DNA of 64,000 bases from Bdellovibrionota bacterium FG-1. GTDB lineage: Bacteria; Bdellovibrionota; UBA1018. A model generated the notes under the pieces. That model had not been told where the DNA came from, searched no databases, and saw only the letters and a program-made list of their open reading frames with translations. Positions within the stretch are counted from its first letter, which is position 1; the number at the start of each line of letters is the position of its first letter. The stretch covers positions 14,372 to 78,371 of the forward strand of contig JBBCAW010000023.1 in the NCBI GenBank assembly GCA_051382295.1. Direction: 5' to 3'. The translations under genes and the position numbers were made by a program. Shown one piece after another: positions 1 through 64,000 of the stretch.

Positions 1-546
1 ACGGTAGAGTCGGCCTTTCTCAAGGCAAACACCCGAATGCATCTCCTCAAAATCAACGCGGCCAGTGCCTTCGCGAATCAGGTTCAGACCAATAAGCTCA
101 TTCAAGTTAAATTTGAAGTGGACGTAGAACCTCCACTCGAATTTGAAACAGAGGTAAAACCGATGCTTCCGCCCATTACCGCCTCGGTAACGGTTTTTAA
201 GCCAAGTTCATTGTTTGCTGGAAAAATGCACGCCGTGCTTTTTCGTAAATGGAAAAATCGGGTAAAAGGCCGTGATTACTATGACCTCCTCTGGTACTTG
301 GGCCAAGGGATCCCATTGCACCTACCCTATCTCGAACAAAAAATGAAAAGTGGCGACGAAACCAAACCCAACGTCAAACTTACGCGCGAGGTCATCGTCC
401 GCCTTTTAGAGGAAAAAATCTCCTCGGTCGACTGGGAAAAAGCCAAGAGCGATATAGCCCCTTTCCTTCGAAACCCTCACGAAATCGCGCCCTGGTCAAA
501 AAAATTCTTTCTTTCAGTGATTTCGCACCTCAAATGCGAAGCGTAG
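1..546 (+). CDS. AbiEii/AbiGii-family nucleotidyltransferase toxin (5'-partial)
   Basis: Frame is open from base 1 (TVESAFLKANT...). Motifs VKFEVD, LFAGKMHAVLFR and RVKGRDYYDLLWY are typical of the type IV TA AbiEii family. Confidence 0.85.
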   Translation, partial: TVESAFLKANTRMHLLKINAASAFANQVQTNKLIQVKFEVDVEPPLEFETEVKPMLPPITASVTVFKPSSLFAGKMHAVLFRKWKNRVKGRDYYDLLWYLGQGIPLHLPYLEQKMKSGDETKPNVKLTREVIVRLLEEKISSVDWEKAKSDIAPFLRNPHEIAPWSKKFFLSVISHLKCEA

Positions 547-591
547 AATGAATGCTCGCAGTGGCACTGGACTCGGCGACTGGACCGAGCT

Positions 592-1020
592 ATGGCTCAA
601 GATATGCTCAAATCCAAGCTGATCCATCCTCAGATTCTTGAAGCACTCGCCTGTGCGGGACACGGCTCTCACATCTTGATTGCCGATGGCAACTACCCTT
701 TTATGACCGGCGCTCCTGATTCGGCCAGGATCGTCTACCTGAATTTGATGCCAGGCGTCCCCACCGCCACGCAAGTTCTCGAGGCCGTGGGGTCGATGAT
801 TCCGATTCAATCCGCCGAAACGATGCGCCCAGATGACGGAAGCCGTGCTCCGATCTTCGAGGACTTCCAAAAACTGCTGCCGGCGGAAATCGAGATCCGC
901 GCCCTACCTCGCCAAGAATTTTACACAAAAGTGATGTCGCGACAAACGGCGCTCGTGATTGCCTCAGGCGAGCAACGCATTTATGGCAACATTCTGCTGA
1001 CTATCGGGGTAGTTACCTGA
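592..1020 (+). CDS. RbsD/FucU family sugar mutarotase/pyranase
   Basis: MLKSKLIHPQILEALACAGHGSHILIADGNYP N-terminus and C-terminal GEQRIYGNILLTIGV signature. Confidence 0.9.
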   Translation: MAQDMLKSKLIHPQILEALACAGHGSHILIADGNYPFMTGAPDSARIVYLNLMPGVPTATQVLEAVGSMIPIQSAETMRPDDGSRAPIFEDFQKLLPAEIEIRALPRQEFYTKVMSRQTALVIASGEQRIYGNILLTIGVVT

Positions 1021-1134
1021 AGTTCTATGCATTCGATGAAACCCAGGGGCAATAACCCATTTAGGTATATTTAAAACCAGTTTCCGGCTCAATTTAGTAC
1101 CATTTTAAGCCAAAACAAGGTAAAATAAATACCT

Positions 1135-2460
1135 ATGAAGCGCAAACCACTGCAATCATTGCATAATTGGAAACAAAAACCCAGCCGCACCCCCATCCTC
1201 CTTCGAGGGGCCAGACAAGTGGGCAAGACCTGGCTTGCCCGGGAGTTCGGAAAGTCGTTTGAGCACTTCGTAGAAATCAACCTCGAGGTCGAAACCGACC
1301 TACACTCGTTATTTGATAAATTCATGGGCGACCCGGCGAGCCTCATTAAGAATCTTTCCCTACATAAAAAGGGAATCGAAATCACGCCGGATAAAACTCT
1401 TTTATTTTTGGACGAAGTTCAGGAGTGCGAGTCAGCCCTAAAAGCGCTTCGGTATTTCAAGGAAAAGCTGCCTGAACTTCACGTTCTCGCAACAGGCTCA
1501 CTCTTAGAGTTTCAACTCAAAGAGCTCGGAGTCCCCGTGGGTAGAGTCGAATTTCAATGGATTCTGCCCATGAATTTCGAAGAATTTCTTTGGGCCCAGG
1601 GGCTCCAAACTGAATTCGACCCAACAGTAGACGTCGAAGCCGTTTACCAAAAACACCTGACCACCTACTTAAACATCGGAGGGCTCCCCGAGGTGGTCGA
1701 CGTTTGGTGTAAAACCGAATCTCTCGCGCAGTGCCAAGGCGTGCTCCAACGTCTGGCCGCTAGCTACCGCGCCGATTTTTCGCGGTACGCCTCGCGTTCA
1801 CTAATCGAGCCCCTTCGAATTGTCTTCGAGCAAACGCCTCGTTATTGGGGGCAGAAAATCAAATACAGTTCACTGAGTCCACAGTACCGTTCAAGAGAAC
1901 TAGAATCGGCGATCGAACTCCTCGGTGACGCAGGATTAGTGACACGATGTATCTTGAGTTCTGCTAACGGTGTTCCTCTATCTGCGGAAATGAAGCCCCA
2001 GCACTTCAAGCTTTTTTCAGTAGATCTTGGCTTAGGCCAAAGATTGCTCAACCTCGATCTTCAAGGGCAACCTTGGAATGAGTGCCTCAATCGCGGCGGT
2101 CTCATTGAACAGTTTGTCGCGCAAGAAATCCGCTCCTGCGCCCCGATCAATGTTGATCCAGAATTATTTTTCTGGCACCGCGAAAAAAAAACTGCAAAGG
2201 CCGAGCTCGACTTTGTGCTCAGTGCGGGTACCCACGTCATTCCGGTTGAAGTCAAGGCTGGCATGGGGGGACACCATCCTAGCCTCAATTTATTTATCCA
2301 TGAAAAGAAGCCAGAAATGGCGCTCCTCGTTTCCACTTCCGAAACTTTTGATTTTCCGATTAAAAAAGCCTCGAAAGTGATTCACCGCGTCCCCGTCTGG
2401 CGCCTTTTTCAAATTCTTCAGTTATTACAAACCCAAAAAAGCTCGCGAAGCCATCAATGA
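1135..2460 (+). CDS. AAA_14 ATPase with DUF4143 and C-terminal PD-(D/E)xK-like domain
   Basis: Walker A GARQVGKT, Walker B FLDEVQ, ATGS, GGLPEV, and C-terminal ELDFV...IPVEVK. Confidence 0.9.
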   Translation: MKRKPLQSLHNWKQKPSRTPILLRGARQVGKTWLAREFGKSFEHFVEINLEVETDLHSLFDKFMGDPASLIKNLSLHKKGIEITPDKTLLFLDEVQECESALKALRYFKEKLPELHVLATGSLLEFQLKELGVPVGRVEFQWILPMNFEEFLWAQGLQTEFDPTVDVEAVYQKHLTTYLNIGGLPEVVDVWCKTESLAQCQGVLQRLAASYRADFSRYASRSLIEPLRIVFEQTPRYWGQKIKYSSLSPQYRSRELESAIELLGDAGLVTRCILSSANGVPLSAEMKPQHFKLFSVDLGLGQRLLNLDLQGQPWNECLNRGGLIEQFVAQEIRSCAPINVDPELFFWHREKKTAKAELDFVLSAGTHVIPVEVKAGMGGHHPSLNLFIHEKKPEMALLVSTSETFDFPIKKASKVIHRVPVWRLFQILQLLQTQKSSRSHQ

Positions 2461-3177
2461 AACCAATCCCCAGCGAAAAGGAACCAGCTTGGCTTCATTC
2501 GTTTTGACTGCAAAAGCCACCTTGCCCCACGGGGTTGGACTATTGGACCAACCCGCCCAAGTTTGAGCAGGCACAAAAACGCCTTGAACCGGCACCAGAT
2601 GTTTTTCTGAAAGGTATTTGACCACCTCGGGAGCGACCTTGCATCGCTCGCGCCCCATCGAAGTCAAATCGGGCTCATGAAAGCACTCCAGACGTCCCCG
2701 CCGCACGAGCACAAACAAATCACGGGCATGTTGCCCTTCAAGTCGAATAAAGATTCCGTAAGCCGAAGGCAAAACCTTGCCCCACCAGCTCTGAATCGCC
2801 TCGAGCAAAAAATGTTGATAGCCCAAATGAGGCGCGCACCGATTGCGACTCGACACTGCGGTTTCGGTCGCTTTTTTTCGAAGAAACTCGAGTTGTTCAT
2901 GAAGATGCGAAAGCGAGGTCAACTCCACCAACCAACCATCGACGGCCTGACGCTCAAAAAGTAAAAGTTCGCGATGAGGCATCTCCACCGCCATATCTTC
3001 GTGTTTAGCCCCAATCCAATCCGACACATCCTCGCCCTCAGCAAAAGCCGCTACGATGACCTTGTCCTCAATAATCAGATAAACCGCACCCGCTGTCTCC
3101 GCGCCCAGCCCAGTAGCCGAACGCCGCTTGGGGTAAAACATGGACTGAAAGCTTTGCCAGTCATAGGTCAACTCCAT
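2425..3177 (-). CDS. hypothetical protein
   Basis: 250 aa ORF overlapping the stop of the upstream minus-strand ORF; no recognised motif. Confidence 0.65.
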   Translation of the reverse strand: MELTYDWQSFQSMFYPKRRSATGLGAETAGAVYLIIEDKVIVAAFAEGEDVSDWIGAKHEDMAVEMPHRELLLFERQAVDGWLVELTSLSHLHEQLEFLRKKATETAVSSRNRCAPHLGYQHFLLEAIQSWWGKVLPSAYGIFIRLEGQHARDLFVLVRRGRLECFHEPDLTSMGRERCKVAPEVVKYLSEKHLVPVQGVFVPAQTWAGWSNSPTPWGKVAFAVKTNEAKLVPFRWGLVSLMASRAFLGL

Positions 3178-5219
3178 AAGTCGCTCCCCTGGGAATTCGG
3201 TTGATACCCCGGCAATTCAGACATTGCCGCGTCTTCGGCACCCGAGCGCGTTACCAAGGAACTCTCGGCCGCAAGCTGACGATCACGCGCGCCAAACTGA
3301 CTGTCGTATAAACCCAATCCATCCACCGCTAATGGCAAAATTCCACAAGGAGGGACGTCCAGCGAAAACCGACTCGCCGGGGCCGCCTCCACCTGGGCCG
3401 CACGGTTCAGGCCTGAGCCATCCCATTGAGCCGAAGCCAGAGCTACTGCTAAATCCGAAACGACCACATCTTCCGGAAATAAAATATCGGCACTCACGGC
3501 TCGGCGCGTGCTATTCAAAATAAACAGCCCTAACCCCTGTCCCTTTTTTTCAAGAGGAATCATCGCGAGCCGGCTATCGCTCATCCGGCAATAGCTTTGC
3601 ACCTCGGCCACCGACAATATCGCCGTCAAAAACGTCCGCCAACTTGAAAGCGTCTCCCCCGACATCGAAAGGTTTTCGGGCAAATCATAAATGATGAGCT
3701 TGCCCTCACCCAACGAATTCACTCGATAGGTGACACCCAAATCGATCTCGATTTGCTTGCCCTGAGCCGCGAGCCGTTCCAGTTCCTGCCGAGCTTGCGC
3801 CGTGTACAAAGGACTCCGAGGCAGGACAACCACCCGCCCGCCGGAGGCCCAGTCGGCGAGTTTTCGAACCGAATCGACCGAAAGAATCCACGAAGGATCC
3901 ACAATCAAGAGCGCCGCCTGCGCGGCCTCTGAATGAGAGGCCACACCTCGGGTTTTAGAAATAAAATCCAACGAAGAAATGAGCTGGGCCCCCGCACCCA
4001 CGCGGTGAAAAAGCTCTGTCCAAAGGGTGCCGGCCCCGGACCAAAGATGGGGCGCCAGGTAAAGGGCGCGAGTTTTTAATTTGAGATCGCCTGAGGCCAA
4101 CGATTTAGCAAATGACTCCACCCGAGTTCTAAAGTTTTGAGACAGCGAAAACCACTCACTCTCATCGATCAAAACTCCACCGCCCTGCCCCCCCATGAGC
4201 AAGAGCGTCTTGAGAATCAAAAATTGTTTTTCGGGATCCGCCAGACTGCGAAACCCGCCCAGAGATGTCCAATGAATGTAACCGCGAGTTTCGCTGGCGC
4301 TGCCATAAGAAGCCCGAGCGGAAGCTTCATCCACTAGCGCTGAAAGCTTGGCAAAATCACCATGCCCCCCCGAAAGCAGGGTCAACACATTACTGTATAC
4401 CATCGCGGGATCAGCCTCGGGCGTATGGAGCTCCATTTCCATCACTTTTATGTCAGCGGCTTTTTTTCGAACGAACTGAAAGGTTCGATTTCGAAAAACA
4501 TCCTCGGATTGCTGATGAAACCACCGGCGATTAACCTCTTCCATGGCACGGGTTTTCCAGCGATTGGCCGCCATGGGATTCGGATCCGAAAACTCCCTTT
4601 GGGAAAAAAGCTGTTCCACTCGCTGACGGTAGGCTAGCCCGGCACTGCTCGAGCAATCCCCTGCCAACCCTACATAGGGATGATCAGATGAAACCTGAGG
4701 CGAACGGTAGTATTTCCAAAAACTGCCGGTCAAAACCACGCTGATCCGCTTAAATACTTGAGGAGAATTGCGCTCGATGTCAGCCAACAAACTATCCATA
4801 CGAGATAAAAAACTGTAATAGCGCTTGGTAAATTCAGGCGAAAAAAGTGAAGGTAAATGAAAGGCGTTCGGGGCTAACGTCACTGAAACAGGGCCAGAGC
4901 CTGAATGCGCGGCCCAAGTGTCTGCCCCAATGGCGCGACTCATGACATCTTTAGGCAAACCGGAATGCGCATAGTGAATTCCGACTTCGGGCGTCAAAAT
5001 TAAATTCACTGTCATTTTTCGTTCGGATACGGACTGAAGAAACCGAACCAAGGTATGCGCAATATCCGATTCGACCGCTTGCCAAGGCACAAAAGTGGAA
5101 ATGTGCGTGACGCCATGCCTTATGAACTCATCTAGACGAGCCCCCACACAGGTCGGACGCACCTCCCAATAGTTGAATAAAATTTGAATGGGATGCTGAT
5201 TCCTTTCAGCGTTATTCAT
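3168..5219 (-). CDS. GH35/GH42 beta-galactosidase-like protein, probably divergent
   Basis: N-terminus (NYWEVRP...RLDEFIRHGVTHISTFVPWQAVE, LILTPEVGIH) resembles the GH35 TIM-barrel start. The C-terminal LLIVDP...LADWASGGRVVV resembles the GATase-like trimerisation domain. Start is uncertain (5219 or 5246). Confidence 0.55.
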   Translation of the reverse strand: MNNAERNQHPIQILFNYWEVRPTCVGARLDEFIRHGVTHISTFVPWQAVESDIAHTLVRFLQSVSERKMTVNLILTPEVGIHYAHSGLPKDVMSRAIGADTWAAHSGSGPVSVTLAPNAFHLPSLFSPEFTKRYYSFLSRMDSLLADIERNSPQVFKRISVVLTGSFWKYYRSPQVSSDHPYVGLAGDCSSSAGLAYRQRVEQLFSQREFSDPNPMAANRWKTRAMEEVNRRWFHQQSEDVFRNRTFQFVRKKAADIKVMEMELHTPEADPAMVYSNVLTLLSGGHGDFAKLSALVDEASARASYGSASETRGYIHWTSLGGFRSLADPEKQFLILKTLLLMGGQGGGVLIDESEWFSLSQNFRTRVESFAKSLASGDLKLKTRALYLAPHLWSGAGTLWTELFHRVGAGAQLISSLDFISKTRGVASHSEAAQAALLIVDPSWILSVDSVRKLADWASGGRVVVLPRSPLYTAQARQELERLAAQGKQIEIDLGVTYRVNSLGEGKLIIYDLPENLSMSGETLSSWRTFLTAILSVAEVQSYCRMSDSRLAMIPLEKKGQGLGLFILNSTRRAVSADILFPEDVVVSDLAVALASAQWDGSGLNRAAQVEAAPASRFSLDVPPCGILPLAVDGLGLYDSQFGARDRQLAAESSLVTRSGAEDAAMSELPGYQPNSQGSDLWS

Positions 5220-5258
5220 GTTATGGAGTATGGCACGGGCTACCAAAGGAGTCTAGTA

Positions 5259-6419
5259 ATGTGGTTTTTTTCTGATGAACAAAAAATGCTTCAAGAAACC
5301 GTGCGCCAATTCGCTGTCAGCCAATTGGCCCCTCGCATCGAAAAACTCGATCATGAGGAAGGTTTCAACCGTGAGTCTTTTTCCAAAATGGGTGAACTCG
5401 GCCTGCTCGGTATTACCGTTCCAGAAGAGGACGGCGGCGCGGGTCTCGGCGCGGTGGCCGCTACGATTACCATGGAAGAAATGGGGGCTGTGGATGCCTC
5501 GACCACCCTCTCCTATCTGGCCCACGCCATCCTATGCGTCAACCAGCTTGGAAAAAATGGTTCAGCAGACCAAAAGAAGAAATACCTCCCCAAGCTCCTC
5601 AGCGGAGAACACATCGGCGGAATGGGGATGAGTGAACCCGGCGCGGGCTCCGATGCGCTCGGCATGACCACCAAAGCGGTCAAACAAGGACAGGGTTACC
5701 TGGTCAATGGCACCAAAACCTGGATTACCAATGGTCCAATAGGCGATATTTTTTACGTTTACGCCAAGACGGGCCCGGGCAAAAAAGATCTTTCAACATT
5801 CATGATTGAACGCGGAATGAAGGGTTTTTCGACGGGTAAAAAATTCTCCAAAATGGGAATGCGCGCCTCGCCGACGGGCGAACTGGTCTTTGAAGATTTG
5901 ACCGTGCCGCTCGCCAATCGCGTGAGTGAAGAAGGCGCCAGCGTCAAGCACATGATGCGCAACCTCGATATTGAACGCATCACAATTGCCGGAATTTCAC
6001 TGGGGATCGCCCGCGCTTCGATTGAAGTGGCCACCCGTTACGCCAAAGAGCGCAAGCAATTTGGCAAGCCCATTGGCGCTTTTCAACAAATGCAGGAGCG
6101 CCTTACCGAAGCCGCCGCCTGGTACGAAGCCTGTCGTTGCCTGACCTACGACGCGGCCAAAATGTGGGATATGGGTTTGCTTGTCGGCAAAGAAGCCTCA
6201 ACCATGGCCGCCAAAGCGAAGCTCCAAAGTGCACAAATGGCTACGCAAGTTGCGCTCGATGCCATCCAAATTTTGGGCGGCTACGGTTACACCCGCGAGT
6301 TTCCGGTGGAGCGCTACATGCGCGACGCCAAACTCATGGAAATTGGCGCTGGAACCAACGAAATTATGCGCGTGGTGATTGCTCGGCAAATGCTGGGCAA
6401 TGAAGTGGTGGACGCGTAA
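5259..6419 (+). CDS. acyl-CoA dehydrogenase (isovaleryl-CoA dehydrogenase-like)
   Basis: MSEPGAGSD, NGTKTWITNG, RKQFGKPIG, QILGGYGY, DAKLMEIGAGTNEI. AAGGAG RBS precedes ATG 5259. Confidence 0.92.
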   Translation: MWFFSDEQKMLQETVRQFAVSQLAPRIEKLDHEEGFNRESFSKMGELGLLGITVPEEDGGAGLGAVAATITMEEMGAVDASTTLSYLAHAILCVNQLGKNGSADQKKKYLPKLLSGEHIGGMGMSEPGAGSDALGMTTKAVKQGQGYLVNGTKTWITNGPIGDIFYVYAKTGPGKKDLSTFMIERGMKGFSTGKKFSKMGMRASPTGELVFEDLTVPLANRVSEEGASVKHMMRNLDIERITIAGISLGIARASIEVATRYAKERKQFGKPIGAFQQMQERLTEAAAWYEACRCLTYDAAKMWDMGLLVGKEASTMAAKAKLQSAQMATQVALDAIQILGGYGYTREFPVERYMRDAKLMEIGAGTNEIMRVVIARQMLGNEVVDA

Positions 6420-6485
6420 ATTCGAACCCCAATGAGGATGATGATTTTAAGTTTACTCATTTTATTATCGGCCCAATTGTTATTA

Positions 6486-6738
6486 GGATCAGTTGAGCCT
6501 CCAAAACAGGGCCCAACCGCTTCAACTGCCGGCCTGAGGCAGTAAACCGGTTTGAGATGGCGATGAACACGCTTTTCTGCCGTCCAGCGGCAGTAGATTG
6601 GGTTCAGTGGGGGGACAAAGACTTCTACTGCCGGTGCGAGGCAGTAAACGGAGCTGGGGTGAGGGTCAGCGGCCTGAGCTGCCGTCTAGCGGCAGTATAT
6701 CCCACTGGCTCAAAGAAAATGAGCACCGACGTCGGTGT
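6486..6738 (-). repeat. 51-bp-period hairpin array, locus A (4 units) with palindromic leader
   Basis: CTGCC-N7-GGCAG begins at 6526, 6577, 6628 and 6679 (period 51) with different linkers. Perfect palindrome CACCGACGTCGGTG at 6724-6737. Confidence 0.9.
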
Positions 6739-6749
6739 CATCAAATACG

Positions 6750-7790
6750 TCAAATAGGAGAAAACCCCGGAATCCCAGGGGTTCCTGATTTATCCCAAGT
6801 CTGGCAACGGTCATCCACCGGGTTCTTCGACTTGATCGCTTGCACTGCACGGTTCGTTTCGCACTCATTTAAGTCATAGTAACAAACACTTGCCGGATCA
6901 TTTCCTAGACTGTAGGCGAAACAAAAGAGTGAAGCCACACAGCTCGAGGGATCTTTGTCAAAATAATCTGGCTTGATTCTCTCTTGCTCACATTCAGCCT
7001 GACCACCGTCAAAACACTTCACGGTCTCAATTCGATGAGTCAGTCGGTAGAAAAAACACGAAGCGATTGAAGGAGCGGGTGCAGCGGGTTTTAAACCAGG
7101 AAAAGTCGAGGGCAGCTCAATTCCCTTAACAACGGCCGGAAACAAATCGGCGGACGTTGGGACAAAAGGCCCTTCCAGTTCACCCAACATAAAATCTTTT
7201 TGATAACTTCCGCCAAATTGATATTCTAGAAGATGAACGAGTTCATCTGGCGTCAACGAAGTCGAACCTTTGATCCACTGCTGGGTTCCACAGGAGTGCA
7301 CACAAGCCTGCATCTCATCGCCAAATCCGTTGCCTGCACAGAAGTCCGTGCAATTATCCACATTTGCATAGACTCTCATCGTAGCAACGACTGAATTAAT
7401 TGCGGTGAGATCAAGATCGATCTTATCGCCCGCGCTACTATCCGAAAGGCAGTCATCCGCTTTCCACTGGCCATCCTTCAGATTCCAGTGAGTATTGAAA
7501 TCTCCTGTTTCCGCTACATCGCCCCCGTGCCCAGTAGTGCCAGAAATATCGACGTCTTTTTTGGAACATTTTTGATGACCAGAAGCATCCTGAACATAAA
7601 GATCGCCATGACCGACGACCGCGACATCCATATTCACAGTCTTCGCGTGCGAAGCCAGCATATGGTTAGGAAATATCAGCCGGCCACTCATATTAATGAC
7701 CAAAGAGTCGGTGTCCGCGCATGCGCCCACAAGAGCACTACTCAAAAGGGCCACGGATCCTAAAACGGAAAAACTGAATGATCTGGTCAC
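6750..7790 (-). CDS. Cys-rich hypothetical lipoprotein
   Basis: GGAGGT RBS before GTG 7790; signal peptide with lipobox LVGAC; many Cys residues; Pro/Ala linker. Confidence 0.7.
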   Translation of the reverse strand: MTRSFSFSVLGSVALLSSALVGACADTDSLVINMSGRLIFPNHMLASHAKTVNMDVAVVGHGDLYVQDASGHQKCSKKDVDISGTTGHGGDVAETGDFNTHWNLKDGQWKADDCLSDSSAGDKIDLDLTAINSVVATMRVYANVDNCTDFCAGNGFGDEMQACVHSCGTQQWIKGSTSLTPDELVHLLEYQFGGSYQKDFMLGELEGPFVPTSADLFPAVVKGIELPSTFPGLKPAAPAPSIASCFFYRLTHRIETVKCFDGGQAECEQERIKPDYFDKDPSSCVASLFCFAYSLGNDPASVCYYDLNECETNRAVQAIKSKNPVDDRCQTWDKSGTPGIPGFSPI

Positions 7791-7889
7791 GATACCTCCA
7801 ACAAAATGACGCACGTAGTTAATTTAGTAACCCATTAACACACTAAATATAAATAGTTAATAATTATTTTCAGAAATCAAACGACCTTG

Positions 7890-7989
7890 GGATCAGTTTA
7901 GCCCTCAAAAAAGGGCCTAGCTGCGTGAAAAGAGGCTTAACTGCCTGCCCGAGGCAGTAAATTCCACTGCCGGGAAGGATGAGCGCCAA
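7890..7989 (-). repeat. hairpin-repeat family locus B (1 unit)
   Basis: CTGCC-TGCCCGA-GGCAG at 7941-7957. The flank GGATCAGTTTAGCCCTCAAAAAAGGGCC is homologous to 6486-6513. Confidence 0.8.
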
Positions 7990-8143
7990 TCGCGGCGCCA
8001 ATATCGTGAGTGGTAAATGCTTTATAGATGAAGTTGAGGCCAAGTTCTCGGTAGAGAAAATTTTGGAATCGAGTACCAAAGTTGCCTGGCCTAGCAGCAA
8101 GAGACATACAGAGCTGAGTATCTTTGTTCACACAGAGTTCCAT
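7985..8143 (-). pseudogene. 5' fragment of shikimate dehydrogenase-like (SdhL/HI0607 type) gene
   Basis: NKDTQLCMSLAARPGNFGTRFQNFLYRELGLNFIYKAFTTHDI matches the SdhL N-terminus. Similarity ends after about 53 aa, where repeat locus B begins. Confidence 0.85.
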
Positions 8144-8251
8144 AGTGCACAGTTATCACCCAGGCGAGGGCTTTAAAAGCCGCCTTTTTTTGCTCACACC
8201 TTAAAATGATAACCCACTCCTAACCCTGGATCCGGGTCAAAACCCAAGTGA

Positions 8252-9238
8252 CTATCGAGCAGGAGAGGAAGAAGGCGCTTCGCCGCTAGGAGTCCACTGA
8301 ACGCTTGGATCAACGTCTTTTGGAGTCCTGGATTGACGTGATCTATGGCTCGACACGACCGAAAGCTTTTCGGAGGTGGACACACTGCTGGCTCCCTGTC
8401 CTGCTAGAGTGCTCTCCCAATAGCTTTTGCAACCATCGCTCGTCATGCGTCCCTGAACGTAGTCCTTCGGGCTCAAATAACGCTCTCGGTGGCCATAAAC
8501 TTCCTCAAAGGTATATTGATGTCCATCACTTCTCGGAGTGGTACCGATGCTAGCACAAATCTCGTTTCTACAAACCTGAAGCTGATGATCCTCATCATGA
8601 AGTGTAATGCTCTGATGGGCGACTGGGCTATCCTGCTTCCATAACTCAAACGTTTTGCATACATTACTATGCCTAGTGAGAAAGCCTTCGTCAAAATCTT
8701 CACCTCTTTGGCAAATGCGTCTACGGATTTCACCCGACCTCAGAACTTCATCTTTATATCCAACATAATCTTCTTCCAGATTAGCAAACGACTCCATTTC
8801 GGGCGTGAGACAAACAAGCGTACTCCTGCTCACATCGTCCTCATGCAATCGATGCCATTTACCGGTCGGCCCACAATCTTTCCACTCATGCTTTTTCCTG
8901 AATTTCAAAAAACGCTCAAGAAGCTCCGATTGGGAGATCGTACCGTGCTCGACAAACTTGATTCGTTCGAGATCAAACGGAGTAAAGCTCTTCTGATAAT
9001 CATTGAGGACAGCGACGACTTCACGGGCATGAACCTCGTCCTGAAATCTCTGATCCCATTGCTTAAAATTTGTCTGATATTCTTGGCTCGCCTTTTCTTG
9101 AATCAACTTGCAGATCTCCGGTGAGGGCCCATTCAAGACCTCCGGCATCCCTTGAGCCAAGCTCGTCCTGGCCCCTACGCCCATTTCTAAAACAATCAAA
9201 ATTCCAAACAACAAAAAAGCCTTTTGATTAGTACTCAT
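8252..9238 (-). CDS. hypothetical secreted protein
   Basis: 328 aa ORF with signal-peptide-like N-terminus, paired Cys and a Ser-rich tail. Confidence 0.7.
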   Translation of the reverse strand: MSTNQKAFLLFGILIVLEMGVGARTSLAQGMPEVLNGPSPEICKLIQEKASQEYQTNFKQWDQRFQDEVHAREVVAVLNDYQKSFTPFDLERIKFVEHGTISQSELLERFLKFRKKHEWKDCGPTGKWHRLHEDDVSRSTLVCLTPEMESFANLEEDYVGYKDEVLRSGEIRRRICQRGEDFDEGFLTRHSNVCKTFELWKQDSPVAHQSITLHDEDHQLQVCRNEICASIGTTPRSDGHQYTFEEVYGHRERYLSPKDYVQGRMTSDGCKSYWESTLAGQGASSVSTSEKLSVVSSHRSRQSRTPKDVDPSVQWTPSGEAPSSSPAR

Positions 9239-9286
9239 AAACTACCCACCCTTCTTTAAAAAATAAAACCGATACTGAGGAAGGTA

Positions 9287-9301
9287 GCAACTCTTGCGCC
9301 A
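9287..9301 (-). promoter_or_regulatory. sigma-54 (-24/-12) promoter
   Basis: Minus strand reads TGGCGCAAGAGTTGC (GG-N10-GC), about 50 bp upstream of the 9238 start. Confidence 0.65.
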
Positions 9302-9419
9302 TGCACTGGAATTGGATTTTTGTCTTTTAACCTCAGACGTTATGACTCTCTTTGTGTCCGGATAAACACAGATCAGTCCCTCCGCTTTACTTTACAGCTG
9401 TCGAAATCTCAGACAGGCA

Positions 9420-10193
9420 TCAACTGCCCGCGGCCGTAAATCCCTCGGGGCTGCTGTTCCGTTTTTGCAGAGCCTCAGTAATCTTCTGAGCCACGGCATT
9501 AGCCCAATCACGAGCAATGGGGACGCCAATGTTCACGCGCTTTCCCTGAACCACGGCAAATAGACCATCATAATGGATCCCATCCCCCCCCTGCTCGGGG
9601 TAATGAGTCCACTCTCGACTATCGATCAAAGCGCAATCTCGCTGAGCGGCGATGTCTTTAAACACGCCATAAAATCCCTCTTGTTTTTCGGCGGAAATAA
9701 ACCGCTCTGAGGGCGGTCCGATCCAAAAGCAGGAACTACCAGCCTCTTTAATCGCACCGAACATGCGGTCGAATTGTTTGCGAACCTCTTGCACCGAGGC
9801 GCGATAAAGATTAGCTCCCAACGCGACGATCACCGCTGTCGGGTGATTCTGAGCCAAGAGCGTTTTAAGAAGTGGCGTCGAGGCGGTCTGACTGATTCTT
9901 GCCGGTCCTTGAATAGGATGCTGATAGGCACCACAAGCCGTGCCCCGACCACTAAAATAGTTGATGGGCGACGCACCGCAAATTCCATAAGTAGCCACCT
10001 GAGCATCCGGGATTTGCCGAAGCGCGATGTCCAAAGTTTGACCAAACGTGCCAGCCGTATGGGAGTCCCCCACAACTAGCAAACTCGGGCCCGCCCCATC
10101 GTGAAGAGCCGTCTCGGCTTGCAAAGCCCCCGAAAAAAAAGCCAAAAAAATGACAGACAGCACCGAGAAAAACATCGTTTTTGAACTCGCCAT
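9420..10193 (-). CDS. secreted SGNH/GDSL hydrolase
   Basis: LVVGDSH, ALGAN, WIGPP, DGIHY motifs; signal peptide; GAGGAG RBS before ATG 10193. Confidence 0.85.
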   Translation of the reverse strand: MASSKTMFFSVLSVIFLAFFSGALQAETALHDGAGPSLLVVGDSHTAGTFGQTLDIALRQIPDAQVATYGICGASPINYFSGRGTACGAYQHPIQGPARISQTASTPLLKTLLAQNHPTAVIVALGANLYRASVQEVRKQFDRMFGAIKEAGSSCFWIGPPSERFISAEKQEGFYGVFKDIAAQRDCALIDSREWTHYPEQGGDGIHYDGLFAVVQGKRVNIGVPIARDWANAVAQKITEALQKRNSSPEGFTAAGS

Positions 10194-10256
10194 TGCGCCA
10201 AACTCCTCTTTCTCATTCCATTTTACATGATAATGGATTTGAATAGGAATCCCTCT

Positions 10257-11405
10257 ATGAACTTTGATGAAACTCCGATTCAAAAAGAACTTCGCGAACT
10301 TACTCGACGCTTTGCCCAAAAAGAGCTGGTCCCCATCGTCGAACAGGACGAGCACGAGGAGCGGTTTCGACCTGAACTCATTCAGGCCTTGGGCGAGTTG
10401 GGCCTCACCGGCATTCCCGTACCCGAGGAATTCGGGGGAGCAGGACTGGGTTATCAAGAATATGCAGTCGCCATCGAAGAGATCGCCAAGGCCAACACCG
10501 GCTACGCCATTAGCGTATCGGTGACGGGACTCCCTCAAGTCATCCTGAATCTTTTCGGCACCCCCGAACAGAAAAAGAAGTTCATCCCACCCCTCGCCAG
10601 CGGCCGTCATATCGGCGGGTTTAGCTTAAGCGAAGCCTCTTCCGGAAGTGATGCCGCAAGCTTACGTACCACTGCCACCCGCCAAGGAGATCACTATATC
10701 CTGAATGGCACCAAACTTTGGTGCACCCAGGGCGATATCGCCGAAACCATCATTGTCATGGCGCGCACCGGTGCGGCCGGCGTCTCCCCTTCCAAAGGAA
10801 TTTCGGCTTTTATTCTCGAAAAAGGAATGCCGGGTTTTAGCTACGGCAAACGTGAGAAAAAAATGGGGTGCCACGTTTCGCACACCATGGAACTCGTTTT
10901 GAACAACGTGCGCGTGCCCATTGAAAACAGGGTTGGAAAAGAAGGCGATGGTTTTAAGGTAGCCATGACCGCCCTGGATAGTGGGCGCATCACGATTGGC
11001 GCAGGTGCCGTGGGAATCGCGCAAGGTGCCTTGGATTGCGCGGTCACTTACTCCAAGCAACGCGAACAATTTGGCAAACCCATTGCGGAGTTCCAGGGAG
11101 TTTCGTTTATGCTCGCCGACATGGCCACGCAAATTGCAGCAGCGAGACTGATGGTTCATCGCGCAGCCTGGCTCAAAGATAATGGCCAACCCTTTTCGAT
11201 TGAGGCCGCAATGGCCAAGCTTTTTGCTACCGATATGGCCATGAAAGTCACTACCGACGCCGTCCAAATCTTGGGCGGTGCGGGCTACACGCAAGACTTT
11301 CCCGTGGAGCGGTACATGCGCGAAGCCAAAGTCATGCAGATTGTCGAAGGAACTAATCAAATTCAACGAGTCGTCATCGGAAGATCACTGACTCAAGCCA
11401 ACTAA
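10257..11405 (+). CDS. acyl-CoA dehydrogenase
   Basis: LSEASSGSD, NGTKLW, REQFGKPI, QILGGAGY, IVEGTNQIQR. Confidence 0.93.
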   Translation: MNFDETPIQKELRELTRRFAQKELVPIVEQDEHEERFRPELIQALGELGLTGIPVPEEFGGAGLGYQEYAVAIEEIAKANTGYAISVSVTGLPQVILNLFGTPEQKKKFIPPLASGRHIGGFSLSEASSGSDAASLRTTATRQGDHYILNGTKLWCTQGDIAETIIVMARTGAAGVSPSKGISAFILEKGMPGFSYGKREKKMGCHVSHTMELVLNNVRVPIENRVGKEGDGFKVAMTALDSGRITIGAGAVGIAQGALDCAVTYSKQREQFGKPIAEFQGVSFMLADMATQIAAARLMVHRAAWLKDNGQPFSIEAAMAKLFATDMAMKVTTDAVQILGGAGYTQDFPVERYMREAKVMQIVEGTNQIQRVVIGRSLTQAN

Positions 11406-11419
11406 GGAGACTCACTCTT

Positions 11420-12754
11420 ATGATCACAGCTGCTCGCTTAGGAAGTGCCCCGATCACCCTCGACTGGTCCAATCTTGCCAACATCCCCGCAGGAACCACG
11501 CCCACGGCTCGAACGTTTACGGCCTCAAAAGAAGCACAAAATGAGGCCTCGACCGAAGCCTGGAATAAGCTAAAATTGCGTTTTTTATCGAAAGAAATCG
11601 GCTTTTTTAACCTTCCGATCAATGGGGAACTTTCGCAGGTCCAAGAATCCCAAGCCCTCGCCAACGCGATTATTAAACGTGGCCAAATCACGGACTGCCT
11701 CGTTTTAGGAATTGGCGGAAGCGCTCTTGGCCCGATCTGTCTATTGCAAGCACTGCAAGACCGGTGCACTACGGGAATTCGATTCCATTTCATGGAAAAC
11801 CCCGACCCCACGGATTGGAATGCAACCATTCGGCGCCTCAATCCTGACACCACACTGGTTTGTCCTATTACTAAGTCGGGCACCACCTTTGAAACCATGG
11901 CCCAAATGCTTTTGGCCTTGGAATGGCTCGGAAAAGAACGCTGGAAATCGCACCTGGTCATCATTACGGATCCCGCCAAGGGGGATCTCAAAAAGTTTGC
12001 ACTGGAACACGACATTCCCACCCTTCATATTGCCCCCTCCATTGGCGGTCGGTTCAGTATTTTTACTCCCGTGGGGCTTTTCCCTGCCGCTTTGGGCGGT
12101 CTCAATGTCGAAGACTTTATGAATGGCGCCAAACAAGTTCGAGATTATGTTGAAAAAGCGCCAGTCGAAAAAAATCCGTTATTCACATTAGGAAGCGAGC
12201 TTATTCGGCATGCCGCACAGCGTCCTATTCACGTTTGTATGCCCTACTCCACTCGGCTCCGATCGGTGGGAAGCTGGTTTGTGCAAATCTGGGGCGAAAG
12301 CCTAGGCAAGGATGGAAAGGGCTTCACGCCGTTGGCTGCGGTGGGTGCGACCGATCAACATAGCATTCTTCAATTATTGAGAGACGGTCCAGATGATAAA
12401 ATCACTCTTTTCGTCACTTTGGACCGAGTCGATAACGAGGTCACCATCCCAAAACTCGGGAGCCTCCTCGGCAAAACCCCGCTGCCCGCCTTTAAACTCC
12501 TAGAAGGGCATACCTTGCACGGACTCCTTCAGGTGGAATATCGGGCAATTTCGCGAGTTCTGACCAAACAGAGCCGCCCCAATGCGACCTGGCAGATGGA
12601 TCGGCTGGATGAAAGATCCATGGGTGCCCTCCTGTTTGCCTTTTCGGTCTTGACCGCTTTTACGGGGACCCTTTGGGGAGTTGATCCATTCGATCAACCC
12701 GGCGTTGAAGAAGGAAAAATCTATATTCGTGACGCATTAAGTCATGAGAACTGA
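11420..12754 (+). CDS. pgi: glucose-6-phosphate isomerase
   Basis: GIGGSALG, TKSGTTFET, IGGRFS, QIWGESLGK, DQHS, DPFDQPGVEEGK. Confidence 0.95.
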   Translation: MITAARLGSAPITLDWSNLANIPAGTTPTARTFTASKEAQNEASTEAWNKLKLRFLSKEIGFFNLPINGELSQVQESQALANAIIKRGQITDCLVLGIGGSALGPICLLQALQDRCTTGIRFHFMENPDPTDWNATIRRLNPDTTLVCPITKSGTTFETMAQMLLALEWLGKERWKSHLVIITDPAKGDLKKFALEHDIPTLHIAPSIGGRFSIFTPVGLFPAALGGLNVEDFMNGAKQVRDYVEKAPVEKNPLFTLGSELIRHAAQRPIHVCMPYSTRLRSVGSWFVQIWGESLGKDGKGFTPLAAVGATDQHSILQLLRDGPDDKITLFVTLDRVDNEVTIPKLGSLLGKTPLPAFKLLEGHTLHGLLQVEYRAISRVLTKQSRPNATWQMDRLDERSMGALLFAFSVLTAFTGTLWGVDPFDQPGVEEGKIYIRDALSHEN

Positions 12755-12804
12755 CTTCATTCAGCCGTTGACGCTCGGAAGAGCTAGCGGTCATAATTAA
12801 GCCT

Positions 12805-13767
12805 ATGGTTTGTCCTCCCGATTCATCCGATTCTTCAAATTCCTCCAATGATGGCGACGGTAGCGAAAAAACTGCCGTACTTCAAGGCGATCAAGAAACG
12901 CTACGCAAGGAGTTGGATAAGGCCAAAGAACAGGAAGCTTGCCTCATCATCATTCGGGGAAGCCCGCAGGGGCATCGCTTTTTTGTCACTCAAGACGAGA
13001 TGATCATCGGTCGCGACCCCTCGGCTGACATCAGTGTTGCGGACCCCAGTATTTCACGTAAACACGCCAAACTGACTCGCGAACCAGGACGAAAAGTGCG
13101 CCTCACCGACCTGGGATCTTCCAATGGAACGTTCGTGAATGACAAAAAAGTCAATGCGAACGAATCCGTCGTGCTGGCCAAAGAAGACATGGTCAAACTC
13201 GGAAACTCGATTCTCAAATTTTTGCCGGCCGGCGAACTCGAAATTCTTTTTTACGGCAATTTGGGTTCGGCTGCTCACACCGATGGCCTCACCCGCATCT
13301 ACAATAAAGGCTACCTTCTTGAGGCGCTTGAGGCTGAGTTTAAACGCGCGAAAGCCTTGCATACAGATTTTTCTATTGTTTTCTTTGACTTAGACCATTT
13401 TAAAAACGTCAATGACACCTACGGCCACGATGCGGGAGATTACGTCCTCAAGGAATTTGCCTCCCTGATTCGCACTTGCCACTTGAGACCCAAAGACATT
13501 TTCGCACGGTATGGCGGCGAAGAATTTTGCGTTTTACTGTCCAGTACGGGCGCCAAAGCCGGCTTAGAGCTCGCCGAAAAAATGCGGGCGGCCGTCGAAG
13601 CCCATGCTTTTATTTACGAAGGCAAACGACTGTCGATTACCACGAGTATGGGGGTCGCCGAACTTAGCTCAGGCGTGGAATCCGCACAAACCTTACTTAA
13701 AGCAGCCGATAAAGCCCTTTACGCAGCCAAACAGGGTGGCCGAAACCGCGTCATGGCCGCAAGTTAG
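12805..13767 (+). CDS. FHA-GGDEF diguanylate cyclase (DgcB-like)
   Basis: FHA motifs IGR, SRKH and SNGT; RxxD I-site (RPKD) and intact RYGGEEF. Confidence 0.92.
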   Translation: MVCPPDSSDSSNSSNDGDGSEKTAVLQGDQETLRKELDKAKEQEACLIIIRGSPQGHRFFVTQDEMIIGRDPSADISVADPSISRKHAKLTREPGRKVRLTDLGSSNGTFVNDKKVNANESVVLAKEDMVKLGNSILKFLPAGELEILFYGNLGSAAHTDGLTRIYNKGYLLEALEAEFKRAKALHTDFSIVFFDLDHFKNVNDTYGHDAGDYVLKEFASLIRTCHLRPKDIFARYGGEEFCVLLSSTGAKAGLELAEKMRAAVEAHAFIYEGKRLSITTSMGVAELSSGVESAQTLLKAADKALYAAKQGGRNRVMAAS

Positions 13768-13801
13768 TCGTTGCGCCTGATCAACAAACCTTGATAACGG
13801 A

Positions 13802-15700
13802 ATGTTGATTATGATTTCGCCTGCTCGACAGCCCCGACCCGTCCGAATTTTAAGTGCCAACGTCGCCGAGCGCATTGCTGCGGGCGAAGTGATCGAACGC
13901 CCCGCGAGTGTGGTCAAGGAGATGGTTGAAAACTCCATTGATGCCGGTGCCACTGAAGTCTGTGTGGCACTCGAAGACGGTGGCAAATCCCTCATCGAAA
14001 TCACGGATAACGGCTTTGGCATGAGTCCTGAGGATCTCGCCCTTTGCGTGGTTCGCCACGCCACAAGCAAACTTTCCACAATGGATGACCTGGAAAAGAT
14101 CCACACCCTGGGCTTTCGAGGCGAGGCGCTCCCCAGCGTTGCCGCCGTTTCGGAACTCAGCATTCTTTCGCGCGCATTAGGTGCTAGCGCCGGCGCTGCC
14201 GCCTATGAACTCAAACTTCCGGCGGTCAACGATCAAGAGCGATTTGAGGACCGACGTTTCGACCCCAACGCCGTCACGTTTGGGCATTTTCTAAACTCGC
14301 CGCATGGCACTCGCATTCAAGCGCGAGGACTTTTTGCCCATATTCCCGCCCGACTCAAATTTTTGAAAGCCCAAGGAGCCGAGGTCGCCCAAGCCAGAGA
14401 GTGGATCGAACGGATCGCGCTGGCTCATCCGCACGTGGGCTTTCGCCTTCTTTCCGATCGTCGTCAAATTCTCAATCTCCGACCTCAAGACGAAAAAACC
14501 CGCGTTCGCGCGATCTTGGGTGATGGCGAGGATTACCCCATCCTGAGCGCCACCAATGATCTTGGCATTCCGAATAGTCATGGCGACGGCCAAGGTCTCC
14601 ATGTCCGAATTCATTGGCTGCAAGGCCTCAGCTCTCCCCAGATGCGCCGTATGGTTCAAGTAGTCAACGGCCGCGCCGTGCGCGATCGGATGCTTCAACA
14701 GGCCCTCATGGCACCCTTTCGGCAAGCGCTGCTTCCTGGCCAATTTCCCGCAGTCGCGCTCTATGTCGATATCAATCCCGCATGGTTGGATGTCAACGTA
14801 CATCCCACGAAAACCGAAATTCGCTTTCTCGAAAGCCGTAAAATATTTCATGCGGTGGACGAAACCATTCAGGCCCTCATCGCGCGCGAGGGTGCGCCGG
14901 CTTTTGCGTCAGGTCCAAGCAATCCTACGGTGCCTAGTACTCCATTTGCTTGGACGCGACCGACCGTTTCATCTTCAACCGATTGGAAAGCGGCCGAGTC
15001 TTACACCTCCCCCACCCCGGACTTCGCGACCACCATCCTCGAGCAAGCGCCCTTACCCATCGAGACTCACGCCGTCGAGCAATCCGCAAACCCTCTTCGT
15101 TATGGAAGGCTCGCGGGCACGCTCTTTAATACTTATCTTTTTTACGAAATCGGCAATGAATTGGCCATCGTGGACCAACATGCCGCGCACGAGCGAATTC
15201 GCTACGAACAACTCAAAGCCCGTGTTTTAAATCCGCCTGCAGGCGTACAAACGGCTTGTCAGGCTCTTTTGATTCCAGAAGCCGTGCACTTCGATACGGA
15301 GGGACGCTCGACGCTTGAGGCCCGCCTAGGCTGGCTGGATCAACTCGGTTTTGAAGCTGAAATTTTCGGAGAAAATACGGTCCTTTTTAGGGGAATTCCC
15401 GGAGAATGGGGAACCAGCGAGTTACGGCCTCGCCTCAAGAATCTGGTCGACCGAATTTTGTCGTATGATGGCCCTTCGACGGGGACGCTTCAAATGGATG
15501 AAAGCCTCTTTGAATCGCTGGCGAGCGAAGCCTGCCATTCTGCGATTCGGGCGGGGGATCGTCTTGAAATCGCCGAAGCTTCGGCGCTGGTGCATCAACT
15601 TTTTCAATGCGAACATCCGTGGAATTGTCCTCATGGTCGCCCCACGGTGGTCAAAGTGCCACGCGCACGTTTTGAAGAATGGTTTCTTAGAAGGGTGTAA
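13802..15700 (+). CDS. mutL: DNA mismatch repair endonuclease MutL
   Basis: IAAGEVIERP, GFRGEAL, DVNVHPTK, DQHAAHER, CPHGRP. Confidence 0.97.
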   Translation: MLIMISPARQPRPVRILSANVAERIAAGEVIERPASVVKEMVENSIDAGATEVCVALEDGGKSLIEITDNGFGMSPEDLALCVVRHATSKLSTMDDLEKIHTLGFRGEALPSVAAVSELSILSRALGASAGAAAYELKLPAVNDQERFEDRRFDPNAVTFGHFLNSPHGTRIQARGLFAHIPARLKFLKAQGAEVAQAREWIERIALAHPHVGFRLLSDRRQILNLRPQDEKTRVRAILGDGEDYPILSATNDLGIPNSHGDGQGLHVRIHWLQGLSSPQMRRMVQVVNGRAVRDRMLQQALMAPFRQALLPGQFPAVALYVDINPAWLDVNVHPTKTEIRFLESRKIFHAVDETIQALIAREGAPAFASGPSNPTVPSTPFAWTRPTVSSSTDWKAAESYTSPTPDFATTILEQAPLPIETHAVEQSANPLRYGRLAGTLFNTYLFYEIGNELAIVDQHAAHERIRYEQLKARVLNPPAGVQTACQALLIPEAVHFDTEGRSTLEARLGWLDQLGFEAEIFGENTVLFRGIPGEWGTSELRPRLKNLVDRILSYDGPSTGTLQMDESLFESLASEACHSAIRAGDRLEIAEASALVHQLFQCEHPWNCPHGRPTVVKVPRARFEEWFLRRV

Positions 15701-15724
15701 AAAGCATCAAGAAGGGTCTGAAAA

Positions 15725-16645
15725 GTGCTTGAATTTGGGCCAAAAATCACCGTCCTCACAGGACCCACGGCTGCAGGCAAGACGGCACTTGCGCTGGAAG
15801 CGGCCCGCGCCCAACCGGGAGTTTTTGAAATCATCAATGCCGATAGCCTCATCGTCTACCGAGGTCTGGACATCGGTACGGCCAAACCTTCGCGCGCGGA
15901 GCTTGCCCAAATCCCCCACCACCTGATCGACATCCGCGAACCTCATGAGCCCTTTACGGCGGGCGACTTTGTGCGTGCGGTAAACGCCACGCTGGCCGAC
16001 ATTCAGGCCCGGGGAAAACGTGCGCTCATTGTCGGAGGGACGGGGTTTTATCTGAAAGCGCTTTTTTACGGCCTTTGGGAAGGCGCCGGCACGGACTTAA
16101 ATTTACGTGGAAAACTCGAAGTTTTGTCGAATTCAGAACTTTTTTCAAAGGTGGCGCAGGTGGATCCATTGTCCGCCCAGCGCATTGGCCTCGCTGATCG
16201 CTATCGCCTCGTGCGCGCCCTCGAAGTGATCGAGCTTTCGGGCAAAACACCTTCCGCACTCGAAAAAGAGCGCCCCATCGAACCCGACCCTCGCTTCGAG
16301 CTCTGGATTGTGGATCGCCCCCTCGCGCAGCTCGAAGCTCGCATTCGCCTGCGTGCCGACCAAATGATCAAGCAAGGCTTAATTGAGGAGGTGACTCGCC
16401 TGCGCACTCATTATGAGTCATTAGGGCTGCCGCTGCCTCGTGCGCTCAGTGCGGTTGGTTACAAAGAAGTCTGTGCTTATCTTGATGGAATCACCCCCGC
16501 CGGTCGAAAAATCGAGCACGGCATTCCAGGCTTGGTGAGCGAAATCAGCTTAGCCACTCGTCAGCTCGTCAAGCGGCAACGGACATGGTTTAAAAATCTG
16601 CACGCTCGTTTGGAGAAGGTGTCGCACTGGGTGGATTTGGGGTAG
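15725..16645 (+). CDS. miaA: tRNA dimethylallyltransferase
   Basis: GPTAAGKT, DIGTAKP, VGGTGFY, KRQRTWF; directly follows mutL. Confidence 0.95.
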   Translation: MLEFGPKITVLTGPTAAGKTALALEAARAQPGVFEIINADSLIVYRGLDIGTAKPSRAELAQIPHHLIDIREPHEPFTAGDFVRAVNATLADIQARGKRALIVGGTGFYLKALFYGLWEGAGTDLNLRGKLEVLSNSELFSKVAQVDPLSAQRIGLADRYRLVRALEVIELSGKTPSALEKERPIEPDPRFELWIVDRPLAQLEARIRLRADQMIKQGLIEEVTRLRTHYESLGLPLPRALSAVGYKEVCAYLDGITPAGRKIEHGIPGLVSEISLATRQLVKRQRTWFKNLHARLEKVSHWVDLG

Positions 16646-16693
16646 ATTGTTAAGGTGATCAAGCTCTCCATTCAAGCAACCGAAAAGGTATTT

Positions 16694-17140
16694 ATGAAAT
16701 GCTGTATCTTTTTTTCAATGGTGTTGTTGTTAGGCTCAGCAGGCTGTCATTCAGGCGAAATCCCCACAAGTCAAGCTGCCCCCGGCTTCCGTTACGAGGA
16801 GCTCAGCCAAACCGTACCACCTGAATTTTCAGATTCTGCCAAATGGAATCAAACTTCGATTTGCCCCGAAGGAAGCATCCTCTCACCTCTCACTCGTTAC
16901 AGCTACGGCCCGAGCGAGAAAACCTACGGCTTCAAACATTACTACGGACGATCCTGCCAGCTCGTCAGTCAACACACGCTAGAAAGTTCAAAAGGGAACT
17001 CTTCCCAACTCCTCCCGAATGGTCCCTTTATCTGGTGGTACGAAAACGGCAGTCGCATGAGCACCGGCACCTTTGATCATGGCGCGCTAGCCACCGACTG
17101 GTCCCGCTGGACGCCCGACGGATCGCTGGCGTCGAAGTAA
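16694..17140 (+). CDS. hypothetical lipoprotein with C-terminal MORN/YwqK-like motif
   Basis: Lipobox SAGC; C-terminal GPFIWWYENG...G..F..G...W..W..DG. Confidence 0.6.
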   Translation: MKCCIFFSMVLLLGSAGCHSGEIPTSQAAPGFRYEELSQTVPPEFSDSAKWNQTSICPEGSILSPLTRYSYGPSEKTYGFKHYYGRSCQLVSQHTLESSKGNSSQLLPNGPFIWWYENGSRMSTGTFDHGALATDWSRWTPDGSLASK

Positions 17141-17199
17141 TTCCACCATCGGATCCAGCACTGGACTGTAGGACCTCCTCCAGGGTAAAATCCTGATCT

Positions 17200-18180
17200 A
17201 TGCCCAAACCTGATCAAAAAGATTCTGGCCACCGACTCATCCTCGTTTCAGATGGTACGGGCGAAACCGCCGTGCAAATGACTAAGGCCGCCTTAGTGCA
17301 ATTCTCTGAAGCCGAGCATGCGTATTTTGCCCGCTACAAAAACGTACGCAACGAGGCCCAAATCGAGGCGATCTGCGAGGACGCGAGCGTCAATCGCGAT
17401 CTCATGATCTACACGATTGTGTCGCCTCAGCTTCGCGCCTTTTTACAAACCAAGGCGCGCGAAAAAAAAATTCCCTGCGTAGATCTTCTCGGACCTCTGC
17501 TGGTGGGCCTTGGAAGTTATTTTGGGTACGCACCCAGGGCTGTGGCCGGCCTACTGCACAACGTCAACGAAGATTATTTCAAACGCATTGAAGCCATGGA
17601 ATACACGATCCAACACGATGATGGTCGTGACCTGACTGGCCTTGAAAAGGCGGATTTGGTGATTTTGGGAATCTCTCGCACCTCCAAGACGCCGCTTTCC
17701 ATGTACCTCTCCCACCAAGGCTGGAAAGTTGCCAACATCCCTCTCATCTTGGGATTTGAGCCCCCGAAAGGGCTGCTCGCCATTGACCAAAAAAGGGTCA
17801 TTGGGCTCACTATTGACCCTGAAAAACTAGCCGAAATCAGGCGAAATCGTTTAGAGCGCCTGGGCCAAGACCACGGTGGTGACTATGCCGACCAGGAGAT
17901 GGTGACGCAAGAGATCGAATATGCTGATGATTTCTTCAAACGTAATCGCCGCTGGCCAGTGTTTAATGTAACTGGAAAAGCACTTGAAGAGACCGCATCA
18001 GAAATCATTAAACTGATGGCCTCCCGACGTCTAGCCCCTCTTCATACTCATGAGGCGCGGCACCATGAGCCGCGGCCAGTATTAATGCGTAGCGCCGAGC
18101 TTGCACCGAAAATTCTCAAGGAAACGTCAAAACTCATTTTCCCCCCCTCTTCCGCATCAAAAAAATCGACACCCAAGTAA
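17200..18180 (+). CDS. PEP synthase/PPDK regulatory kinase-pyrophosphorylase (DUF299)
   Basis: SDGTGETA, YFKRIEAMEY...HDDG, GISRTSKTPLSMYL. Confidence 0.93.
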   Translation: MPKPDQKDSGHRLILVSDGTGETAVQMTKAALVQFSEAEHAYFARYKNVRNEAQIEAICEDASVNRDLMIYTIVSPQLRAFLQTKAREKKIPCVDLLGPLLVGLGSYFGYAPRAVAGLLHNVNEDYFKRIEAMEYTIQHDDGRDLTGLEKADLVILGISRTSKTPLSMYLSHQGWKVANIPLILGFEPPKGLLAIDQKRVIGLTIDPEKLAEIRRNRLERLGQDHGGDYADQEMVTQEIEYADDFFKRNRRWPVFNVTGKALEETASEIIKLMASRRLAPLHTHEARHHEPRPVLMRSAELAPKILKETSKLIFPPSSASKKSTPK

Positions 18181-18203
18181 TTTAGGGGTACTAAGTTTTT
18201 TAT

Positions 18204-19142
18204 ATGGCACGTGGCAATAAAGTTTGGCTCAACGGTAAGATTCTTTCTACCGAGGAGGCTCGAATCAGCCTCTTCACCCATGCATTGCACTACGGTACGG
18301 GTGCTTTCGAGGGGATTCGCGCTTATCAGCAAAGCAAGGGCGGCGGGGCCATCTTTCGCCTCACCGAACATATGGAACGCCTGGTGGAGAGTACCAAGAT
18401 TTTAAACCTCAAACTTGCTTACTCCACAGAAGACCTCTGCAAAGCGGCTGTAGCGACCTGCAAAGCCAACGGGTTTAATGAATGCTATATTCGCCCCTTG
18501 GTTTATATCGGGGACAATCCGTCCTTGGGAGTAAATCCAGGATCTGACCCTGTGGTCGACGTTGCCATTCTCAACTGGGAATGGGGTAAATACCTAGGAG
18601 ACAAGGGTGCGTCCGAAGGCGCTCGTCTGCGCGTTTCAAGTTTTATTCGCCCTCATGTCAACTCGGCCATGACCAAGGGAAAAATCACCGGTCAGTACGT
18701 GAATGGCGTTTTAGCTAAGCGCGAGGCCATCGAAGCCGGATGCGACGAAGCCCTATTGCTCGATCCAGAAGGATTTTTAGCTGAAGGAACCGGCGAAAAC
18801 CTGTTCATGATCAAAAACGGAGTGGTGAAAACCACGCCCCTGACCTCCATTCTCAGCGGGATCACTCGTCAGACGGTGCTTGAGTATTTTGAAAACCAAA
18901 AAATCAAAATCGACGCCACCCGTTTTACCCGCGATGAGCTTTGGTGCGCGGATGAGATTTTCCTCACGGGCACAGCGGCAGAAATTACGCCCGTGCGCGA
19001 AGTCGATGGACGTCTCATTGGCAAGGGCGCCAATGCTGGCAAACCAGGCCCGATCACCTCGAAACTTCAAAAAGACTATACGGCAATGGTTCACGGAGAT
19101 CTTCCAGCTTACGGCAAAAACTGGCTTACTCCGATCGTTTAA
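18204..19142 (+). CDS. ilvE: branched-chain amino acid aminotransferase
   Basis: HALHYGTGAFEGIRAY, YIRP, EGTGENLF, ILSGITR, TGTAAEITP. Confidence 0.95.
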   Translation: MARGNKVWLNGKILSTEEARISLFTHALHYGTGAFEGIRAYQQSKGGGAIFRLTEHMERLVESTKILNLKLAYSTEDLCKAAVATCKANGFNECYIRPLVYIGDNPSLGVNPGSDPVVDVAILNWEWGKYLGDKGASEGARLRVSSFIRPHVNSAMTKGKITGQYVNGVLAKREAIEAGCDEALLLDPEGFLAEGTGENLFMIKNGVVKTTPLTSILSGITRQTVLEYFENQKIKIDATRFTRDELWCADEIFLTGTAAEITPVREVDGRLIGKGANAGKPGPITSKLQKDYTAMVHGDLPAYGKNWLTPIV

Positions 19143-19146
19143 AATC

Positions 19147-19449
19147 GTGCTCATTGGCGTGGGACGTATCGTCCTGGATTTTTACAACAATACCGATCCG
19201 GCCCTCAAACATCGGCAGCTCGATGAACTTTGCATGGATTTGCGAAAAAAATTCAATATTTCCGCGCTTGAAGTGGCCGACTTTGACGACCGTGAACGCT
19301 GTGTGATTGGCTTTGCGGCCGTTATTCCGGAAAACTGGAAAGCCCAAAGCGCCCAAAGCTTGGTCGACAAGATTTGTGAAATGATCGACAAAACCGCCTT
19401 TGCTCGAGTCATGGTTGAAGACTGCGATCTCCTGAGTCACGGAAATTAG
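19147..19449 (+). CDS. DUF503 (YlxP-like) protein
   Basis: GTG start 4 bp after the ilvE stop; VLIGVGRIVL...LRKKFNISALEV..D......IGFA pattern; about 100 aa. Confidence 0.75.
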   Translation: MLIGVGRIVLDFYNNTDPALKHRQLDELCMDLRKKFNISALEVADFDDRERCVIGFAAVIPENWKAQSAQSLVDKICEMIDKTAFARVMVEDCDLLSHGN

Positions 19450-19464
19450 GTTTGGCGCACTTCG

Positions 19465-20238
19465 ATGTCTCGCTTTGATGCTGAGTTTTACAGTCGGTAT
19501 AGGCCTTACTATCCCACGGCACTCTTTGACCCGCTGAAAGAGGCACTGGCCACTACTGGTAGGGTGAAGCCGTATGCAATTGCGGACATCGGCTGCGGCA
19601 CGGGCCACTCGACGGCTTCGCTTTTAGCGAGCGGCATTCAGGCCCACCTCACCGGTGTAGATCCCGACCCTGCGATGCTCGCCAAGGCCCGCGAAATCTG
19701 TCCTCAGGCCTCATATCGGGTGGGCTCGGCGGAGCACACGGGACTGCCGGATGCGGTTTTTAACGCCATTACCGTGGGCTCGGCTTTTCATTGGATGAAT
19801 GCGTCCCAGGCGCGCGAAGAGTTTTTGCGAATTCTGCACCCGGGGGGACTGATCCTGATTTACGAGTATCAGTTTCCGAAGGCGCTTGCGCTACCCGAAC
19901 TCAATGAGTGGATCAGACGCGAATTCAATCTCCGATGGAAAGCGCCTGGGCAAAAACCTCGCGGAAATTTCGCCGAGGTGACTGCGTGTTTTCGCACAGA
20001 CCCGGCGTTTGAGCTTCTGAATGAGGAAAAAGTGCCGATGGTCTTGCCGTTAAATGACCGGGAAATGACAGGGTTAATTTTATCTCAATCGAGGGTGTTA
20101 CATTACGAAAACCAGCTCACCTCCGAGGAAGTACTGGCGTTTCGCGCCCAGGTTTTAGGGCAGATGGCGCGGTTCATGGGGGAACAGCGGGTGAAATTTG
20201 ATTTTAGTCTGCAAGGGAGTTTGTTTGGGGTGAAGTAA
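19465..20238 (+). CDS. class I SAM-dependent methyltransferase
   Basis: YRPYYP, DIGCGTG, GVDPDPAML, AFHW. Confidence 0.9.
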   Translation: MSRFDAEFYSRYRPYYPTALFDPLKEALATTGRVKPYAIADIGCGTGHSTASLLASGIQAHLTGVDPDPAMLAKAREICPQASYRVGSAEHTGLPDAVFNAITVGSAFHWMNASQAREEFLRILHPGGLILIYEYQFPKALALPELNEWIRREFNLRWKAPGQKPRGNFAEVTACFRTDPAFELLNEEKVPMVLPLNDREMTGLILSQSRVLHYENQLTSEEVLAFRAQVLGQMARFMGEQRVKFDFSLQGSLFGVK

Positions 20239-20246
20239 AGATCAAC

Positions 20247-20345
20247 AACACCGACGTCGGTGTTCATTCTTTGAGTCAATGGGCCCCGGTGGGATTTACT
20301 GCCGCGCACAGGCAGTTGGTGCAACTCACTCCGCTGACACCGACG
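20247..20345 (+). repeat. hairpin-repeat family locus C (1 unit) with 18-bp palindrome
   Basis: AACACCGACGTCGGTGTT at 20247-20264; CTGCC-GCGCACA-GGCAG at 20299-20315; leader homologous to locus A. Confidence 0.88.
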
Positions 20346-20444
20346 AGAGCCCTTTTCATCGAATCGAAACTTTTCAACTGTCTAGACATTCGACAAAAAA
20401 CCATGTGCCACACTGGACACACCCGTGAAGGATAACTATTCGAA

Positions 20445-20478
20445 ATGAAAGATGAAAGATGAAAGATGAAAGATGAAA
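20445..20478 (+). repeat. heptamer tandem repeat (ATGAAAG) x ~4.9
   Basis: Read directly from the sequence. Confidence 0.95.
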
Positions 20479-20479
20479 A

Positions 20480-20495
20480 CGGCACGCCTGCTGCA
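20480..20495 (+). promoter_or_regulatory. sigma-54 (-24/-12) promoter
   Basis: CGGCACGCCTGCTGCA (GG-N10-GC), about 47 bp upstream of ATG 20542. Confidence 0.6.
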
Positions 20496-20541
20496 ATATC
20501 TCTTTGTGTAACGAAACTTAAAATTAAAGGAGAGAAGTTTT

Positions 20542-21171
20542 ATGAAGTCCAACAAACTGTTTTCTATTTTGGGTGTAGCTGTCCTCGCAAGCCTCGTCAC
20601 GCAGTCGGCGTATGCAAAAGAACCGTCGTGTTTGCCGTTTTATGCGGCAAGGGCGAGGGGCTCCAACCCAGGCTTTGCCGGAGCCGCCTTCGTCCCGGCA
20701 AGCTTGGGAGGATGGGTGGCTGGTGTATTTGCCGGTGGCCCAGCAGCGTTTGGTGCCTTGACCCTGATAGGTGCGGCAGTCGCGACCCCTATCCTGATTT
20801 CCGAAACGATTCGAAAAAACGAAGCTTCTGAAATGGGATGGATGATCTATGAGTCTTATTTGGGTGGTGGCAAACACCTGGCGAAACTCTTTGACAAAAT
20901 TAAAGGCGATGTTCCTACTCTAATTTATGCGCAACTGGCGCATCTTTTTAAGGTCGCGGATCAAACGCAATATTTCTGCAATGTAAAACCCTACTCTTTC
21001 AATGACCTAAAAAAATCGATTCGCAAAGGAACTTTTCAGCGGGATGTCAGCGCCATTGAACAGACCACTCAACCTAAGCCAGCAGTGGTGGCTGCACAGA
21101 TCAAGGTATTGAACGAAGTCCAACCCGGTTTGACTCCGATCCAAACTACGACCGCAGTGGCTGCAAAATAA
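20542..21171 (+). CDS. hypothetical secreted protein
   Basis: AAGGAG RBS; signal peptide ending AYA; Gly/Ala-rich hydrophobic segment. Confidence 0.8.
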   Translation: MKSNKLFSILGVAVLASLVTQSAYAKEPSCLPFYAARARGSNPGFAGAAFVPASLGGWVAGVFAGGPAAFGALTLIGAAVATPILISETIRKNEASEMGWMIYESYLGGGKHLAKLFDKIKGDVPTLIYAQLAHLFKVADQTQYFCNVKPYSFNDLKKSIRKGTFQRDVSAIEQTTQPKPAVVAAQIKVLNEVQPGLTPIQTTTAVAAK

Positions 21172-21190
21172 ATAGAGTCTATGTCAGACA

Positions 21191-21219
21191 GCGGGGAGAC
21201 CGGATACTCCCCGCGTTTT
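21191..21219. terminator. intrinsic terminator-like hairpin between convergent genes
   Basis: GCGGGGAG-N8-CTCCCCGC followed by GTTTT. Confidence 0.6.
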
Positions 21220-21220
21220 A

Positions 21221-21853
21221 CTACCAATCCTCATCAGGCTTATACTCAAGGCGAGCAGTGCCGTACCGACCCATCAGATCATTTACAATAAAAGCATAAA
21301 CATCCGGGAACCGATCACTTCTAGCGTCCATCGAATGGAGATCAAAGATATCATCCGCAGTATTCAAAACCTCCTGAAAATCGACCAACTTTTGATCAAG
21401 AGCCGCAATGACATCCTGTTTATCCCTTTTGCGAGGTGTATTTGAAAACGCTGAAAATAGCTTTGAAGCAATCACATCTCTGGGGGCAAGATATTGAACC
21501 GAAAGACAAGCGTAATCAGGGCCAAACGAAATCCACTGAGGTGACCGAGGAAGAAAGACAAAAGCAGGTGCCACAAATTGGAGATAGTAACCATTAATCA
21601 GGATCTTTTCACTGCCAAATTCGGCCAGCAAATTCTCAACTATTTTTTTATTATCCGCAGGCTTATGCTTACCTTGAACCACAAGTGAGTCAATATCGGC
21701 AGTGCCCACCGTGTCAGTCATTCCGCCAATCAAAAGTGCGCTTTTTCCAATTATCTTGAGTTCAAATTTTGTTTTGACCAGCAAAGATCCAAATTTTTCA
21801 GTGAGATGCTCATTCATCCTACCAAGGAAGCCCACTATTTCATTTTTTTGCAT
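21221..21853 (-). CDS. DUF6036-like nucleotidyltransferase
   Basis: IIGKSAL...TADID (G-[GS]...DxD pattern), then DVIASKL...RDKQD. Confidence 0.7.
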   Translation of the reverse strand: MQKNEIVGFLGRMNEHLTEKFGSLLVKTKFELKIIGKSALLIGGMTDTVGTADIDSLVVQGKHKPADNKKIVENLLAEFGSEKILINGYYLQFVAPAFVFLPRSPQWISFGPDYACLSVQYLAPRDVIASKLFSAFSNTPRKRDKQDVIAALDQKLVDFQEVLNTADDIFDLHSMDARSDRFPDVYAFIVNDLMGRYGTARLEYKPDEDW

Positions 21854-22541
21854 TCAGACACTCCTGAACAAAATTGGCGATATCAAAAACATCAGATGCC
21901 AGCGATTGTTCATTCTCAATAAGTTCATGCACCCCATAAACTTCCTGCGCGATAGAAATAAGGTTTCGAAGTTGCCATTTTGCCCTCGTAAAGTGATACT
22001 TTTCATTTCTTCCCTCTAGTTGGGCAATTACCCTAATACATAATGTGGATTGATCTACGACTTTTTTTATAAGAAATGGATTATTTCCAATCATCGCAAA
22101 AATTCGGTCCACATTAATTTCCGTGTGCGCTGCTTGAAAAATAAGGGCGGTACAAAACCCCTTATGAAGCCTATCGTCTCCAATAAATCCAAGCGATTGA
22201 GCAAATACTTCTTCAAAAGAAATCGCCTTAAGCACAATCCCGGCTGGCTTACTCAGAAGCACAGCACCAAATCTCACCAAATGCCCAATGAGCTCTTTAA
22301 CTCCGGACGTCTCTTCCTCCTCACTCAATCCGCGAAAAAAATCAGTAATCGGGACATTCAGCCTTTTAGAAAGGATCGCGATATTACCTCCAGAAAGCAC
22401 GCCCTTACAATTTTCAATATAAGAAATCTTAGCCTGAGAAACCCCCAATATTTTTGCGAGGTCCACAGTCGTAAGGCCCTTACTTTTTCTAATGGACTTC
22501 AAATTCTGACTCAGAATTTTTTCATAAGGATGACTAGCCAT
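21840..22541 (-). CDS. XRE-family HTH protein with C-terminal extension
   Basis: NLKSIRKSKGLTTVDLAKILGVSQAKISYIENC HTH; overlaps the downstream gene start; AT-rich. Confidence 0.85.
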   Translation of the reverse strand: MASHPYEKILSQNLKSIRKSKGLTTVDLAKILGVSQAKISYIENCKGVLSGGNIAILSKRLNVPITDFFRGLSEEEETSGVKELIGHLVRFGAVLLSKPAGIVLKAISFEEVFAQSLGFIGDDRLHKGFCTALIFQAAHTEINVDRIFAMIGNNPFLIKKVVDQSTLCIRVIAQLEGRNEKYHFTRAKWQLRNLISIAQEVYGVHELIENEQSLASDVFDIANFVQECLNAKK

Positions 22542-22654
22542 TTTTAAATTATACAATAATCGATCATATTATACAATATTGCATAATTATTCGCTATCTA
22601 TCTAATTTAACAACATATTTCAGCATGCAAATTCATACTATTTATTTTTTCCGA

Positions 22655-22748
22655 CGCTATTGCGCAGGCCTCTCAACCTAAGCCGGCACTGGTCGCTTCA
22701 CAGTTTGACTTCGACCCAAACTACGACCACAGTGACCGCGAAATAAAT
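22655..22748 (+). repeat. diverged duplicate of the 3' end of the 20542..21171 gene
   Basis: Aligns with 21051-21173 (CTCAACCTAAGCC...TTTGACT...CCAAACTACGACC...AAATAAAT) with a 29-nt internal deletion. Confidence 0.88.
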
Positions 22749-22931
22749 TTTTTGCCATCGCTCACTCCCTTGGGAATGCTCATTCCCGTCACAGTCTTCA
22801 TATCCCTCTCCGGCGGGTGAAAAGACTAACTTAACGCAGCGTCAAGTTTCGATCTTAATCTGAGGTTAAGATTTTTCCAAATAATATCAATCTCCTCAGG
22901 CGATGCCAGGAGTCCCCAGCCAATTTCAAAA

Positions 22932-23049
22932 TCGGTGTTCGTTCTCTGAGTCAACGGGATTTACTGCCGCTAGACGGCAGCTCGAGACGCTGACCCGGGA
23001 GTGAACGAGGTTTACTGCCGCGCCCAGGCAGTTGGTGCAACTCACGCCG
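22932..23049 (+). repeat. hairpin-repeat family locus D (2 units, 51-bp period)
   Basis: CTGCC-N7-GGCAG at 22964 and 23015; only the TCGGTGTT half of the leader palindrome is present. Confidence 0.88.
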
Positions 23050-23067
23050 AAGACGATCTCTAAACCC

Positions 23068-23715
23068 CTACTTCCCCGCTGCCGCCGGTACCCGCGCCAC
23101 CACTGGCGCCGTAGCCGCCGCGACTGGAGCTGGCGCATTACCGAAGCCATAAATCGACGCCGTAATGAACACATTGGCGGATTCACTGATGGCACGCGCC
23201 CATCCTGAGTCACTTCGACAGCCCTGCTTTTCCGTAAGGGCGCCGTCAGCGCGCACGAGACGGACGCGAACGGGAGACATACAGCCCTTAAACGGAGTGG
23301 TTGCTCCGCTGAGAGCATTACTCATATGACTCAGCATTTCGCGCGCGGCTTCTGACGGCATGGGAGAAGCCATCGTGGGCTTTTGCGCGCTAACATTCAA
23401 TCCACTGGCCGGAACTCGAGTCGAAACCGTCACATCACCGGGGACAGGCTCAGCCTTTGCCCAAGCGGGAGTGATCGAAATCTGCGCGGGGCCATTGTCT
23501 TTAGCCTGAACATGCAGCAAAAATGTCGCGGGTCCGGACCACTTGTCGTGTGGCCCCGGATATTCAATATAGGCCTCAACATAAGGCGAATTAGCAACAG
23601 TACCATCCAACGATGTTTGAGTCTGTGTGCTCAAACAAGCCGGCCCACTGAGCAGAACAACCCCACAACTACTCACCAAAGCTTTCAACATCCAACCATT
23701 ACGCCAGGCCATCAC
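23068..23715 (-). CDS. hypothetical exported protein or lipoprotein
   Basis: 215 aa ORF with N-terminal hydrophobic stretch and Cys; coupled to the upstream gene. Confidence 0.65.
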   Translation of the reverse strand: MMAWRNGWMLKALVSSCGVVLLSGPACLSTQTQTSLDGTVANSPYVEAYIEYPGPHDKWSGPATFLLHVQAKDNGPAQISITPAWAKAEPVPGDVTVSTRVPASGLNVSAQKPTMASPMPSEAAREMLSHMSNALSGATTPFKGCMSPVRVRLVRADGALTEKQGCRSDSGWARAISESANVFITASIYGFGNAPAPVAAATAPVVARVPAAAGK

Positions 23716-24722
23716 TTGGTCTCCTTTGACGCCACACCAGAAGTACCACTCGAAGCCACGCTTCGAGTTCCCGCCTCAAAAGGCATCTCCTTCATGCATT
23801 TGGCCATCTCAGGATTCCGAAATGCCTTCACCTCACACCCAGGAGGAGTGGTGATCGCGGCCACTGTAGTCGACACCGCCCAGCCCGCCTCGGAGTAAGT
23901 GCCCTGCGTGCACCCCTGGGCATCATTTACGCCCAGACATTTAAGCAGAGGAGCCCAGGTTACCGAAGCATGTTCGCCACCGACACGTCCGAGTTCACAA
24001 GGAGCCCAAGACTGGGCCACCAGCCGAGCGAGCTCGAACTTGGCCCTCGCTGGATTTCGACTCGCAAATTGAACGAAACCCCCGCCAATTTTGAGAATGG
24101 GCTCTGAATTTTCAGCCGCCTGGCTATAAACTCCAATGCCTCGCCAAGCAAGATCAGGCTCATCCGATGAGGGCGGTCTTTGGATTTTTAAACCACGAAC
24201 TTGTTTTTCCATGGTTGCATAAGTGGCTTCCGGAATTTCGCTCCGATGCTGACCGAGCCAGCCAATCAACGAACTTTTTGCACCATGAAACTTATCCATC
24301 ACCATGGCCCACTCCGCCTTGGTGACTCGAGTGTATTCAGGGCCCTCGCCGCAGTATTCAGAAAAAGTGCATTCTTTGCCTGGATCAGCACTCACACTCG
24401 CGGTTGCGGCCGCAGTGACTGGCGCAACAGCCTTACTTGCCACGGGAGCGTCTTGATCCGACTTCTGATCCCGTGAATCCGCGACCTCGTCCTCCACATC
24501 TTTTGCCGTATCTCGGATCCGATGTGATAGCTCTGTACGGTCTTTTTCACCCGACAGACTAGCCACTTTTCGATCCGATGTTTTTTCTGCGGTCTCCGCC
24601 GTTGACGGAGGCCCCGCTACGGGTCGGTGCTTAACGTAATAATAAGCGCCAAAAGCCCCTGCAAAAACAGGAAGAGCAAATGCAATGTAACGTCCAAATT
24701 TAAATTCGCGCATCCTGCGCAT
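23712..24722 (-). CDS. hypothetical membrane-anchored protein
   Basis: 336 aa; N-terminal TM segment; Cys-containing C-terminal domain. Confidence 0.7.
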   Translation of the reverse strand: MRRMREFKFGRYIAFALPVFAGAFGAYYYVKHRPVAGPPSTAETAEKTSDRKVASLSGEKDRTELSHRIRDTAKDVEDEVADSRDQKSDQDAPVASKAVAPVTAAATASVSADPGKECTFSEYCGEGPEYTRVTKAEWAMVMDKFHGAKSSLIGWLGQHRSEIPEATYATMEKQVRGLKIQRPPSSDEPDLAWRGIGVYSQAAENSEPILKIGGGFVQFASRNPARAKFELARLVAQSWAPCELGRVGGEHASVTWAPLLKCLGVNDAQGCTQGTYSEAGWAVSTTVAAITTPPGCEVKAFRNPEMAKCMKEMPFEAGTRSVASSGTSGVASKETK

Positions 24723-24839
24723 AAGGAAATCTCCTCAAATAGAAGTTTAAGGGATCACCCAAAAAAACCAAGCAAAAACCGCTGCCAATAAAATGACTTT
24801 TTAATTCAAATTCATCCGAAAATACGGCACGATGGCAAA

Positions 24840-26777
24840 ATGCTCCGAAGACACTTCCCGTTATTGATGGTTCTCATCATTCTTCTCGCCAATTGCTCCC
24901 ACGGCCCTACCCACAATCCCGTGACTGAAGATCAGGGCGAACTCCCCCCAACAGGCAAAAACATCGAGACAATCGCGATCTTAGGTACGAACGACCTTCA
25001 TGGAGCGCTCGGCTCCGCGCAACTCAAAACCCGAGAGAACGACGGCATAGCCCCCATCGAGTATCAAGCAGGGGGCGTGGCGATGATTGCGTCCTATGTC
25101 AAAATTCTCCGCCAAGAATTTGGCAATCACTTCGTCTGGCTCGATGCAGGTGACGAATTCCAAGGATCCATCGAAAGCAACTTGAATCAAGGGGCACCGA
25201 TGGTCCAATTCTATAACGCATCGGGCGTTCAAGTCGCCACGATCGGCAACCATGAATTTGATTACGGACCCGACAACAGGACGGGAATGTCCCCCCAAGA
25301 CCGCCTAGGTGCCTTGAAGGCGCGGATTTCTGAAGCCCATTACCCATATGTTTCAGCTAATATCGTCAATAAAGCCACGGGGCGCCTCGCAAGCGACCTG
25401 CTTCCCGGCCTTCTGCCCCACGTACTTCTCCCGGTGGGCCGACTGAAACTCGGCGTGATCGGCCTTTCGACTGAAGAAACACCCAAGACCACCTCCAGCA
25501 TCAATATTCAAAATTTGTCCTTTACCGACCTCAAAAACGCGACCCTGAAAGAGGCCCAAGAACTCCGCACTCAGGGTGCTGATCTGGTCGTTATTACGGC
25601 TCATGTGGGCCTGAAATGCGAACAGGGCCGCGCATCTGCCAGCAGCCATATCCGCAAACCCACTGAACACCAAGGTGACTGCGGAAACCGAGACGAAATG
25701 GTCAAGCTTTTAAAGAACCTTCCGGCAGGCACCATAGACGCGGTGGTAGCCGGCCACTCCCATCAGCTCGTTCATCACTGGATCGCGGGAGTGCCCGTCA
25801 TTCAAGGCGGTGCCTATGGCCGTTATTTAAACGTCATTTACTTAAACTATGATCTCAACCAAAAGAAACTCCTCACGGATTTAACTCGTATTGAAGGCCC
25901 CGTGCCGGTCTGTCCCACGGTTTTTCAAAATCAAAATGACTGTAACGGGGATCGCCCCGCCCCGAAAGGGGGACGTGGCCCGCTCGTGGCCTATCAATTT
26001 CATGGCCAAACTCTTTCTGAGGACACTGCCATTGTCGATATGCTGAAGCCGGTATTTGACCAATCCGCCCAAGTCAAAAAACAGGTCATTGCCACCGCCG
26101 CGCGCCCAATTGATCATGATCGTTTCAAAGAGTCCGCACTGGGCAACATCGTGGCCGATGCCATGCGTGACGCTACGGGCGCGCAGGTCGCACTCATGAA
26201 CGCCGGAGGGATTCGTTCCAACTGGGAGCAAGGGGCCATTACCTATGGTGATGTCTTTCGCGCCCTTCCTTTTGACAACACCGTGGTAAAAAGCCAAGTC
26301 ACCGGAAAAGAACTCAAGACCATTATCCGGCTGGCTGAAAGCGGTTCGAGAGGATTCTTTCCATTGGCTGGCGTTAAAGTCCGATTAATTCACCCCGATT
26401 TAGACGCCGCTGCGGATGACCTCAACCAAGACGGCAAAATCGATCCTTGGGAGGTCAATCGTATCCGTTCAATAACACTTGAGGATGGCAGCGAGATTCG
26501 AGATACCTCGAACTATACCTTCGCAACATTAGATTTTCTTTTGACGGGAGGAGATGACCTCGGCTGGATCATGTCCAAGATTCCACTCAACCGCCAGTCC
26601 CCCCCCCCCGCCAGCCTCGTCCGTGACGCCGTGCTGGCGCGACTCCATAAACTGGCCGCAAGCGGCCCCATCAATACAGTTTCGCATCCCATCGTAGACC
26701 CCTCCGACCCTCGTATTAGATTCGAGAAGCCGGCGGTACCCAAGAGGAAAGCCAAACATAAACGCAAACGCCATTGA
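24840..26777 (+). CDS. bifunctional metallophosphatase/5'-nucleotidase lipoprotein
   Basis: NDLHG, DAGDEFQG, GNHEFDYG, AGHSH, NAGGIR, LPFDN; lipobox LANC. Confidence 0.93.
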   Translation: MLRRHFPLLMVLIILLANCSHGPTHNPVTEDQGELPPTGKNIETIAILGTNDLHGALGSAQLKTRENDGIAPIEYQAGGVAMIASYVKILRQEFGNHFVWLDAGDEFQGSIESNLNQGAPMVQFYNASGVQVATIGNHEFDYGPDNRTGMSPQDRLGALKARISEAHYPYVSANIVNKATGRLASDLLPGLLPHVLLPVGRLKLGVIGLSTEETPKTTSSINIQNLSFTDLKNATLKEAQELRTQGADLVVITAHVGLKCEQGRASASSHIRKPTEHQGDCGNRDEMVKLLKNLPAGTIDAVVAGHSHQLVHHWIAGVPVIQGGAYGRYLNVIYLNYDLNQKKLLTDLTRIEGPVPVCPTVFQNQNDCNGDRPAPKGGRGPLVAYQFHGQTLSEDTAIVDMLKPVFDQSAQVKKQVIATAARPIDHDRFKESALGNIVADAMRDATGAQVALMNAGGIRSNWEQGAITYGDVFRALPFDNTVVKSQVTGKELKTIIRLAESGSRGFFPLAGVKVRLIHPDLDAAADDLNQDGKIDPWEVNRIRSITLEDGSEIRDTSNYTFATLDFLLTGGDDLGWIMSKIPLNRQSPPPASLVRDAVLARLHKLAASGPINTVSHPIVDPSDPRIRFEKPAVPKRKAKHKRKRH

Positions 26778-26810
26778 CCAATTCCGGTTGCACCATGTTA
26801 CACTTTTCAC

Positions 26811-29087
26811 ATGGCTATGGGACGAACATCCTCATTTTCAGCGCAAGAGGTTTTGAGTTCGATTGACCAATCGGTCAAAAAAGAATTTGACTCGAATCGA
26901 CGCATTCTTTCTTACGACGAATACCTCGCGTTGCTGGGCGAATACCCCGAACGTCAAACGCGAAGTTCGGCAACTTACCTCGCCGATATGATGGATCACT
27001 TTGGCCGAGACGCGCTTCCTAAACCGGAAATCTCCGGTGCCCCTCAACGTTTCAAGCTTTTCGATTTTCCAGTCGACAGCATGGCCTCCAAAGTCGTGGG
27101 CCAGGAGCATGTTCAAAACCAAATTTATCGAACCCTCCGCACTTTTAGCCGCCAGGGCATTAACAACAAACTCATCCTGCTTCATGGTCCCAATGGAAGC
27201 GCGAAAAGTTCAATTGCCCATGCCTTGATGAGCGGTCTAGAAAAATACTCCAAAGAAAACCAAGACGGCGCGCAATACACGTTCAACTGGGTATTTCCGG
27301 TCGACCGCGTCACCAAAGGTGGCATCGGAATCAATACTGCGCCTTACGGCACGACCAAAACCGATGCCACGGGAAGTTTTGCGAAGCTGCCCGATGATGA
27401 GGTTTCAGCTCGCGTCCCGTGCGAACTTCGCGATCATCCACTCCTGCTCATTCCCCAGGATCAACGCCAATCTTTTCTGGAAAAACTCCTAGGTTCCGCC
27501 AAAGCTCATGAAGTTCTAGAAAAGATGCCGCATTACCTCACCCGCGGGGATCTTTGCCACCGATGTCGACAAATTTTCGACGCTCTTCTCACAGCCAACC
27601 AGGGAGATTACCGCAAGGTCCTGGCCCACATTCAAGTCGAACGCATGTACTTTGCGCGCCGGTACCGTCGAGGCCTGGTGACCATCGAGCCGCAACTTCA
27701 TGTCGACGCGCAATTTCAATACCTCACCTACAGCAAAAGCATGTCCGCCCTCCCGGTTTCACTGCAGAGCCTGAACCTCTTTACCCTTCAGGGCGACCTG
27801 ATCGATGGCAACCGCGGAATCATTGAGTATAGCGACCTCCTCAAACGCCCGGTCGATTCTTTTAAGTACCTCCTCGGAGTTTGCGAAACCGGCTCGGTCA
27901 ACGTAGCCACCACGATCGCGTATTTAGATACCGTCATGATTGGCTCGACCAATGAAGTCCAACTGGATGCGTTCAAGGAATTTCCAGATTTCACCAGTTT
28001 CAAGGCTCGCATCGAGTTGATTCGAGTCCCCTACTTGCTTTCAGTTTCGGAAGAACGCCAAATTTACGTTTCGCAACTGAGCCAAATGGCGGGCGAAAAA
28101 CACCTGGCGCCTCATGTCGACTGGACCGCCGCGCTTTGGGCTATTCTCACCCGTCTCAAAAAGCCGAACAGTATCAACTATCCCCCGACAGTAAGCACGC
28201 TCGTTTCAAACTTGAGTCCCATCGAAAAAGTGCGCCTCTATGACAGTGGCGAGGTTCCCTCCACTTTGTCGCTTGAGGAACGCAAGATTTTGCGCGCAAA
28301 TCTTCGCAAAATTCGGGAAGAATACATCAACATCCCCTACTACGAGGGACGCATGGGCGCTTCGGCCCGCGAGATCAAATCCATTTTATTTGATGCCGCC
28401 CAGAATCCCGAGTTTCAATGCCTGTCCCCCTTGGCCGCGCTTCGCGAACTCGAAGAATTTGTGAAACGAGTGAGCGAATATGAATTTCTCAAGCAGGAAA
28501 TCAAAGACGGCTTTCACGATGCGCAAGAATTCATCAACACCACCCGGGTCGAATATTTAAACCGGGTCGACCGTGAAGTACGCGATTCAATTGGCTTATA
28601 CGATTCGGCGCAGTGGGAAGAATTTGTCAAAAGATACGTACAACAGATTTCACTCGTTTTGAAAAAAGAAAAACAGAAGAATCCAATGACTGGTGAAATG
28701 GAAGATCCTGATTTCTCCCTCATCGAAGAATTCGAAACCATCGTCGATGCCCCCCAAGACTCAGGGGACAAAGAAAACTTTCGGCAAAACGTGATTTCTC
28801 AGATTGGCGTATGGTCGCTCGACCATCGCGGTGAACCGGTCGTCTACGCCCATGTTTTTAAGGATTTTTGGAATAAACTCGAAGAGCATTATTTTGAGTC
28901 CCAAAAGCTGCTTTTAACCAAAATGCACGATGCCCTCTTGGTTTACGATAAGGGCGAGGCCGCCCCTACCACCTCCGAAGGCGGAAAATTGGCTCAAACG
29001 ACCATTGCCAATATGGTCGCTCGGCAGGGTTACTGCGACAAATGCGCCAAAGAGGTCATTCTTTTCCTTATGCGTAGCCGATATTGA
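26811..29087 (+). CDS. prkA: PrkA/YeaG-family serine protein kinase/AAA+ ATPase
   Basis: LLHGPNGSAKS, DHPLLLIP, GNRGIIEYSDLLKRP, VPYLL, GYCDKCA. Confidence 0.9.
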   Translation: MAMGRTSSFSAQEVLSSIDQSVKKEFDSNRRILSYDEYLALLGEYPERQTRSSATYLADMMDHFGRDALPKPEISGAPQRFKLFDFPVDSMASKVVGQEHVQNQIYRTLRTFSRQGINNKLILLHGPNGSAKSSIAHALMSGLEKYSKENQDGAQYTFNWVFPVDRVTKGGIGINTAPYGTTKTDATGSFAKLPDDEVSARVPCELRDHPLLLIPQDQRQSFLEKLLGSAKAHEVLEKMPHYLTRGDLCHRCRQIFDALLTANQGDYRKVLAHIQVERMYFARRYRRGLVTIEPQLHVDAQFQYLTYSKSMSALPVSLQSLNLFTLQGDLIDGNRGIIEYSDLLKRPVDSFKYLLGVCETGSVNVATTIAYLDTVMIGSTNEVQLDAFKEFPDFTSFKARIELIRVPYLLSVSEERQIYVSQLSQMAGEKHLAPHVDWTAALWAILTRLKKPNSINYPPTVSTLVSNLSPIEKVRLYDSGEVPSTLSLEERKILRANLRKIREEYINIPYYEGRMGASAREIKSILFDAAQNPEFQCLSPLAALRELEEFVKRVSEYEFLKQEIKDGFHDAQEFINTTRVEYLNRVDREVRDSIGLYDSAQWEEFVKRYVQQISLVLKKEKQKNPMTGEMEDPDFSLIEEFETIVDAPQDSGDKENFRQNVISQIGVWSLDHRGEPVVYAHVFKDFWNKLEEHYFESQKLLLTKMHDALLVYDKGEAAPTTSEGGKLAQTTIANMVARQGYCDKCAKEVILFLMRSRY

Positions 29088-29130
29088 TGGCGAGACCTCT
29101 TTGTGCTAATGGGCAAAGCACGGAAGTTGA

Positions 29131-30147
29131 ATGAAAATAGACAGTGATTTTAGAACCCCCGACGAATACGTGGTCACGCACACGGTTGACCGCAATCAAA
29201 CGGGTATCCGTCTAGATTCGTTTTTGAAGGAACGTTATCGTCGGCGCTCGCGCGAGACGCTCAAGCGGGCCATTGATGCTGGCTCAATCGCCGTTGAGCG
29301 CAATCAAGGACCCCATGTCAGCGTGGGCCGCCTCAAGCCCAGCACTCAGCTCATCGGCGGGGATGAAGTCCTCGTCGTTTCGGAGCGAAAACCCGAACCC
29401 GAGGTCGACTTTAACTACCGAATTCTCTACGAAGACGATGTCCTTTTTATTATTTGTAAACCCGCTAACCTCCCCGTGCATCCAGCGGGACGCTATTTCT
29501 TTAACACCCTCCTGGTTCATCTCCGCACTCAAGGTCACCTCACGCCACTGAAAGCAGAGCGTGAATATTTTCTGGCCCATCGAATTGATAAGGAAACCAG
29601 CGGCGTTTTGGTCCTCACCAAGGATCGAGCGGCGTGTGCTCATATTACCCGCCAATTTGCCGATCGAATGACCCAAAAACGGTATTTAGCGATTACGCAC
29701 GGAATTGCCCCCGAGTCCTTTACGGTCGACCAAGCCATGAAGCGTTCCACCGTTTCAAAAGTTGAACTCAAAATGATGATTTCGCCCGAAGCCGAGGGCG
29801 GACAAACGGCGTTTACGCAGTTCAAACGCTTGAGCATCCATGGACAGTTTTCTCTGGTTGAATGCCTCCCAAAAACTGGCCGCCAGCACCAGATCCGACT
29901 CCATCTCGAAAGCGCGGGCCACCCAATCGTGGGCGATAAGCTCTATGGCATCGATGAAGACGAAGCTTTTCGTTTTTTTGAACGCCAATTCATTTCTGCC
30001 GAGGCGCAGGCCAAGCTTTTACTTCCTCGTCATGCGCTTCACGCGGCGGCCATTGAATTCGAACACCCGCTCACCGGAATACGGATGGAATTCAGTGCGC
30101 CTTTACCGGAAGACTTACAGGCCTTCCTCGATGGACAACAACCGTAA
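29131..30147 (+). CDS. RluA/RluD-family pseudouridine synthase with S4-like domain
   Basis: RLDSFL, KPANLPVHP, HRIDKETSG, TGRQHQIRLH, LHA. Confidence 0.93.
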   Translation: MKIDSDFRTPDEYVVTHTVDRNQTGIRLDSFLKERYRRRSRETLKRAIDAGSIAVERNQGPHVSVGRLKPSTQLIGGDEVLVVSERKPEPEVDFNYRILYEDDVLFIICKPANLPVHPAGRYFFNTLLVHLRTQGHLTPLKAEREYFLAHRIDKETSGVLVLTKDRAACAHITRQFADRMTQKRYLAITHGIAPESFTVDQAMKRSTVSKVELKMMISPEAEGGQTAFTQFKRLSIHGQFSLVECLPKTGRQHQIRLHLESAGHPIVGDKLYGIDEDEAFRFFERQFISAEAQAKLLLPRHALHAAAIEFEHPLTGIRMEFSAPLPEDLQAFLDGQQP

Positions 30148-31440
30148 ACCCGGCGCCTCCCAAGAAGGCTCAAAACTAGGGCAACTTTCGCCTTCCTCCG
30201 ACACCAAAGTCGCAAAACTTCTGGCACCCGGACCATTGTCATAGCGAAGATCGCCCACGATGACCGAGCCATGAGGTCCCTGGCCCGCAATCCAAAAAGG
30301 AACCCTCACAAAATGGAGCAACCCTCGCACTCGACAACGGGCCTGAGCCAGCGCTCGAATTTCGGAGATATTTCCGCGAAACTCCCCAAGCCAACTCACC
30401 CCTCCCCCTAAGAGCGAAGGAGCAGACACCGTCTTCAGCGGGGCCTGACGGTCACCCAAAAGTCTGGCAAAACAGGCAGTTGGGTGTGCGGCGCCCCGAA
30501 ACGGTCCAGAGGCCACTACCCCGAGCCGAGCCCGATAAGCTTGCCCTAAATGCGAAACCAAAATAACCCGCCAACAAAACGGATTGGAAGGTGCAGGTGA
30601 AGCCACCACGTCCAAAAGCTTCTCGCCGGGCGGAAGCTCAGCGCGAAGCATGGTTTTAATCTGCTGAGATTGCCAGGCAAAGCCCATCAAGACCGCCAAG
30701 ATGCCCAAAACAGGTACCGTGAGCCGCCTGCGCCGCTTTTGCAACAGGGTGACCCCAAGCCCCCAGAGAGTAATCCACAAAGCCACTGGCCAGGGCGCCA
30801 ATCGGCTCAACCAGGCGGCAACAACGATCCCCACCCCTAAAAACAGGCTGGCGAATCGACCGCCCCGCGAACGCGAGATACGGTACACAAAGGGAAGCGC
30901 CGCCAGCCAAATCAAGGGCTCAAGAATAAAAATAAAATCGCCGTAAAACCAACGGGAAACCACGGGCCAAAAAGGATGAACACCGTAATCATTCCAAGAA
31001 TCAGCACACAAATGCAGCAACAGCGCCAGCCAGGCGGTCCCCAGCAAAAGAGACGGAGAAGGAAGCTCATTGCCCGGCCGGTGAGGGCGAAACCGCCGCG
31101 CGGCCAACCTACCTACCCCCGCCGCCAAGACGGCCAGTGGAATGGACAGCAAAAACGTATGCGTATAACCCCGGTGATGCAATAAATAACCGAGCTGCGA
31201 GGCCTCGCCAAACCAGGGGCGCATCAAAAAATCAAAATCAGGTAAATTGCTCGCAAAAACAGCGGCCCACAGCACTCCCGCGCGAACCGATCCCGAGTCA
31301 GAACGCCGGTGATTCACATGCCCAGGATGAGGCCCATTGGCCTCATGAGATGGCCTGGCGTGACGCCGATCCCCCTTGCGAGCACGCAGAATGCCTTCGG
31401 CCAAAAGCACGCCGATCAACGAATGGGTCACATTATCCAT
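30115..31440 (-). CDS. membrane-bound metal-dependent hydrolase (YdjM/DUF457 family)
   Basis: MDNVTH, LPDFD, HHRGYTHT, HLCAD...YG; several TM segments. Confidence 0.88.
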   Translation of the reverse strand: MDNVTHSLIGVLLAEGILRARKGDRRHARPSHEANGPHPGHVNHRRSDSGSVRAGVLWAAVFASNLPDFDFLMRPWFGEASQLGYLLHHRGYTHTFLLSIPLAVLAAGVGRLAARRFRPHRPGNELPSPSLLLGTAWLALLLHLCADSWNDYGVHPFWPVVSRWFYGDFIFILEPLIWLAALPFVYRISRSRGGRFASLFLGVGIVVAAWLSRLAPWPVALWITLWGLGVTLLQKRRRRLTVPVLGILAVLMGFAWQSQQIKTMLRAELPPGEKLLDVVASPAPSNPFCWRVILVSHLGQAYRARLGVVASGPFRGAAHPTACFARLLGDRQAPLKTVSAPSLLGGGVSWLGEFRGNISEIRALAQARCRVRGLLHFVRVPFWIAGQGPHGSVIVGDLRYDNGPGARSFATLVSEEGESCPSFEPSWEAPGLRLLSIEEGL

Positions 31441-31495
31441 AAAAAATAACCCCTGAACGATCTTCTAGCCGCAAGGGCGAGCTCGTTCAGGGGTT
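31441..31495 (-). terminator. strong hairpin plus U-tract immediately before the hydrolase start
   Basis: 13-bp arms AACCCCTGAACGA (31448-31460) and TCGTTCAGGGGTT (31483-31495); the minus strand continues ATTTTTT. Confidence 0.65.
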
Positions 31496-31571
31496 CCTCC
31501 CAAAAACTTTCAATGTGGAAGCGGGTGTATCGCCAGTTTTCCGCTTCGTCAAATAAAAAATACGCATAGCG

Positions 31572-32387
31572 TCATTTTACTCCGTTTCGCACCTCGATCA
31601 GTCGCCTGGCCATCTGGGCAAACCCCGCTCCGCTCGCACTCGGAGTGATCCAACGAGGCGGGCTCTTGAGACGATCCAGGTAATGACGAAGATTGGCCAC
31701 TCCCACTGAAAAACGAAAACTCGCAAAAAGGGGTTCATCATTGGGAGAGTCCCCAATAAACAACCACTCGTCCCATTGTGGTATTGGGGCTTCCTTCGAC
31801 ATCACCAACCCGGGCGCGCCCTGCGAAAGCCAGTGCTCCAACCCCTTACGTTTGTCGTAATCTCCAAACCAAGCGTTCACATGAATACTCGATAATTTAG
31901 CGTGCGCTCCCAAGCCGTGACAAAGACCGAGCAACTCATCCACCTCCGCGCGCGACCACGGGGGAACATCCTCGCAAAAATCGATGGCCAAATCAAATTC
32001 ACGGTAGGCCTGGTCCGAAGCCCATTTGGCGTGAGGAAACCGCGTGAGGATCTTTTGCTCAAGAAAGCCGAGCTGGGTTCGTAATTTTTCGCTGGATGCC
32101 CCCGCGGGCGTATCCAGCCGTCGCCTCACCCCGTCTTGCATAAAAAAGGTAAAGGCTCCGTTTTCCCCTACGACCGCATCCACTGGCCAAAAACGCGCAA
32201 AATGATCGCACCATCCCGCAGGCCGACCCGTGATCGGCACAACCGCAAAACCCGCATTTTTCAACGACCAAAGTGCGACAAAAGCCTCGTCGGTGAGCTT
32301 ACCTTCGGTGGAAAGCGTATCATCAATATCAAGGCAAATCCCGCGCACTTGCTGGAGCTCAACCGCAGGCGCGCACTCCCAGTTCAC
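31572..32387 (-). CDS. HAD-IIB family hydrolase
   Basis: DIDDTL, ITGR, GENG, IGDSPNDEPLF, GVAN. Confidence 0.9.
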   Translation of the reverse strand: MNWECAPAVELQQVRGICLDIDDTLSTEGKLTDEAFVALWSLKNAGFAVVPITGRPAGWCDHFARFWPVDAVVGENGAFTFFMQDGVRRRLDTPAGASSEKLRTQLGFLEQKILTRFPHAKWASDQAYREFDLAIDFCEDVPPWSRAEVDELLGLCHGLGAHAKLSSIHVNAWFGDYDKRKGLEHWLSQGAPGLVMSKEAPIPQWDEWLFIGDSPNDEPLFASFRFSVGVANLRHYLDRLKSPPRWITPSASGAGFAQMARRLIEVRNGVK

Positions 32388-32409
32388 CGGTATTGCCTGC
32401 TCATGAACC

Positions 32410-33048
32410 TCAATGGTAATAAGTCACCCCTGCCGACAGGTAGCTTTCAGTATGATTGACTGCAATCCCGAATTCGATCGAGGTTCTGATTTTTTCGCTG
32501 GTTTTAAACCCCGCCCCGACCACCACGCTGGAGAGCCAACGATACTGCCCATTGGCAAAGCCCATCCCAATAGGGACCGCCACAAAGGGCTCCGCCTCGC
32601 CGCCCGTACCGGTGACAAAGCTTTTGTGAATATAGGGAATCGCCGAAAGCTCAACCTGCCCGCTGGTCTCGGTGCTTCCGTCTTCTCGCCCGACGGTGGG
32701 AATTCGGATATAAATGCCCTGAAGCGCCAACCCGATTCCGGGTTGCTTATCAATGTCAGGGAAAAAATCAAAGGTGCCGGCCGCCCCCACTCTAAACTGG
32801 CGTGGTCCACTCCCCGTACCTATGATCGCTGAAAGATTGGTGAGATCGTTGAGCCCCTGAGTATAACGACCCTCAATCCCCAACCCTGCGCCGCTAGTCA
32901 AGGTCAGATCAGTTTCAAGCCCAATAGCAAAATCACCTGGGGTCACAAACCGAGGATAATTGAACACCGCGGACCAGGCGGATGAACTCAACACCAACAC
33001 TCCTAAGGCCCCTATCCCAAAAATCAATCGCATCAAAACAGCCCTCAA
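32410..33048 (-). CDS. hypothetical outer-membrane beta-barrel-like protein
   Basis: Signal peptide, alternating beta pattern, aromatic C-terminus (GVTYYH). Confidence 0.6.
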   Translation of the reverse strand: MRAVLMRLIFGIGALGVLVLSSSAWSAVFNYPRFVTPGDFAIGLETDLTLTSGAGLGIEGRYTQGLNDLTNLSAIIGTGSGPRQFRVGAAGTFDFFPDIDKQPGIGLALQGIYIRIPTVGREDGSTETSGQVELSAIPYIHKSFVTGTGGEAEPFVAVPIGMGFANGQYRWLSSVVVGAGFKTSEKIRTSIEFGIAVNHTESYLSAGVTYYH

Positions 33049-33506
33049 TTACCGATATTAATGGCTTCGAGAAACTCCACCACGAGATTACTGTTGGCCA
33101 AATGCTCAGCCAAAATAGCCGTGACATTGCGGTAGAGCTTAAACCCGATTTCATGATCTTTTTCGATGTGTTCAAGCAAATCTTGAGCCGGAATTCGCAA
33201 GACGCGGGATTCTTCCAGCGCCACGACTGCAGCCGAACGCTGACGCCCGGTAAAAATTCCCATCTCGCCCACAATACCATAAAGAGGCACCTTTGAAATC
33301 ACGGTCTCGTGATTACGGACTTCAAGCTGCCCCTCAATGACAATAAAAAGAGCGTCGCTAGGCTCCCCTTCTTTGAAAAGCACCGCGTTTTCGAGCAAGG
33401 GCTTTTCGTGAGCCATGGCAAGAACCTGCTTGATCTCATCCTGGGAGAACTCTGCAAATAAACGTGAGGTTTTCAACTCCACGCCCAACTGATCGCGATC
33501 TTTCAT
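33045..33506 (-). CDS. cyclic nucleotide-binding domain protein
   Basis: LFKEGEPSDALFIVIEG, GEMG, RSAAVVA; no HTH. Confidence 0.88.
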   Translation of the reverse strand: MKDRDQLGVELKTSRLFAEFSQDEIKQVLAMAHEKPLLENAVLFKEGEPSDALFIVIEGQLEVRNHETVISKVPLYGIVGEMGIFTGRQRSAAVVALEESRVLRIPAQDLLEHIEKDHEIGFKLYRNVTAILAEHLANSNLVVEFLEAINIGN

Positions 33507-33558
33507 AGGTAAAATGTGCCACGTTTTACTCAGAACGTCAAACAACGCAAAAGCGGTG

Positions 33559-34950
<1,392 letters not shown>

Positions 34951-35019
34951 TCATCCCGTAAATGTTTCAGTTTCTTTTGGCCATATCATCGATACGCAGA
35001 AATGAACAGGGGCTCTCCG

Positions 35020-35481
35020 TTAATCATCCTTGGCCCCGTTTTGGATCCAACTCACAATCGCGGTTTTTTCATCCGCCGTAAGATTTTGATCGCTCAAATG
35101 GACATTATAGGGTGTACAGCCCGTCACGCCGGCAAAGTTATCCTTAAAATAATCCTGAATTAAAACGCCGGCCAAATAAGAAGACGCCACCTGCCCCGTA
35201 ACGACCAGTTTGACGCTCGGGCATTTGCCCACCGAATCGATCGCGGCAACCGAGCCACTGGTCAATGTGGCATAAGCAAGGGCCTGAGTCGTAAAATCCA
35301 GCTGCACCCCTTTTGCCACCGTTGCCGCGCCCGTGGGGACATGACATTCGATGCAGGCGGTCTTGAACAGATGGCTATAAATACTCGAAAAATTCGCGGT
35401 AACGGGGTCGGGGGTAACCGACGCGACTTGACCGCAACTCATCATCAATAAAGCGAGGCCTAAAATTAAAAAAAGTTTCAT
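35020..35481 (-). CDS. lipoprotein with single c-type heme motif
   Basis: Lipobox MMSC; CIECH; C-terminal IVSWIQNGA. Confidence 0.72.
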   Translation of the reverse strand: MKLFLILGLALLMMSCGQVASVTPDPVTANFSSIYSHLFKTACIECHVPTGAATVAKGVQLDFTTQALAYATLTSGSVAAIDSVGKCPSVKLVVTGQVASSYLAGVLIQDYFKDNFAGVTGCTPYNVHLSDQNLTADEKTAIVSWIQNGAKDD

Positions 35482-38400
35482 AGTTTCCTCGAAAATACGT
35501 CCCAAAGGGACTGAAGCTTGGTTTTTTGTTGTCCCAGAAAGGGCTGCAAGTCTTTTTGAGACTCATAAAGCTTGAGTGTTCTTGCAACGAGCGAGCGAAT
35601 CCGATCTCGATCTAAATGCGCGTAAAGATCCGGATAGCGCAGCCCCTGCTCAAGATACCCCGTGGCGGTGGCAAACACCGCGCGCGACAACCCTTGCCCA
35701 TCCTGGGATAACTCATCGGCTAGGTCAACGGCCTCCTTCATTTTCTGGACGCCCCGAGACCGATCCTGACCTGAATACAACTGAGCCATCTGCAAGCGTA
35801 CCAAGATCATTAACACCGGCGCATCATCAAAAAGCCCCTTGCCTTGAGCTTCACTCAACAGCAGACTGCGCTTTTCCAAGGCGTCCAGGCGCTCCGAAAC
35901 GCCTCCCATTTGCCCCAAAAAACCCAAGGCATCGAGCTTGAGCCGAACCGGATCGAAATCCACCACGCGATCCTGCCCCTTGGGGATCACCGACAGCTTG
36001 GAAGCCAACTCAAGACTCCTCGTCAACACCTGTTTTGCTTCGATCTCCTTTTTGACCTTAAAAAGGCTATAGCCATAGCTCAAATAAGCCTTTGCTCGAT
36101 TCAGGTCTCCGGTGAGCTGATTCGTTTTCAAAAGATCGCCATAAAGTGCAATTGCGCGGTCAAACTTCCCAGCGCTTTGAAGATAAAATGCACGTCGCTC
36201 CTGAAAAACCACGGATGAGTTCCCTAGCTCACCTAACTCCAAAGCCGCTTGCTCGGATTGATTACTGAAAAACAAGGATCGCGAATAAAACCAGGAAAAC
36301 CGCGTTCGCTCATCTGGGCTGGTAAACCCCAAGACCTTGCGTTTAGCAAAAAACTTAGCCGCTAGCCCATGATTTTGAACTCGCTGGTGAAGCAGTCCCA
36401 AATCCATCAGGGCCGCCGCCTTGACACGGTCGTTATCCCTTCCTAGGTCATAGGCCAACATCAAATTGCGATGAGCACCCTCAAAAAGCGTGTGATCAAA
36501 GTCATATCCTGATCCTAACCGCAACAACTTATCCAAATAGCAATAACCCAACAGTAAATAGCGAATCGGAGAATCCCGATCCTGCACCATCGCATCCAAC
36601 TTTTCGATCGCCTGATCCAGATGTTTGACGTCCAAACGTCCGCTTGGACGCGCGTCCATCAAAATCAGCAGAGCCTCCACAAATTTAAAGTTATCATCCA
36701 CAAATTGACGCTGTTTAAGATTGGCGTAACGCTCATCGATCACCGCTCTTTGATTCTTTAAAATCATTGTCCGGATATAACCCTCGTGGGACTCCAGATC
36801 GTCAGTCAAACTCAGCGACCCATAAAAATAATTACCCGCCAGAGCGTACTGCCCCTTCGCAAACGTATCATAAGCACGATCCAGTGTTGCATGAGTGTAG
36901 ACCTCGCGGGCCTGCGTAAACTCCGTATCGTCGCTTTTGGTATACCGAATCCAGTCAGTGGCGACAAAATCCATAAAATTGAATTCAGCCCCCTCCGCGA
37001 AATTCAAGATGGCTCGCACATACATGGCCTTTCGCATAAAATAATCCGAACGACTGGCGGTCAGTACTCGATCAAGTTCAGGATAAACTCCGTTTTTGGC
37101 TTTTGGATCAGGCGCTTCCATGATCTTGAGAACCGCGATTTCGGCATTCAATAATGCGCGGACAGGCGTTCCCAGGGTGGCTGCATAGCCCGTGATCGCG
37201 TCGATCCGCTGTCGACGATCCCTAATACTGTCGTGCAAGTGCTGCAAAAACTGAAAGGTATAATAAATATGAGTTTCTTCCGAAAGCTCTGGCGCCACCA
37301 TCATCTGGCGATATACCCCCGCTAACCCTTGCTGATCGCCCACCTTAGAAAGGGCCCAGGAGGCCAACTCAAAATAGTAGTTCCGCTCCAAAGGATGCCC
37401 AGGCGATTGAAAATCAATTGCCTTCAAGAAAACCAAGCTCTGCTGAGTTTGGTTCACAAAAGATCGCAATAATCCTCGGAGAATTTTTTTAAACCGCGTT
37501 GGACCTTTGCTTTGTTCCATTTTTTGATCAATCGCCAAGATCTCTCTTTGAAATACCACGCTGATGTCTTGATCTGAGGGCTGCATCTTCTTTTTGGCTA
37601 GGGCCTCAAGATAAAGCCGAAGTAAGCCGTAAAAACTTTTCTTTTCGGGATTCACGGCGTTCTGAACTTGAGTGAGAAAATAATCCGAGGCCGAGATATC
37701 CCCGGCTAATAAATGATCACTCAGCAAGCGCTCTTCCAGTAACTGAGGGTCCTGTTTGGCGCTTCGGAACTTAAGTGTATTGAGGATCAAAATCCGCTCT
37801 TGATAAGTTCGACTCGTCTGATGGGCATTAGCCAGGATCTTTTCGTCCCACTGAGCCGGCACCACCCCGGTCACCGGAAGCTGATACACATCGAGTGCGC
37901 CCTCAAAGGCGCAAGTCACATAAAGCTGGTCACCAAACGGCCGCGGGAGGCTGCAATTATTTTCAACTGAAGTCAGCTGCTCGGGGAAAAGCTCGTCATG
38001 AGGCTTTGCACTCAATACTTTTTCGATGGCAATACGAAAAACCACGCTATTATCGTTGCCATCGATCACATTGTCATTATTGGTGTCATTGAGATAATGA
38101 CTAAAAAATAAAAACTTTTCATCATCAGATACTGCGGGAAAACCAGAAATCCCCGGCAAATCAAAACGAAGGATTTGGCGACTCTTCGTCCGAATGTTTT
38201 GCAGAACCAGAACTCGGGTGTCTCCACCCCCTGCCTCACGGGTGAGCTCATTATAAAAGAGGTACTGTCCCCCCGCCTTCATCCCGGGAGACCAGATTTT
38301 GCCCTCGGCCAGGACTTCCTGCGCGCCAGTCTCAATATTTTGCACCACGATTTGTGAAACCGCTGAGCGCATATCTCGAACGAGATAACCGAGCTCCCGG

Positions 38401-38861
38401 GCGCTTTTCCAAAACGGAGAGGACCGCTCGCGCGCATCCGACCGAAGACAGGTCATTTTTTCGTCCACCTTGCCTTCCAAGGGTCGATAGCAAATATCAC
38501 CCCGTGCATTAAATTTGTAATAAGTGAAGGCCAACAGCCCTTCGGGACTGATCGCGGCCTCTTGCGAGTCGGCATTCAACGGCAAGAGATCTTCAACCAC
38601 GCCAGAAGTAAGATTTTGCCGACAAAGATGAGGGACGAGATCGGATTTACGCGTAAAAACTAGCGCCGCTCCACCAGGCGCAACCACGCCATGGTATTGG
38701 TCATCCGGACCGATCGTAATTTTTTTCAAGGCGATCAAATGATTGCCAGCGGCTTTCCGTTGCGCAGTAATCGTGTCAGCCCCGGCCACCGATCCGAAAC
38801 CAATAGCACCGAAGATGAGGACGCCTAAAAGAAGATAACTTGAATTGAACAGCCTACGCAT
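35478..38861 (-). CDS. large exported protein: TolB-like beta-propeller plus TPR/alpha-solenoid
   Basis: Signal peptide; PD40-like repeats (AISPEG, PAVSDDEKFLFF); DTNNDNVIDGND loop; helical TPR-like C-terminal half. Confidence 0.65.
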   Translation of the reverse strand: MRRLFNSSYLLLGVLIFGAIGFGSVAGADTITAQRKAAGNHLIALKKITIGPDDQYHGVVAPGGAALVFTRKSDLVPHLCRQNLTSGVVEDLLPLNADSQEAAISPEGLLAFTYYKFNARGDICYRPLEGKVDEKMTCLRSDARERSSPFWKSARELGYLVRDMRSAVSQIVVQNIETGAQEVLAEGKIWSPGMKAGGQYLFYNELTREAGGGDTRVLVLQNIRTKSRQILRFDLPGISGFPAVSDDEKFLFFSHYLNDTNNDNVIDGNDNSVVFRIAIEKVLSAKPHDELFPEQLTSVENNCSLPRPFGDQLYVTCAFEGALDVYQLPVTGVVPAQWDEKILANAHQTSRTYQERILILNTLKFRSAKQDPQLLEERLLSDHLLAGDISASDYFLTQVQNAVNPEKKSFYGLLRLYLEALAKKKMQPSDQDISVVFQREILAIDQKMEQSKGPTRFKKILRGLLRSFVNQTQQSLVFLKAIDFQSPGHPLERNYYFELASWALSKVGDQQGLAGVYRQMMVAPELSEETHIYYTFQFLQHLHDSIRDRRQRIDAITGYAATLGTPVRALLNAEIAVLKIMEAPDPKAKNGVYPELDRVLTASRSDYFMRKAMYVRAILNFAEGAEFNFMDFVATDWIRYTKSDDTEFTQAREVYTHATLDRAYDTFAKGQYALAGNYFYGSLSLTDDLESHEGYIRTMILKNQRAVIDERYANLKQRQFVDDNFKFVEALLILMDARPSGRLDVKHLDQAIEKLDAMVQDRDSPIRYLLLGYCYLDKLLRLGSGYDFDHTLFEGAHRNLMLAYDLGRDNDRVKAAALMDLGLLHQRVQNHGLAAKFFAKRKVLGFTSPDERTRFSWFYSRSLFFSNQSEQAALELGELGNSSVVFQERRAFYLQSAGKFDRAIALYGDLLKTNQLTGDLNRAKAYLSYGYSLFKVKKEIEAKQVLTRSLELASKLSVIPKGQDRVVDFDPVRLKLDALGFLGQMGGVSERLDALEKRSLLLSEAQGKGLFDDAPVLMILVRLQMAQLYSGQDRSRGVQKMKEAVDLADELSQDGQGLSRAVFATATGYLEQGLRYPDLYAHLDRDRIRSLVARTLKLYESQKDLQPFLGQQKTKLQSLWDVFSRKL

Positions 38862-38876
38862 TCAGGACTCCTCCGC

Positions 38877-39143
38877 TTAATGAGTGACGGATTCGCCGTT
38901 TAAAACCTGATAGAGTCTTTTTTTTCGGGCATTCATCTCAGTTTTCTGAAAGGCCACCGGCCCCGACTCCTTGGACTTTTCGAGCGCTTCCTTTTCAAAC
39001 TCGGGCCATTCGCCCGCCGCCTCTTCTTCCATAATGGTATGACGATCATTCAGGTAAATCTTGGGCGCACATGAAACTAAAGCGATCATGATGATCGGCC
39101 CAACCGCCGTAATCACAACGTTACGCAGAAAAAAATAACTCAT
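38877..39143 (-). CDS. small lipoprotein (YnbE/YdbL-like position)
   Basis: Lipobox LVSC; overlaps the stop of the upstream AsmA-like gene. Confidence 0.65.
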   Translation of the reverse strand: MSYFFLRNVVITAVGPIIMIALVSCAPKIYLNDRHTIMEEEAAGEWPEFEKEALEKSKESGPVAFQKTEMNARKKRLYQVLNGESVTH

Positions 39144-41980
39144 TTTAGGGGAACCTCCTCAGTTTTCTTGACAAAATCCGCAGTTGCCGATGAAACAAAA
39201 CCAGACAAGGGGATGCCGCGCACCTCAACCCCTTTTGAAATACCTAGCACGGCCAACTCGACACTCATATCCATATAACCTTTTTGAAAGGCCAAGGCCA
39301 CGAAGGTCGGATAGCCCACTCCCAAAGCGGAGCGCAGCGTGTTCATTTTTTCGTTTTCGTATTTTGGATCCAACACATTAATCAAAGTAATCAACTGTGC
39401 GCCGCCAATCTCGGTGATATCCAGGCGCCCGTCCACGCTTTGTTGATTCAAATTGAACACCAGCCCAGAACGAAGGCTCACATTCTTAACCCCTTTCGGA
39501 GCTCGAACCAAGTACTTCTGAGGCAAGATCTCTTGAAGATTGAGAGAAGTCAGGCGCGAAAGAAAGCCGAGCTGCAAATTGGCCGGCAACACATCGAAGT
39601 ACATTTCGCCATACGCACGACCACTGGTGCCAAGGCTCAGATCAAAACGATGGGCAAAAATCATGTTTTGCCGAATTGAAAAATAACCGGTCAGCGGGCC
39701 ATAGGTCTTTTCTTCAAAACCAATTTCTTCAGCGCGCACCTGGCTCACCCCCTCGATGAGGGGTCGAAGCCGCTCATAATCCACTCGTTCAAAGGGGTTT
39801 TGCGTGATTAAATAGGCAAATTTGATGCCTTTACCGTCCCAAAGCAGCTTTTCTTGAACAGGCACGCTGCCTGAAATTCCGCTGATGCGTTGGTTAACCG
39901 TAGCAAAACCTAAATCCCGAAGATTCAGATCGCCTTCAAAGTTGATTTCACGACCCTGGAGAACCGAAAGAGTCCATGGAAACTCGATGCGGCCCCGAAT
40001 TTTTTTCCCCTCAATCTCTGGAAAATCCTTCGGAACTTGAAAGACAAAACTTCCTTGAGTCTGAAGATCCTTCAGCTGAACTCGGCCGGTCGCATGAGCA
40101 GAAACCTGGATCATGCCGTGATTAAAATCCCCGGAAAACTTTTCGAGCGTCAAGCGCTCACCATCCCGCACGCTCGCCTTCATGGCCAATTGAAGCCCCC
40201 CCAGCGAAGAAACGTGCGAAGCACGCGTCGTGACTTCTTTCGCTAAGGTGATCGCCCCTTGAGTCCATTCAAATGAAACATCCAGATCTTTCGCCAATTC
40301 GATCTGCGGCGAGTGTACCGAAGCCTTGAGATGGCAATCCGCGACCTTTGCGATTTTCGAGACTTCTAAGGAGGGAAGATCTGCCGCTAGATCGGCCTCC
40401 AAGCGACCATGATCCAACTGCACTTGATGCGTGAAGGTCAGCGGCGCCAAGGTGACCGATGAAACCAAAGAACCGGGTGAACTGGATGAAACCACCGTTG
40501 TTCCATGGGTACTGAGATTTTGATTCGCAGTCTTTAGATCAAACTGGGACTTGACCTGCCACTTCCCGATCTTGGGATTTTGGAGGTCCACGGTTGCGTT
40601 AACGGCCGCCTGGCTCTGTGCAAAATCCCAGTCCAAAGCAGCCGAAAGAGCCGCACTCGCCGGCGCGATTTCTTTCAATACGGCGGCTTGCGCTAAAATT
40701 CCGGCTAACCGAGGATCTAAACTCGGCTTGAGGTTACCTTCAAACCGCAACTTCGAGCCCATTTGAGCGCCAAAATCGAGGGCCAATAAATGAACTTGAT
40801 TGAGCTCGACAGCGGCCTTGCCTTTGATCGAGCCCAGATCCTGAGGCAAACTCGCCATAGCCTTCACTTCTAATTGCGCGGGCTTCAAAAAAATTCCTTT
40901 TGAAACAAGGTGACTAATCGTCCAGTCCAAATTAAAATCGATATTTTTAGCCTGCGCTTGAGTCAGGGCCCCATCGATCGTCATTTTTTGCGAAACAAAC
41001 TCGAGCCGCGTTTGTTTTACCCCCTGAACTTGCTCGATCCGAGTTTTTCCGAGTTGCAGGGTATTTTTCAGCTCAAACGATTGAACCGATTGGGATTCGG
41101 CGCGCAAAACTTCTGCACTCCTTGCCAATAGTTTGGCCTTCGAAACCCAGTGCATTCCCTCGACTTGGGCCCGTACCGAAGCACCCTGGCCCTCCTGGGT
41201 CAAAGAAAGTTTTTTCAAACCCCATTGAAATTCAGAGGGCTGAACTTCATAGAACCATTGACCCTCTTGTTGATGGAGGCTGGCAACCCACTTGGCGTGA
41301 GCATAGGGAAAGGCCTCAACCTCAAGCCGGCCGGAGCCCTGTTTAGACATAAAACGGACCTGCGAGGAATCGCCCCACTCGACTGATCCAGTCGACAAAA
41401 AGCGACCTGCTTGCATCTCGAACGCAGTATTCAGATTCAGGTGTTTGACCCGAGCCGTGACCTCAGATCCCTCATCGCGGTAGTTCAAATCGAGGCTGAG
41501 ATCCTCGACCACGAACTCCTTGAGCGTTACGCTCAAAGGGGGGTGAGCCAATAATTTTCGAACCCCTTCCATCCCCTCTGATTTTGGCCCCTCTGACTTT
41601 CCCCCACCTGTCTTTGCCACCGAAGTTTGAACCGTCGGATGACTGACCCGAACCCGATCGATTCGCAGCGACTTTGAAAAAAGTGCGAACGAATACCCCA
41701 CCTCAATCGTTTTGACGAAAACGTCAATGGGTTGATGGGCCCCCTTCAACGAGTAGATATGCAAGTTTTCAAAATGGAAACCGGAGAAGATGGAGAACCG
41801 CCCCTCCTGATACTCCGTCTGAATACCCCACTCATGAGCCAGTTTTTCACGGGCAAAACTCAAAATCCTCTTAGATCCCGAAGCACTCCCTAAGTAAAAA
41901 CCTCCGGCAATCAATAAAAGCAGCGTGATAGCAAGCACTCCCAAGAGTGCGCTCCCGGCAAATTTCAATCCTCGAATCAT
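39140..41980 (-). CDS. AsmA/TamB/YdbH-like intermembrane protein
   Basis: 946 aa; single N-terminal TM anchor followed by a long beta-rich sequence. Confidence 0.6.
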   Translation of the reverse strand: MIRGLKFAGSALLGVLAITLLLLIAGGFYLGSASGSKRILSFAREKLAHEWGIQTEYQEGRFSIFSGFHFENLHIYSLKGAHQPIDVFVKTIEVGYSFALFSKSLRIDRVRVSHPTVQTSVAKTGGGKSEGPKSEGMEGVRKLLAHPPLSVTLKEFVVEDLSLDLNYRDEGSEVTARVKHLNLNTAFEMQAGRFLSTGSVEWGDSSQVRFMSKQGSGRLEVEAFPYAHAKWVASLHQQEGQWFYEVQPSEFQWGLKKLSLTQEGQGASVRAQVEGMHWVSKAKLLARSAEVLRAESQSVQSFELKNTLQLGKTRIEQVQGVKQTRLEFVSQKMTIDGALTQAQAKNIDFNLDWTISHLVSKGIFLKPAQLEVKAMASLPQDLGSIKGKAAVELNQVHLLALDFGAQMGSKLRFEGNLKPSLDPRLAGILAQAAVLKEIAPASAALSAALDWDFAQSQAAVNATVDLQNPKIGKWQVKSQFDLKTANQNLSTHGTTVVSSSSPGSLVSSVTLAPLTFTHQVQLDHGRLEADLAADLPSLEVSKIAKVADCHLKASVHSPQIELAKDLDVSFEWTQGAITLAKEVTTRASHVSSLGGLQLAMKASVRDGERLTLEKFSGDFNHGMIQVSAHATGRVQLKDLQTQGSFVFQVPKDFPEIEGKKIRGRIEFPWTLSVLQGREINFEGDLNLRDLGFATVNQRISGISGSVPVQEKLLWDGKGIKFAYLITQNPFERVDYERLRPLIEGVSQVRAEEIGFEEKTYGPLTGYFSIRQNMIFAHRFDLSLGTSGRAYGEMYFDVLPANLQLGFLSRLTSLNLQEILPQKYLVRAPKGVKNVSLRSGLVFNLNQQSVDGRLDITEIGGAQLITLINVLDPKYENEKMNTLRSALGVGYPTFVALAFQKGYMDMSVELAVLGISKGVEVRGIPLSGFVSSATADFVKKTEEVPLK

Positions 41981-42112
41981 GGGTTAGTTTTACCCTCTGG
42001 TATTGAAGTCGTCGACGAGTCTTTTAATGACTCGCTGCGCATCCAACAACAAAAAGAAACTCCCAGCGGTCCGCCCTTGTTTAGTTCTAAGGTTTCGATA
42101 CAATTTCTTGAG

Positions 42113-43177
42113 ATGACCACATTAGAAACCCCAGAAACCCCGGCTCCTGAAGTCCCGATTCACAACAGCGACGAATTTATTCAGCACTTTGCTATGGGTG
42201 CGATTAAAACCATCAAAGACCTCTGCAACACGGTCGCACGTTTTGAACGGGTCGATGAAGGGACTGATCGTACGAATGTCTCCCCCGAAATCGCCGGCAT
42301 CATCGGTATTACCGGCAAGGCCTTTGAAGGGGCCATGAGCATCCTTTTTCCAAAATCGGTGTTTCTCCTCCTCATGAATCGCATGCTCGGCGAAAGTTAC
42401 GCCGAGATTCCGCCAGAACTTGCCGATGGTGCGGCCGAACTTTCAAATATTATTTTTGGTCACGCCAAGGTCGGGCTCAACGCCGCAGGGCATGATATTC
42501 GAATGTCCCTTCCCACGGTGCTTCTAGGTACTGACATCCAATCCCGCGCGCAGGCGATGAAAGATGCGGTCACGATCATTCTTGAAACTGAAGCCGGACT
42601 GATCGCCATTGAAATTGCGGGACGGGTCAAAAAACAAGAGGCGCCCGCTACCTTCAAAGCCGGGGGGACAAACTCGCAGGTTCCAAAATTGGACGCCTCG
42701 GTCATGCTGGAGTTTATTGAAGGCACGAGAAAAACCCTCAACACTCTTTGCAAAGCCATTCCGGTAGCGGAACGCCCTTTCATGAAGGACGGAACCAAAA
42801 CCTATAATTTTGAAATTGGCGGAATGATTGGCGTTACTGGCGCGGCGTTTGGCGGTAATTTTTCGATTTGCTTTGAATTGGCTGTATTCATGAAGGTTTT
42901 GGAAGGCATGTTTGGCGAACCTGTCACCAAAATTGAACCAGGAATGGATGATGCGGCGGCCGAGATAGTCAACATGGTCTTCGGCGTAGTCAAGCAGGTG
43001 TTGAACGGAAAAGGCTATGCGCTCCAAATGGCCATTCCGACGATCATCAGCGGAAAAGGACTCCAGTCGCTTTATCCCGCCCGAAAACCGCCGATTGTGA
43101 TTCCTTTTCAACTCTATGACGGGCATTTTTGGGTGGAGTTCGCCTTTGACGAAGAAAAGGCGAATCGAAAGAAGTAG
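42113..43177 (+). CDS. tandem CheX-domain phosphatase
   Basis: Two CheX-like repeats, each with GxIGxTG, an ExxN motif (AELSN, AEIVN) and PT. Confidence 0.85.
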   Translation: MTTLETPETPAPEVPIHNSDEFIQHFAMGAIKTIKDLCNTVARFERVDEGTDRTNVSPEIAGIIGITGKAFEGAMSILFPKSVFLLLMNRMLGESYAEIPPELADGAAELSNIIFGHAKVGLNAAGHDIRMSLPTVLLGTDIQSRAQAMKDAVTIILETEAGLIAIEIAGRVKKQEAPATFKAGGTNSQVPKLDASVMLEFIEGTRKTLNTLCKAIPVAERPFMKDGTKTYNFEIGGMIGVTGAAFGGNFSICFELAVFMKVLEGMFGEPVTKIEPGMDDAAAEIVNMVFGVVKQVLNGKGYALQMAIPTIISGKGLQSLYPARKPPIVIPFQLYDGHFWVEFAFDEEKANRKK

Positions 43178-43202
43178 GAGCGCAGGGTTACCTCAAAAAG
43201 AC

Positions 43203-43259
43203 ACTATAGCAGTATATTGACATAGTATTAGATTAACTATAGCAGTATATTGATATAGT
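43203..43259. promoter_or_regulatory. pair of 24-bp imperfect-palindromic direct repeats (putative operators)
   Basis: ACTATAGCAGTATATTGA(C/T)ATAGT at 43203-43226 and 43236-43259; the first contains TTGACA. Confidence 0.75.
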
Positions 43260-43282
43260 CAATCTTTTAACCAGGAGCACCC

Positions 43283-44545
43283 GTGTCACGCGATCTTATA
43301 GGCCCCCTCACTGACCAGCAAAAAGACCTCTCGGCAAGTCGTAAAATGTGGATTTCGCGCGATATTCATGCGGATTTTGAAAAGACCATGAACTCCTCCC
43401 TCATTAAAGTCATTATGGGAATTCGTCGGGCGGGAAAATCCACCCTCTGCACCCAGGTCGGCCCTGATTCGGCAATTGCTTATTGCAACTTTGACGATGA
43501 ACGCTTGGCTGCAATTACCTCAGAAGACCTGAATGCGATTTATGAGACACTCCTCCAGATCAAACCGCAGGCCAAATTTTTTGTTTTTGATGAAATTCAG
43601 AACGTTGAACATTGGGAACTCTTTATCAACCGTCTTAAACGCAAAGGTCTCAATATTTTGGTCACTGGAAGCAATGGAAAGCTTCTCAGCCTAGAGCTAG
43701 CCACCCATCTGACGGGTCGACAGCTGACCATCGAACTCATGCCGTTTTCGTTTGGAGAATACCTTTGTTTTCAAGGCATCCCTTTGCCTGCAAGTCTCAG
43801 TCAGGTTTCGACCGAAGAGCGCGCCGAGATCCTTCGGCATTTTCAATGGTACTTCGAAAATGGAGGCTTTCCAGAGGTGGTCAGCGGCGAACACCCCGGC
43901 CCTTATCTTCGTGAACTTTTCGACAAAATAGTGAGTCGCGATATCGCGCAAAGGCACGAAATACGAACCCCTAGAATGATCAAACAGCTTGGATTGTTTC
44001 TCATCCAGCAGTCCGGCTCCCTCACTAGCCTCAAAAAAACGCTGGTTTCATTTCAATATCGCAGCGTCAACACGCTTCGAGCTCATATCTCCTACATACA
44101 GGACTCCTACCTCCTGTATGAAGTTTGTGCCTATTCCCACAAAATCCGAGAACGCTCGACCTCTCCCAAAAAAAATTACGCCTGCGATACGGGAATGATG
44201 GCAGCCCTCCACACCAAACCCACGCCAGACTGGGGCATGCGCTTTGAGACTTTAGTTTTTTTACAGCTCCGACGCACTTACCCTGAGATCTTTTACGCAA
44301 AGGGCCCCGATTATGATGTCGACTTTGCGATCACCCAAGACCGTAAAATTTCGCGACTCATCCAGGTTTGCTATGACCTCAACGCGCCAGAAACCTTGGA
44401 GCGTGAACTTCGTTCCCTCATTTGTGCAGCCAAAAAATTTCCCAACGCAAGATTACAGCTCATCACGCGCAACGACGAACGCATCATCGAACAAGAAGGG
44501 ATTAAAATAGAAATCGTTCCTGGCTGGAAATTTTGTCTCACCTAA
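43283..44545 (+). CDS. AAA_14 ATPase with DUF4143
   Basis: GIRRAGKST, FDEIQ, VTGSN, LTGR, GGFPE, DVDF...LIQV. Confidence 0.9.
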   Translation: MSRDLIGPLTDQQKDLSASRKMWISRDIHADFEKTMNSSLIKVIMGIRRAGKSTLCTQVGPDSAIAYCNFDDERLAAITSEDLNAIYETLLQIKPQAKFFVFDEIQNVEHWELFINRLKRKGLNILVTGSNGKLLSLELATHLTGRQLTIELMPFSFGEYLCFQGIPLPASLSQVSTEERAEILRHFQWYFENGGFPEVVSGEHPGPYLRELFDKIVSRDIAQRHEIRTPRMIKQLGLFLIQQSGSLTSLKKTLVSFQYRSVNTLRAHISYIQDSYLLYEVCAYSHKIRERSTSPKKNYACDTGMMAALHTKPTPDWGMRFETLVFLQLRRTYPEIFYAKGPDYDVDFAITQDRKISRLIQVCYDLNAPETLERELRSLICAAKKFPNARLQLITRNDERIIEQEGIKIEIVPGWKFCLT

Positions 44546-44722
44546 CCCGAGTCAGCTGCCCCGGAAACTCCCGCGCGTTCTTCGAAGCCATGCCAACGAT
44601 CCAAAAACTCTTCGTGGGGGACAAACCCACCTTTTAAGCGGCGGCGGGGCCGGCCCAAGTGGCTTTGGCCGTGGACGGGTTGCAAACCATTTGCCAAAAA
44701 CGGCCTCGAAAAACATTAACAC

Positions 44723-46525
44723 ATGAAAGAACCCATCCCATTCCGAGTTTGGCTACCCAGGCAAATCCGCCCTGTCATCCTGGTCGCGGGTCTAATCGGC
44801 ATTGTTTTAAGCTCTGTAACACTCGTACAGACTGCGCGAGACGGAATTGAGCGCTGGAACATGGCGACCCAAACCTGGGCTCGATCGGCAGAAATCCTAA
44901 TTTCGAAACGCGATATTCCCACGCTCGAGGCAGTCTCCGAATTTTTGCGCCATGAATATCCTTCTCTTCGAATCTCAATTTCAGATGACCGGGAAATACC
45001 CCAAGTTCTTTGGAGTTATCCGGAAAATGGCCTCAATCGTGAGCTATCAGACTCAAGAACATTCAACAGGAGGATTGAACTCAATACGACGGGTAAAGTT
45101 TCTGCGGATCTTCGCATAAATTGGTTGGATGTGTTTTATAGAGTCAATATAACTGGAGTGGTCGTCGTCTTCCTACTTTTGCTCGGAATGTTGAGTTTTA
45201 TCTGGATTTTGCGTCTATGTACCCTGCGTATCGTAAATGAGGTAGACCGTCTAAAATTTGGGTCTACCTCTGCCGTTCTTGAACTGACTGAGCTAGTCAA
45301 GGCACGCGAACAAGCTGAGAAGGAACGCACAGAGACCAAGGGAAAGGTCGCTTTGGGCCTTCTTGCGACTCAAGTTGCACATGACATTCGCTCACCTTTG
45401 GCCTCACTCGAAATGGCTACAAAAGATTCCTCAGGTTTGCCTGAAGATACTCGGATTATCATTCGGAGCGCGGTTGGACGCATAAAGGATATTGCACACA
45501 CTTTACTCATTCAAAATCGTGCAAACTCTCAATCAGGATCCATCCTTCAAGTCGATTGTTCCACTCATGTTGAGAATAAATCTATTCAACTACTTTCTAG
45601 CTCGATTGATGAAATCATATCCGAAAAACGAATGCAATTTCGGACGAAGCTTGGAATTCAGATTTCTGCCAGACTAGACGAAGCATCCTACGGCCTATTT
45701 TCCTTGATTCAGCCCACAGAATTTAAACGTGTACTTTCGAACCTAATCAACAATAGCGTAGAAACTCTCGGTGAACAGGGCACAATTGCGGCTGATCTTT
45801 CGGTTACCAATGAGCAATTCATTCAAATTCGAATTCAAGACAATGGTAAAGGAATTCCCGCCGAGCTTCTTGCGAAGCTTGGCAATAGAGGTGAAACTCA
45901 CGGTAAGGAGGGTGGCTCTGGACTCGGGTTATTTCATGCCCGCACCTCAATTGAAAACTGGGGTGGAAAATTTGCAATCGATTCGAAGGTAGGCCAAGGC
46001 ACCACAACGCTCATTACTCTACCCAAGCTAAAAGCACCAGCTTGGTTTGCAGACGCCCTTAGGCTTCAACCCAAGTCAACTGTGGTTATCTTAGACGATG
46101 ACGAGAGCATTCATCATATTTGGGATGGACGGGCAGATTCGTCTAAATTTCAAGAACAGGGAATAAAACTCGTTCATCTCTCTACCCCTTTGCAAGTCCG
46201 CAATTGGATTTCAAGCTCGACAGACAAAACCGTGCCGATTCAATTTCTTTTTGATTACGAATTACTTGATTTTAAGGAGTCTGGCTTAGATCTGGTTGAA
46301 AAATTAGGTATTGCTCGACAAACGATATTGGTCACTAGCCGTTACGAAGAACTAGCCATTCGGGAACGGTGTGAAAAGCTAAAACTTCGCATGATACCAA
46401 AAGGTATGGCTGGGTTTGTGCCCATAAGTATTAGGGACTTACGTATTACCATCCTTGAAGACAAATCGGTTTCAGTTTCATGCGTTTTTGTAGATCCAAG
46501 CGCTCCGGTCAAAGCCTCGGATTAA
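44723..46525 (+). CDS. membrane sensor histidine kinase with C-terminal receiver-like domain
   Basis: H-box AHDIRSPL, NLINNS, DNGKG, GSGLGL; receiver-like LDDD...FDYEL...VTS...PK. Confidence 0.88.
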   Translation: MKEPIPFRVWLPRQIRPVILVAGLIGIVLSSVTLVQTARDGIERWNMATQTWARSAEILISKRDIPTLEAVSEFLRHEYPSLRISISDDREIPQVLWSYPENGLNRELSDSRTFNRRIELNTTGKVSADLRINWLDVFYRVNITGVVVVFLLLLGMLSFIWILRLCTLRIVNEVDRLKFGSTSAVLELTELVKAREQAEKERTETKGKVALGLLATQVAHDIRSPLASLEMATKDSSGLPEDTRIIIRSAVGRIKDIAHTLLIQNRANSQSGSILQVDCSTHVENKSIQLLSSSIDEIISEKRMQFRTKLGIQISARLDEASYGLFSLIQPTEFKRVLSNLINNSVETLGEQGTIAADLSVTNEQFIQIRIQDNGKGIPAELLAKLGNRGETHGKEGGSGLGLFHARTSIENWGGKFAIDSKVGQGTTTLITLPKLKAPAWFADALRLQPKSTVVILDDDESIHHIWDGRADSSKFQEQGIKLVHLSTPLQVRNWISSSTDKTVPIQFLFDYELLDFKESGLDLVEKLGIARQTILVTSRYEELAIRERCEKLKLRMIPKGMAGFVPISIRDLRITILEDKSVSVSCVFVDPSAPVKASD

Positions 46526-46539
46526 CGCCCCGATCCCAC

Positions 46540-46645
46540 GTGGGGGGCTCCCGGAAAAAGTGAGGGGATCCGCGCGCGCAGGATGCGCTTTTTGCGCGGA
46601 GGCCAAGGAAGGCCGACCCCGACATCTTTTACCGGGAGCCCCCAC
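46540..46645. repeat. 106-bp REP-like composite stem-loop between convergent genes
   Basis: Arms GTGGGGGGCTCCCGGAAAAAG and CTTTTACCGGGAGCCCCCAC enclose inner hairpins GCGCAGGATGCGC and GGCCAAGGAAGGCC. Confidence 0.75.
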
Positions 46646-46646
46646 C

Positions 46647-47651
46647 TCAAAATCCGTAGGTCATCCCCAAAGTCAAAGACGACGAAGAGATCACAATCCC
46701 GTAATCCACTAAGTTCAAATTAATCGCCGCCAGATCCACCGACACACCCAGTGTACGGCCACTCTGAAGAGGCCAGGAATAACCTAAACCCGTGGCGATT
46801 TCGTGGCTATCCAGCGAAGTAAAACCAAAATCGGCCGACACGGGCGAAAATTTAAAATAACCGCCGATGGAATCGCCTTTTTTGAAAAGTCTGCGAATCG
46901 TAGGAAAAATCTGCGGACCCGCCATGTTTTGAAATCCAAAACTCGCGGAGCGCACAAACATCGTCGTATAGTAAAGACCCGTTTGAAGACTGACTCGCCA
47001 AGGCTCGTGCACAAAGGGCAACAAGTATCCAACCCTCAAATTGATTCCCAAAAAACGGGCCGCATCATCTTGATTGGCGGCAAAGGGCAACACCGTAAAA
47101 AAAACGCTCGCGCCCCAATCAAAATGAGGGGGCAACAACATCGAGGCATAGGTCGCCTTTGCCGTCAGACCCAACTCCGAAAAAGGAGTACTGAGGCGAT
47201 TGTCATTCACCGAAATTCGACTCACTCCAAAACCCGGCGTAAAAAATCGGGTTTTGGGCGGGCGCGAAGCCGCGCTCTCCTTAAATTTTAGCCACTGCGC
47301 GATAAAAATCCCAATTTCCTGTTTTCGTAAAGTTCCACGTGCATCAATCACATAGAGGTCAAGCTGAGTAGCTTGAGTCTTGATCGGCACCTTCAACTCA
47401 AAATCCCCGGATGGCTTAAGCAGTACGACGTCATCCTTCCAAATGAGCGTCACATGGGGAGTCACACATCGCGCGCTCACCTTGGCGGTGTAAACCACCT
47501 CGGTACCGCGAGGCGTGACTTCCATTTCGGGGCCCGGCTCCGTGATTTGAAGATCAGGAGTCTTGGCCTTCCCGCCCTCTTGCACATATACGGCAATCCC
47601 CTTCAAATCACCCGCCTGCGCGAGACCGATGCTCCAAAAAACACTCGCCAC
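46647..47651 (-). CDS. hypothetical outer-membrane protein
   Basis: Ig-like N-terminal part, beta-barrel-like C-terminal part ending YGF; start uncertain. Confidence 0.6.
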   Translation of the reverse strand: MASVFWSIGLAQAGDLKGIAVYVQEGGKAKTPDLQITEPGPEMEVTPRGTEVVYTAKVSARCVTPHVTLIWKDDVVLLKPSGDFELKVPIKTQATQLDLYVIDARGTLRKQEIGIFIAQWLKFKESAASRPPKTRFFTPGFGVSRISVNDNRLSTPFSELGLTAKATYASMLLPPHFDWGASVFFTVLPFAANQDDAARFLGINLRVGYLLPFVHEPWRVSLQTGLYYTTMFVRSASFGFQNMAGPQIFPTIRRLFKKGDSIGGYFKFSPVSADFGFTSLDSHEIATGLGYSWPLQSGRTLGVSVDLAAINLNLVDYGIVISSSSLTLGMTYGF

Positions 47652-47684
47652 CGCAATTTGAAAACCCCATTTTAAACGAATAAA

Positions 47685-48377
47685 TCAATGCCCTTCTGAA
47701 AGAACTGCTTGAATTGCCGGCAAATGCCCCATGGCGGGCTTCTTTTGCACGAGCTCTTGAGCCACTTGATAAGCCTCCGTGCCCCGTCCCAGATCTCTCA
47801 GCGAATGAATTTCCTGCAACCACGCCGGTAGCAAATCGGGATCGCCCTGTCTTCCCTTATGAAAGAAAGCCAAGGCCTCCTGGATCCGTCCTGCCGATGC
47901 GGACTTTTCACCCTGCTGTAAATATTCCTCGGCGCTAGAGGGAGCCGCCACCTCACTCTCCCAATCTTTAGCCACGGCTTGTTTCTGGACCGCCTGCTTG
48001 AACCCTTCGACAATCGCGGGGGCGATCTTCGCGACGACAGGCTTAGCAACAACAGGCCGTACAGCATAAATTTTAGCCAAGCCAAACTTTCTGCGCCAAA
48101 AGGAAAGTAAAGCCGCCTGCCCCTGTTCAGGGGTCAAAGCAGCCGCACGAGGCAACGAAATTCGTTGGCCAATCCGAATTCGATAAGGAGGCTGGATCTC
48201 GTTTTTCTTAGCAATTTCACGCCAAAACCGAGAATGACCATAAAGTTGAATCGAAATCACAGAAAGGGTTTCGCCCCGCTCCCGAACCACATATTCCTTT
48301 TGAGAGGGGGGCGGCGGGGCTGCCCAAACCTTAGACAGGCCTAACAAAACCCCTAAAAAGCACCCCACCCGGACCAT
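47685..48377 (-). CDS. LysM domain plus TPR protein
   Basis: YVVRERGETLSVISIQLYG...W.EIA..N.I......IGQRISLP LysM; C-terminal TPR-like helices. Confidence 0.85.
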   Translation of the reverse strand: MVRVGCFLGVLLGLSKVWAAPPPPSQKEYVVRERGETLSVISIQLYGHSRFWREIAKKNEIQPPYRIRIGQRISLPRAAALTPEQGQAALLSFWRRKFGLAKIYAVRPVVAKPVVAKIAPAIVEGFKQAVQKQAVAKDWESEVAAPSSAEEYLQQGEKSASAGRIQEALAFFHKGRQGDPDLLPAWLQEIHSLRDLGRGTEAYQVAQELVQKKPAMGHLPAIQAVLSEGH

Positions 48378-48592
48378 CCCTAAACGGCGGATTTCAAAGA
48401 TATTTATGAGCAAAGGATGACGCATTTGTTCTGAGTATACCCAGGGGGTCAAAGAGGCAGCAAGAGGTTTCATTATTTCCCTCAACTTTTGACGCACCGC
48501 ACCGATAAAGTAGTAGATCAAACATTGACTAATTTAGTCAACTTCTTCAAAATAGAATGAAAGACCTTCCCTGTTCACCACTTAGGGGGAAT

Positions 48593-49414
48593 ATGTCCAC
48601 CAGGCTCCGTCCCAAGACTCCCATAGCCCTCCTCATCACCGCCTTGTTGGCTGGAGTGATAGGGCATGGGTGTGCGTTGGGCACAGATAACTCCACACCC
48701 ACTCCCCAACTCGTGAAGGCCTGTATTGTGCCTTCCGATCAAGCCGCCACGATTGCCGGCCATTGGCGCATCTCCCCCATTCCCATCGCCTTTCATCAGA
48801 ACGATTGGCAACCGGACGAGATCGCCGAAATCGTCAAAGCAGCCGACATTTGGAATACCTTTTACAGTGCCACTCAAGGAGTCAAAGTTTTGGACTATGG
48901 CACCGATGCCGGCAATGTACGAATATCGTCTCAAGGCGTTCCGACGAATGTCTGCGGACAAGGTTTGTTGGCGGGCAATCAGTTTTCTGGCCCCGTGGTC
49001 ATCTACAAACAAGGCACCTGGCCGCACGCCAGCGGGGCCCAAAGCACAATCGCCCTCACCAACTTTTGCACGAGTCCGGCCAAACCCTATCCCTCTACTT
49101 ATATGGCCTATATGGAAGTCAATTATCAGTACTTCTTTACGGCGGGTCACAAAATCCCGGATCTCCAAACCATTATTGCCCACGAACTCGGACATCTTTT
49201 GGGACTCTACCATAGCTGCGACATGGGTTCGACGAAGCCGGGTACTCCCGATTGCCTGAGCGCGAAACTCAACACCGATTACAAAAGAGCGCTCATGTTT
49301 CCGGTCTTCGGCTTTAACGAAGATCTCACCGGTGAGCAAAAACGAGCGCTCGCCTCCAATGACCAAGGCCGTGCTAACTGCCTTTATCAAAAAGCGGCGG
49401 GCCCCTCGCCTTGA
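48593..49414 (+). CDS. matrixin-like (metzincin) zinc metalloprotease lipoprotein
   Basis: HELGHLLGLYH, Met-turn ALMFP, lipobox GHGC. Confidence 0.85.
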   Translation: MSTRLRPKTPIALLITALLAGVIGHGCALGTDNSTPTPQLVKACIVPSDQAATIAGHWRISPIPIAFHQNDWQPDEIAEIVKAADIWNTFYSATQGVKVLDYGTDAGNVRISSQGVPTNVCGQGLLAGNQFSGPVVIYKQGTWPHASGAQSTIALTNFCTSPAKPYPSTYMAYMEVNYQYFFTAGHKIPDLQTIIAHELGHLLGLYHSCDMGSTKPGTPDCLSAKLNTDYKRALMFPVFGFNEDLTGEQKRALASNDQGRANCLYQKAAGPSP

Positions 49415-50115
49415 TTCCTCAGCTCATCCCCCCCCAGATCGTCTTCGAAGCCCCCCCCCTCATTTTTTTGGATAAACCCGCCGGTCTCTTAAGCCAGGGT
49501 GAACACACCGGCGACCCTAACCTAGTCGATTGGCTTCGCGACTACTTAGGACGACCCTATGTCGGGTTGATTCATCGACTCGACCGTAATACCTCGGGTT
49601 TGATGATTGTCGCCAAACGAAGCAAATCGGCGCAACGATTGACAGATCAACTGCAAGCCGGGACCCTTAACCGCACCTATCTCGCCTGGCTCGAGGGCAC
49701 CCTCAGTCCGGACACCCACCGCTGGCGACATTTTTTACGCAAAGATGAAATTAAAAACACCGTTCACGTCTCCGCAAAGCCCCAGCCCCAGGCACCACAA
49801 ACAAAAGAAGCGCTGCTCACGGTTCGCGCCATCGCGCACGGCCGTTGGCACTCCCACCCTCTCACTTTAGCGGAATTTACGCTCGAAACAGGGCGTTCGC
49901 ACCAAATCCGCGCACAAAGCGCCTTTGAGGGCCACCCCGTTTTGGGCGACCTCAAGTATGGCTCCGAGGCACGGCCGCCCTTCGGACGACCCGCTCTACA
50001 TTCTTGTCGTTTAAAATTTGAACATCCCATGACCCACGAACCACTGGAATACGAAGCCGCGCTCCCACCAGACATGGCCGCCCTCAGTCGCGACGCCTCA
50101 AAATCCAACCTTTAA
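49411..50115 (+). CDS. RluA-family pseudouridine synthase
   Basis: KPAGLLSQ, HRLDRNTSG, TGRSHQIR, GDLKYG. Confidence 0.92.
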   Translation: MIPQLIPPQIVFEAPPLIFLDKPAGLLSQGEHTGDPNLVDWLRDYLGRPYVGLIHRLDRNTSGLMIVAKRSKSAQRLTDQLQAGTLNRTYLAWLEGTLSPDTHRWRHFLRKDEIKNTVHVSAKPQPQAPQTKEALLTVRAIAHGRWHSHPLTLAEFTLETGRSHQIRAQSAFEGHPVLGDLKYGSEARPPFGRPALHSCRLKFEHPMTHEPLEYEAALPPDMAALSRDASKSNL

Positions 50116-51067
50116 GATAGCGGTCATCCGCACCGCGAGAACCTTCAAAAGCTGTTGGAAAATTCTCGGGCAAATCCATGCGCGCAAGAACATCAAATTT
50201 CATTTTCTTCTGCCTAGCTGCGGCGAGGACATCTGCCTCATAGCGGGCCCAGGTCACATTAGCGGAGTTAATCGAGGTCACGAGCACACCCGACTCGTCC
50301 AGGAGCCCCATTGCTAACTCGTGAAGCCGCTGAAGATCTTTGGCCGTGGAGAACCCTCCTTTTTTTCCGTGGGCAAACGAAGGAGGATCCAAAATCACGC
50401 AATCATATTTTTTGCCTTCGCGACTGAGCCTGGGGAGCCATTCAAAAACATCGCCCGCGATCCAACGGGCTCGCGCAGGGTCGAGGTGATTGACACTCCA
50501 ATTTTCCTCGGCCCACTTCACAGTCGGCTTGGACAGATCCAGCGTCGTCACCTGATCAGCCCCCCCCACACCCGCCGCCACTGAAAGACTGCCGGTATAG
50601 GCAAACGTATTGAGAACTCTCCAACCTTGGGACCGAGCCTTCAGCCAAGCACGCAAAGGCGCATGATCCAAAAACAAACCTGGATGCCGGGTTTCTTGCA
50701 ATTGAATCAAGAAACGAACGCCCTTTTCATCCACTTCAAAACGCCCTGGAGGAGGCGTGCCATGAACCACAACGGGAAACGAGGGAACCCCCTTTTCAGG
50801 ACGCCCCAAAAGCACGATGGAAAGGGCACCCTGAGCGCGGTAAAACGCCACAAAACCCTGAACCACCGGGGAATTCGCTGCGACCTCCGCTCCCCAGCAG
50901 GTGAGCCAATAATGATCTCCGAACCGATCCACGGCCCACTCCGCAAGGGCTCCTTGACCTTCTCCAGGGCCATGAAAAACCCGCAGCGCCTGACTTTCGG
51001 CAAAAAGCCCTCGCGACTGGCGCCATTTCCAGGCCTGTTTAAAATCGGTCAACGGCTCATGCTGCAT
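50084..51067 (-). CDS. RlmI/RlmK-like SAM-dependent rRNA methyltransferase
   Basis: GLFLD, VLNTFAYTG, LDPPSF, YLKG. Confidence 0.88.
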   Translation of the reverse strand: MQHEPLTDFKQAWKWRQSRGLFAESQALRVFHGPGEGQGALAEWAVDRFGDHYWLTCWGAEVAANSPVVQGFVAFYRAQGALSIVLLGRPEKGVPSFPVVVHGTPPPGRFEVDEKGVRFLIQLQETRHPGLFLDHAPLRAWLKARSQGWRVLNTFAYTGSLSVAAGVGGADQVTTLDLSKPTVKWAEENWSVNHLDPARARWIAGDVFEWLPRLSREGKKYDCVILDPPSFAHGKKGGFSTAKDLQRLHELAMGLLDESGVLVTSINSANVTWARYEADVLAAARQKKMKFDVLARMDLPENFPTAFEGSRGADDRYLKGWILRRRD

Positions 51068-51070
51068 CGA

Positions 51071-51733
51071 TCATTCTCCCTGAGTTTCTCGAAGTTTTCT
51101 GATCCATCCCGCAAAATCATCTGGCCAAGAAGCCTCAAAGACCTCCCCCGTGGGCAGCTCAAGACGCGCGGCATGGAGGGCTACCCGACTCACCGAAACG
51201 GGACCGCCGTACCGTGGATCACCCCACAAGGGATGTCCGAGCGCAGCCAGGTGAATCCGAATCTGATGTCGTCGACCCGTGAGAGGAACCGCCCTTCCTA
51301 AAAAACAGCTTAAAAAGACCTCTTTTTCCTCGATTTGCGTCACCGAAGCCTGACCTGCAATGGGCGCCGCCACGCGAATCATCGGTTGAGAAAGTGAGCC
51401 CATCGCCAAAAAATCATACGCCTTGCGAACACGGTGTTGCTGGAACCACGTATTGGCCTCCCGATGAGCATTTTCGGAGCGGGCGAGCAGCAAAACTCCG
51501 CTCGTCTCACGATCGAGTCGATGGACCACCCAAACCGGTCCATGCTCCCGCGCCGCCCATTCCGAAACGACAGGAAACGCCTCACCTGCCCGCTGCCCGG
51601 GTGCCGCTCGACCCGGAATGGTCAACCATCCTGAAGGTTTAGCCAGGGCTAGCCAGCGGTCGGTCTGGGCCAATACCCCAGGCTCACGCTGCTTTTCAGA
51701 TGGAACCTCAAATTGATCCTCTCCGCTCGTCAT
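51071..51733 (-). CDS. RluA-family pseudouridine synthase
   Basis: KPSG, HRLDRETSG, TGRRHQIRIH, LHA. Confidence 0.92.
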   Translation of the reverse strand: MTSGEDQFEVPSEKQREPGVLAQTDRWLALAKPSGWLTIPGRAAPGQRAGEAFPVVSEWAAREHGPVWVVHRLDRETSGVLLLARSENAHREANTWFQQHRVRKAYDFLAMGSLSQPMIRVAAPIAGQASVTQIEEKEVFLSCFLGRAVPLTGRRHQIRIHLAALGHPLWGDPRYGGPVSVSRVALHAARLELPTGEVFEASWPDDFAGWIRKLRETQGE

Positions 51734-51747
51734 GATAGCCCTTTAAC

Positions 51748-52383
51748 ATGCCTTTACGCGGCCTCAAATTCTATCTCAACATCGTAGGCGGGTTTCTAGC
51801 GCTCACTCTTGCCACCGGGGTATTCTTGGCTCAGCAGCCTGATCGTGAGCTGGTTTTTGTGCGGGAGGTTCCAGTACAAGCCTCACCCGCGCTTTTGGAC
51901 AAAACGCTCCGGGGGCTTGGAAACTGGCCCCAATGGTTTTTAAATACGGTCGAAGTCCAACGGTTCGATGTGGCAGGTCGTCCAATGCCTGCCGAATTTC
52001 AAACGCTTGAAAAGGGCGCCCTCCTTCGCTTTAAAATGGATCCCCAAAAGGGACCCTCGCGCCAGGATGAACTCCAGGCAACGGTCACTGAGTATCTTCC
52101 CCAAAAAAAGGTCTCGCTCCTCATGACCCAGGATTCGACCGGAAAACTCACGCGCTTATTCGATCGCCTGGAATGGACGCTCGAAATCAAGCCGCCCGAA
52201 AATGGCCTGGCCACTCACCTCAAGGGAACCACAACCGCGCACACCCATCATTGGCGAGCCCGAGTGTTTGCGACGATGGCGGAACGGCTGCTCTTGAACC
52301 CGGTGTTTTACCCCAATCTCATCAAACTCGGCGCGATCACGCAGCCGAGCTCTCCAAATGCGACTCCGGCTTTTCAGCACTAG
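51748..52383 (+). CDS. SRPBCC/START-like domain protein
   Basis: N-terminal TM segment; LGNWPQW and VTEYLPQKKV patterns. Confidence 0.55.
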   Translation: MPLRGLKFYLNIVGGFLALTLATGVFLAQQPDRELVFVREVPVQASPALLDKTLRGLGNWPQWFLNTVEVQRFDVAGRPMPAEFQTLEKGALLRFKMDPQKGPSRQDELQATVTEYLPQKKVSLLMTQDSTGKLTRLFDRLEWTLEIKPPENGLATHLKGTTTAHTHHWRARVFATMAERLLLNPVFYPNLIKLGAITQPSSPNATPAFQH

Positions 52384-54499
52384 CGAGTCGCACTAGAAAC
52401 TCCGAAAGCCCGAGCCACCCGTGGACCGTGCTTTCCTCGCATACAAAAACATCACTGCCCAGGGCGTCGTGCTCAGCGGCAGTCCGGAGCAACCCTTCAG
52501 TCAGGGGTCCATGCATCGTCTTGCCGTCAAACACCCAAAATCGCGCATCTTTTTCATTAGAACCGCTAAACATTCCCGCGTCTTTAATCGGGGCGGCGTG
52601 ACCGTCATCTTCGCTCCAACACTCGCTATCAAAGTCGAGTTCTTGCGCAAAGAGCTGTTGAGCCAATTCAAGCTCGTCATAGGGTCCTTCAATGCGAGAA
52701 CCATTATTGACCATCCAACGGGATTCGACGGCCTCTGGAATCATGATTTCCACCCGCGTTTCGCTGGAGGTCTGGCGGGAGCGCGCAGTGGCCGGTGGAT
52801 CCACCCAGGTGTCCAACGTATCGGGCTCGTCGACGATTCCCACACCCTCGTGCTCCTGATGTTGCAAATATTCGTGATAAGCATGCACGGCATAATACGG
52901 AGTCAGCCCCGTATCCGAGGTCAGCCGGGCTTCTCCCAAAACCGTTCCGGCAAAGGTTCCGCGTGCCGCGCGCACGACCTCATGAGACACCAGCATGTCC
53001 CGATCGGCCGCAAACCCTAACCGATCCAAAGCGCGGGCGCACGCCGCCGCTTCGCCAGTCACGCACCAATTCATTTCGCCGGCAGGCCCGAGTCGCGCCG
53101 CAAACGAACGCGAAACATGAAGGGCAAGTCCTTGCGCCACGGGACGCTTTCCATCCACTTTGCGACCTTCATTATATCGCGCAAAATCTTCACGAAGCAA
53201 CAGGGCGCACGAAATAGCACTCCCTAACCGATCGGCCTCACCCTCGACCGGCAGCTCCCAACTTCCGACAAAACTCAGACCAGAAAAACGCTCAAAATGG
53301 CCCCCCTGAGCTCTGACCCGTCCGGCCACGACCGTAAAATAATCATTCAAAACTTCGGCCGCTTCCTGGGACCCCAGGCCTTCCAAAAGCTGACTAAACC
53401 CTCGCAAAGATCCGTGTAAAACCGCAAAAACCCCTTCGTGCGGCTCCAAATTTTGGGGTACCCCGCTGTTCGGTGGACTCGTCAAATCGGCGACTCCTCC
53501 CGTACTTGCTTCCGACTGAGGGAGACCAGACACCGCCCCAGGGGCGCCATCCTGATCCGCCGAGGCTACCGAAGCTAAACGCCGATCCGTTTTGTCGATC
53601 CTGTTTTTTTGTAAAAACCAGAAACGGCCGCCACCCATCCCCAGAAAAATGAGCACGACAAAAATGAACAACTGTCGTTTCACGTCATCTACCGAGGTAC
53701 GCACTTGCAAAGGCGATACACTGGCGATGACGGTCAACCCGACTTCACTCCATTTACGATAGCCCCAATCCACGGGATTTGCCGGTGAGAGGGGCGCCGC
53801 AGGAGAACGTCCCGGTTCCAAAAAAGACAACAGCACGCTTTGAGAAACCCGCCCGTCCGATGCCAAGATGTCGCCATTGCGATCCAAGACCGCGCTATCA
53901 ATGGGCCGATCTTCTGAAAAAATCTTTTGAATTTTATCCAGGCTCAAACGCCCCACGACCACTTCCTGCACCTCGCCGTGACCACGCGGCAGCGCAATCC
54001 AGGCCATGCGGGTCGGCACGCCCGGCAAAGACTCGCTCAAGACGACGCGCTGCCCTCGAAATGCGGCCTCCAAGCGCGAACGATCAATGGACTCCCGTGC
54101 CTGAATTTTTTCGGCCCAGGCGGGACTCGAAAAACGAGAATGGGAGTTCAGAGCAACCGCAGCGCGAACAGGAAGCCCCCCGCTGGTCTCTGACTTTTTC
54201 CAAAGGGAAAGATCAGTGATTTCAGCCAAGGTCTCGATCGAAGGAGCTTGAAACTTTTCCGGCCCTACTTCGCTTAATGCGGCAAAAGCCCGCTCAAACT
54301 CAAGCTGAACCCGAGAAGCCTGAATCGAAACGGTGTCGCTCAAGGACTGTTGGAGCGCGGCCCGATTCTCTCGCTCCAAAACGCGATAAACCATTCCAAA
54401 CCCGATAGCGACAATGCCGGCGCCGAGGGCCCCAAAAATGAGGGCGGAGAGCACGAAACTGAAAAACTCAGAGCTGATTCTAAAGCGCAACTTGGCCAC
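52337..54499 (-). CDS. membrane protein with degenerate class III adenylate/guanylate cyclase domain
   Basis: Two TMs around a Cache-like region; cyclase-like LRGFS...VLNDYF...GLALH; C-terminal tandem GYF_2-like repeats (EGPY, HGPL). Start taken as GTG 54499 (the ORF extends to 54634). Confidence 0.7.
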   Translation of the reverse strand: MAKLRFRISSEFFSFVLSALIFGALGAGIVAIGFGMVYRVLERENRAALQQSLSDTVSIQASRVQLEFERAFAALSEVGPEKFQAPSIETLAEITDLSLWKKSETSGGLPVRAAVALNSHSRFSSPAWAEKIQARESIDRSRLEAAFRGQRVVLSESLPGVPTRMAWIALPRGHGEVQEVVVGRLSLDKIQKIFSEDRPIDSAVLDRNGDILASDGRVSQSVLLSFLEPGRSPAAPLSPANPVDWGYRKWSEVGLTVIASVSPLQVRTSVDDVKRQLFIFVVLIFLGMGGGRFWFLQKNRIDKTDRRLASVASADQDGAPGAVSGLPQSEASTGGVADLTSPPNSGVPQNLEPHEGVFAVLHGSLRGFSQLLEGLGSQEAAEVLNDYFTVVAGRVRAQGGHFERFSGLSFVGSWELPVEGEADRLGSAISCALLLREDFARYNEGRKVDGKRPVAQGLALHVSRSFAARLGPAGEMNWCVTGEAAACARALDRLGFAADRDMLVSHEVVRAARGTFAGTVLGEARLTSDTGLTPYYAVHAYHEYLQHQEHEGVGIVDEPDTLDTWVDPPATARSRQTSSETRVEIMIPEAVESRWMVNNGSRIEGPYDELELAQQLFAQELDFDSECWSEDDGHAAPIKDAGMFSGSNEKDARFWVFDGKTMHGPLTEGLLRTAAEHDALGSDVFVCEESTVHGWLGLSEFLVRLASAEKPESHLESSAA

Positions 54500-54628
54500 C
54501 CGAGATCCCCCAGATACTTTTCGTCGAAAAAAGGGAATTCGTGAGGAGAATGTGATCCGATTTTCAATCACGTTCACTGGATATCGAACCAAACTCCAGC
54601 AAAAACATCGAGAAAAGCGCGATAACGC

Positions 54629-54644
54629 TGGCACTCAATTTGCT
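54629..54644 (+). promoter_or_regulatory. sigma-54 promoter (near-perfect consensus)
   Basis: TGGCACTCAATTTGCT. Confidence 0.75.
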
Positions 54645-54715
54645 CAATGGGTCCCTGCCAAATCGGACAGGAAAGATGGAGCTACCCCCTTTTAACAAGA
54701 AAGGAGGTAACCCCG

Positions 54716-54871
54716 ATGAAGAATAAAACACTTGGTCGCAAGACCAACGACTATTATTCGTCTCGGATTCGGCTAGAAAAACTTAAACTAAAATCTTGGC
54801 GACTCTATGTCTACGCTAAGATTTTAGTGATTCTCGCCGATGCAATATCCTACTATCTAAGACAGCCGTGA
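54716..54871 (+). CDS. 51-aa basic/hydrophobic small protein
   Basis: AAGGAGGT Shine-Dalgarno at 54701-54708, 7 nt before ATG; sigma-54 promoter upstream. Confidence 0.6.
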   Translation: MKNKTLGRKTNDYYSSRIRLEKLKLKSWRLYVYAKILVILADAISYYLRQP

Positions 54872-54988
54872 GGAGTGCTCTGGGTGCAGCGCAACCGGAG
54901 TTCTCATGGATGGGAGCTGTCCGATTTGCATTGAAGGAGGGGGCTTTTACGGTTTGACAGGGCGACGGTCTCCGCTTACTCAGGGGGG

Positions 54989-55573
54989 ATGATTGTCTTG
55001 AGTTGGATCCTCGTTCTCGGGGGATACTGCAATGCAGCATTAGCCTCACCTGGAGATATTGAAACTCTTGCCATCGACGAGGTGGTATTGGCATTTCCGG
55101 ATGCCCGGAGCAGACTCGAGCATGCGGCTGACGACCTCCCTGGCATTCTCAGGGCCTATCGCCCGGCCGGAGTGGGTTACTCTGACTATCAGGTCATCGA
55201 TTCAGGCCCCCGCGGAATGCCTCGCATGTCGTTCGTAGCGGATGTAGAGGTTCTAGGCATTCATGTTAAAGGATTGATGGTCGCTGACGTCAGCCGCTCG
55301 GCGATCGTCTGTGATGCTCCGTCCCTGCCGGGAGGATATCGATTCACGATGGACTTTCAGGCCTCAGACCAGAGGCATTCCGATCAAATGAGCCTTTACA
55401 CAGTGGACCTCTGCGCCAGTGAGGGAAGCGCGGGCGAGCTCAAAGTCGGCGCGACGGCCACGACGACCGAGGGGCCTCGCTATCGATTTCCCTGGGGAAT
55501 CGTGAGCAAAAACATTTTTCGCACACAGCTCAAGCCGGTTTTGCAGGCGCTTTTGACTGTGGTGGGACGATAG
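54989..55573 (+). CDS. hypothetical secreted protein
   Basis: 194 aa ORF with signal-like N-terminus ending ALA. Confidence 0.6.
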   Translation: MIVLSWILVLGGYCNAALASPGDIETLAIDEVVLAFPDARSRLEHAADDLPGILRAYRPAGVGYSDYQVIDSGPRGMPRMSFVADVEVLGIHVKGLMVADVSRSAIVCDAPSLPGGYRFTMDFQASDQRHSDQMSLYTVDLCASEGSAGELKVGATATTTEGPRYRFPWGIVSKNIFRTQLKPVLQALLTVVGR

Positions 55574-55581
55574 GTGGGGAC

Positions 55582-55755
55582 GGTTTCCGGTGAGTTGTTG
55601 CACGAAAGCAAACTTCCTGTTTTTACACAACTTTCGCCATCCCCCTTTATAGCACCTCGTGTGCTACAAGGGCCCATTTGGGCACCCGGGCTTCTCGGAC
55701 AATCCTGTCCTCGAAGGGCTGTTGTGATTTTCGCGCAACAACTCACCGCGAAACC
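55582..55755. mobile_element. MITE-like element with ~27-bp terminal inverted repeats
   Basis: Left GGTTTC-CGGTGAGTTGTTGCACGAAA versus reverse complement of right GGTTTCGCGGTGAGTTGTTGCGCGAAA; non-coding interior; no target-site duplication seen. Confidence 0.6.
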
Positions 55756-55783
55756 TTGTAAATACAAGAGGCAATTTCCACTT

Positions 55784-56638
55784 TCAGAGGGAATTGCCTA
55801 CAAAATACTCTCCGCGAAAAACCAGCTCGGCGGGACCTTTCATCACCACCGAAGCCCCCGGGTTCCAGCTCACTTCTAGCGTCCCGCCCGGAAGCGTGAC
55901 GGCTATGGGACTACTGACTCGTCCAGTTTGAATCGCCGCCACCGCCGCTGCGCAAGCGCCAGTCCCGCAGGCCAGAGTCATCCCCGCGCCGCGCTCCCAA
56001 ACCCTGACGCGAATGGATGAGGGCCCCAGGACCTCGACCCACTCAACATTGGTGCGATCGACAAAGCGCGGGTGGGTCTCGATCTGAGACCCCCATTTTT
56101 GGAGTACGACCGGGTCCTCCGGGCCTTCTGAAAAAATCACGGCATGAGGGTTGCCCATATTGACTTCAAAGAACCGAAAAACCTGAACACCCAAGCCATC
56201 GGCCAGTCGCAAAACTTCGCCATCGGTCTCAAAACCAGGTCCGAGCTGCGGTAATCCCATCTCGACGGAAACCCGATCACCCTGCACCTCGATGGGCAAA
56301 ATCCCGGCCAGCGTTTCGATCAAATACCGCGCGCTTAAAGTCTGTTGCTGAGGTGTGCCCAGGCGATCCAGATAAACCCCTACGGCTCGGATGCCGTTGC
56401 CACACATTTCGGCCACGGATCCATCCGCATTAAGAATCTCCATCCGCGCCTGCGCTCGTGGGTCCTGGGGGCTTTTGAGCCAGAGCAATTGATCCGCGCC
56501 AATACCGTAGCGCCGATCACAAATCGCGCGCGCCAGCTCGGCATCGATTTTTTGGCAAAACCCCCAGGGTTTACCGACATCATCGATCAGCACAAAGTCG
56601 TTGCCTAGCCCCTGCATTTTAACAAACGGAATGCTCAT
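55784..56638 (-). CDS. dapF: diaminopimelate epimerase
   Basis: KMQGLGNDF, EMCGNG, MGNPH, TNVE, WERGAG, ACGTG. Confidence 0.96.
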   Translation of the reverse strand: MSIPFVKMQGLGNDFVLIDDVGKPWGFCQKIDAELARAICDRRYGIGADQLLWLKSPQDPRAQARMEILNADGSVAEMCGNGIRAVGVYLDRLGTPQQQTLSARYLIETLAGILPIEVQGDRVSVEMGLPQLGPGFETDGEVLRLADGLGVQVFRFFEVNMGNPHAVIFSEGPEDPVVLQKWGSQIETHPRFVDRTNVEWVEVLGPSSIRVRVWERGAGMTLACGTGACAAAVAAIQTGRVSSPIAVTLPGGTLEVSWNPGASVVMKGPAELVFRGEYFVGNSL

Positions 56639-56643
56639 GCCGA

Positions 56644-59112
56644 TCAATCCCCGCTTGCGGAGCCAGCGAAACCAGCGTTGCGTTGAGCGGCGCCGATGTT
56701 TTTGATGTCGCGGTTAAGGCGGGTGGAGATGCCGTTACAAGTAGAAGATCCGATTTCGCCACTATTTTTAAGACCAGCATTATAGTTCGTCAACTGTACA
56801 TCATCATCTTTTAAGCCTCCCCGAGTTTTTTGAATCACTTTTCGTCTTTCAGCAGTCTCCCCACATCCCCCAATCCCCGCATCCAAACTCGAGTCCATAT
56901 TTCCCCGATCATCATCGGTCATTCCAAAAGTCGACATATCTCCCATGTAATCTTTTAGTTTCTCGATTGACGAAATCTTATTGCAAAAAGCAGTTGACCA
57001 CTGGCAATTCCCACTTTCGAGCTTATCAATATCCTGCTGCGCGATTCGGAGTTTGGCCTGGATAGCCTGCCCCGCACAATGCGCCTTCTGCTGCGCCAGC
57101 CGATCCTTAGACTCCTGCAACGGTCTGACCTTAGCATTCAAATCCGTCACACCCTGCCCTAGTCCTTTGAGGGACTCCGAAAAATCACTGCCGTGCACAT
57201 CGAGCATTTTGGGGGTCATTTGCGCCCCAATCAATTGAAGCGCACTGTTGGGAGCCTTGGGCAAGCCGTTCTCGTCATATTGCATCGGCTCGCCTTCGAC
57301 TTTAGGAATACTGATTCCACCGGCGCCCAAAGAGGCCAAAGCCGTATTCAGAGATTTCAATTTGTTGGTCAAAGCCTGGCTCTGCGCATTCATCATACTC
57401 GCCATGCGCTTCGTAAAATTGTCCGTACTTTGCACCGACTGCTGAATATAGGTCTTTTTGAAAGCCGCCACGCGAATCTTTTCTTTTTTAAGGTTCACAT
57501 CCACTTGCTGATACTTGGCAATGCAACCATCAATCCCGGAGCACTGAAAACTAATGTCCGTCCGGCCTTGCGCATCCACTCCTTTAATCAGTTGCGTGAC
57601 CTGCGCCTGCTTCACCCTTCCGTAGAGCACCCCATTGAGATTGCGCTTCAAATCCTCCAGGCAAGCAATCTGGACATTCGGGGTTTTGTCTTCACATCCT
57701 GACGTCGTCATGGGCAGATGCATCCCCGTTAAAACCGTCATCGCGCGCTCATATTGACCGGCGTAGCTACTCAACATCGTATTAGCCGATTTTTGAAGAT
57801 TATCGGATTGCGTATCCATTGCATTCATTTGCGTTTTAATCGGCCCGGACGCCATATTTTTTTCAATGCTGACCGTGTGTTGGGCCTTTTGATAGCAATA
57901 GGTCGTCTGCTTTTTGACAAATTCATGAACCTGAAAACCCGGTAAATCGAATTTAGCCAACTCCGTTCCATAGGCCTTTTCGATATCATCCGGGGTCATA
58001 ATCGTCGCCGCAGGGGCGGACATATCCACTTGGGGTGTTTGCCCTTGCTGAGTGGGTGCCTGTTTTTGAGGTGTTTGAGCAAAGATTTTGCCAAGCAGAC
58101 CCCCGAGTGCCCCCGTTTTCCCGGCCGCAGTATTACCCAGTACAGTATTCGGATCGAGCTTTCCGTTACTGGTTTTTTGAAATTGCTCATACCGGCATAA
58201 AAGATACTCCGGGCCAGAAACGTTCGGCCCGTTGGGTTTACATTGAAAGCCCGTCTGCGAATCTTTTTGAAAACATTCCGAGGCCAGGCCCATCGTCCGA
58301 TTGTCCACAAATTCTTTGAGCGCCTGCTTGGCGACGTCCACCGCCTTCATATCATTTTTGATTTTTTGAACGGCCCCCGGAATTCCTTTTTCCGAATCCA
58401 TCGACGACATCGCCGTCTTGAGATCATCACGTACTTTGAGCAACCCCTCAGCACCATTACCCCCTTCGCCACCGTTTCCACCCAAACGCTTCAAAACCTC
58501 TTGATCTTCCGACTCACGATCCGCGATCACGCCATCAAGCGTAGCCACATCTTTTTGCATCCGCTGAATATTGCTTTGATAGGCGCTCTGAACCGACGAA
58601 AGCTGTTGCGCCAGCATATCCGCCTGACCACTCATGCAACTCAGTTCGGATTTAATCGCGTCAAACTTCCCTTTTTTACACTGAATCGTCGCCAACGCCA
58701 TATCAATAGCCAGGCCTTTAGACTTGATCATGTTTTGATCGAGAATGCCGCCGGGTGCGATGTTCTCGCAGGTAAGTCCATCCACACTCGGCCCTTCATC
58801 TGAACCCGTGCAAACCGCGTTGATACCGTAACCCATCGAAGCATTCGGCGCCGTCGCCACGCCCCCTTGGCCCTGCGCGAGATTACTCAGGGATTGGAGC
58901 GCCTGATTAGCGGCATTTTGGACTTGGCTATTACAACTTTGAAACGAAGTCCCTTGGCCCGCGATTTTAGCCATGTCGAATTGGGGGGGCAAAGTCGGAT
59001 CAAAACCCGCGGCAATCGCCGTGGGATCCGTGGGATCCACCGCTTGCGCCGATGTAATCCCCAACGCAACCCAGATCGACAAAACACAAAGCGTCTCTAT
59101 GATTTGGCCCAT
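56644..59112 (-). CDS. large secreted coiled-coil, Cys-containing hypothetical protein
   Basis: Signal peptide ending AQA; Gln/Ala/Lys-rich helical composition; GGGGAG RBS before ATG 59112. Confidence 0.72.
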   Translation of the reverse strand: MGQIIETLCVLSIWVALGITSAQAVDPTDPTAIAAGFDPTLPPQFDMAKIAGQGTSFQSCNSQVQNAANQALQSLSNLAQGQGGVATAPNASMGYGINAVCTGSDEGPSVDGLTCENIAPGGILDQNMIKSKGLAIDMALATIQCKKGKFDAIKSELSCMSGQADMLAQQLSSVQSAYQSNIQRMQKDVATLDGVIADRESEDQEVLKRLGGNGGEGGNGAEGLLKVRDDLKTAMSSMDSEKGIPGAVQKIKNDMKAVDVAKQALKEFVDNRTMGLASECFQKDSQTGFQCKPNGPNVSGPEYLLCRYEQFQKTSNGKLDPNTVLGNTAAGKTGALGGLLGKIFAQTPQKQAPTQQGQTPQVDMSAPAATIMTPDDIEKAYGTELAKFDLPGFQVHEFVKKQTTYCYQKAQHTVSIEKNMASGPIKTQMNAMDTQSDNLQKSANTMLSSYAGQYERAMTVLTGMHLPMTTSGCEDKTPNVQIACLEDLKRNLNGVLYGRVKQAQVTQLIKGVDAQGRTDISFQCSGIDGCIAKYQQVDVNLKKEKIRVAAFKKTYIQQSVQSTDNFTKRMASMMNAQSQALTNKLKSLNTALASLGAGGISIPKVEGEPMQYDENGLPKAPNSALQLIGAQMTPKMLDVHGSDFSESLKGLGQGVTDLNAKVRPLQESKDRLAQQKAHCAGQAIQAKLRIAQQDIDKLESGNCQWSTAFCNKISSIEKLKDYMGDMSTFGMTDDDRGNMDSSLDAGIGGCGETAERRKVIQKTRGGLKDDDVQLTNYNAGLKNSGEIGSSTCNGISTRLNRDIKNIGAAQRNAGFAGSASGD

Positions 59113-59221
59113 AGTACAACTCCCCCGATTCAGCATCCTTATAGTGTACCGGTTGAATTCTCTTTTTGGAAATGCTGCTCTTGATAAGAATTATCGAAGA
59201 AGAAATGGGGCTTCCGACGAG

Positions 59222-59237
59222 GCTAACCTTGCGCCAA
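59222..59237 (-). promoter_or_regulatory. possible sigma-54 promoter
   Basis: Minus strand reads TTGGCGCAAGGTTAGC (GG-N10-GC). Confidence 0.45.
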
Positions 59238-59543
59238 GATTCAGTTATTTTCCACATGACCGCCATTTAACCCTCACCCTGGCGGCCGATGCGGCGTCGA
59301 AAACCCGAATCAATTCAAGGGTCCAATGAAAAATTCAAGGAATGACCGGTATCGGCCGAAAGGACTTCATCAAAACGCACCTGCGAAAAAGATGGCAGTA
59401 AGTTATTGTTAAATAAGAATAATTAAGAAAAATAATTTTTGACTTTTTTTGTCAAGATTTTGTGCGTACGATCTTATTTATCTCAACACTGTGTATTTGC
59501 ATTGACCGTTAATAAACCCGTTGTACGTTTTAGGAGGAAAAAA

Positions 59544-61460
59544 ATGAATAAATCAAAGAAAATGTCCCCGAATTGTTGGCAAACGACCGCTCTCACTTCA
59601 ACCGTGCTTGCCGCCATGGCGATGAGCACGGGCTGTGGCAGCTCGGCGACCCCGGTCGCTGCAACCGATCTATCACTCAAAGGAACCTTTGCCGCCACTG
59701 CCGCATCGGCAAGAATGGCGCAAAGAAGCCTCGCTTCACGGCTCAACCGCGGAGATCAAGAACTACGCTATCTCATTGGAGATGGGGCGCAAGCAACCGC
59801 AAGCATCGACTACACCGCGTACTCCCTTCAGTGCGCAACCTCTGACGTGCCCCCTGTTTTGGTCTCGGGCACCATCGGATCGGATGGCAAGTTCAATATC
59901 GCCATTGCCGGTGGCGGAGGCAAAGCCCTCAACTGTAACGTTCTGGACGCCACCGGAGCCGTCGCTGCGGCACTGATGCTATCGGATTCAGCCAAAACTG
60001 ATATGAACGGTAACCCTCAAGTCAATGGCTCTCCAGCCTTCAAAGCCGGGACCACGACATTAGGGGATATCACGCTCGACCTCACTACCGGTGATGCCAC
60101 CGTACCAGCGGCTCAGCCTGTCGACGAGAGCGGCGCGTCCGCCGTGATTAGTGGTGCAGCGGCCCTCGCAGGAGGCACACCGTTTGACCCGACCGGGACT
60201 TGGAAAATCACCGCCTATGATGGGACGCTTCCCACCGGAGTCACGAGTACTTGCCCCGCGCAAGTGCCAGGACAACAGAATAACAGTGGCTGCAATGGTC
60301 CTCCAGCCGATATGAATCTCTACCTCAACCGTCTCCAAGGAACCAATGTTAGCGATAGCAGCACGGTGTACGGCTTGCAGATGTGGCAAGACAGCTCGGC
60401 AGCCAACGCTCCGATCGATTCGTTCACCGCTTGCGGTGAAATGACGGGTTTGGCCGCTGCGGATCTCGCCAAAGCCGGAGTAGATCTGAGTTCGTATGGA
60501 GCCAAAAGTGGTGGTTTCACATTTCCAGCCACCATCGCGGATCCCTACGCCGGCTCAACGGCCACGATCACGGAGGGCTACAAACTCAGCACCGCTAAAG
60601 CGCAATTTACCATGCAAAATTGCGTCAATAAGACGTACTCCGGTAAGCCCGTGTTTGTTTGCGGACCTGATACCGCAGGAAACGGCAGCCCCGGCGGTCG
60701 TTATCAAGCAAGCCTCGGCGGCGGTTGCGTCAATGCCGCTGGCACGGCGGTCGACCTGGGGAATAACTGGAGCCTAGTCACCTGGGGAAGTTGCACCAGC
60801 GTTGCAACGCCAGGCCTGACTGGCTTCACGACCAGCAGTTGTGCAGGCACCTATAGCGGTGCCGCGATCACCTGCACCAATGCTTCAGGCGTGTTTAATG
60901 ACGTCGATCTCGCGACTTCACCTGCTCTTCAAACTGACCAACAAGGACATACTTGGGGGGCAGCGTTCAACTTCAGCGGAGTCGCCCCAGCCATGACCCA
61001 AGGTCAGCTCTGCTCAGTAGTGACGGATGGACTCACGAAAGCCAATTGCTATGCGATGTATTACGAACAACACATCGGGCATGGAGCTTCGGGCTGTTTG
61101 CCTCGAGTCGACATGGACTGGACTGCCACGGATCCAGCTAAGTTCGCTACCACGAACTTTAGGCCTCAATCCTTGGTCTTCATGGACAAGCTCACCTACT
61201 CCGATGCCAACACGGCTTCGATGTTGACTGAGCAATTCCAACATGAAGGGGTTCAGGTTCAGAACTCAAGTCGCCAAAACACTTGGGTCAACTGTGCCGT
61301 GGTCGAAAAAGGCGGCATGTCCTTCACGAAGGTCAGCGATACCAAGATCCTCGCGACTTACGTGTCATCGACAACGACCTCGACCCTCGACCAACCTGCC
61401 TGCGTCGCCACTTATGGCTCAGCCAAGTCGAAGTTCGTCTTCTACTTGATCAAGCAGTAA
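59544..61460 (+). CDS. Ala/Thr/Gly/Cys-rich surface lipoprotein
   Basis: AGGAGG RBS; lipobox STGC; many paired Cys; terminator follows. Confidence 0.8.
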   Translation: MNKSKKMSPNCWQTTALTSTVLAAMAMSTGCGSSATPVAATDLSLKGTFAATAASARMAQRSLASRLNRGDQELRYLIGDGAQATASIDYTAYSLQCATSDVPPVLVSGTIGSDGKFNIAIAGGGGKALNCNVLDATGAVAAALMLSDSAKTDMNGNPQVNGSPAFKAGTTTLGDITLDLTTGDATVPAAQPVDESGASAVISGAAALAGGTPFDPTGTWKITAYDGTLPTGVTSTCPAQVPGQQNNSGCNGPPADMNLYLNRLQGTNVSDSSTVYGLQMWQDSSAANAPIDSFTACGEMTGLAAADLAKAGVDLSSYGAKSGGFTFPATIADPYAGSTATITEGYKLSTAKAQFTMQNCVNKTYSGKPVFVCGPDTAGNGSPGGRYQASLGGGCVNAAGTAVDLGNNWSLVTWGSCTSVATPGLTGFTTSSCAGTYSGAAITCTNASGVFNDVDLATSPALQTDQQGHTWGAAFNFSGVAPAMTQGQLCSVVTDGLTKANCYAMYYEQHIGHGASGCLPRVDMDWTATDPAKFATTNFRPQSLVFMDKLTYSDANTASMLTEQFQHEGVQVQNSSRQNTWVNCAVVEKGGMSFTKVSDTKILATYVSSTTTSTLDQPACVATYGSAKSKFVFYLIKQ

Positions 61461-61492
61461 GTCAAACGTTCGCTTAGTTCGCATATTATGAA

Positions 61493-61537
61493 AGAGGGCC
61501 CGCTTTCCAGAAATGGAGGGTGGGCCCTCTGGTTTTT
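61493..61537. terminator. intrinsic terminator between convergent genes
   Basis: AGAGGGCCC(G)...(T)GGGCCCTCT followed by GGTTTTT. Confidence 0.75.
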
Positions 61538-62603
61538 ACGCGCGCTCAGCCGCGACTTCGCGAATCGCGCTCACGATTTGATTCAACTGCGGCACACTTG
61601 CCATTTCGAGCGTATCCGCCAGACCCACTCCTGGCACAAAGGCACCCGCCACCAAGCGGGGACGAGCCTCGAGCTCATAGAACAACTCATCGACCGTCCG
61701 ACGAATCAAGTGCTCGCCAAAGTTAGTGACTTCGGTCTCTTCATTGACATAAATCACCCGACCCGTTTTGCGAACGCTCTCCGAAATCATTTCCCAGTCA
61801 TAAGGCCAAAGAGTACGAAGGTCGATGACCTCGACCGAAAGCCCTTCAGCCCTCAGCAGATCCGCCGCCTGCACTGAAAGAGACAAAGTACGGCCATAAC
61901 TCACCACCGTGAGATGATCCCCCTCGCGTACTTTTTTAGCCTTGCCGATTTCTACGGTAAAATCCGTCAAACCTTCGGGCCAATGCGCCTTCCAAGTTTT
62001 TTGCCGCGGGTCCGTGAGGATCGGCATATCGATCATCTCTTTGAGCTGCTTTTCGTCTCCAGACTCACCCGGAATCAACTCTTGCCCACGCACACGCAAA
62101 AGCGCTTTGGGCTTCAAAAACATCGTGGGATTCGGATCTTTCAGGCACGCAATCATCAAACCATACGCATCCAAAGGCGTGGAAGGCATCACGATTTTCC
62201 AACCTGGAATATGAGTCATCGTCGCATCGAAAGAATGCGAATGATAAATCGAACCGCGAATACCACTCCCCACCGGAGTCATGATCGTCATCGGCAGATT
62301 CCAATCACCCACCGTCGCCCAACATTGCATGCCGGCAAGCTTCAGGAGGTCAATGGTGTTGTAAATGTAATCGCAAAACTGAATTTCGGCCACGCAACGA
62401 GTGCCCGCCAAGCCGAGTCCCATCGCCGCGCCCACAATACCGCGTTCATCCAGCGGGGCGTTCCAAGTCGTTTCAAGACCTTGCGTGACGGTAAAAACAC
62501 CCCCCAAAGGAGGGCCGACGTCTTCGCCAAAAATATTTTTAAGGCCGAGATTTTTTTCTCCATAATGGAGCGCCATGCGAATGGCCTGTGCCATGTTTGC
62601 CAT
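61536..62603 (-). CDS. 2-oxoacid (probably branched-chain) dehydrogenase E1 beta subunit
   Basis: GEDV...GGVF, PLDE.GIVG, EIQFCDY, YHSHS, IDLRTLWP. Confidence 0.92.
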   Translation of the reverse strand: MANMAQAIRMALHYGEKNLGLKNIFGEDVGPPLGGVFTVTQGLETTWNAPLDERGIVGAAMGLGLAGTRCVAEIQFCDYIYNTIDLLKLAGMQCWATVGDWNLPMTIMTPVGSGIRGSIYHSHSFDATMTHIPGWKIVMPSTPLDAYGLMIACLKDPNPTMFLKPKALLRVRGQELIPGESGDEKQLKEMIDMPILTDPRQKTWKAHWPEGLTDFTVEIGKAKKVREGDHLTVVSYGRTLSLSVQAADLLRAEGLSVEVIDLRTLWPYDWEMISESVRKTGRVIYVNEETEVTNFGEHLIRRTVDELFYELEARPRLVAGAFVPGVGLADTLEMASVPQLNQIVSAIREVAAERA

Positions 62604-63608
62604 TTACCAGTACCTGCCCTTCTGACCGGCGTAAGTGTGATCATAGATCGTCGAGGAATCAGGGAAGGGCTCGTGCTTCACCTTCTGCGAGAGTTCCAGC
62701 ATCTGCTGATTATACTGCTCCTTGATTTCGTCCATTTTTCCGCGAGTCAAAACTCCCGCCGCCTCGAGCTGAGCTTCAAAGGTGGTCACACAATCTTCTT
62801 CATCCTTGGCGTAATTGCAGCCCGTCGCCGAGCTGTGCCCGTAAAGACGCGAAACCTTGCATTCCATCAGGACCGGCTTGCGAGTGGTGCGGATGTATTG
62901 CATCGCTTCTTGGACGGCAAACCAGGATTCTTCAACGTCATTGCCGTTAAAATCCATCGTCTTCATCCCAAAGGCTTTGCCCCGATCACTGATCCGTTTT
63001 TCGCCATGCTGGGTGCTCGCAGGAGTGGAAATCCCCCACTGATTATTGGTCACAAGCATGAGGAGCGGAAGCTCGGCCTGGGGACGACTTGCCCAAATCA
63101 GGCATGAAGTGAAATCGCCTTCCGCCGTGCCGGCATCCCCCCCGTTCACGATGGTAATCCCGGTTCCGCCATGTTGGCGCTGCGCGATTCCAGTCCCGAT
63201 CGCCGTGAGATACTGGGTTTCAATGGTAGAAGTAACGGGTACGACGTTCCACTCGCGACGCGAAAAATGATTGCCAAAGTTTCGCCCCCCCGAAAAGGGG
63301 TCGCCGGCAACATTTTTCATCTGGCGAATGGCATCCATCGGATCCATCCCTAGCGTCGTCATGATTGGGCTCGATCGGTAATGCAAATGCATGAAGTCGT
63401 GATCCAATCCCTGGCCCTTGTTGATTTGCATCGCCAACGGGATTTGAAAAGCTTCTTCGCCAGGACCGCCAATCCAAAAATAGCCGTCGGACTGCTTATA
63501 CATTCGGATCAGACGCTCTTCCAGAACCCGAGCTTTGACCATAAAATCGTGAATTTGAACAAGAACCTTGGGCTCAAGACGGAATTTTTTGGACATGGAT
63601 TTCCCCAT
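62604..63608 (-). CDS. 2-oxoacid dehydrogenase E1 alpha subunit
   Basis: TPP motif GDAGTAEG...NNQWGIS, HYR, RLYGHSS. The longer ORF to 63821 is read-through of a repeat. Confidence 0.92.
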   Translation of the reverse strand: MGKSMSKKFRLEPKVLVQIHDFMVKARVLEERLIRMYKQSDGYFWIGGPGEEAFQIPLAMQINKGQGLDHDFMHLHYRSSPIMTTLGMDPMDAIRQMKNVAGDPFSGGRNFGNHFSRREWNVVPVTSTIETQYLTAIGTGIAQRQHGGTGITIVNGGDAGTAEGDFTSCLIWASRPQAELPLLMLVTNNQWGISTPASTQHGEKRISDRGKAFGMKTMDFNGNDVEESWFAVQEAMQYIRTTRKPVLMECKVSRLYGHSSATGCNYAKDEEDCVTTFEAQLEAAGVLTRGKMDEIKEQYNQQMLELSQKVKHEPFPDSSTIYDHTYAGQKGRYW

Positions 63609-63683
63609 AGATACCTTTTGGAACGAACACACATAACTGATCTTACCCAGTTTCTCAAGGGTGGGGGTGGAAATGCAGGGGGA

Positions 63684-63797
63684 CTCGGACTGAGTCGGGT
63701 TTACTGCCGCGCGGAGGCAGTTCGGCGCGTTCGCCTCCGACTGAGTGGGGCCTACTGCCGCATGGAGGCAGTTCGGGGCGTTCGCCTCGGACTGAGT
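63684..63797 (+). repeat. hairpin-repeat family locus E (tandem 51-bp unit x ~2.2)
   Basis: CTGCC-N7-GGCAG at 63704 and 63755; CTC(G/C)GACTGAGT at 63684, 63735 and 63786. Confidence 0.9.
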
Positions 63798-64000
63798 AAA
63801 AAAAGCCGCCCCCCTGTACAATAACGCCCCTTCCCCTTATCCTTACCTCTTAGGGGACCGCTATGAAAACTTCCCTGCTTATCCGGTTGTCACTTAATTG
63901 ATGTTTTTGAAGATTTCGCGCTGCGCGCAACGCTGTAGACTTCTCGATAGGTTAATCCAGGCCGGAGAGTTCCAAGTCCCAGTAAAGTTCGAAATGATAC

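Follow-up and report, generated by a model that had tools for sequence, protein, structure and literature searches.

The four-hairpin array at 6486..6738 of the window, as we call the whole 64-kb stretch of DNA that was analysed, is one copy of a dispersed, lineage-specific, constrained repeat family and not a guide array. The first-pass annotation had described four hairpins at an exact 51-bp period, and this description holds: CTGCC-N7-GGCAG occurs at 6526, 6577, 6628, and 6679, always on the minus strand. The window contains 10 such sites compared to 0.08 expected, a count that none of 100 shuffled sequences reached. The repeating unit is a 43-bp two-motif dyad, TSAR-N9-CTGCC-N7-GGCAG-N9-YTSA, followed by eight bases, and its consensus is symmetric.

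The four-unit array and its relatives

Along the minus strand, the array begins with a left-end module (6696..6738), in which a short palindrome with a CATT motif (6718-6738) is followed by the outer box of unit 1. This sequence had been taken for a leader; it is a module that recurs at other loci, where it tolerates substitutions and indels, and 14 of the 36 loci described below carry it within five mismatches. Units 1, 2, and 3 occupy 6666..6708 (stem-loop 6679-6695, loop GCTAGAC), 6615..6657 (stem-loop 6628-6644, loop TCGCACC), and 6564..6606 (stem-loop 6577-6593, loop GCTGGAC). Unit 4 (6513..6555; stem-loop 6526-6542, loop TCAGGCC) has a degenerate right outer box and lacks the usual terminal module. 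Linkers of 34 bases, which we designate types A (6645..6678), B (6594..6627), and C (6543..6576), separate the stems. The right flank of the array (6421..6512, minus strand) contains a putative short stub that starts at 6460 and resembles a gene start, together with a 31-base motif to which the flank of a single unit at 7941 is weakly similar (84%, E 0.027).

An acyl-CoA dehydrogenase family gene (5184..6419, plus strand) converges on the array. On the other side, a 354-aa ORF (6750..7814, minus strand) ends just short of the left-end module; it has no family match and no homologue besides itself. A terminator-like hairpin, present on both strands, lies at 6765..6785. The element occurs four more times in the window. 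The single unit at 7941..7957 (minus strand) has the same orientation as the four-unit array and abuts a shikimate-dehydrogenase-like N-terminal fragment, whereas the one at 20299..20315 (plus strand) has both left-end and terminal modules. Two pairs, each with stems 51 bp apart on the plus strand, lie at 22964..23031 (stems 22964 and 23015) and 63704..63771 (stems 63704 and 63755); the latter belongs to a subfamily that is more homogeneous and has no left-end module.

The fragment beside the unit at 7941 (7937-8143) corresponds to the N-terminal ~53 residues of a shikimate 5-dehydrogenase-like gene and ends at the left module of that unit; we saw no other clear copy of this part in the genome. 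About 130 bases behind the unit at 20299 is a 7-bp microsatellite of 4.9 copies (20445-20478). The window also contains other repeats. A GC-rich dispersed repeat of ~100 bp is found at 39 loci, including 46560-46626, and three of these are within 500 bases of a dyad array. A repeat of ~450 bp is present at 19 loci, some of them tandem (54553-54928; C22:72200-73400; C5:62200-63450), and encodes a basic and hydrophobic peptide of ~50 residues behind a hairpin covering the ribosome-binding site, an arrangement that we take to resemble type I toxin-antitoxin repeats. At the end of the window (63939-64000) begins a high-copy sequence, near-identical copies of which sit at the ends of many contigs; it is probably a collapsed insertion sequence.

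To define the family, we built a profile from stem sites with loops of seven bases and searched the 4.44-Mb source genome (97.7% complete; assembled in 158 contigs) at a threshold of 20 bits. At 20 bits or more, the search recovered 77 units at 36 loci on 23 contigs, and these loci consist of 17 single units, 7 pairs, 2 triplets, and 10 four-unit arrays. The reversed genome yielded one match of at least 12 bits (14 bits). When the genome was scanned by loop length, seven bases gave 77 sites, and all other lengths between 2 and 13 gave one to seven each. The four-unit array in the window aligns with seven other arrays over ~190-220 bases at 77-88% identity. Neighbouring units are all head-to-tail, with no inverted neighbours within 400 bases. 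The suggestion that these could be ruler-spaced, REP-like elements gains support from the genome-wide spacing, which is 51 bp in 40 of 41 intervals.

The three linkers of the array had been described as unique and unrelated, which does not survive comparison with the other loci: their nearest copies in other arrays differ at 2 (type A), 1 (type B), and 5 (type C) of 34 positions. Compared to one another, the three differ at 17-18 of 34 positions, versus 24.9 ± 2.6 for shuffled linkers, and all carry the TSAR and YTSA boxes at fixed offsets. Across the genome, most of the 40 linkers of 34 bases belong to type A, B, or C (10 members apiece), and the types appear in different orders and as hybrids among loci. 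The linkers are diverged copies of a single ancestral unit.

Two subfamilies can be distinguished. One consists of a left module, linkers in the order A-B-C, and a terminal module, and also includes shortened and reshuffled forms; the other lacks end modules, and its tandem units are more alike. The flanks of family members are trimmed back toward the dyad and whole dyads persist. The ends of the element are ragged. Of the features expected for a MITE, we saw only an inverted motif, weak and confined to a few long copies, with no duplication at the single site for which an array-less allele is available. No transposon with matching ends was found.

The family appears confined to one lineage. 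The full dyad pattern occurs 27 times in the source genome, the sole member of its genus in these searches, and in none of 115 other genomes of the order; a shorter dyad pattern gave at most two matches per genome in 400 other genomes of the phylum. In 60 relatives, the stem pattern did not rise above background, and a BLAST search of 74 genomes of the taxonomic family with the 340-bp segment that holds the array gave one weak 36-base match (E 0.006). In a collection of species genomes, a strict two-unit pattern had no matches, and a looser one found 58 loci with other flanks and periods; the sole 51-bp case among them (L099) is an unrelated homogeneous tandem. A metagenome scan returned five contigs, three of which represent one locus, that carry a different hairpin family, and scans of viral sequences revealed no 51-bp array. 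CTGCC-N7-GGCAG tandems with a period of 21-23 bp were seen in unrelated bacteria (L058, L060, L069, L073, L090, and L097). We make no strong claim that the dyad motif is unpublished, as our literature search was aimed at comparison families and not at the motif; the string CTGCC is absent from the main text of PMC3733652, a statement that does not extend to the consensus-sequence figure of that paper.

Constraint on the dyad, alleles, and neighbouring genes

The stem, loop length, and spacing are unusually intact, as if a protein reads the dyad. The 770 stem bases of the family contain seven mismatches and 71 of the 77 units have perfect stems, although the profile was trained on intact stems and stem conservation is therefore partly built in. 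Searches for orphaned parts of the element limit this bias but do not remove it: in the genome, we found no orphan linkers beyond background-like matches, allowing up to 11 mismatches, and no enrichment of orphan half-sites (56 versus 69 in the control). Six exact-stem sites from the scan for seven-base loops lie outside the family. The period is more rigid than the junction with the left module, since the distance from this module to the first stem departs from 20 in 5 of 14 loci, compared to one of 41 intervals that departs from 51 (p = 0.003).

The bases between the stems are much freer. In eight units situated between linkers A and B, divergence was 0.56 in the loop, 0.22 and 0.14 in the two linkers, and 0 in the stems; in eight units between linkers B and C, loop divergence was no higher than that of the linkers (0.21). 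In 55 of 77 units the loop opens with GC, and the bases behind it vary. Eight of the 77 fit better when reversed, four of them clearly, and the same loops are seen at different unit positions. We detected no covariation between the arms in the 66 of 77 units that were aligned, as 402 and 447 of 500 shuffles reached the observed values, and the symmetry thus looks to be read by sequence and not by pairing. The bases that would close the loop avoid pairing (G-A, 30 units; T-C, 17; G-C, 29; T-A, 1).

In a near-identical strain, a 340-bp segment holding the whole array (6421..6760) is missing from one contig. This contig, 337 bases long and from run X1, has a depth of 5.1 and differs at two positions in each arm; in it, 6420 is directly followed by 6761, and the joint, seen in this one contig, has no duplicated or shared bases. 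The array-less allele places the terminator-like hairpin directly behind the stop codon of the acyl-CoA dehydrogenase gene, which favours its interpretation as an empty site. The allele may also reflect a deletion, because the skipped DNA includes flank that does not belong to the family and the last codons of the 354-aa ORF. As this ORF lacks homologues, its natural end is of no use for orienting the event.

A second allelic difference, one of 10 bubble rows found in the assembly, involves contig C84, an alternative allele of C39:51524-53214. Both alleles have the same last unit, with identity from the foot of its stem. Upstream, C84 has Fic and PIN genes along with three further units; in C39, a left module and another gene take this place. 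Within this allele pair (C39:52637-53150 and C84:2716-3943), one allele contains an intact-looking 374-aa gene, presumably antiporter-like, and the other a remnant with several internal deletions. Apart from one allelic pair, near-identical recent copies of the element were not seen, and current mobility is not supported.

With gene positions taken from a crude ORF caller, which misassigned the 6486..6738 locus itself, arrays favour spacers between co-directional genes (20 of 26, versus 524 of 1,047; p = 0.009), and spacers between divergent genes are under-represented (4 of 26, versus 339 of 1,047). The same calls indicate that, in co-directional spacers, arrays point with transcription at 19 loci and against it at 7 (p = 0.029). 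There was no bias toward the G-rich strand (17 versus 19 of 36).

Toxin-antitoxin-type neighbours were striking at first, but such genes are common in the genome. They are not clearly enriched, being present at 12 of 36 loci and 8 of 40 control spacers (p = 0.20), and the difference reaches p = 0.03 only if four borderline loci are added. For the arrays, this comparison used 85 ORFs, namely 84 of the 129 listed and one that lies over an array, after ORFs that looked spurious or distant were dropped by eye; for the controls, all 162 ORFs were used, and two control regions overlap and one is beside an array. For the array ORFs, matches with E values up to 0.001 were considered and those at 1e-5 were counted.

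Spread of the element and comparison with known families

We consider it somewhat more probable than not that the family is a non-autonomous, lineage-specific mosaic element of the REP/BIME/BOX kind, moved in trans by a strand-transfer enzyme. The 51-bp unit multiplied in tandem, and its copies diverged to give linkers of types A, B, and C. A block consisting of the left module, up to four units, and the terminal module was then copied to many intergenic sites. Since then, whole units have dropped out of copies or been exchanged, and both ends have been cut back. The observed dynamics are loss and exchange of units and presence or absence between strains. To account for the constraint, a dimeric protein encoded elsewhere may read each half-site, CTGCC plus a TSAR box about one helical turn further out, by sequence. 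Such reading would hold the stem, the length of the loop, and the period constant and leave the loop sequence and most linker bases free to drift. The likeliest reader would be the enzyme that spreads the element by strand transfer; by analogy, this would be an HUH (RAYT-like) nuclease that either acts in trans or has been lost. Unit number would change through exchange or slippage within the invariant stems, which would preserve the 51-bp register.

In favour of this mosaic-element reading, tandem hairpins with the same stem and a spacing of 48-51 bp, which belong to an unrelated family, lie in inverted orientation on either side of an IS200-like HUH gene at locus L110 (L110:820-1645). Against it, the driver gene was not found in the genome. 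The first-pass annotation had raised a Cas6-like protein or an HUH/RAYT transposase as possible partners, and we found no candidate enzyme gene flanked by the element. The 11 HUH-type genes detected with Y1 and RAYT models all lie more than 1 kb from any unit (the closest is 1,198 bases away), the 27 tyrosine recombinase genes lie more than 11 kb from any, and neither of two Y2 transposase genes is flanked by units, a nearby stem on contig C63 scoring under the family threshold. The genome has no IS110 match and no integron integrase that reaches the cut-off.

Seven similar HUH genes of ~200 aa with weak Y1_Tnp scores (L023-L029) are scattered in the genome and have no hairpin flanks in common, and another HUH-type gene (L114; C127:14621-15538) lies between direct repeats of ~80 bp. 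A separate palindrome family, AAAGGTRC-N3-GYACCTTT, has 15 sites (C4:118672, C11:555, and others; L112); the flank of a RAYT-like gene at C78:5379-6092 (73 bits, below the cut-off) is loosely similar to it.

The closest known relatives in kind are REP, BIME, and REPIN sequences, which are described as extragenic, lineage-restricted, dispersed short palindromes that occur singly or in clusters (PMC3116915; PMC3337134; PMC3733652; PMC6006769). REPs with fixed spacing, diverse spacers, and tandem arrays have been described (PMC3116915; PMC3337134), and the preferred distance between units, diverse spacers, and copying of arrays as blocks are likenesses to the dyad family. There are also differences. 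Head-to-tail dimers, the sole arrangement here, are described as rare in REPs, and the inverted doublets of REPINs are lacking. The dyad has no GTAG/CGTC tag: within 10 bases of the stem, the 77 units carry GTAG once, GGAG once, CGTC five times, and GTGG 18 times, and the commonest four bases at the stem foot are TTTA (47 of 77). It also has a loop of fixed length, seven bases, and free sequence, a second symmetric box nine bases out, no HUH/RAYT gene flanked by the repeat, and a period tighter than the spread of 1-3 bases listed for REPIN spacings in those sources. We do not file the dyad family as a REP member, since it lacks the GTAG/CGTC tag, inverted doublets, and any RAYT gene with the repeat on its flanks.

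The pneumococcal BOX element is built as boxA-boxB(n)-boxC, that is, a left module, tandem central units, and a right module (PMC3049150). This plan of a dispersed composite with a variable number of tandem units fits one dyad subfamily, and BOX is likewise described as probably non-autonomous and dormant. In the dyad family, however, the central unit is conserved and palindromic and the ends decay; this comparison is between the published description of BOX and our element, not between sequences.

The attC sites of integrons are similar in having an outer box, a weakly paired spacer, an inner box, and a variable loop, and in their frequent position just behind a gene and in the same direction (PMC5027507). 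The dyad nevertheless fails as an attC site. It lacks the conserved AAC/GTT triplet, measures 43-47 bases compared to the 57-141 given for attC (PMC5027507), conserves sequence and not pairing, is dispersed instead of forming a cassette array, and has no IntI partner in the genome.

Alternative readings

An unlikely alternative is that the dyads are core sites of a mismatch-tolerant tyrosine recombinase, similar to IntDOT, with the 7-bp loop as the region of strand exchange. The family would then be a dispersed, integron-free cassette system, likewise improbable, in which the recombinase cuts the 7-bp centre, shuffles 51-bp units, and exchanges adjoining accessory genes, and the fixed period would reflect the geometry of a synaptic complex. 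The overlap region of IntDOT is 7 bp and starts with GC, as most of our loops do before they vary. The classical core geometry is a 7-bp centre between inverted arms (PMC8371274); the dyad has this layout, with conservation of the centre at one edge only. IntDOT is described as needing only one or two identical bases at the first cut (PMC2817482). The recurrence of identical loops at different unit positions, the allele boundary at the foot of the last stem in C84 and C39 with different genes upstream (one of 10 bubble rows), and the 27 tyrosine recombinase matches of the genome are all consistent with this proposal. However, no recombinase gene lies near a unit, half-sites are not enriched, the 340-bp difference of strain X1 breaks outside the dyads, toxin-antitoxin-type neighbours are not clearly enriched, and no integron integrase reaches the cut-off. 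Tandem arrangement at a fixed period and the lack of a linked integrase also distinguish the dyads from the core sites described in these papers.

It is also improbable that a once-mobile element is now kept as phased arrays of operators or nucleoid-protein binding sites that regulate or organise neighbouring genes. Whole dyads persist while their flanks erode, and a symmetry that looks to be read by sequence suits such a role. By a crude heuristic applied post hoc, genes downstream of arrays look secreted more often than controls (11 of 22 versus 298 of 1,204; p = 0.012). But the array at 6486..6738 sits between converging genes and is missing in a near-identical strain, divergent spacers are scarce, and the arrays show no excess of sigma-54-like promoters (2 of 24 versus 30 of 863, and 2 of 22 versus 45 of 1,204).

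We think it very unlikely that the hairpins act in RNA, as stabilisers of 3′ ends, attenuators, or protein sponges. The tendency of arrays to point with transcription, which depends on the crude ORF calls, argues for such a role, as does folding of the region, which is better than that of shuffled sequences (z = -3.4 as RNA and -4.3 as DNA). However, compensatory changes are lacking, the consensus is symmetric on both strands, the loop-closing bases avoid pairing, and no Rfam match was found. An RNA role would also leave the fixed period unexplained. As for a tRNA origin, none of the 48 tRNA calls has a matching anticodon arm.

The first-pass annotation had proposed an array, without cas genes, that is processed into guide or decoy RNAs of ~51 nt; whether conceived as CRISPR-like or TIGR-like, we give this almost no credence. 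A CTGCC/GGCAG-like stem is ascribed to type I-F CRISPR repeats, and short, regularly spaced hairpins are indeed a feature of CRISPR and TIGR arrays. TIGR arrays have two variable spacers between direct boxes C and D, together with a Tas gene (PMC12045711; bioRxiv 10.64898/2026.09.09.750476), and the two 9-base stretches that flank each stem-loop here match the TIGR spacer length (PMC12045711). But our linkers are semi-conserved, common to several arrays, and derived from one unit, a pattern that the annotation itself had named as telling against guides. They also lack targets: the best match in phages had an E value of 0.07, and plasmids gave none. The boxes of the dyad are inverted, compared to the direct pairs of TIGR, and its 9-base stretches are semi-conserved, as judged from the alignment.

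The lack of a cas gene, reported for the window, extends to the whole genome at its 97.7% completeness, in which there is no match to Cas1, Csy4, or Cas6, the last searched with PF10040 as the only Cas6 model. Nor is there a Nop-domain match (PF02371 and PF01798), although a divergent Tas could escape these models, and a crude scan of the genome found no CRISPR array. A true CRISPR array with the identical stem (L056) behaves in the opposite way, with a fixed loop, a spacing of 57-74, and unique spacers; in the dyad family, spacers recur, loops vary, the 36 loci are dispersed, and no effector gene was found.

Least credible of all is a decayed gene with a 17-residue repeat whose reading frame keeps the 51-bp period. 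The period equals 17 codons, and stops are few in two frames (12 and 13 across the 77 units), but column-shuffled units give similar counts (11.1 and 8.9), third codon positions in the stems are invariant, and one of the frequent loops reads as an in-frame stop in one of the two frames. The ORF over the 6486..6738 array has no Pfam or Atlas match, and the ORF over a sister array has one weak match to an unrelated tandem-repeat protein; we rejected a coding origin.

Our results illustrate how one copy of a dispersed family can mimic a CRISPR array without cas genes until the rest of the genome is read. The family is a modest addition to the known repeats, an element similar to REP and BOX that lacks the usual tag and a linked RAYT gene and is found in one lineage. 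If its reader were a recombinase, it would provide a new route for the exchange of accessory genes. The stem, loop length, and period are fixed across linkers that are only about half alike, with no signal of pairing, and this pattern implicates a specific protein whose footprint can be measured. The question of who spreads and keeps untagged, head-to-tail palindrome arrays thus becomes testable.

Follow-up and report, generated by a model that had tools for sequence, protein, structure and literature searches.

Genome-wide inspection revealed that a short dyad, CTGCC-K-N5-M-GGCAG, occurs in 74 copies at 34 loci, with one to four copies per locus, and that the distance between adjacent cores is 51 bp in 39 of 40 cases and 52 bp in the remaining one, with a linker of 34 bp in 39 of 40. 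Our tentative reading, held at somewhat less than even confidence, is that these arrays constitute a helically phased double-stranded DNA binding platform that has been rearranged by recombination, with a protein and a role that we infer. The family belongs to one uncultured genome.

In the window, the stretch of 64,000 nucleotides that was analysed, exactly 10 CTGCC-N7-GGCAG dyads are found against 0.05 expected (starts at 6526, 6577, 6628, 6679, 7941, 20299, 22964, 23015, 63704 and 63755), and no other spacer length between 3 and 15 gives more than one dyad. An earlier note on the window had described five loci, A to E, with all five adjacent-unit distances equal to 51; the loci, their strands, the ten dyads and the distances were recovered here, as were the leader common to A, C and D and its degenerate version at B. 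Locus E, to which the note had ascribed part of the leader, is leaderless, the stretch upstream of its first core being half of an ordinary linker. The proposed density of about one locus per 13 kb describes a local hot spot only, as 34 loci and two degenerate ones in 4.44 Mb correspond to about one locus per 125 kb. The conserved trailer, the 18-bp palindrome that opens the leader and the position-specific linkers had been overlooked. The loci and the genes bracketed by them are as follows.

6722 to 6739, minus strand: leader palindrome of locus A, an 18-bp dyad forming a terminator-like hairpin, then a T-rich tail
6696 to 6721, minus strand: remaining leader of locus A, resembling the 3' half of a linker
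6526 to 6695, minus strand: array of locus A, with cores at 6679-6695, 6628-6644, 6577-6593 and 6526-6542
6645 to 6678, 6594 to 6627 and 6543 to 6576, minus strand: linkers L1, L2 and L3 of locus A, 34 bp each
6483 to 6525, minus strand: trailer of locus A, unusual, its best match being that of locus B (77% across 43 nt)
6750 to 7814, minus strand: 354-aa gene with no Pfam or NCBIfam match, with locus B upstream and locus A downstream as direct repeats
7887 to 7990, minus strand: locus B, with a degenerate leader, one core at 7941-7957 and an A/B-type trailer
20247 to 20345, plus strand: locus C, with a perfect leader palindrome at 20247-20264 and a core at 20299-20315
Within 20247 to 20345, plus strand: leader of locus C with a 10-nt insertion, and its C/D-variant trailer
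20542 to 22748, no strand assigned: segment bracketed by loci C and D
20542 to 21171, plus strand: 209-aa gene in the C-D segment, no family match
21221 to 22556, minus strand: DUF6036 and HTH_3 gene pair in the C-D segment
22655 to 22748: remnant of a second copy of the 209-aa gene, corresponding to its 3' end, in the C-D segment
22932 to 23049, plus strand: locus D, with half the palindrome and leader, cores at 22964-22980 and 23015-23031, and a C/D-variant trailer
63684 to 63797, plus strand: locus E, leaderless type, consisting of half a linker, cores at 63704-63720 and 63755-63771, and a partial linker

The unit is a 17-bp dyad with the half-site CTGCC-G/T and a free centre, surrounded by a looser symmetric frame reaching ~13 bp outward on either side. 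The arms are near-invariant (3 mismatches in 580 array positions), while the non-arm positions of loops and linkers drift by ~16%, with 227 substitutions from the class consensus in 34 units. Identity between any two loci is at most 87.5% over 56 flanking positions, and the invariance of arms and spacing is thus not due to recent copying. Mismatches at the innermost arm positions, present in 46 of the 74 cores, are expected if the half-sites are read separately. Four cores are found at 10 of the 34 loci and never more than four, a single core being present at many; six of 40 core clusters, which lack the flank consensus (C3:21577, C31:32806, C58:17123, C63:5644, C72:10210 and C106:12881), were left out of all counts. 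TRF picks up only five of the loci. The flank consensus keeps one direction through every array, with no inverted doublets, and GTAG/GTAA is located at the dyad's 3' end, which it overlaps, and does not form a 5' foot. The earlier view of a dispersed leader-plus-array family other than classic BIMEs or REPINs is supported by these data, and the family is also non-coding.

A leader hairpin lies 5' of 20 of the 34 loci, and a conserved trailer is likewise present at 20 of 34. The leader opens with an 18-bp perfect palindrome that also occurs alone, and insertions are seen in 4 of 16 aligned leader rows, unlike the fixed spacing of the cores. In eight of the ten four-unit loci, linkers at the same position are 76% alike between loci (84 comparisons), whereas linkers within one array are only 52% alike (24 comparisons), a sequence pattern indicating that leader, four units and trailer were dispersed together as one block to many sites, with subsequent loss or duplication of units. 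A CRISPR array was rejected, since the linkers recur by position between loci and are not unique spacers. Element ends are ragged at 5' and 3', with neither terminal inverted repeats nor defined ends in 18 and 25 inspected flanks, respectively, and none of four aligned paralogous flank sets contains a clean empty site. The previously proposed non-autonomous mobile element is therefore sustained in that copies spread as a block, and weakened by the ragged ends without a terminal inverted repeat and by the lack of a clean empty site, a cognate transposase or near-identical loci among those found.

Hybrid and duplicated linkers are present, and two of the hybrids cross over in the linker and not in the core. 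Among same-contig pairs at most 15 kb apart, three of four are co-oriented and are reciprocal best trailer matches among the 34 loci; the direct-repeat pairs A/B and C/D bracket short accessory segments. Between the haplotype contigs C84 (four cores) and C39 (one core), likeness ends at the last core, on its 5' border, one case among six assembly bubbles. Most elements lie 3' of a gene and share its orientation, which they do in 17 of 22 gaps between co-directional genes (p=0.017), and at 20 of 29 loci the gene upstream is directed towards the element, versus a background of 43% (p=0.0075). There is no replication-strand bias (17/36). AAA_14, toxin-antitoxin, Fic, ORF6N or IS genes adjoin 11 of 23 scanned loci, although these 23 were chosen after seeing their neighbours and the genome has 44 AAA_14 and 7 PemK genes anyway. 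No cognate mobiliser, binding protein or partner gene was found among the families searched in the genome. An IS1-like gene adjoins one locus, but two of its three copies lack the element; of three GIY-YIG genes, the two whose loci were read have no core; and the single four-helix-bundle gene of this genome lies away from the arrays, genes of this kind being also absent from the Myxococcota arrays described below, bar one remnant seen by eye.

In the preferred binding-platform reading, arrays of one palindrome at a 51-base period would provide phased sites for a putative dimeric DNA-binding protein. Because 51 bp is approximately five helical turns, bound dimers would lie on one face of the DNA and be able to touch, and this would account for spacing being under selection when linker sequence is not. 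Reshuffling was likely brought about by ordinary recombination and not by a dedicated transposase, and the mutual homology of the copies and their position next to accessory genes may also make them portable crossover points for gain, loss and swap of these genes. What the arrays do in the cell is a guess on our part: they may organise the nucleoid or act as insulators at gene ends. The platform reading is favored by the near fixation of arms and spacing while the rest drifts and, by analogy, by the same architecture in a Bacilli satellite, a dyad with a 7-bp centre repeated at 52 bp, which we checked. Conversely, transcription-linked orientation is predicted by an RNA role but not by a symmetric DNA site; the leader has a terminator-like fold with some compensatory change; and a single-stranded hairpin recognised by an enzyme would also give invariance without covariation. 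Furthermore, 51 bp amounts to 4.9 turns at 10.5 bp per turn, slightly less than five, and the core also occurs in a few phage-contig repeats at a spacing of 31-32 bp or shorter.

The strongest competitor, although rather unlikely in our estimation, is that the element acts as RNA, with a terminator-like leader hairpin and one to four evenly spaced stem-loops in 3' or intercistronic transcript parts, predicted to be bound by a sequence-specific RNA-binding protein or to protect the mRNA end. The sense-strand bias and the position after stop codons are consistent with this, as are the leader hairpin and its T-rich tail, in which eight double changes were counted (4 of 500 shuffles as high), although this test is weak, with 16 related rows of which some are degenerate. 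The 52-nt repeats of Bacillus coagulans are reported to be transcribed (PMC8625621). For the repeated unit itself, however, the 'structured RNA' of the earlier note is unsupported: the arms never vary, and the mirror positions around the cores, symmetric in the consensus, pair no better than base frequencies predict, with no covariation beyond chance (280 of 500 shuffles as high). No fold is shared among those predicted for ten four-unit loci, independent hairpins need no fixed 34-nt unstructured linker, and 5 of 22 co-directional cases are antisense, with four further loci between divergent genes. The Rfam comparison gave no family match, neither in the window at gathering score nor for five loci at E<=1, where only a tRNA matched. 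That the arrays derive from a degenerated gene whose protein had a 17-residue repeat is hardly credible: although 51 is divisible by 3 and one sense/antisense frame pair is stop-poor (9 of 731 codons each versus 20-76), synonymous changes are not enriched (30 and 41 of 133, compared with 31-39% in the other four frames), the three codon positions share the substitutions evenly and the arms do not vary even at four-fold degenerate sites, so that the lack of coding selection in the substitution pattern largely refutes a coding repeat.

Enzymatic explanations fare less well than RNA. We consider it improbable that the family is a REP/BIME-like non-autonomous element that a HUH (RAYT-like Y1) enzyme recognises by its invariant hairpin and moves in single-stranded form by cut-and-paste. 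The Y1 family is expanded in the genome (7 full and 3 partial matches, up to 92-96% DNA identity), two other genomes carry dispersed solo palindromes with identical arms, 54 copies in one and 21 in the other, and HUH chemistry would be compatible with the ragged ends and with a lack of target duplication. Nevertheless, cores are missing from the flanks of all seven full Y1 genes, and the closest that an array comes is ~1.2 kb; with the REP-associated transposase model, which has a cut-off of 80 bits, the two Y1 genes tested reach 19; and the hairpin has no GTAG foot on its 5' side, no inverted doublets, no replication-strand bias and no near-identical recent copies. No RAYT gene flanked by cores was found in the assembly, which is 97.7% complete, so that a missing copy is possible. 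Still less probable is a NIME/dRS3-like or integron-like system in which the cores are targets of a site-specific recombinase inserting or exchanging accessory-gene cassettes. Inverted arms around a short centre characterize tyrosine-recombinase sites, which the arms around the 7-bp centre resemble, and the bracketed A/B and C/D segments, the C39/C84 breakpoint at a core and the accessory and IS neighbours would fit. Yet the 7-bp centres vary freely, which would hinder exchange by such enzymes, the two hybrid linkers do not cross over in the core, and the neighbours carry the selection caveat given above. The genome has 0 matches to PF02371 (IS110/Piv-type transposase) and an integron integrase match of at best 80.5 bits against a cut-off of 265, and no true core lies near any of 27 tyrosine-recombinase genes. 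A broader version, which we rate as a long shot, holds that the cores are sites of a putative enzyme using phased arrays as landing pads for cassettes of toxin-antitoxin, AAA ATPase and secreted-protein genes, and that 51-53-nt satellites of Firmicutes, Myxococcota and the present lineage would be the footprint of one widespread undescribed gene-shuffling system. Finally, a selfish or neutral minisatellite with arms kept uniform by gene conversion or hairpin-templated repair, and with no host function, is very unlikely; confinement to one genome among those searched, the presence of at least three other private repeat families and the unit number differing between haplotypes would suit it, but conversion tracts would need to leave the central 5 bp and the linkers untouched while fixing arms and spacing at 34 loci, and hairpin repair restores symmetry, not one shared sequence.

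The closest known class, which was not recognised in the earlier note, is the 51-53-nt constant-length ('52 nt') bacterial tandem repeats of Subirana and Messeguer, reported only from Firmicutes, in which an array has four or more similar units, mostly 4-10, and for whose puzzling role a protein lattice or RNA has been proposed (PMC8161180). Their fixed length and free sequence, with no partner known, have made them a puzzle. The present arrays resemble these in a strictly kept period within 51-53, an intergenic, non-coding location, a sequence peculiar to the species, in which every unit contains a short conserved motif together with its reverse, and short arrays whose length changes between strains (PMC8161180), here in one case, C84 with four cores versus C39 with one. 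They differ in a host that is probably not of the sole reported group (PMC8161180), the label Bdellovibrionota being in line with the 34 DUF4423 genes of the genome, in at most four units, many one-core loci and a leader and trailer that travel with the block, and in linkers 52% alike within an array, whereas units of the 51-53-nt arrays, which are amplified locally, match at 83-92% in the examples checked. Pneumococcal BOX elements (boxA-boxBn-boxC; PMC3049150) similarly combine a leader, a variable number of tandem modules and a trailer and are dispersed, but have terminal inverted repeats and a proposed IS mobiliser, ISSpn2, in place of the ragged ends seen here, where every module contains an invariant dyad and is specific to its position. 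Neisserial NIME (dRS3 plus RS; PMC1797815) share conserved inverted arms, a free centre and alternating spacer families, and, as a further likeness, their arrays differ between strains, flank variable genes and are proposed recombination anchors; in contrast, their RS elements measure 19 to 214 bp against the fixed 34-bp linker, and no IS110-family enzyme was found here. Like REP/BIME/REPIN with RAYT (TnpAREP; PMC6006769), the elements are short extragenic palindromes, clustered and often after genes, in a genome with RAYT-like HUH genes; unlike them, they show no 5' GT(A/G)G foot, inverted doublets or REPtron (a RAYT gene flanked by the repeat).

Relatives were sought more widely. In 400 same-phylum genomes the dyad is not above background, pattern, BLAST and covariance-model searches of 40, 400 and 115 other genomes gave background or marginal matches only, and phage and plasmid collections contain no family match. 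Dyad arrays at 51 or 52 bp were found in two Myxococcota genomes, but those of G407 and of Paenibacillus were found by demanding 51 bp, leaving G823 (52 bp) as the only independent observation, and we make no claim of homology to the arrays of Paenibacillus and Myxococcota, as the model matches only their cores. Together with the present family, the two Myxococcota genomes suggest that the 51-53-nt class reaches beyond Firmicutes. The clean separation of constraints in this family, with invariant half-sites, a free centre, fixed spacing and drifting linkers, allows exact mutations to be designed for testing the protein-lattice idea against RNA; if the arrays also anchor accessory-gene exchange, they would constitute a new route to genome plasticity.

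The element is a real, selected and genome-specific repeat family. The five loci that the earlier note had placed in the window were borne out on reading the sequence, with these extents:

6483-6739, minus strand: locus A
7887-7990, minus strand: locus B
20247-20345, plus strand: locus C
22932-23049, plus strand: locus D
63684-63797, plus strand: locus E

Exact CTGCC-N7-GGCAG dyads number 10 in the window, where the expectation is 0.05, and 77 in the FG-1 assembly (4.44 Mb in 158 contigs, 97.7% complete); each of the other spacer lengths between 3 and 15 gives 1-7 in the assembly. These 77 dyads form 40 clusters; omission of six singletons without flank consensus left 34 loci with 74 cores, beyond which a profile search revealed two further degenerate loci, on contigs C9 and C62. 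One core is present at 16 loci, two at six, three at two, four at ten and more than four at none, and the spacing of adjacent cores is 51 bp in 39 of 40 cases and 52 bp in one. The core consensus, CTGCC-K-N5-M-GGCAG, lies in a looser symmetric frame of T-Y-T-A before and Y-W-S-R after, with YSAR/YTSA 10-13 bp out on each side. In the Type I order (leader, core, L1, core, L2, core, L3, core, trailer) the linkers are 34 bp each and their sequence is specific to array position. The leader, found at 20 of 34 loci, opens with a perfect 18-bp palindrome that also occurs solo, 11 of its 23 sites within 3 mismatches lying away from a counted core (five shuffled palindromes gave 0-1 sites); two solo copies, C31:74762 and C31:75247, lie within a ~90-bp direct repeat and bracket one 123-aa gene. 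The trailer, too, occurs at 20 of 34 loci. Copies of reduced length arose by deletion, and L1 occurs twice in two four-unit loci. Copies without a leader, E among them, consist simply of tandem units flanked by half linkers, and the outer ends of the element are ragged.

In arrays extended from exact seeds and checked for decayed units one period past each end, the arms carry 3 mismatches in 580 positions, and ~16% of loop and linker positions are off the class consensus (227 changes in 34 units). One period beyond the array, a site with at most 3 mismatches turned up at a single locus, so hidden decayed units are few. Pairwise identity of loci over 56 flanking positions never exceeds 87.5%, indicating that the arms are maintained rather than freshly copied. 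No coding signal was found in the arrays, although one frame pair has few stop codons. The innermost arm positions are G..A in 30 cores, G..C in 27, T..C in 16 and T..A in one, states that mostly track unit position and were not treated as independent.

Tentatively, we favour reading the element as a putative phased double-stranded DNA binding platform that is reshuffled by recombination. Action as RNA appears less likely. In its favour, the leader hairpin shows weak covariation (16 aligned rows), the element lies on the same strand as the genes in 17 of 22 co-directional gaps (p=0.017), and at 20 of 29 classifiable loci the upstream gene is directed into the element, against a 43% background (p=0.0075), with genes called by a simple ORF rule; against it, pairing at mirror positions around the cores is no commoner than base frequencies predict (second test on 51 of 74 cores). 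The element showed no replication-strand bias (17/36). Mobilisation by an HUH enzyme we consider improbable. The genome has an expanded RAYT-like Y1 family, whose genes have no cores in their flanks and score far under the REP-transposase cut-off (REP/RAYT criteria from PMC6006769). IS110, integron integrase, tyrosine recombinase, GIY-YIG, IS1-like and four-helix-bundle genes showed no link to the element. A site-specific cassette system is slightly less probable still. A single 354-aa gene is bracketed by B and A, and C and D enclose an HTH/DUF6036 pair together with a 209-aa gene and a remnant of that gene. Judged by their shared ends, contigs C84 and C39 appear to be alternative haplotypes of a single region (one of six assembly bubbles); their common block stops at the 5' boundary of the last core, past which C84 has three more cores with Fic and toxin-antitoxin genes and C39 has a leader and a different gene. 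Hybrid linkers on C18 and C61 place the crossover within the linker, a position easier to reconcile with homologous recombination or slippage than with a core-specific recombinase.

Linkers at the same array position are 76% identical between loci, compared with 52% for linkers within one array (8 of 10 four-unit loci), so divergence within the array preceded its copying as a block. Of four same-contig pairs less than 15 kb apart, three (A/B, C/D and a pair on C89) are co-oriented mutual best trailer matches, and the remaining pair is unrelated and in inverted orientation. AAA_14, toxin-antitoxin, Fic, ORF6N or IS genes adjoin 11 of 23 loci scanned for neighbours, a set chosen after a first look in a genome where AAA_14 (44) and PemK (7) genes are plentiful. 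The 4.4-Mb genome also carries 34 DUF4423 genes and 27 tyrosine-recombinase matches; window sites for this set of AAA_14, DUF4423 and recombinase genes are 1135-2460 and 43283-44545. Members of the Y1 HUH family (C41:21394-22062, C1, two on C33, C61, C98 and C130, with partial copies on C12, C72 and C109) also fall far under the IS200 cut-off. Some are recent duplicates (92-96% DNA identity), whose similarity stops close to the gene boundaries; terminal hairpins are not evident.

The core was not enriched in 400 further genomes from the phylum, which had 0-5 copies where controls had 0-18, and 115 genomes from other genera of the order gave marginal matches only, two by BLAST and three by covariance model. 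A genome-collection scan for two cores 51 bp apart returned seven loci, including genuine arrays from Paenibacillus and from a Myxococcota record; one Myxococcota genome, G407, has seven 51-bp array loci of up to ~19 units. When the spacing was free to vary between 36 and 66 bp, matches came from 7 of 351 Myxococcota genomes, namely G407 (51 bp), G823 (two loci at 52 bp, the only case not selected for 51) and five that each gave one pair at some other distance; a set of 231 genomes from a different phylum gave five single pairs and no array. Most of the 53 matches in viral contigs were coincidental and in frame, and a few were repeats of shorter period. Our model of the element matches just the cores of the Paenibacillus and Myxococcota arrays, and shared ancestry is not claimed. 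Hexamer microsatellites flank five of six G407 arrays read (L165-L170), and one array adjoins an apparent four-helix-bundle gene remnant, judged by eye. Two genomes of different phyla, G409 (54 copies) and G411 (21 copies), carry a ~20-bp solo palindrome that shares the arms of the core, has an almost invariant centre and sits among other intergenic repeats; no partner gene was seen in 14 regions read (L040-L053).

Satellites with a constant unit length of 51-53 nt have been reported from Firmicutes only (PMC8161180). They are species-specific, mostly number 4-10 units and are built of short motifs and their reverse; their function is unknown, and a DNA-bound protein polymer or small RNAs have been proposed. 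Repeats of B. coagulans are reported to be transcribed (PMC8625621). A Bacilli genome harbors a dyad with 10-bp arms, a 7-bp centre and a 52-bp period (motif in 3 of 251 genomes). The element works like these satellites but differs as a frozen, leader-bearing four-unit block, and its family probably lies outside Firmicutes. It resembles BOX (PMC3049150) in its leader-modules-trailer layout, and NIME/dRS3 (PMC1797815) in a dyad alternating with a spacer and in the recombination-anchor idea. Our literature search, with most subscription journals outside its reach, did not identify any study of such repeats from these phyla.

Other repeats also lie in the window:

20447-20478: 7-bp repeat in a short run, downstream of locus C
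46535-46645, plus strand: second private repeat, ~110 bp, 37 copies in the genome
~54550-54930 (C23:68924-69299): 300-450-bp repeat, also at C22:72204-73405, C5:62195-63520, C62, C30, C89, C130, C12 and C83
63874-64000, plus strand: end of a multicopy insertion sequence, 80 bp past locus E

The ~110-bp repeat has a conserved GC-rich centre between long arms that vary among copies yet remain complementary, an apparent strong covariation, making it a better candidate than the 51-bp element for a structured RNA or single-stranded element; it had no Rfam match in the window, and two copies adjoin 51-bp loci (C3:124914, C9:35038). The insertion sequence has 19 copies at contig ends, in two sequence variants. 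The 300-450-bp repeat is dispersed and locally tandem, includes a small basic ORF and adjoins two 51-bp loci. A third repeat of ~38 bp, at 21 sites in the genome (e.g., C93:7287, C23:13167), has a hairpin end with A- and T-runs on each side; tRNA-like sequence borders two of the copies, and another comes straight after the C93 array.
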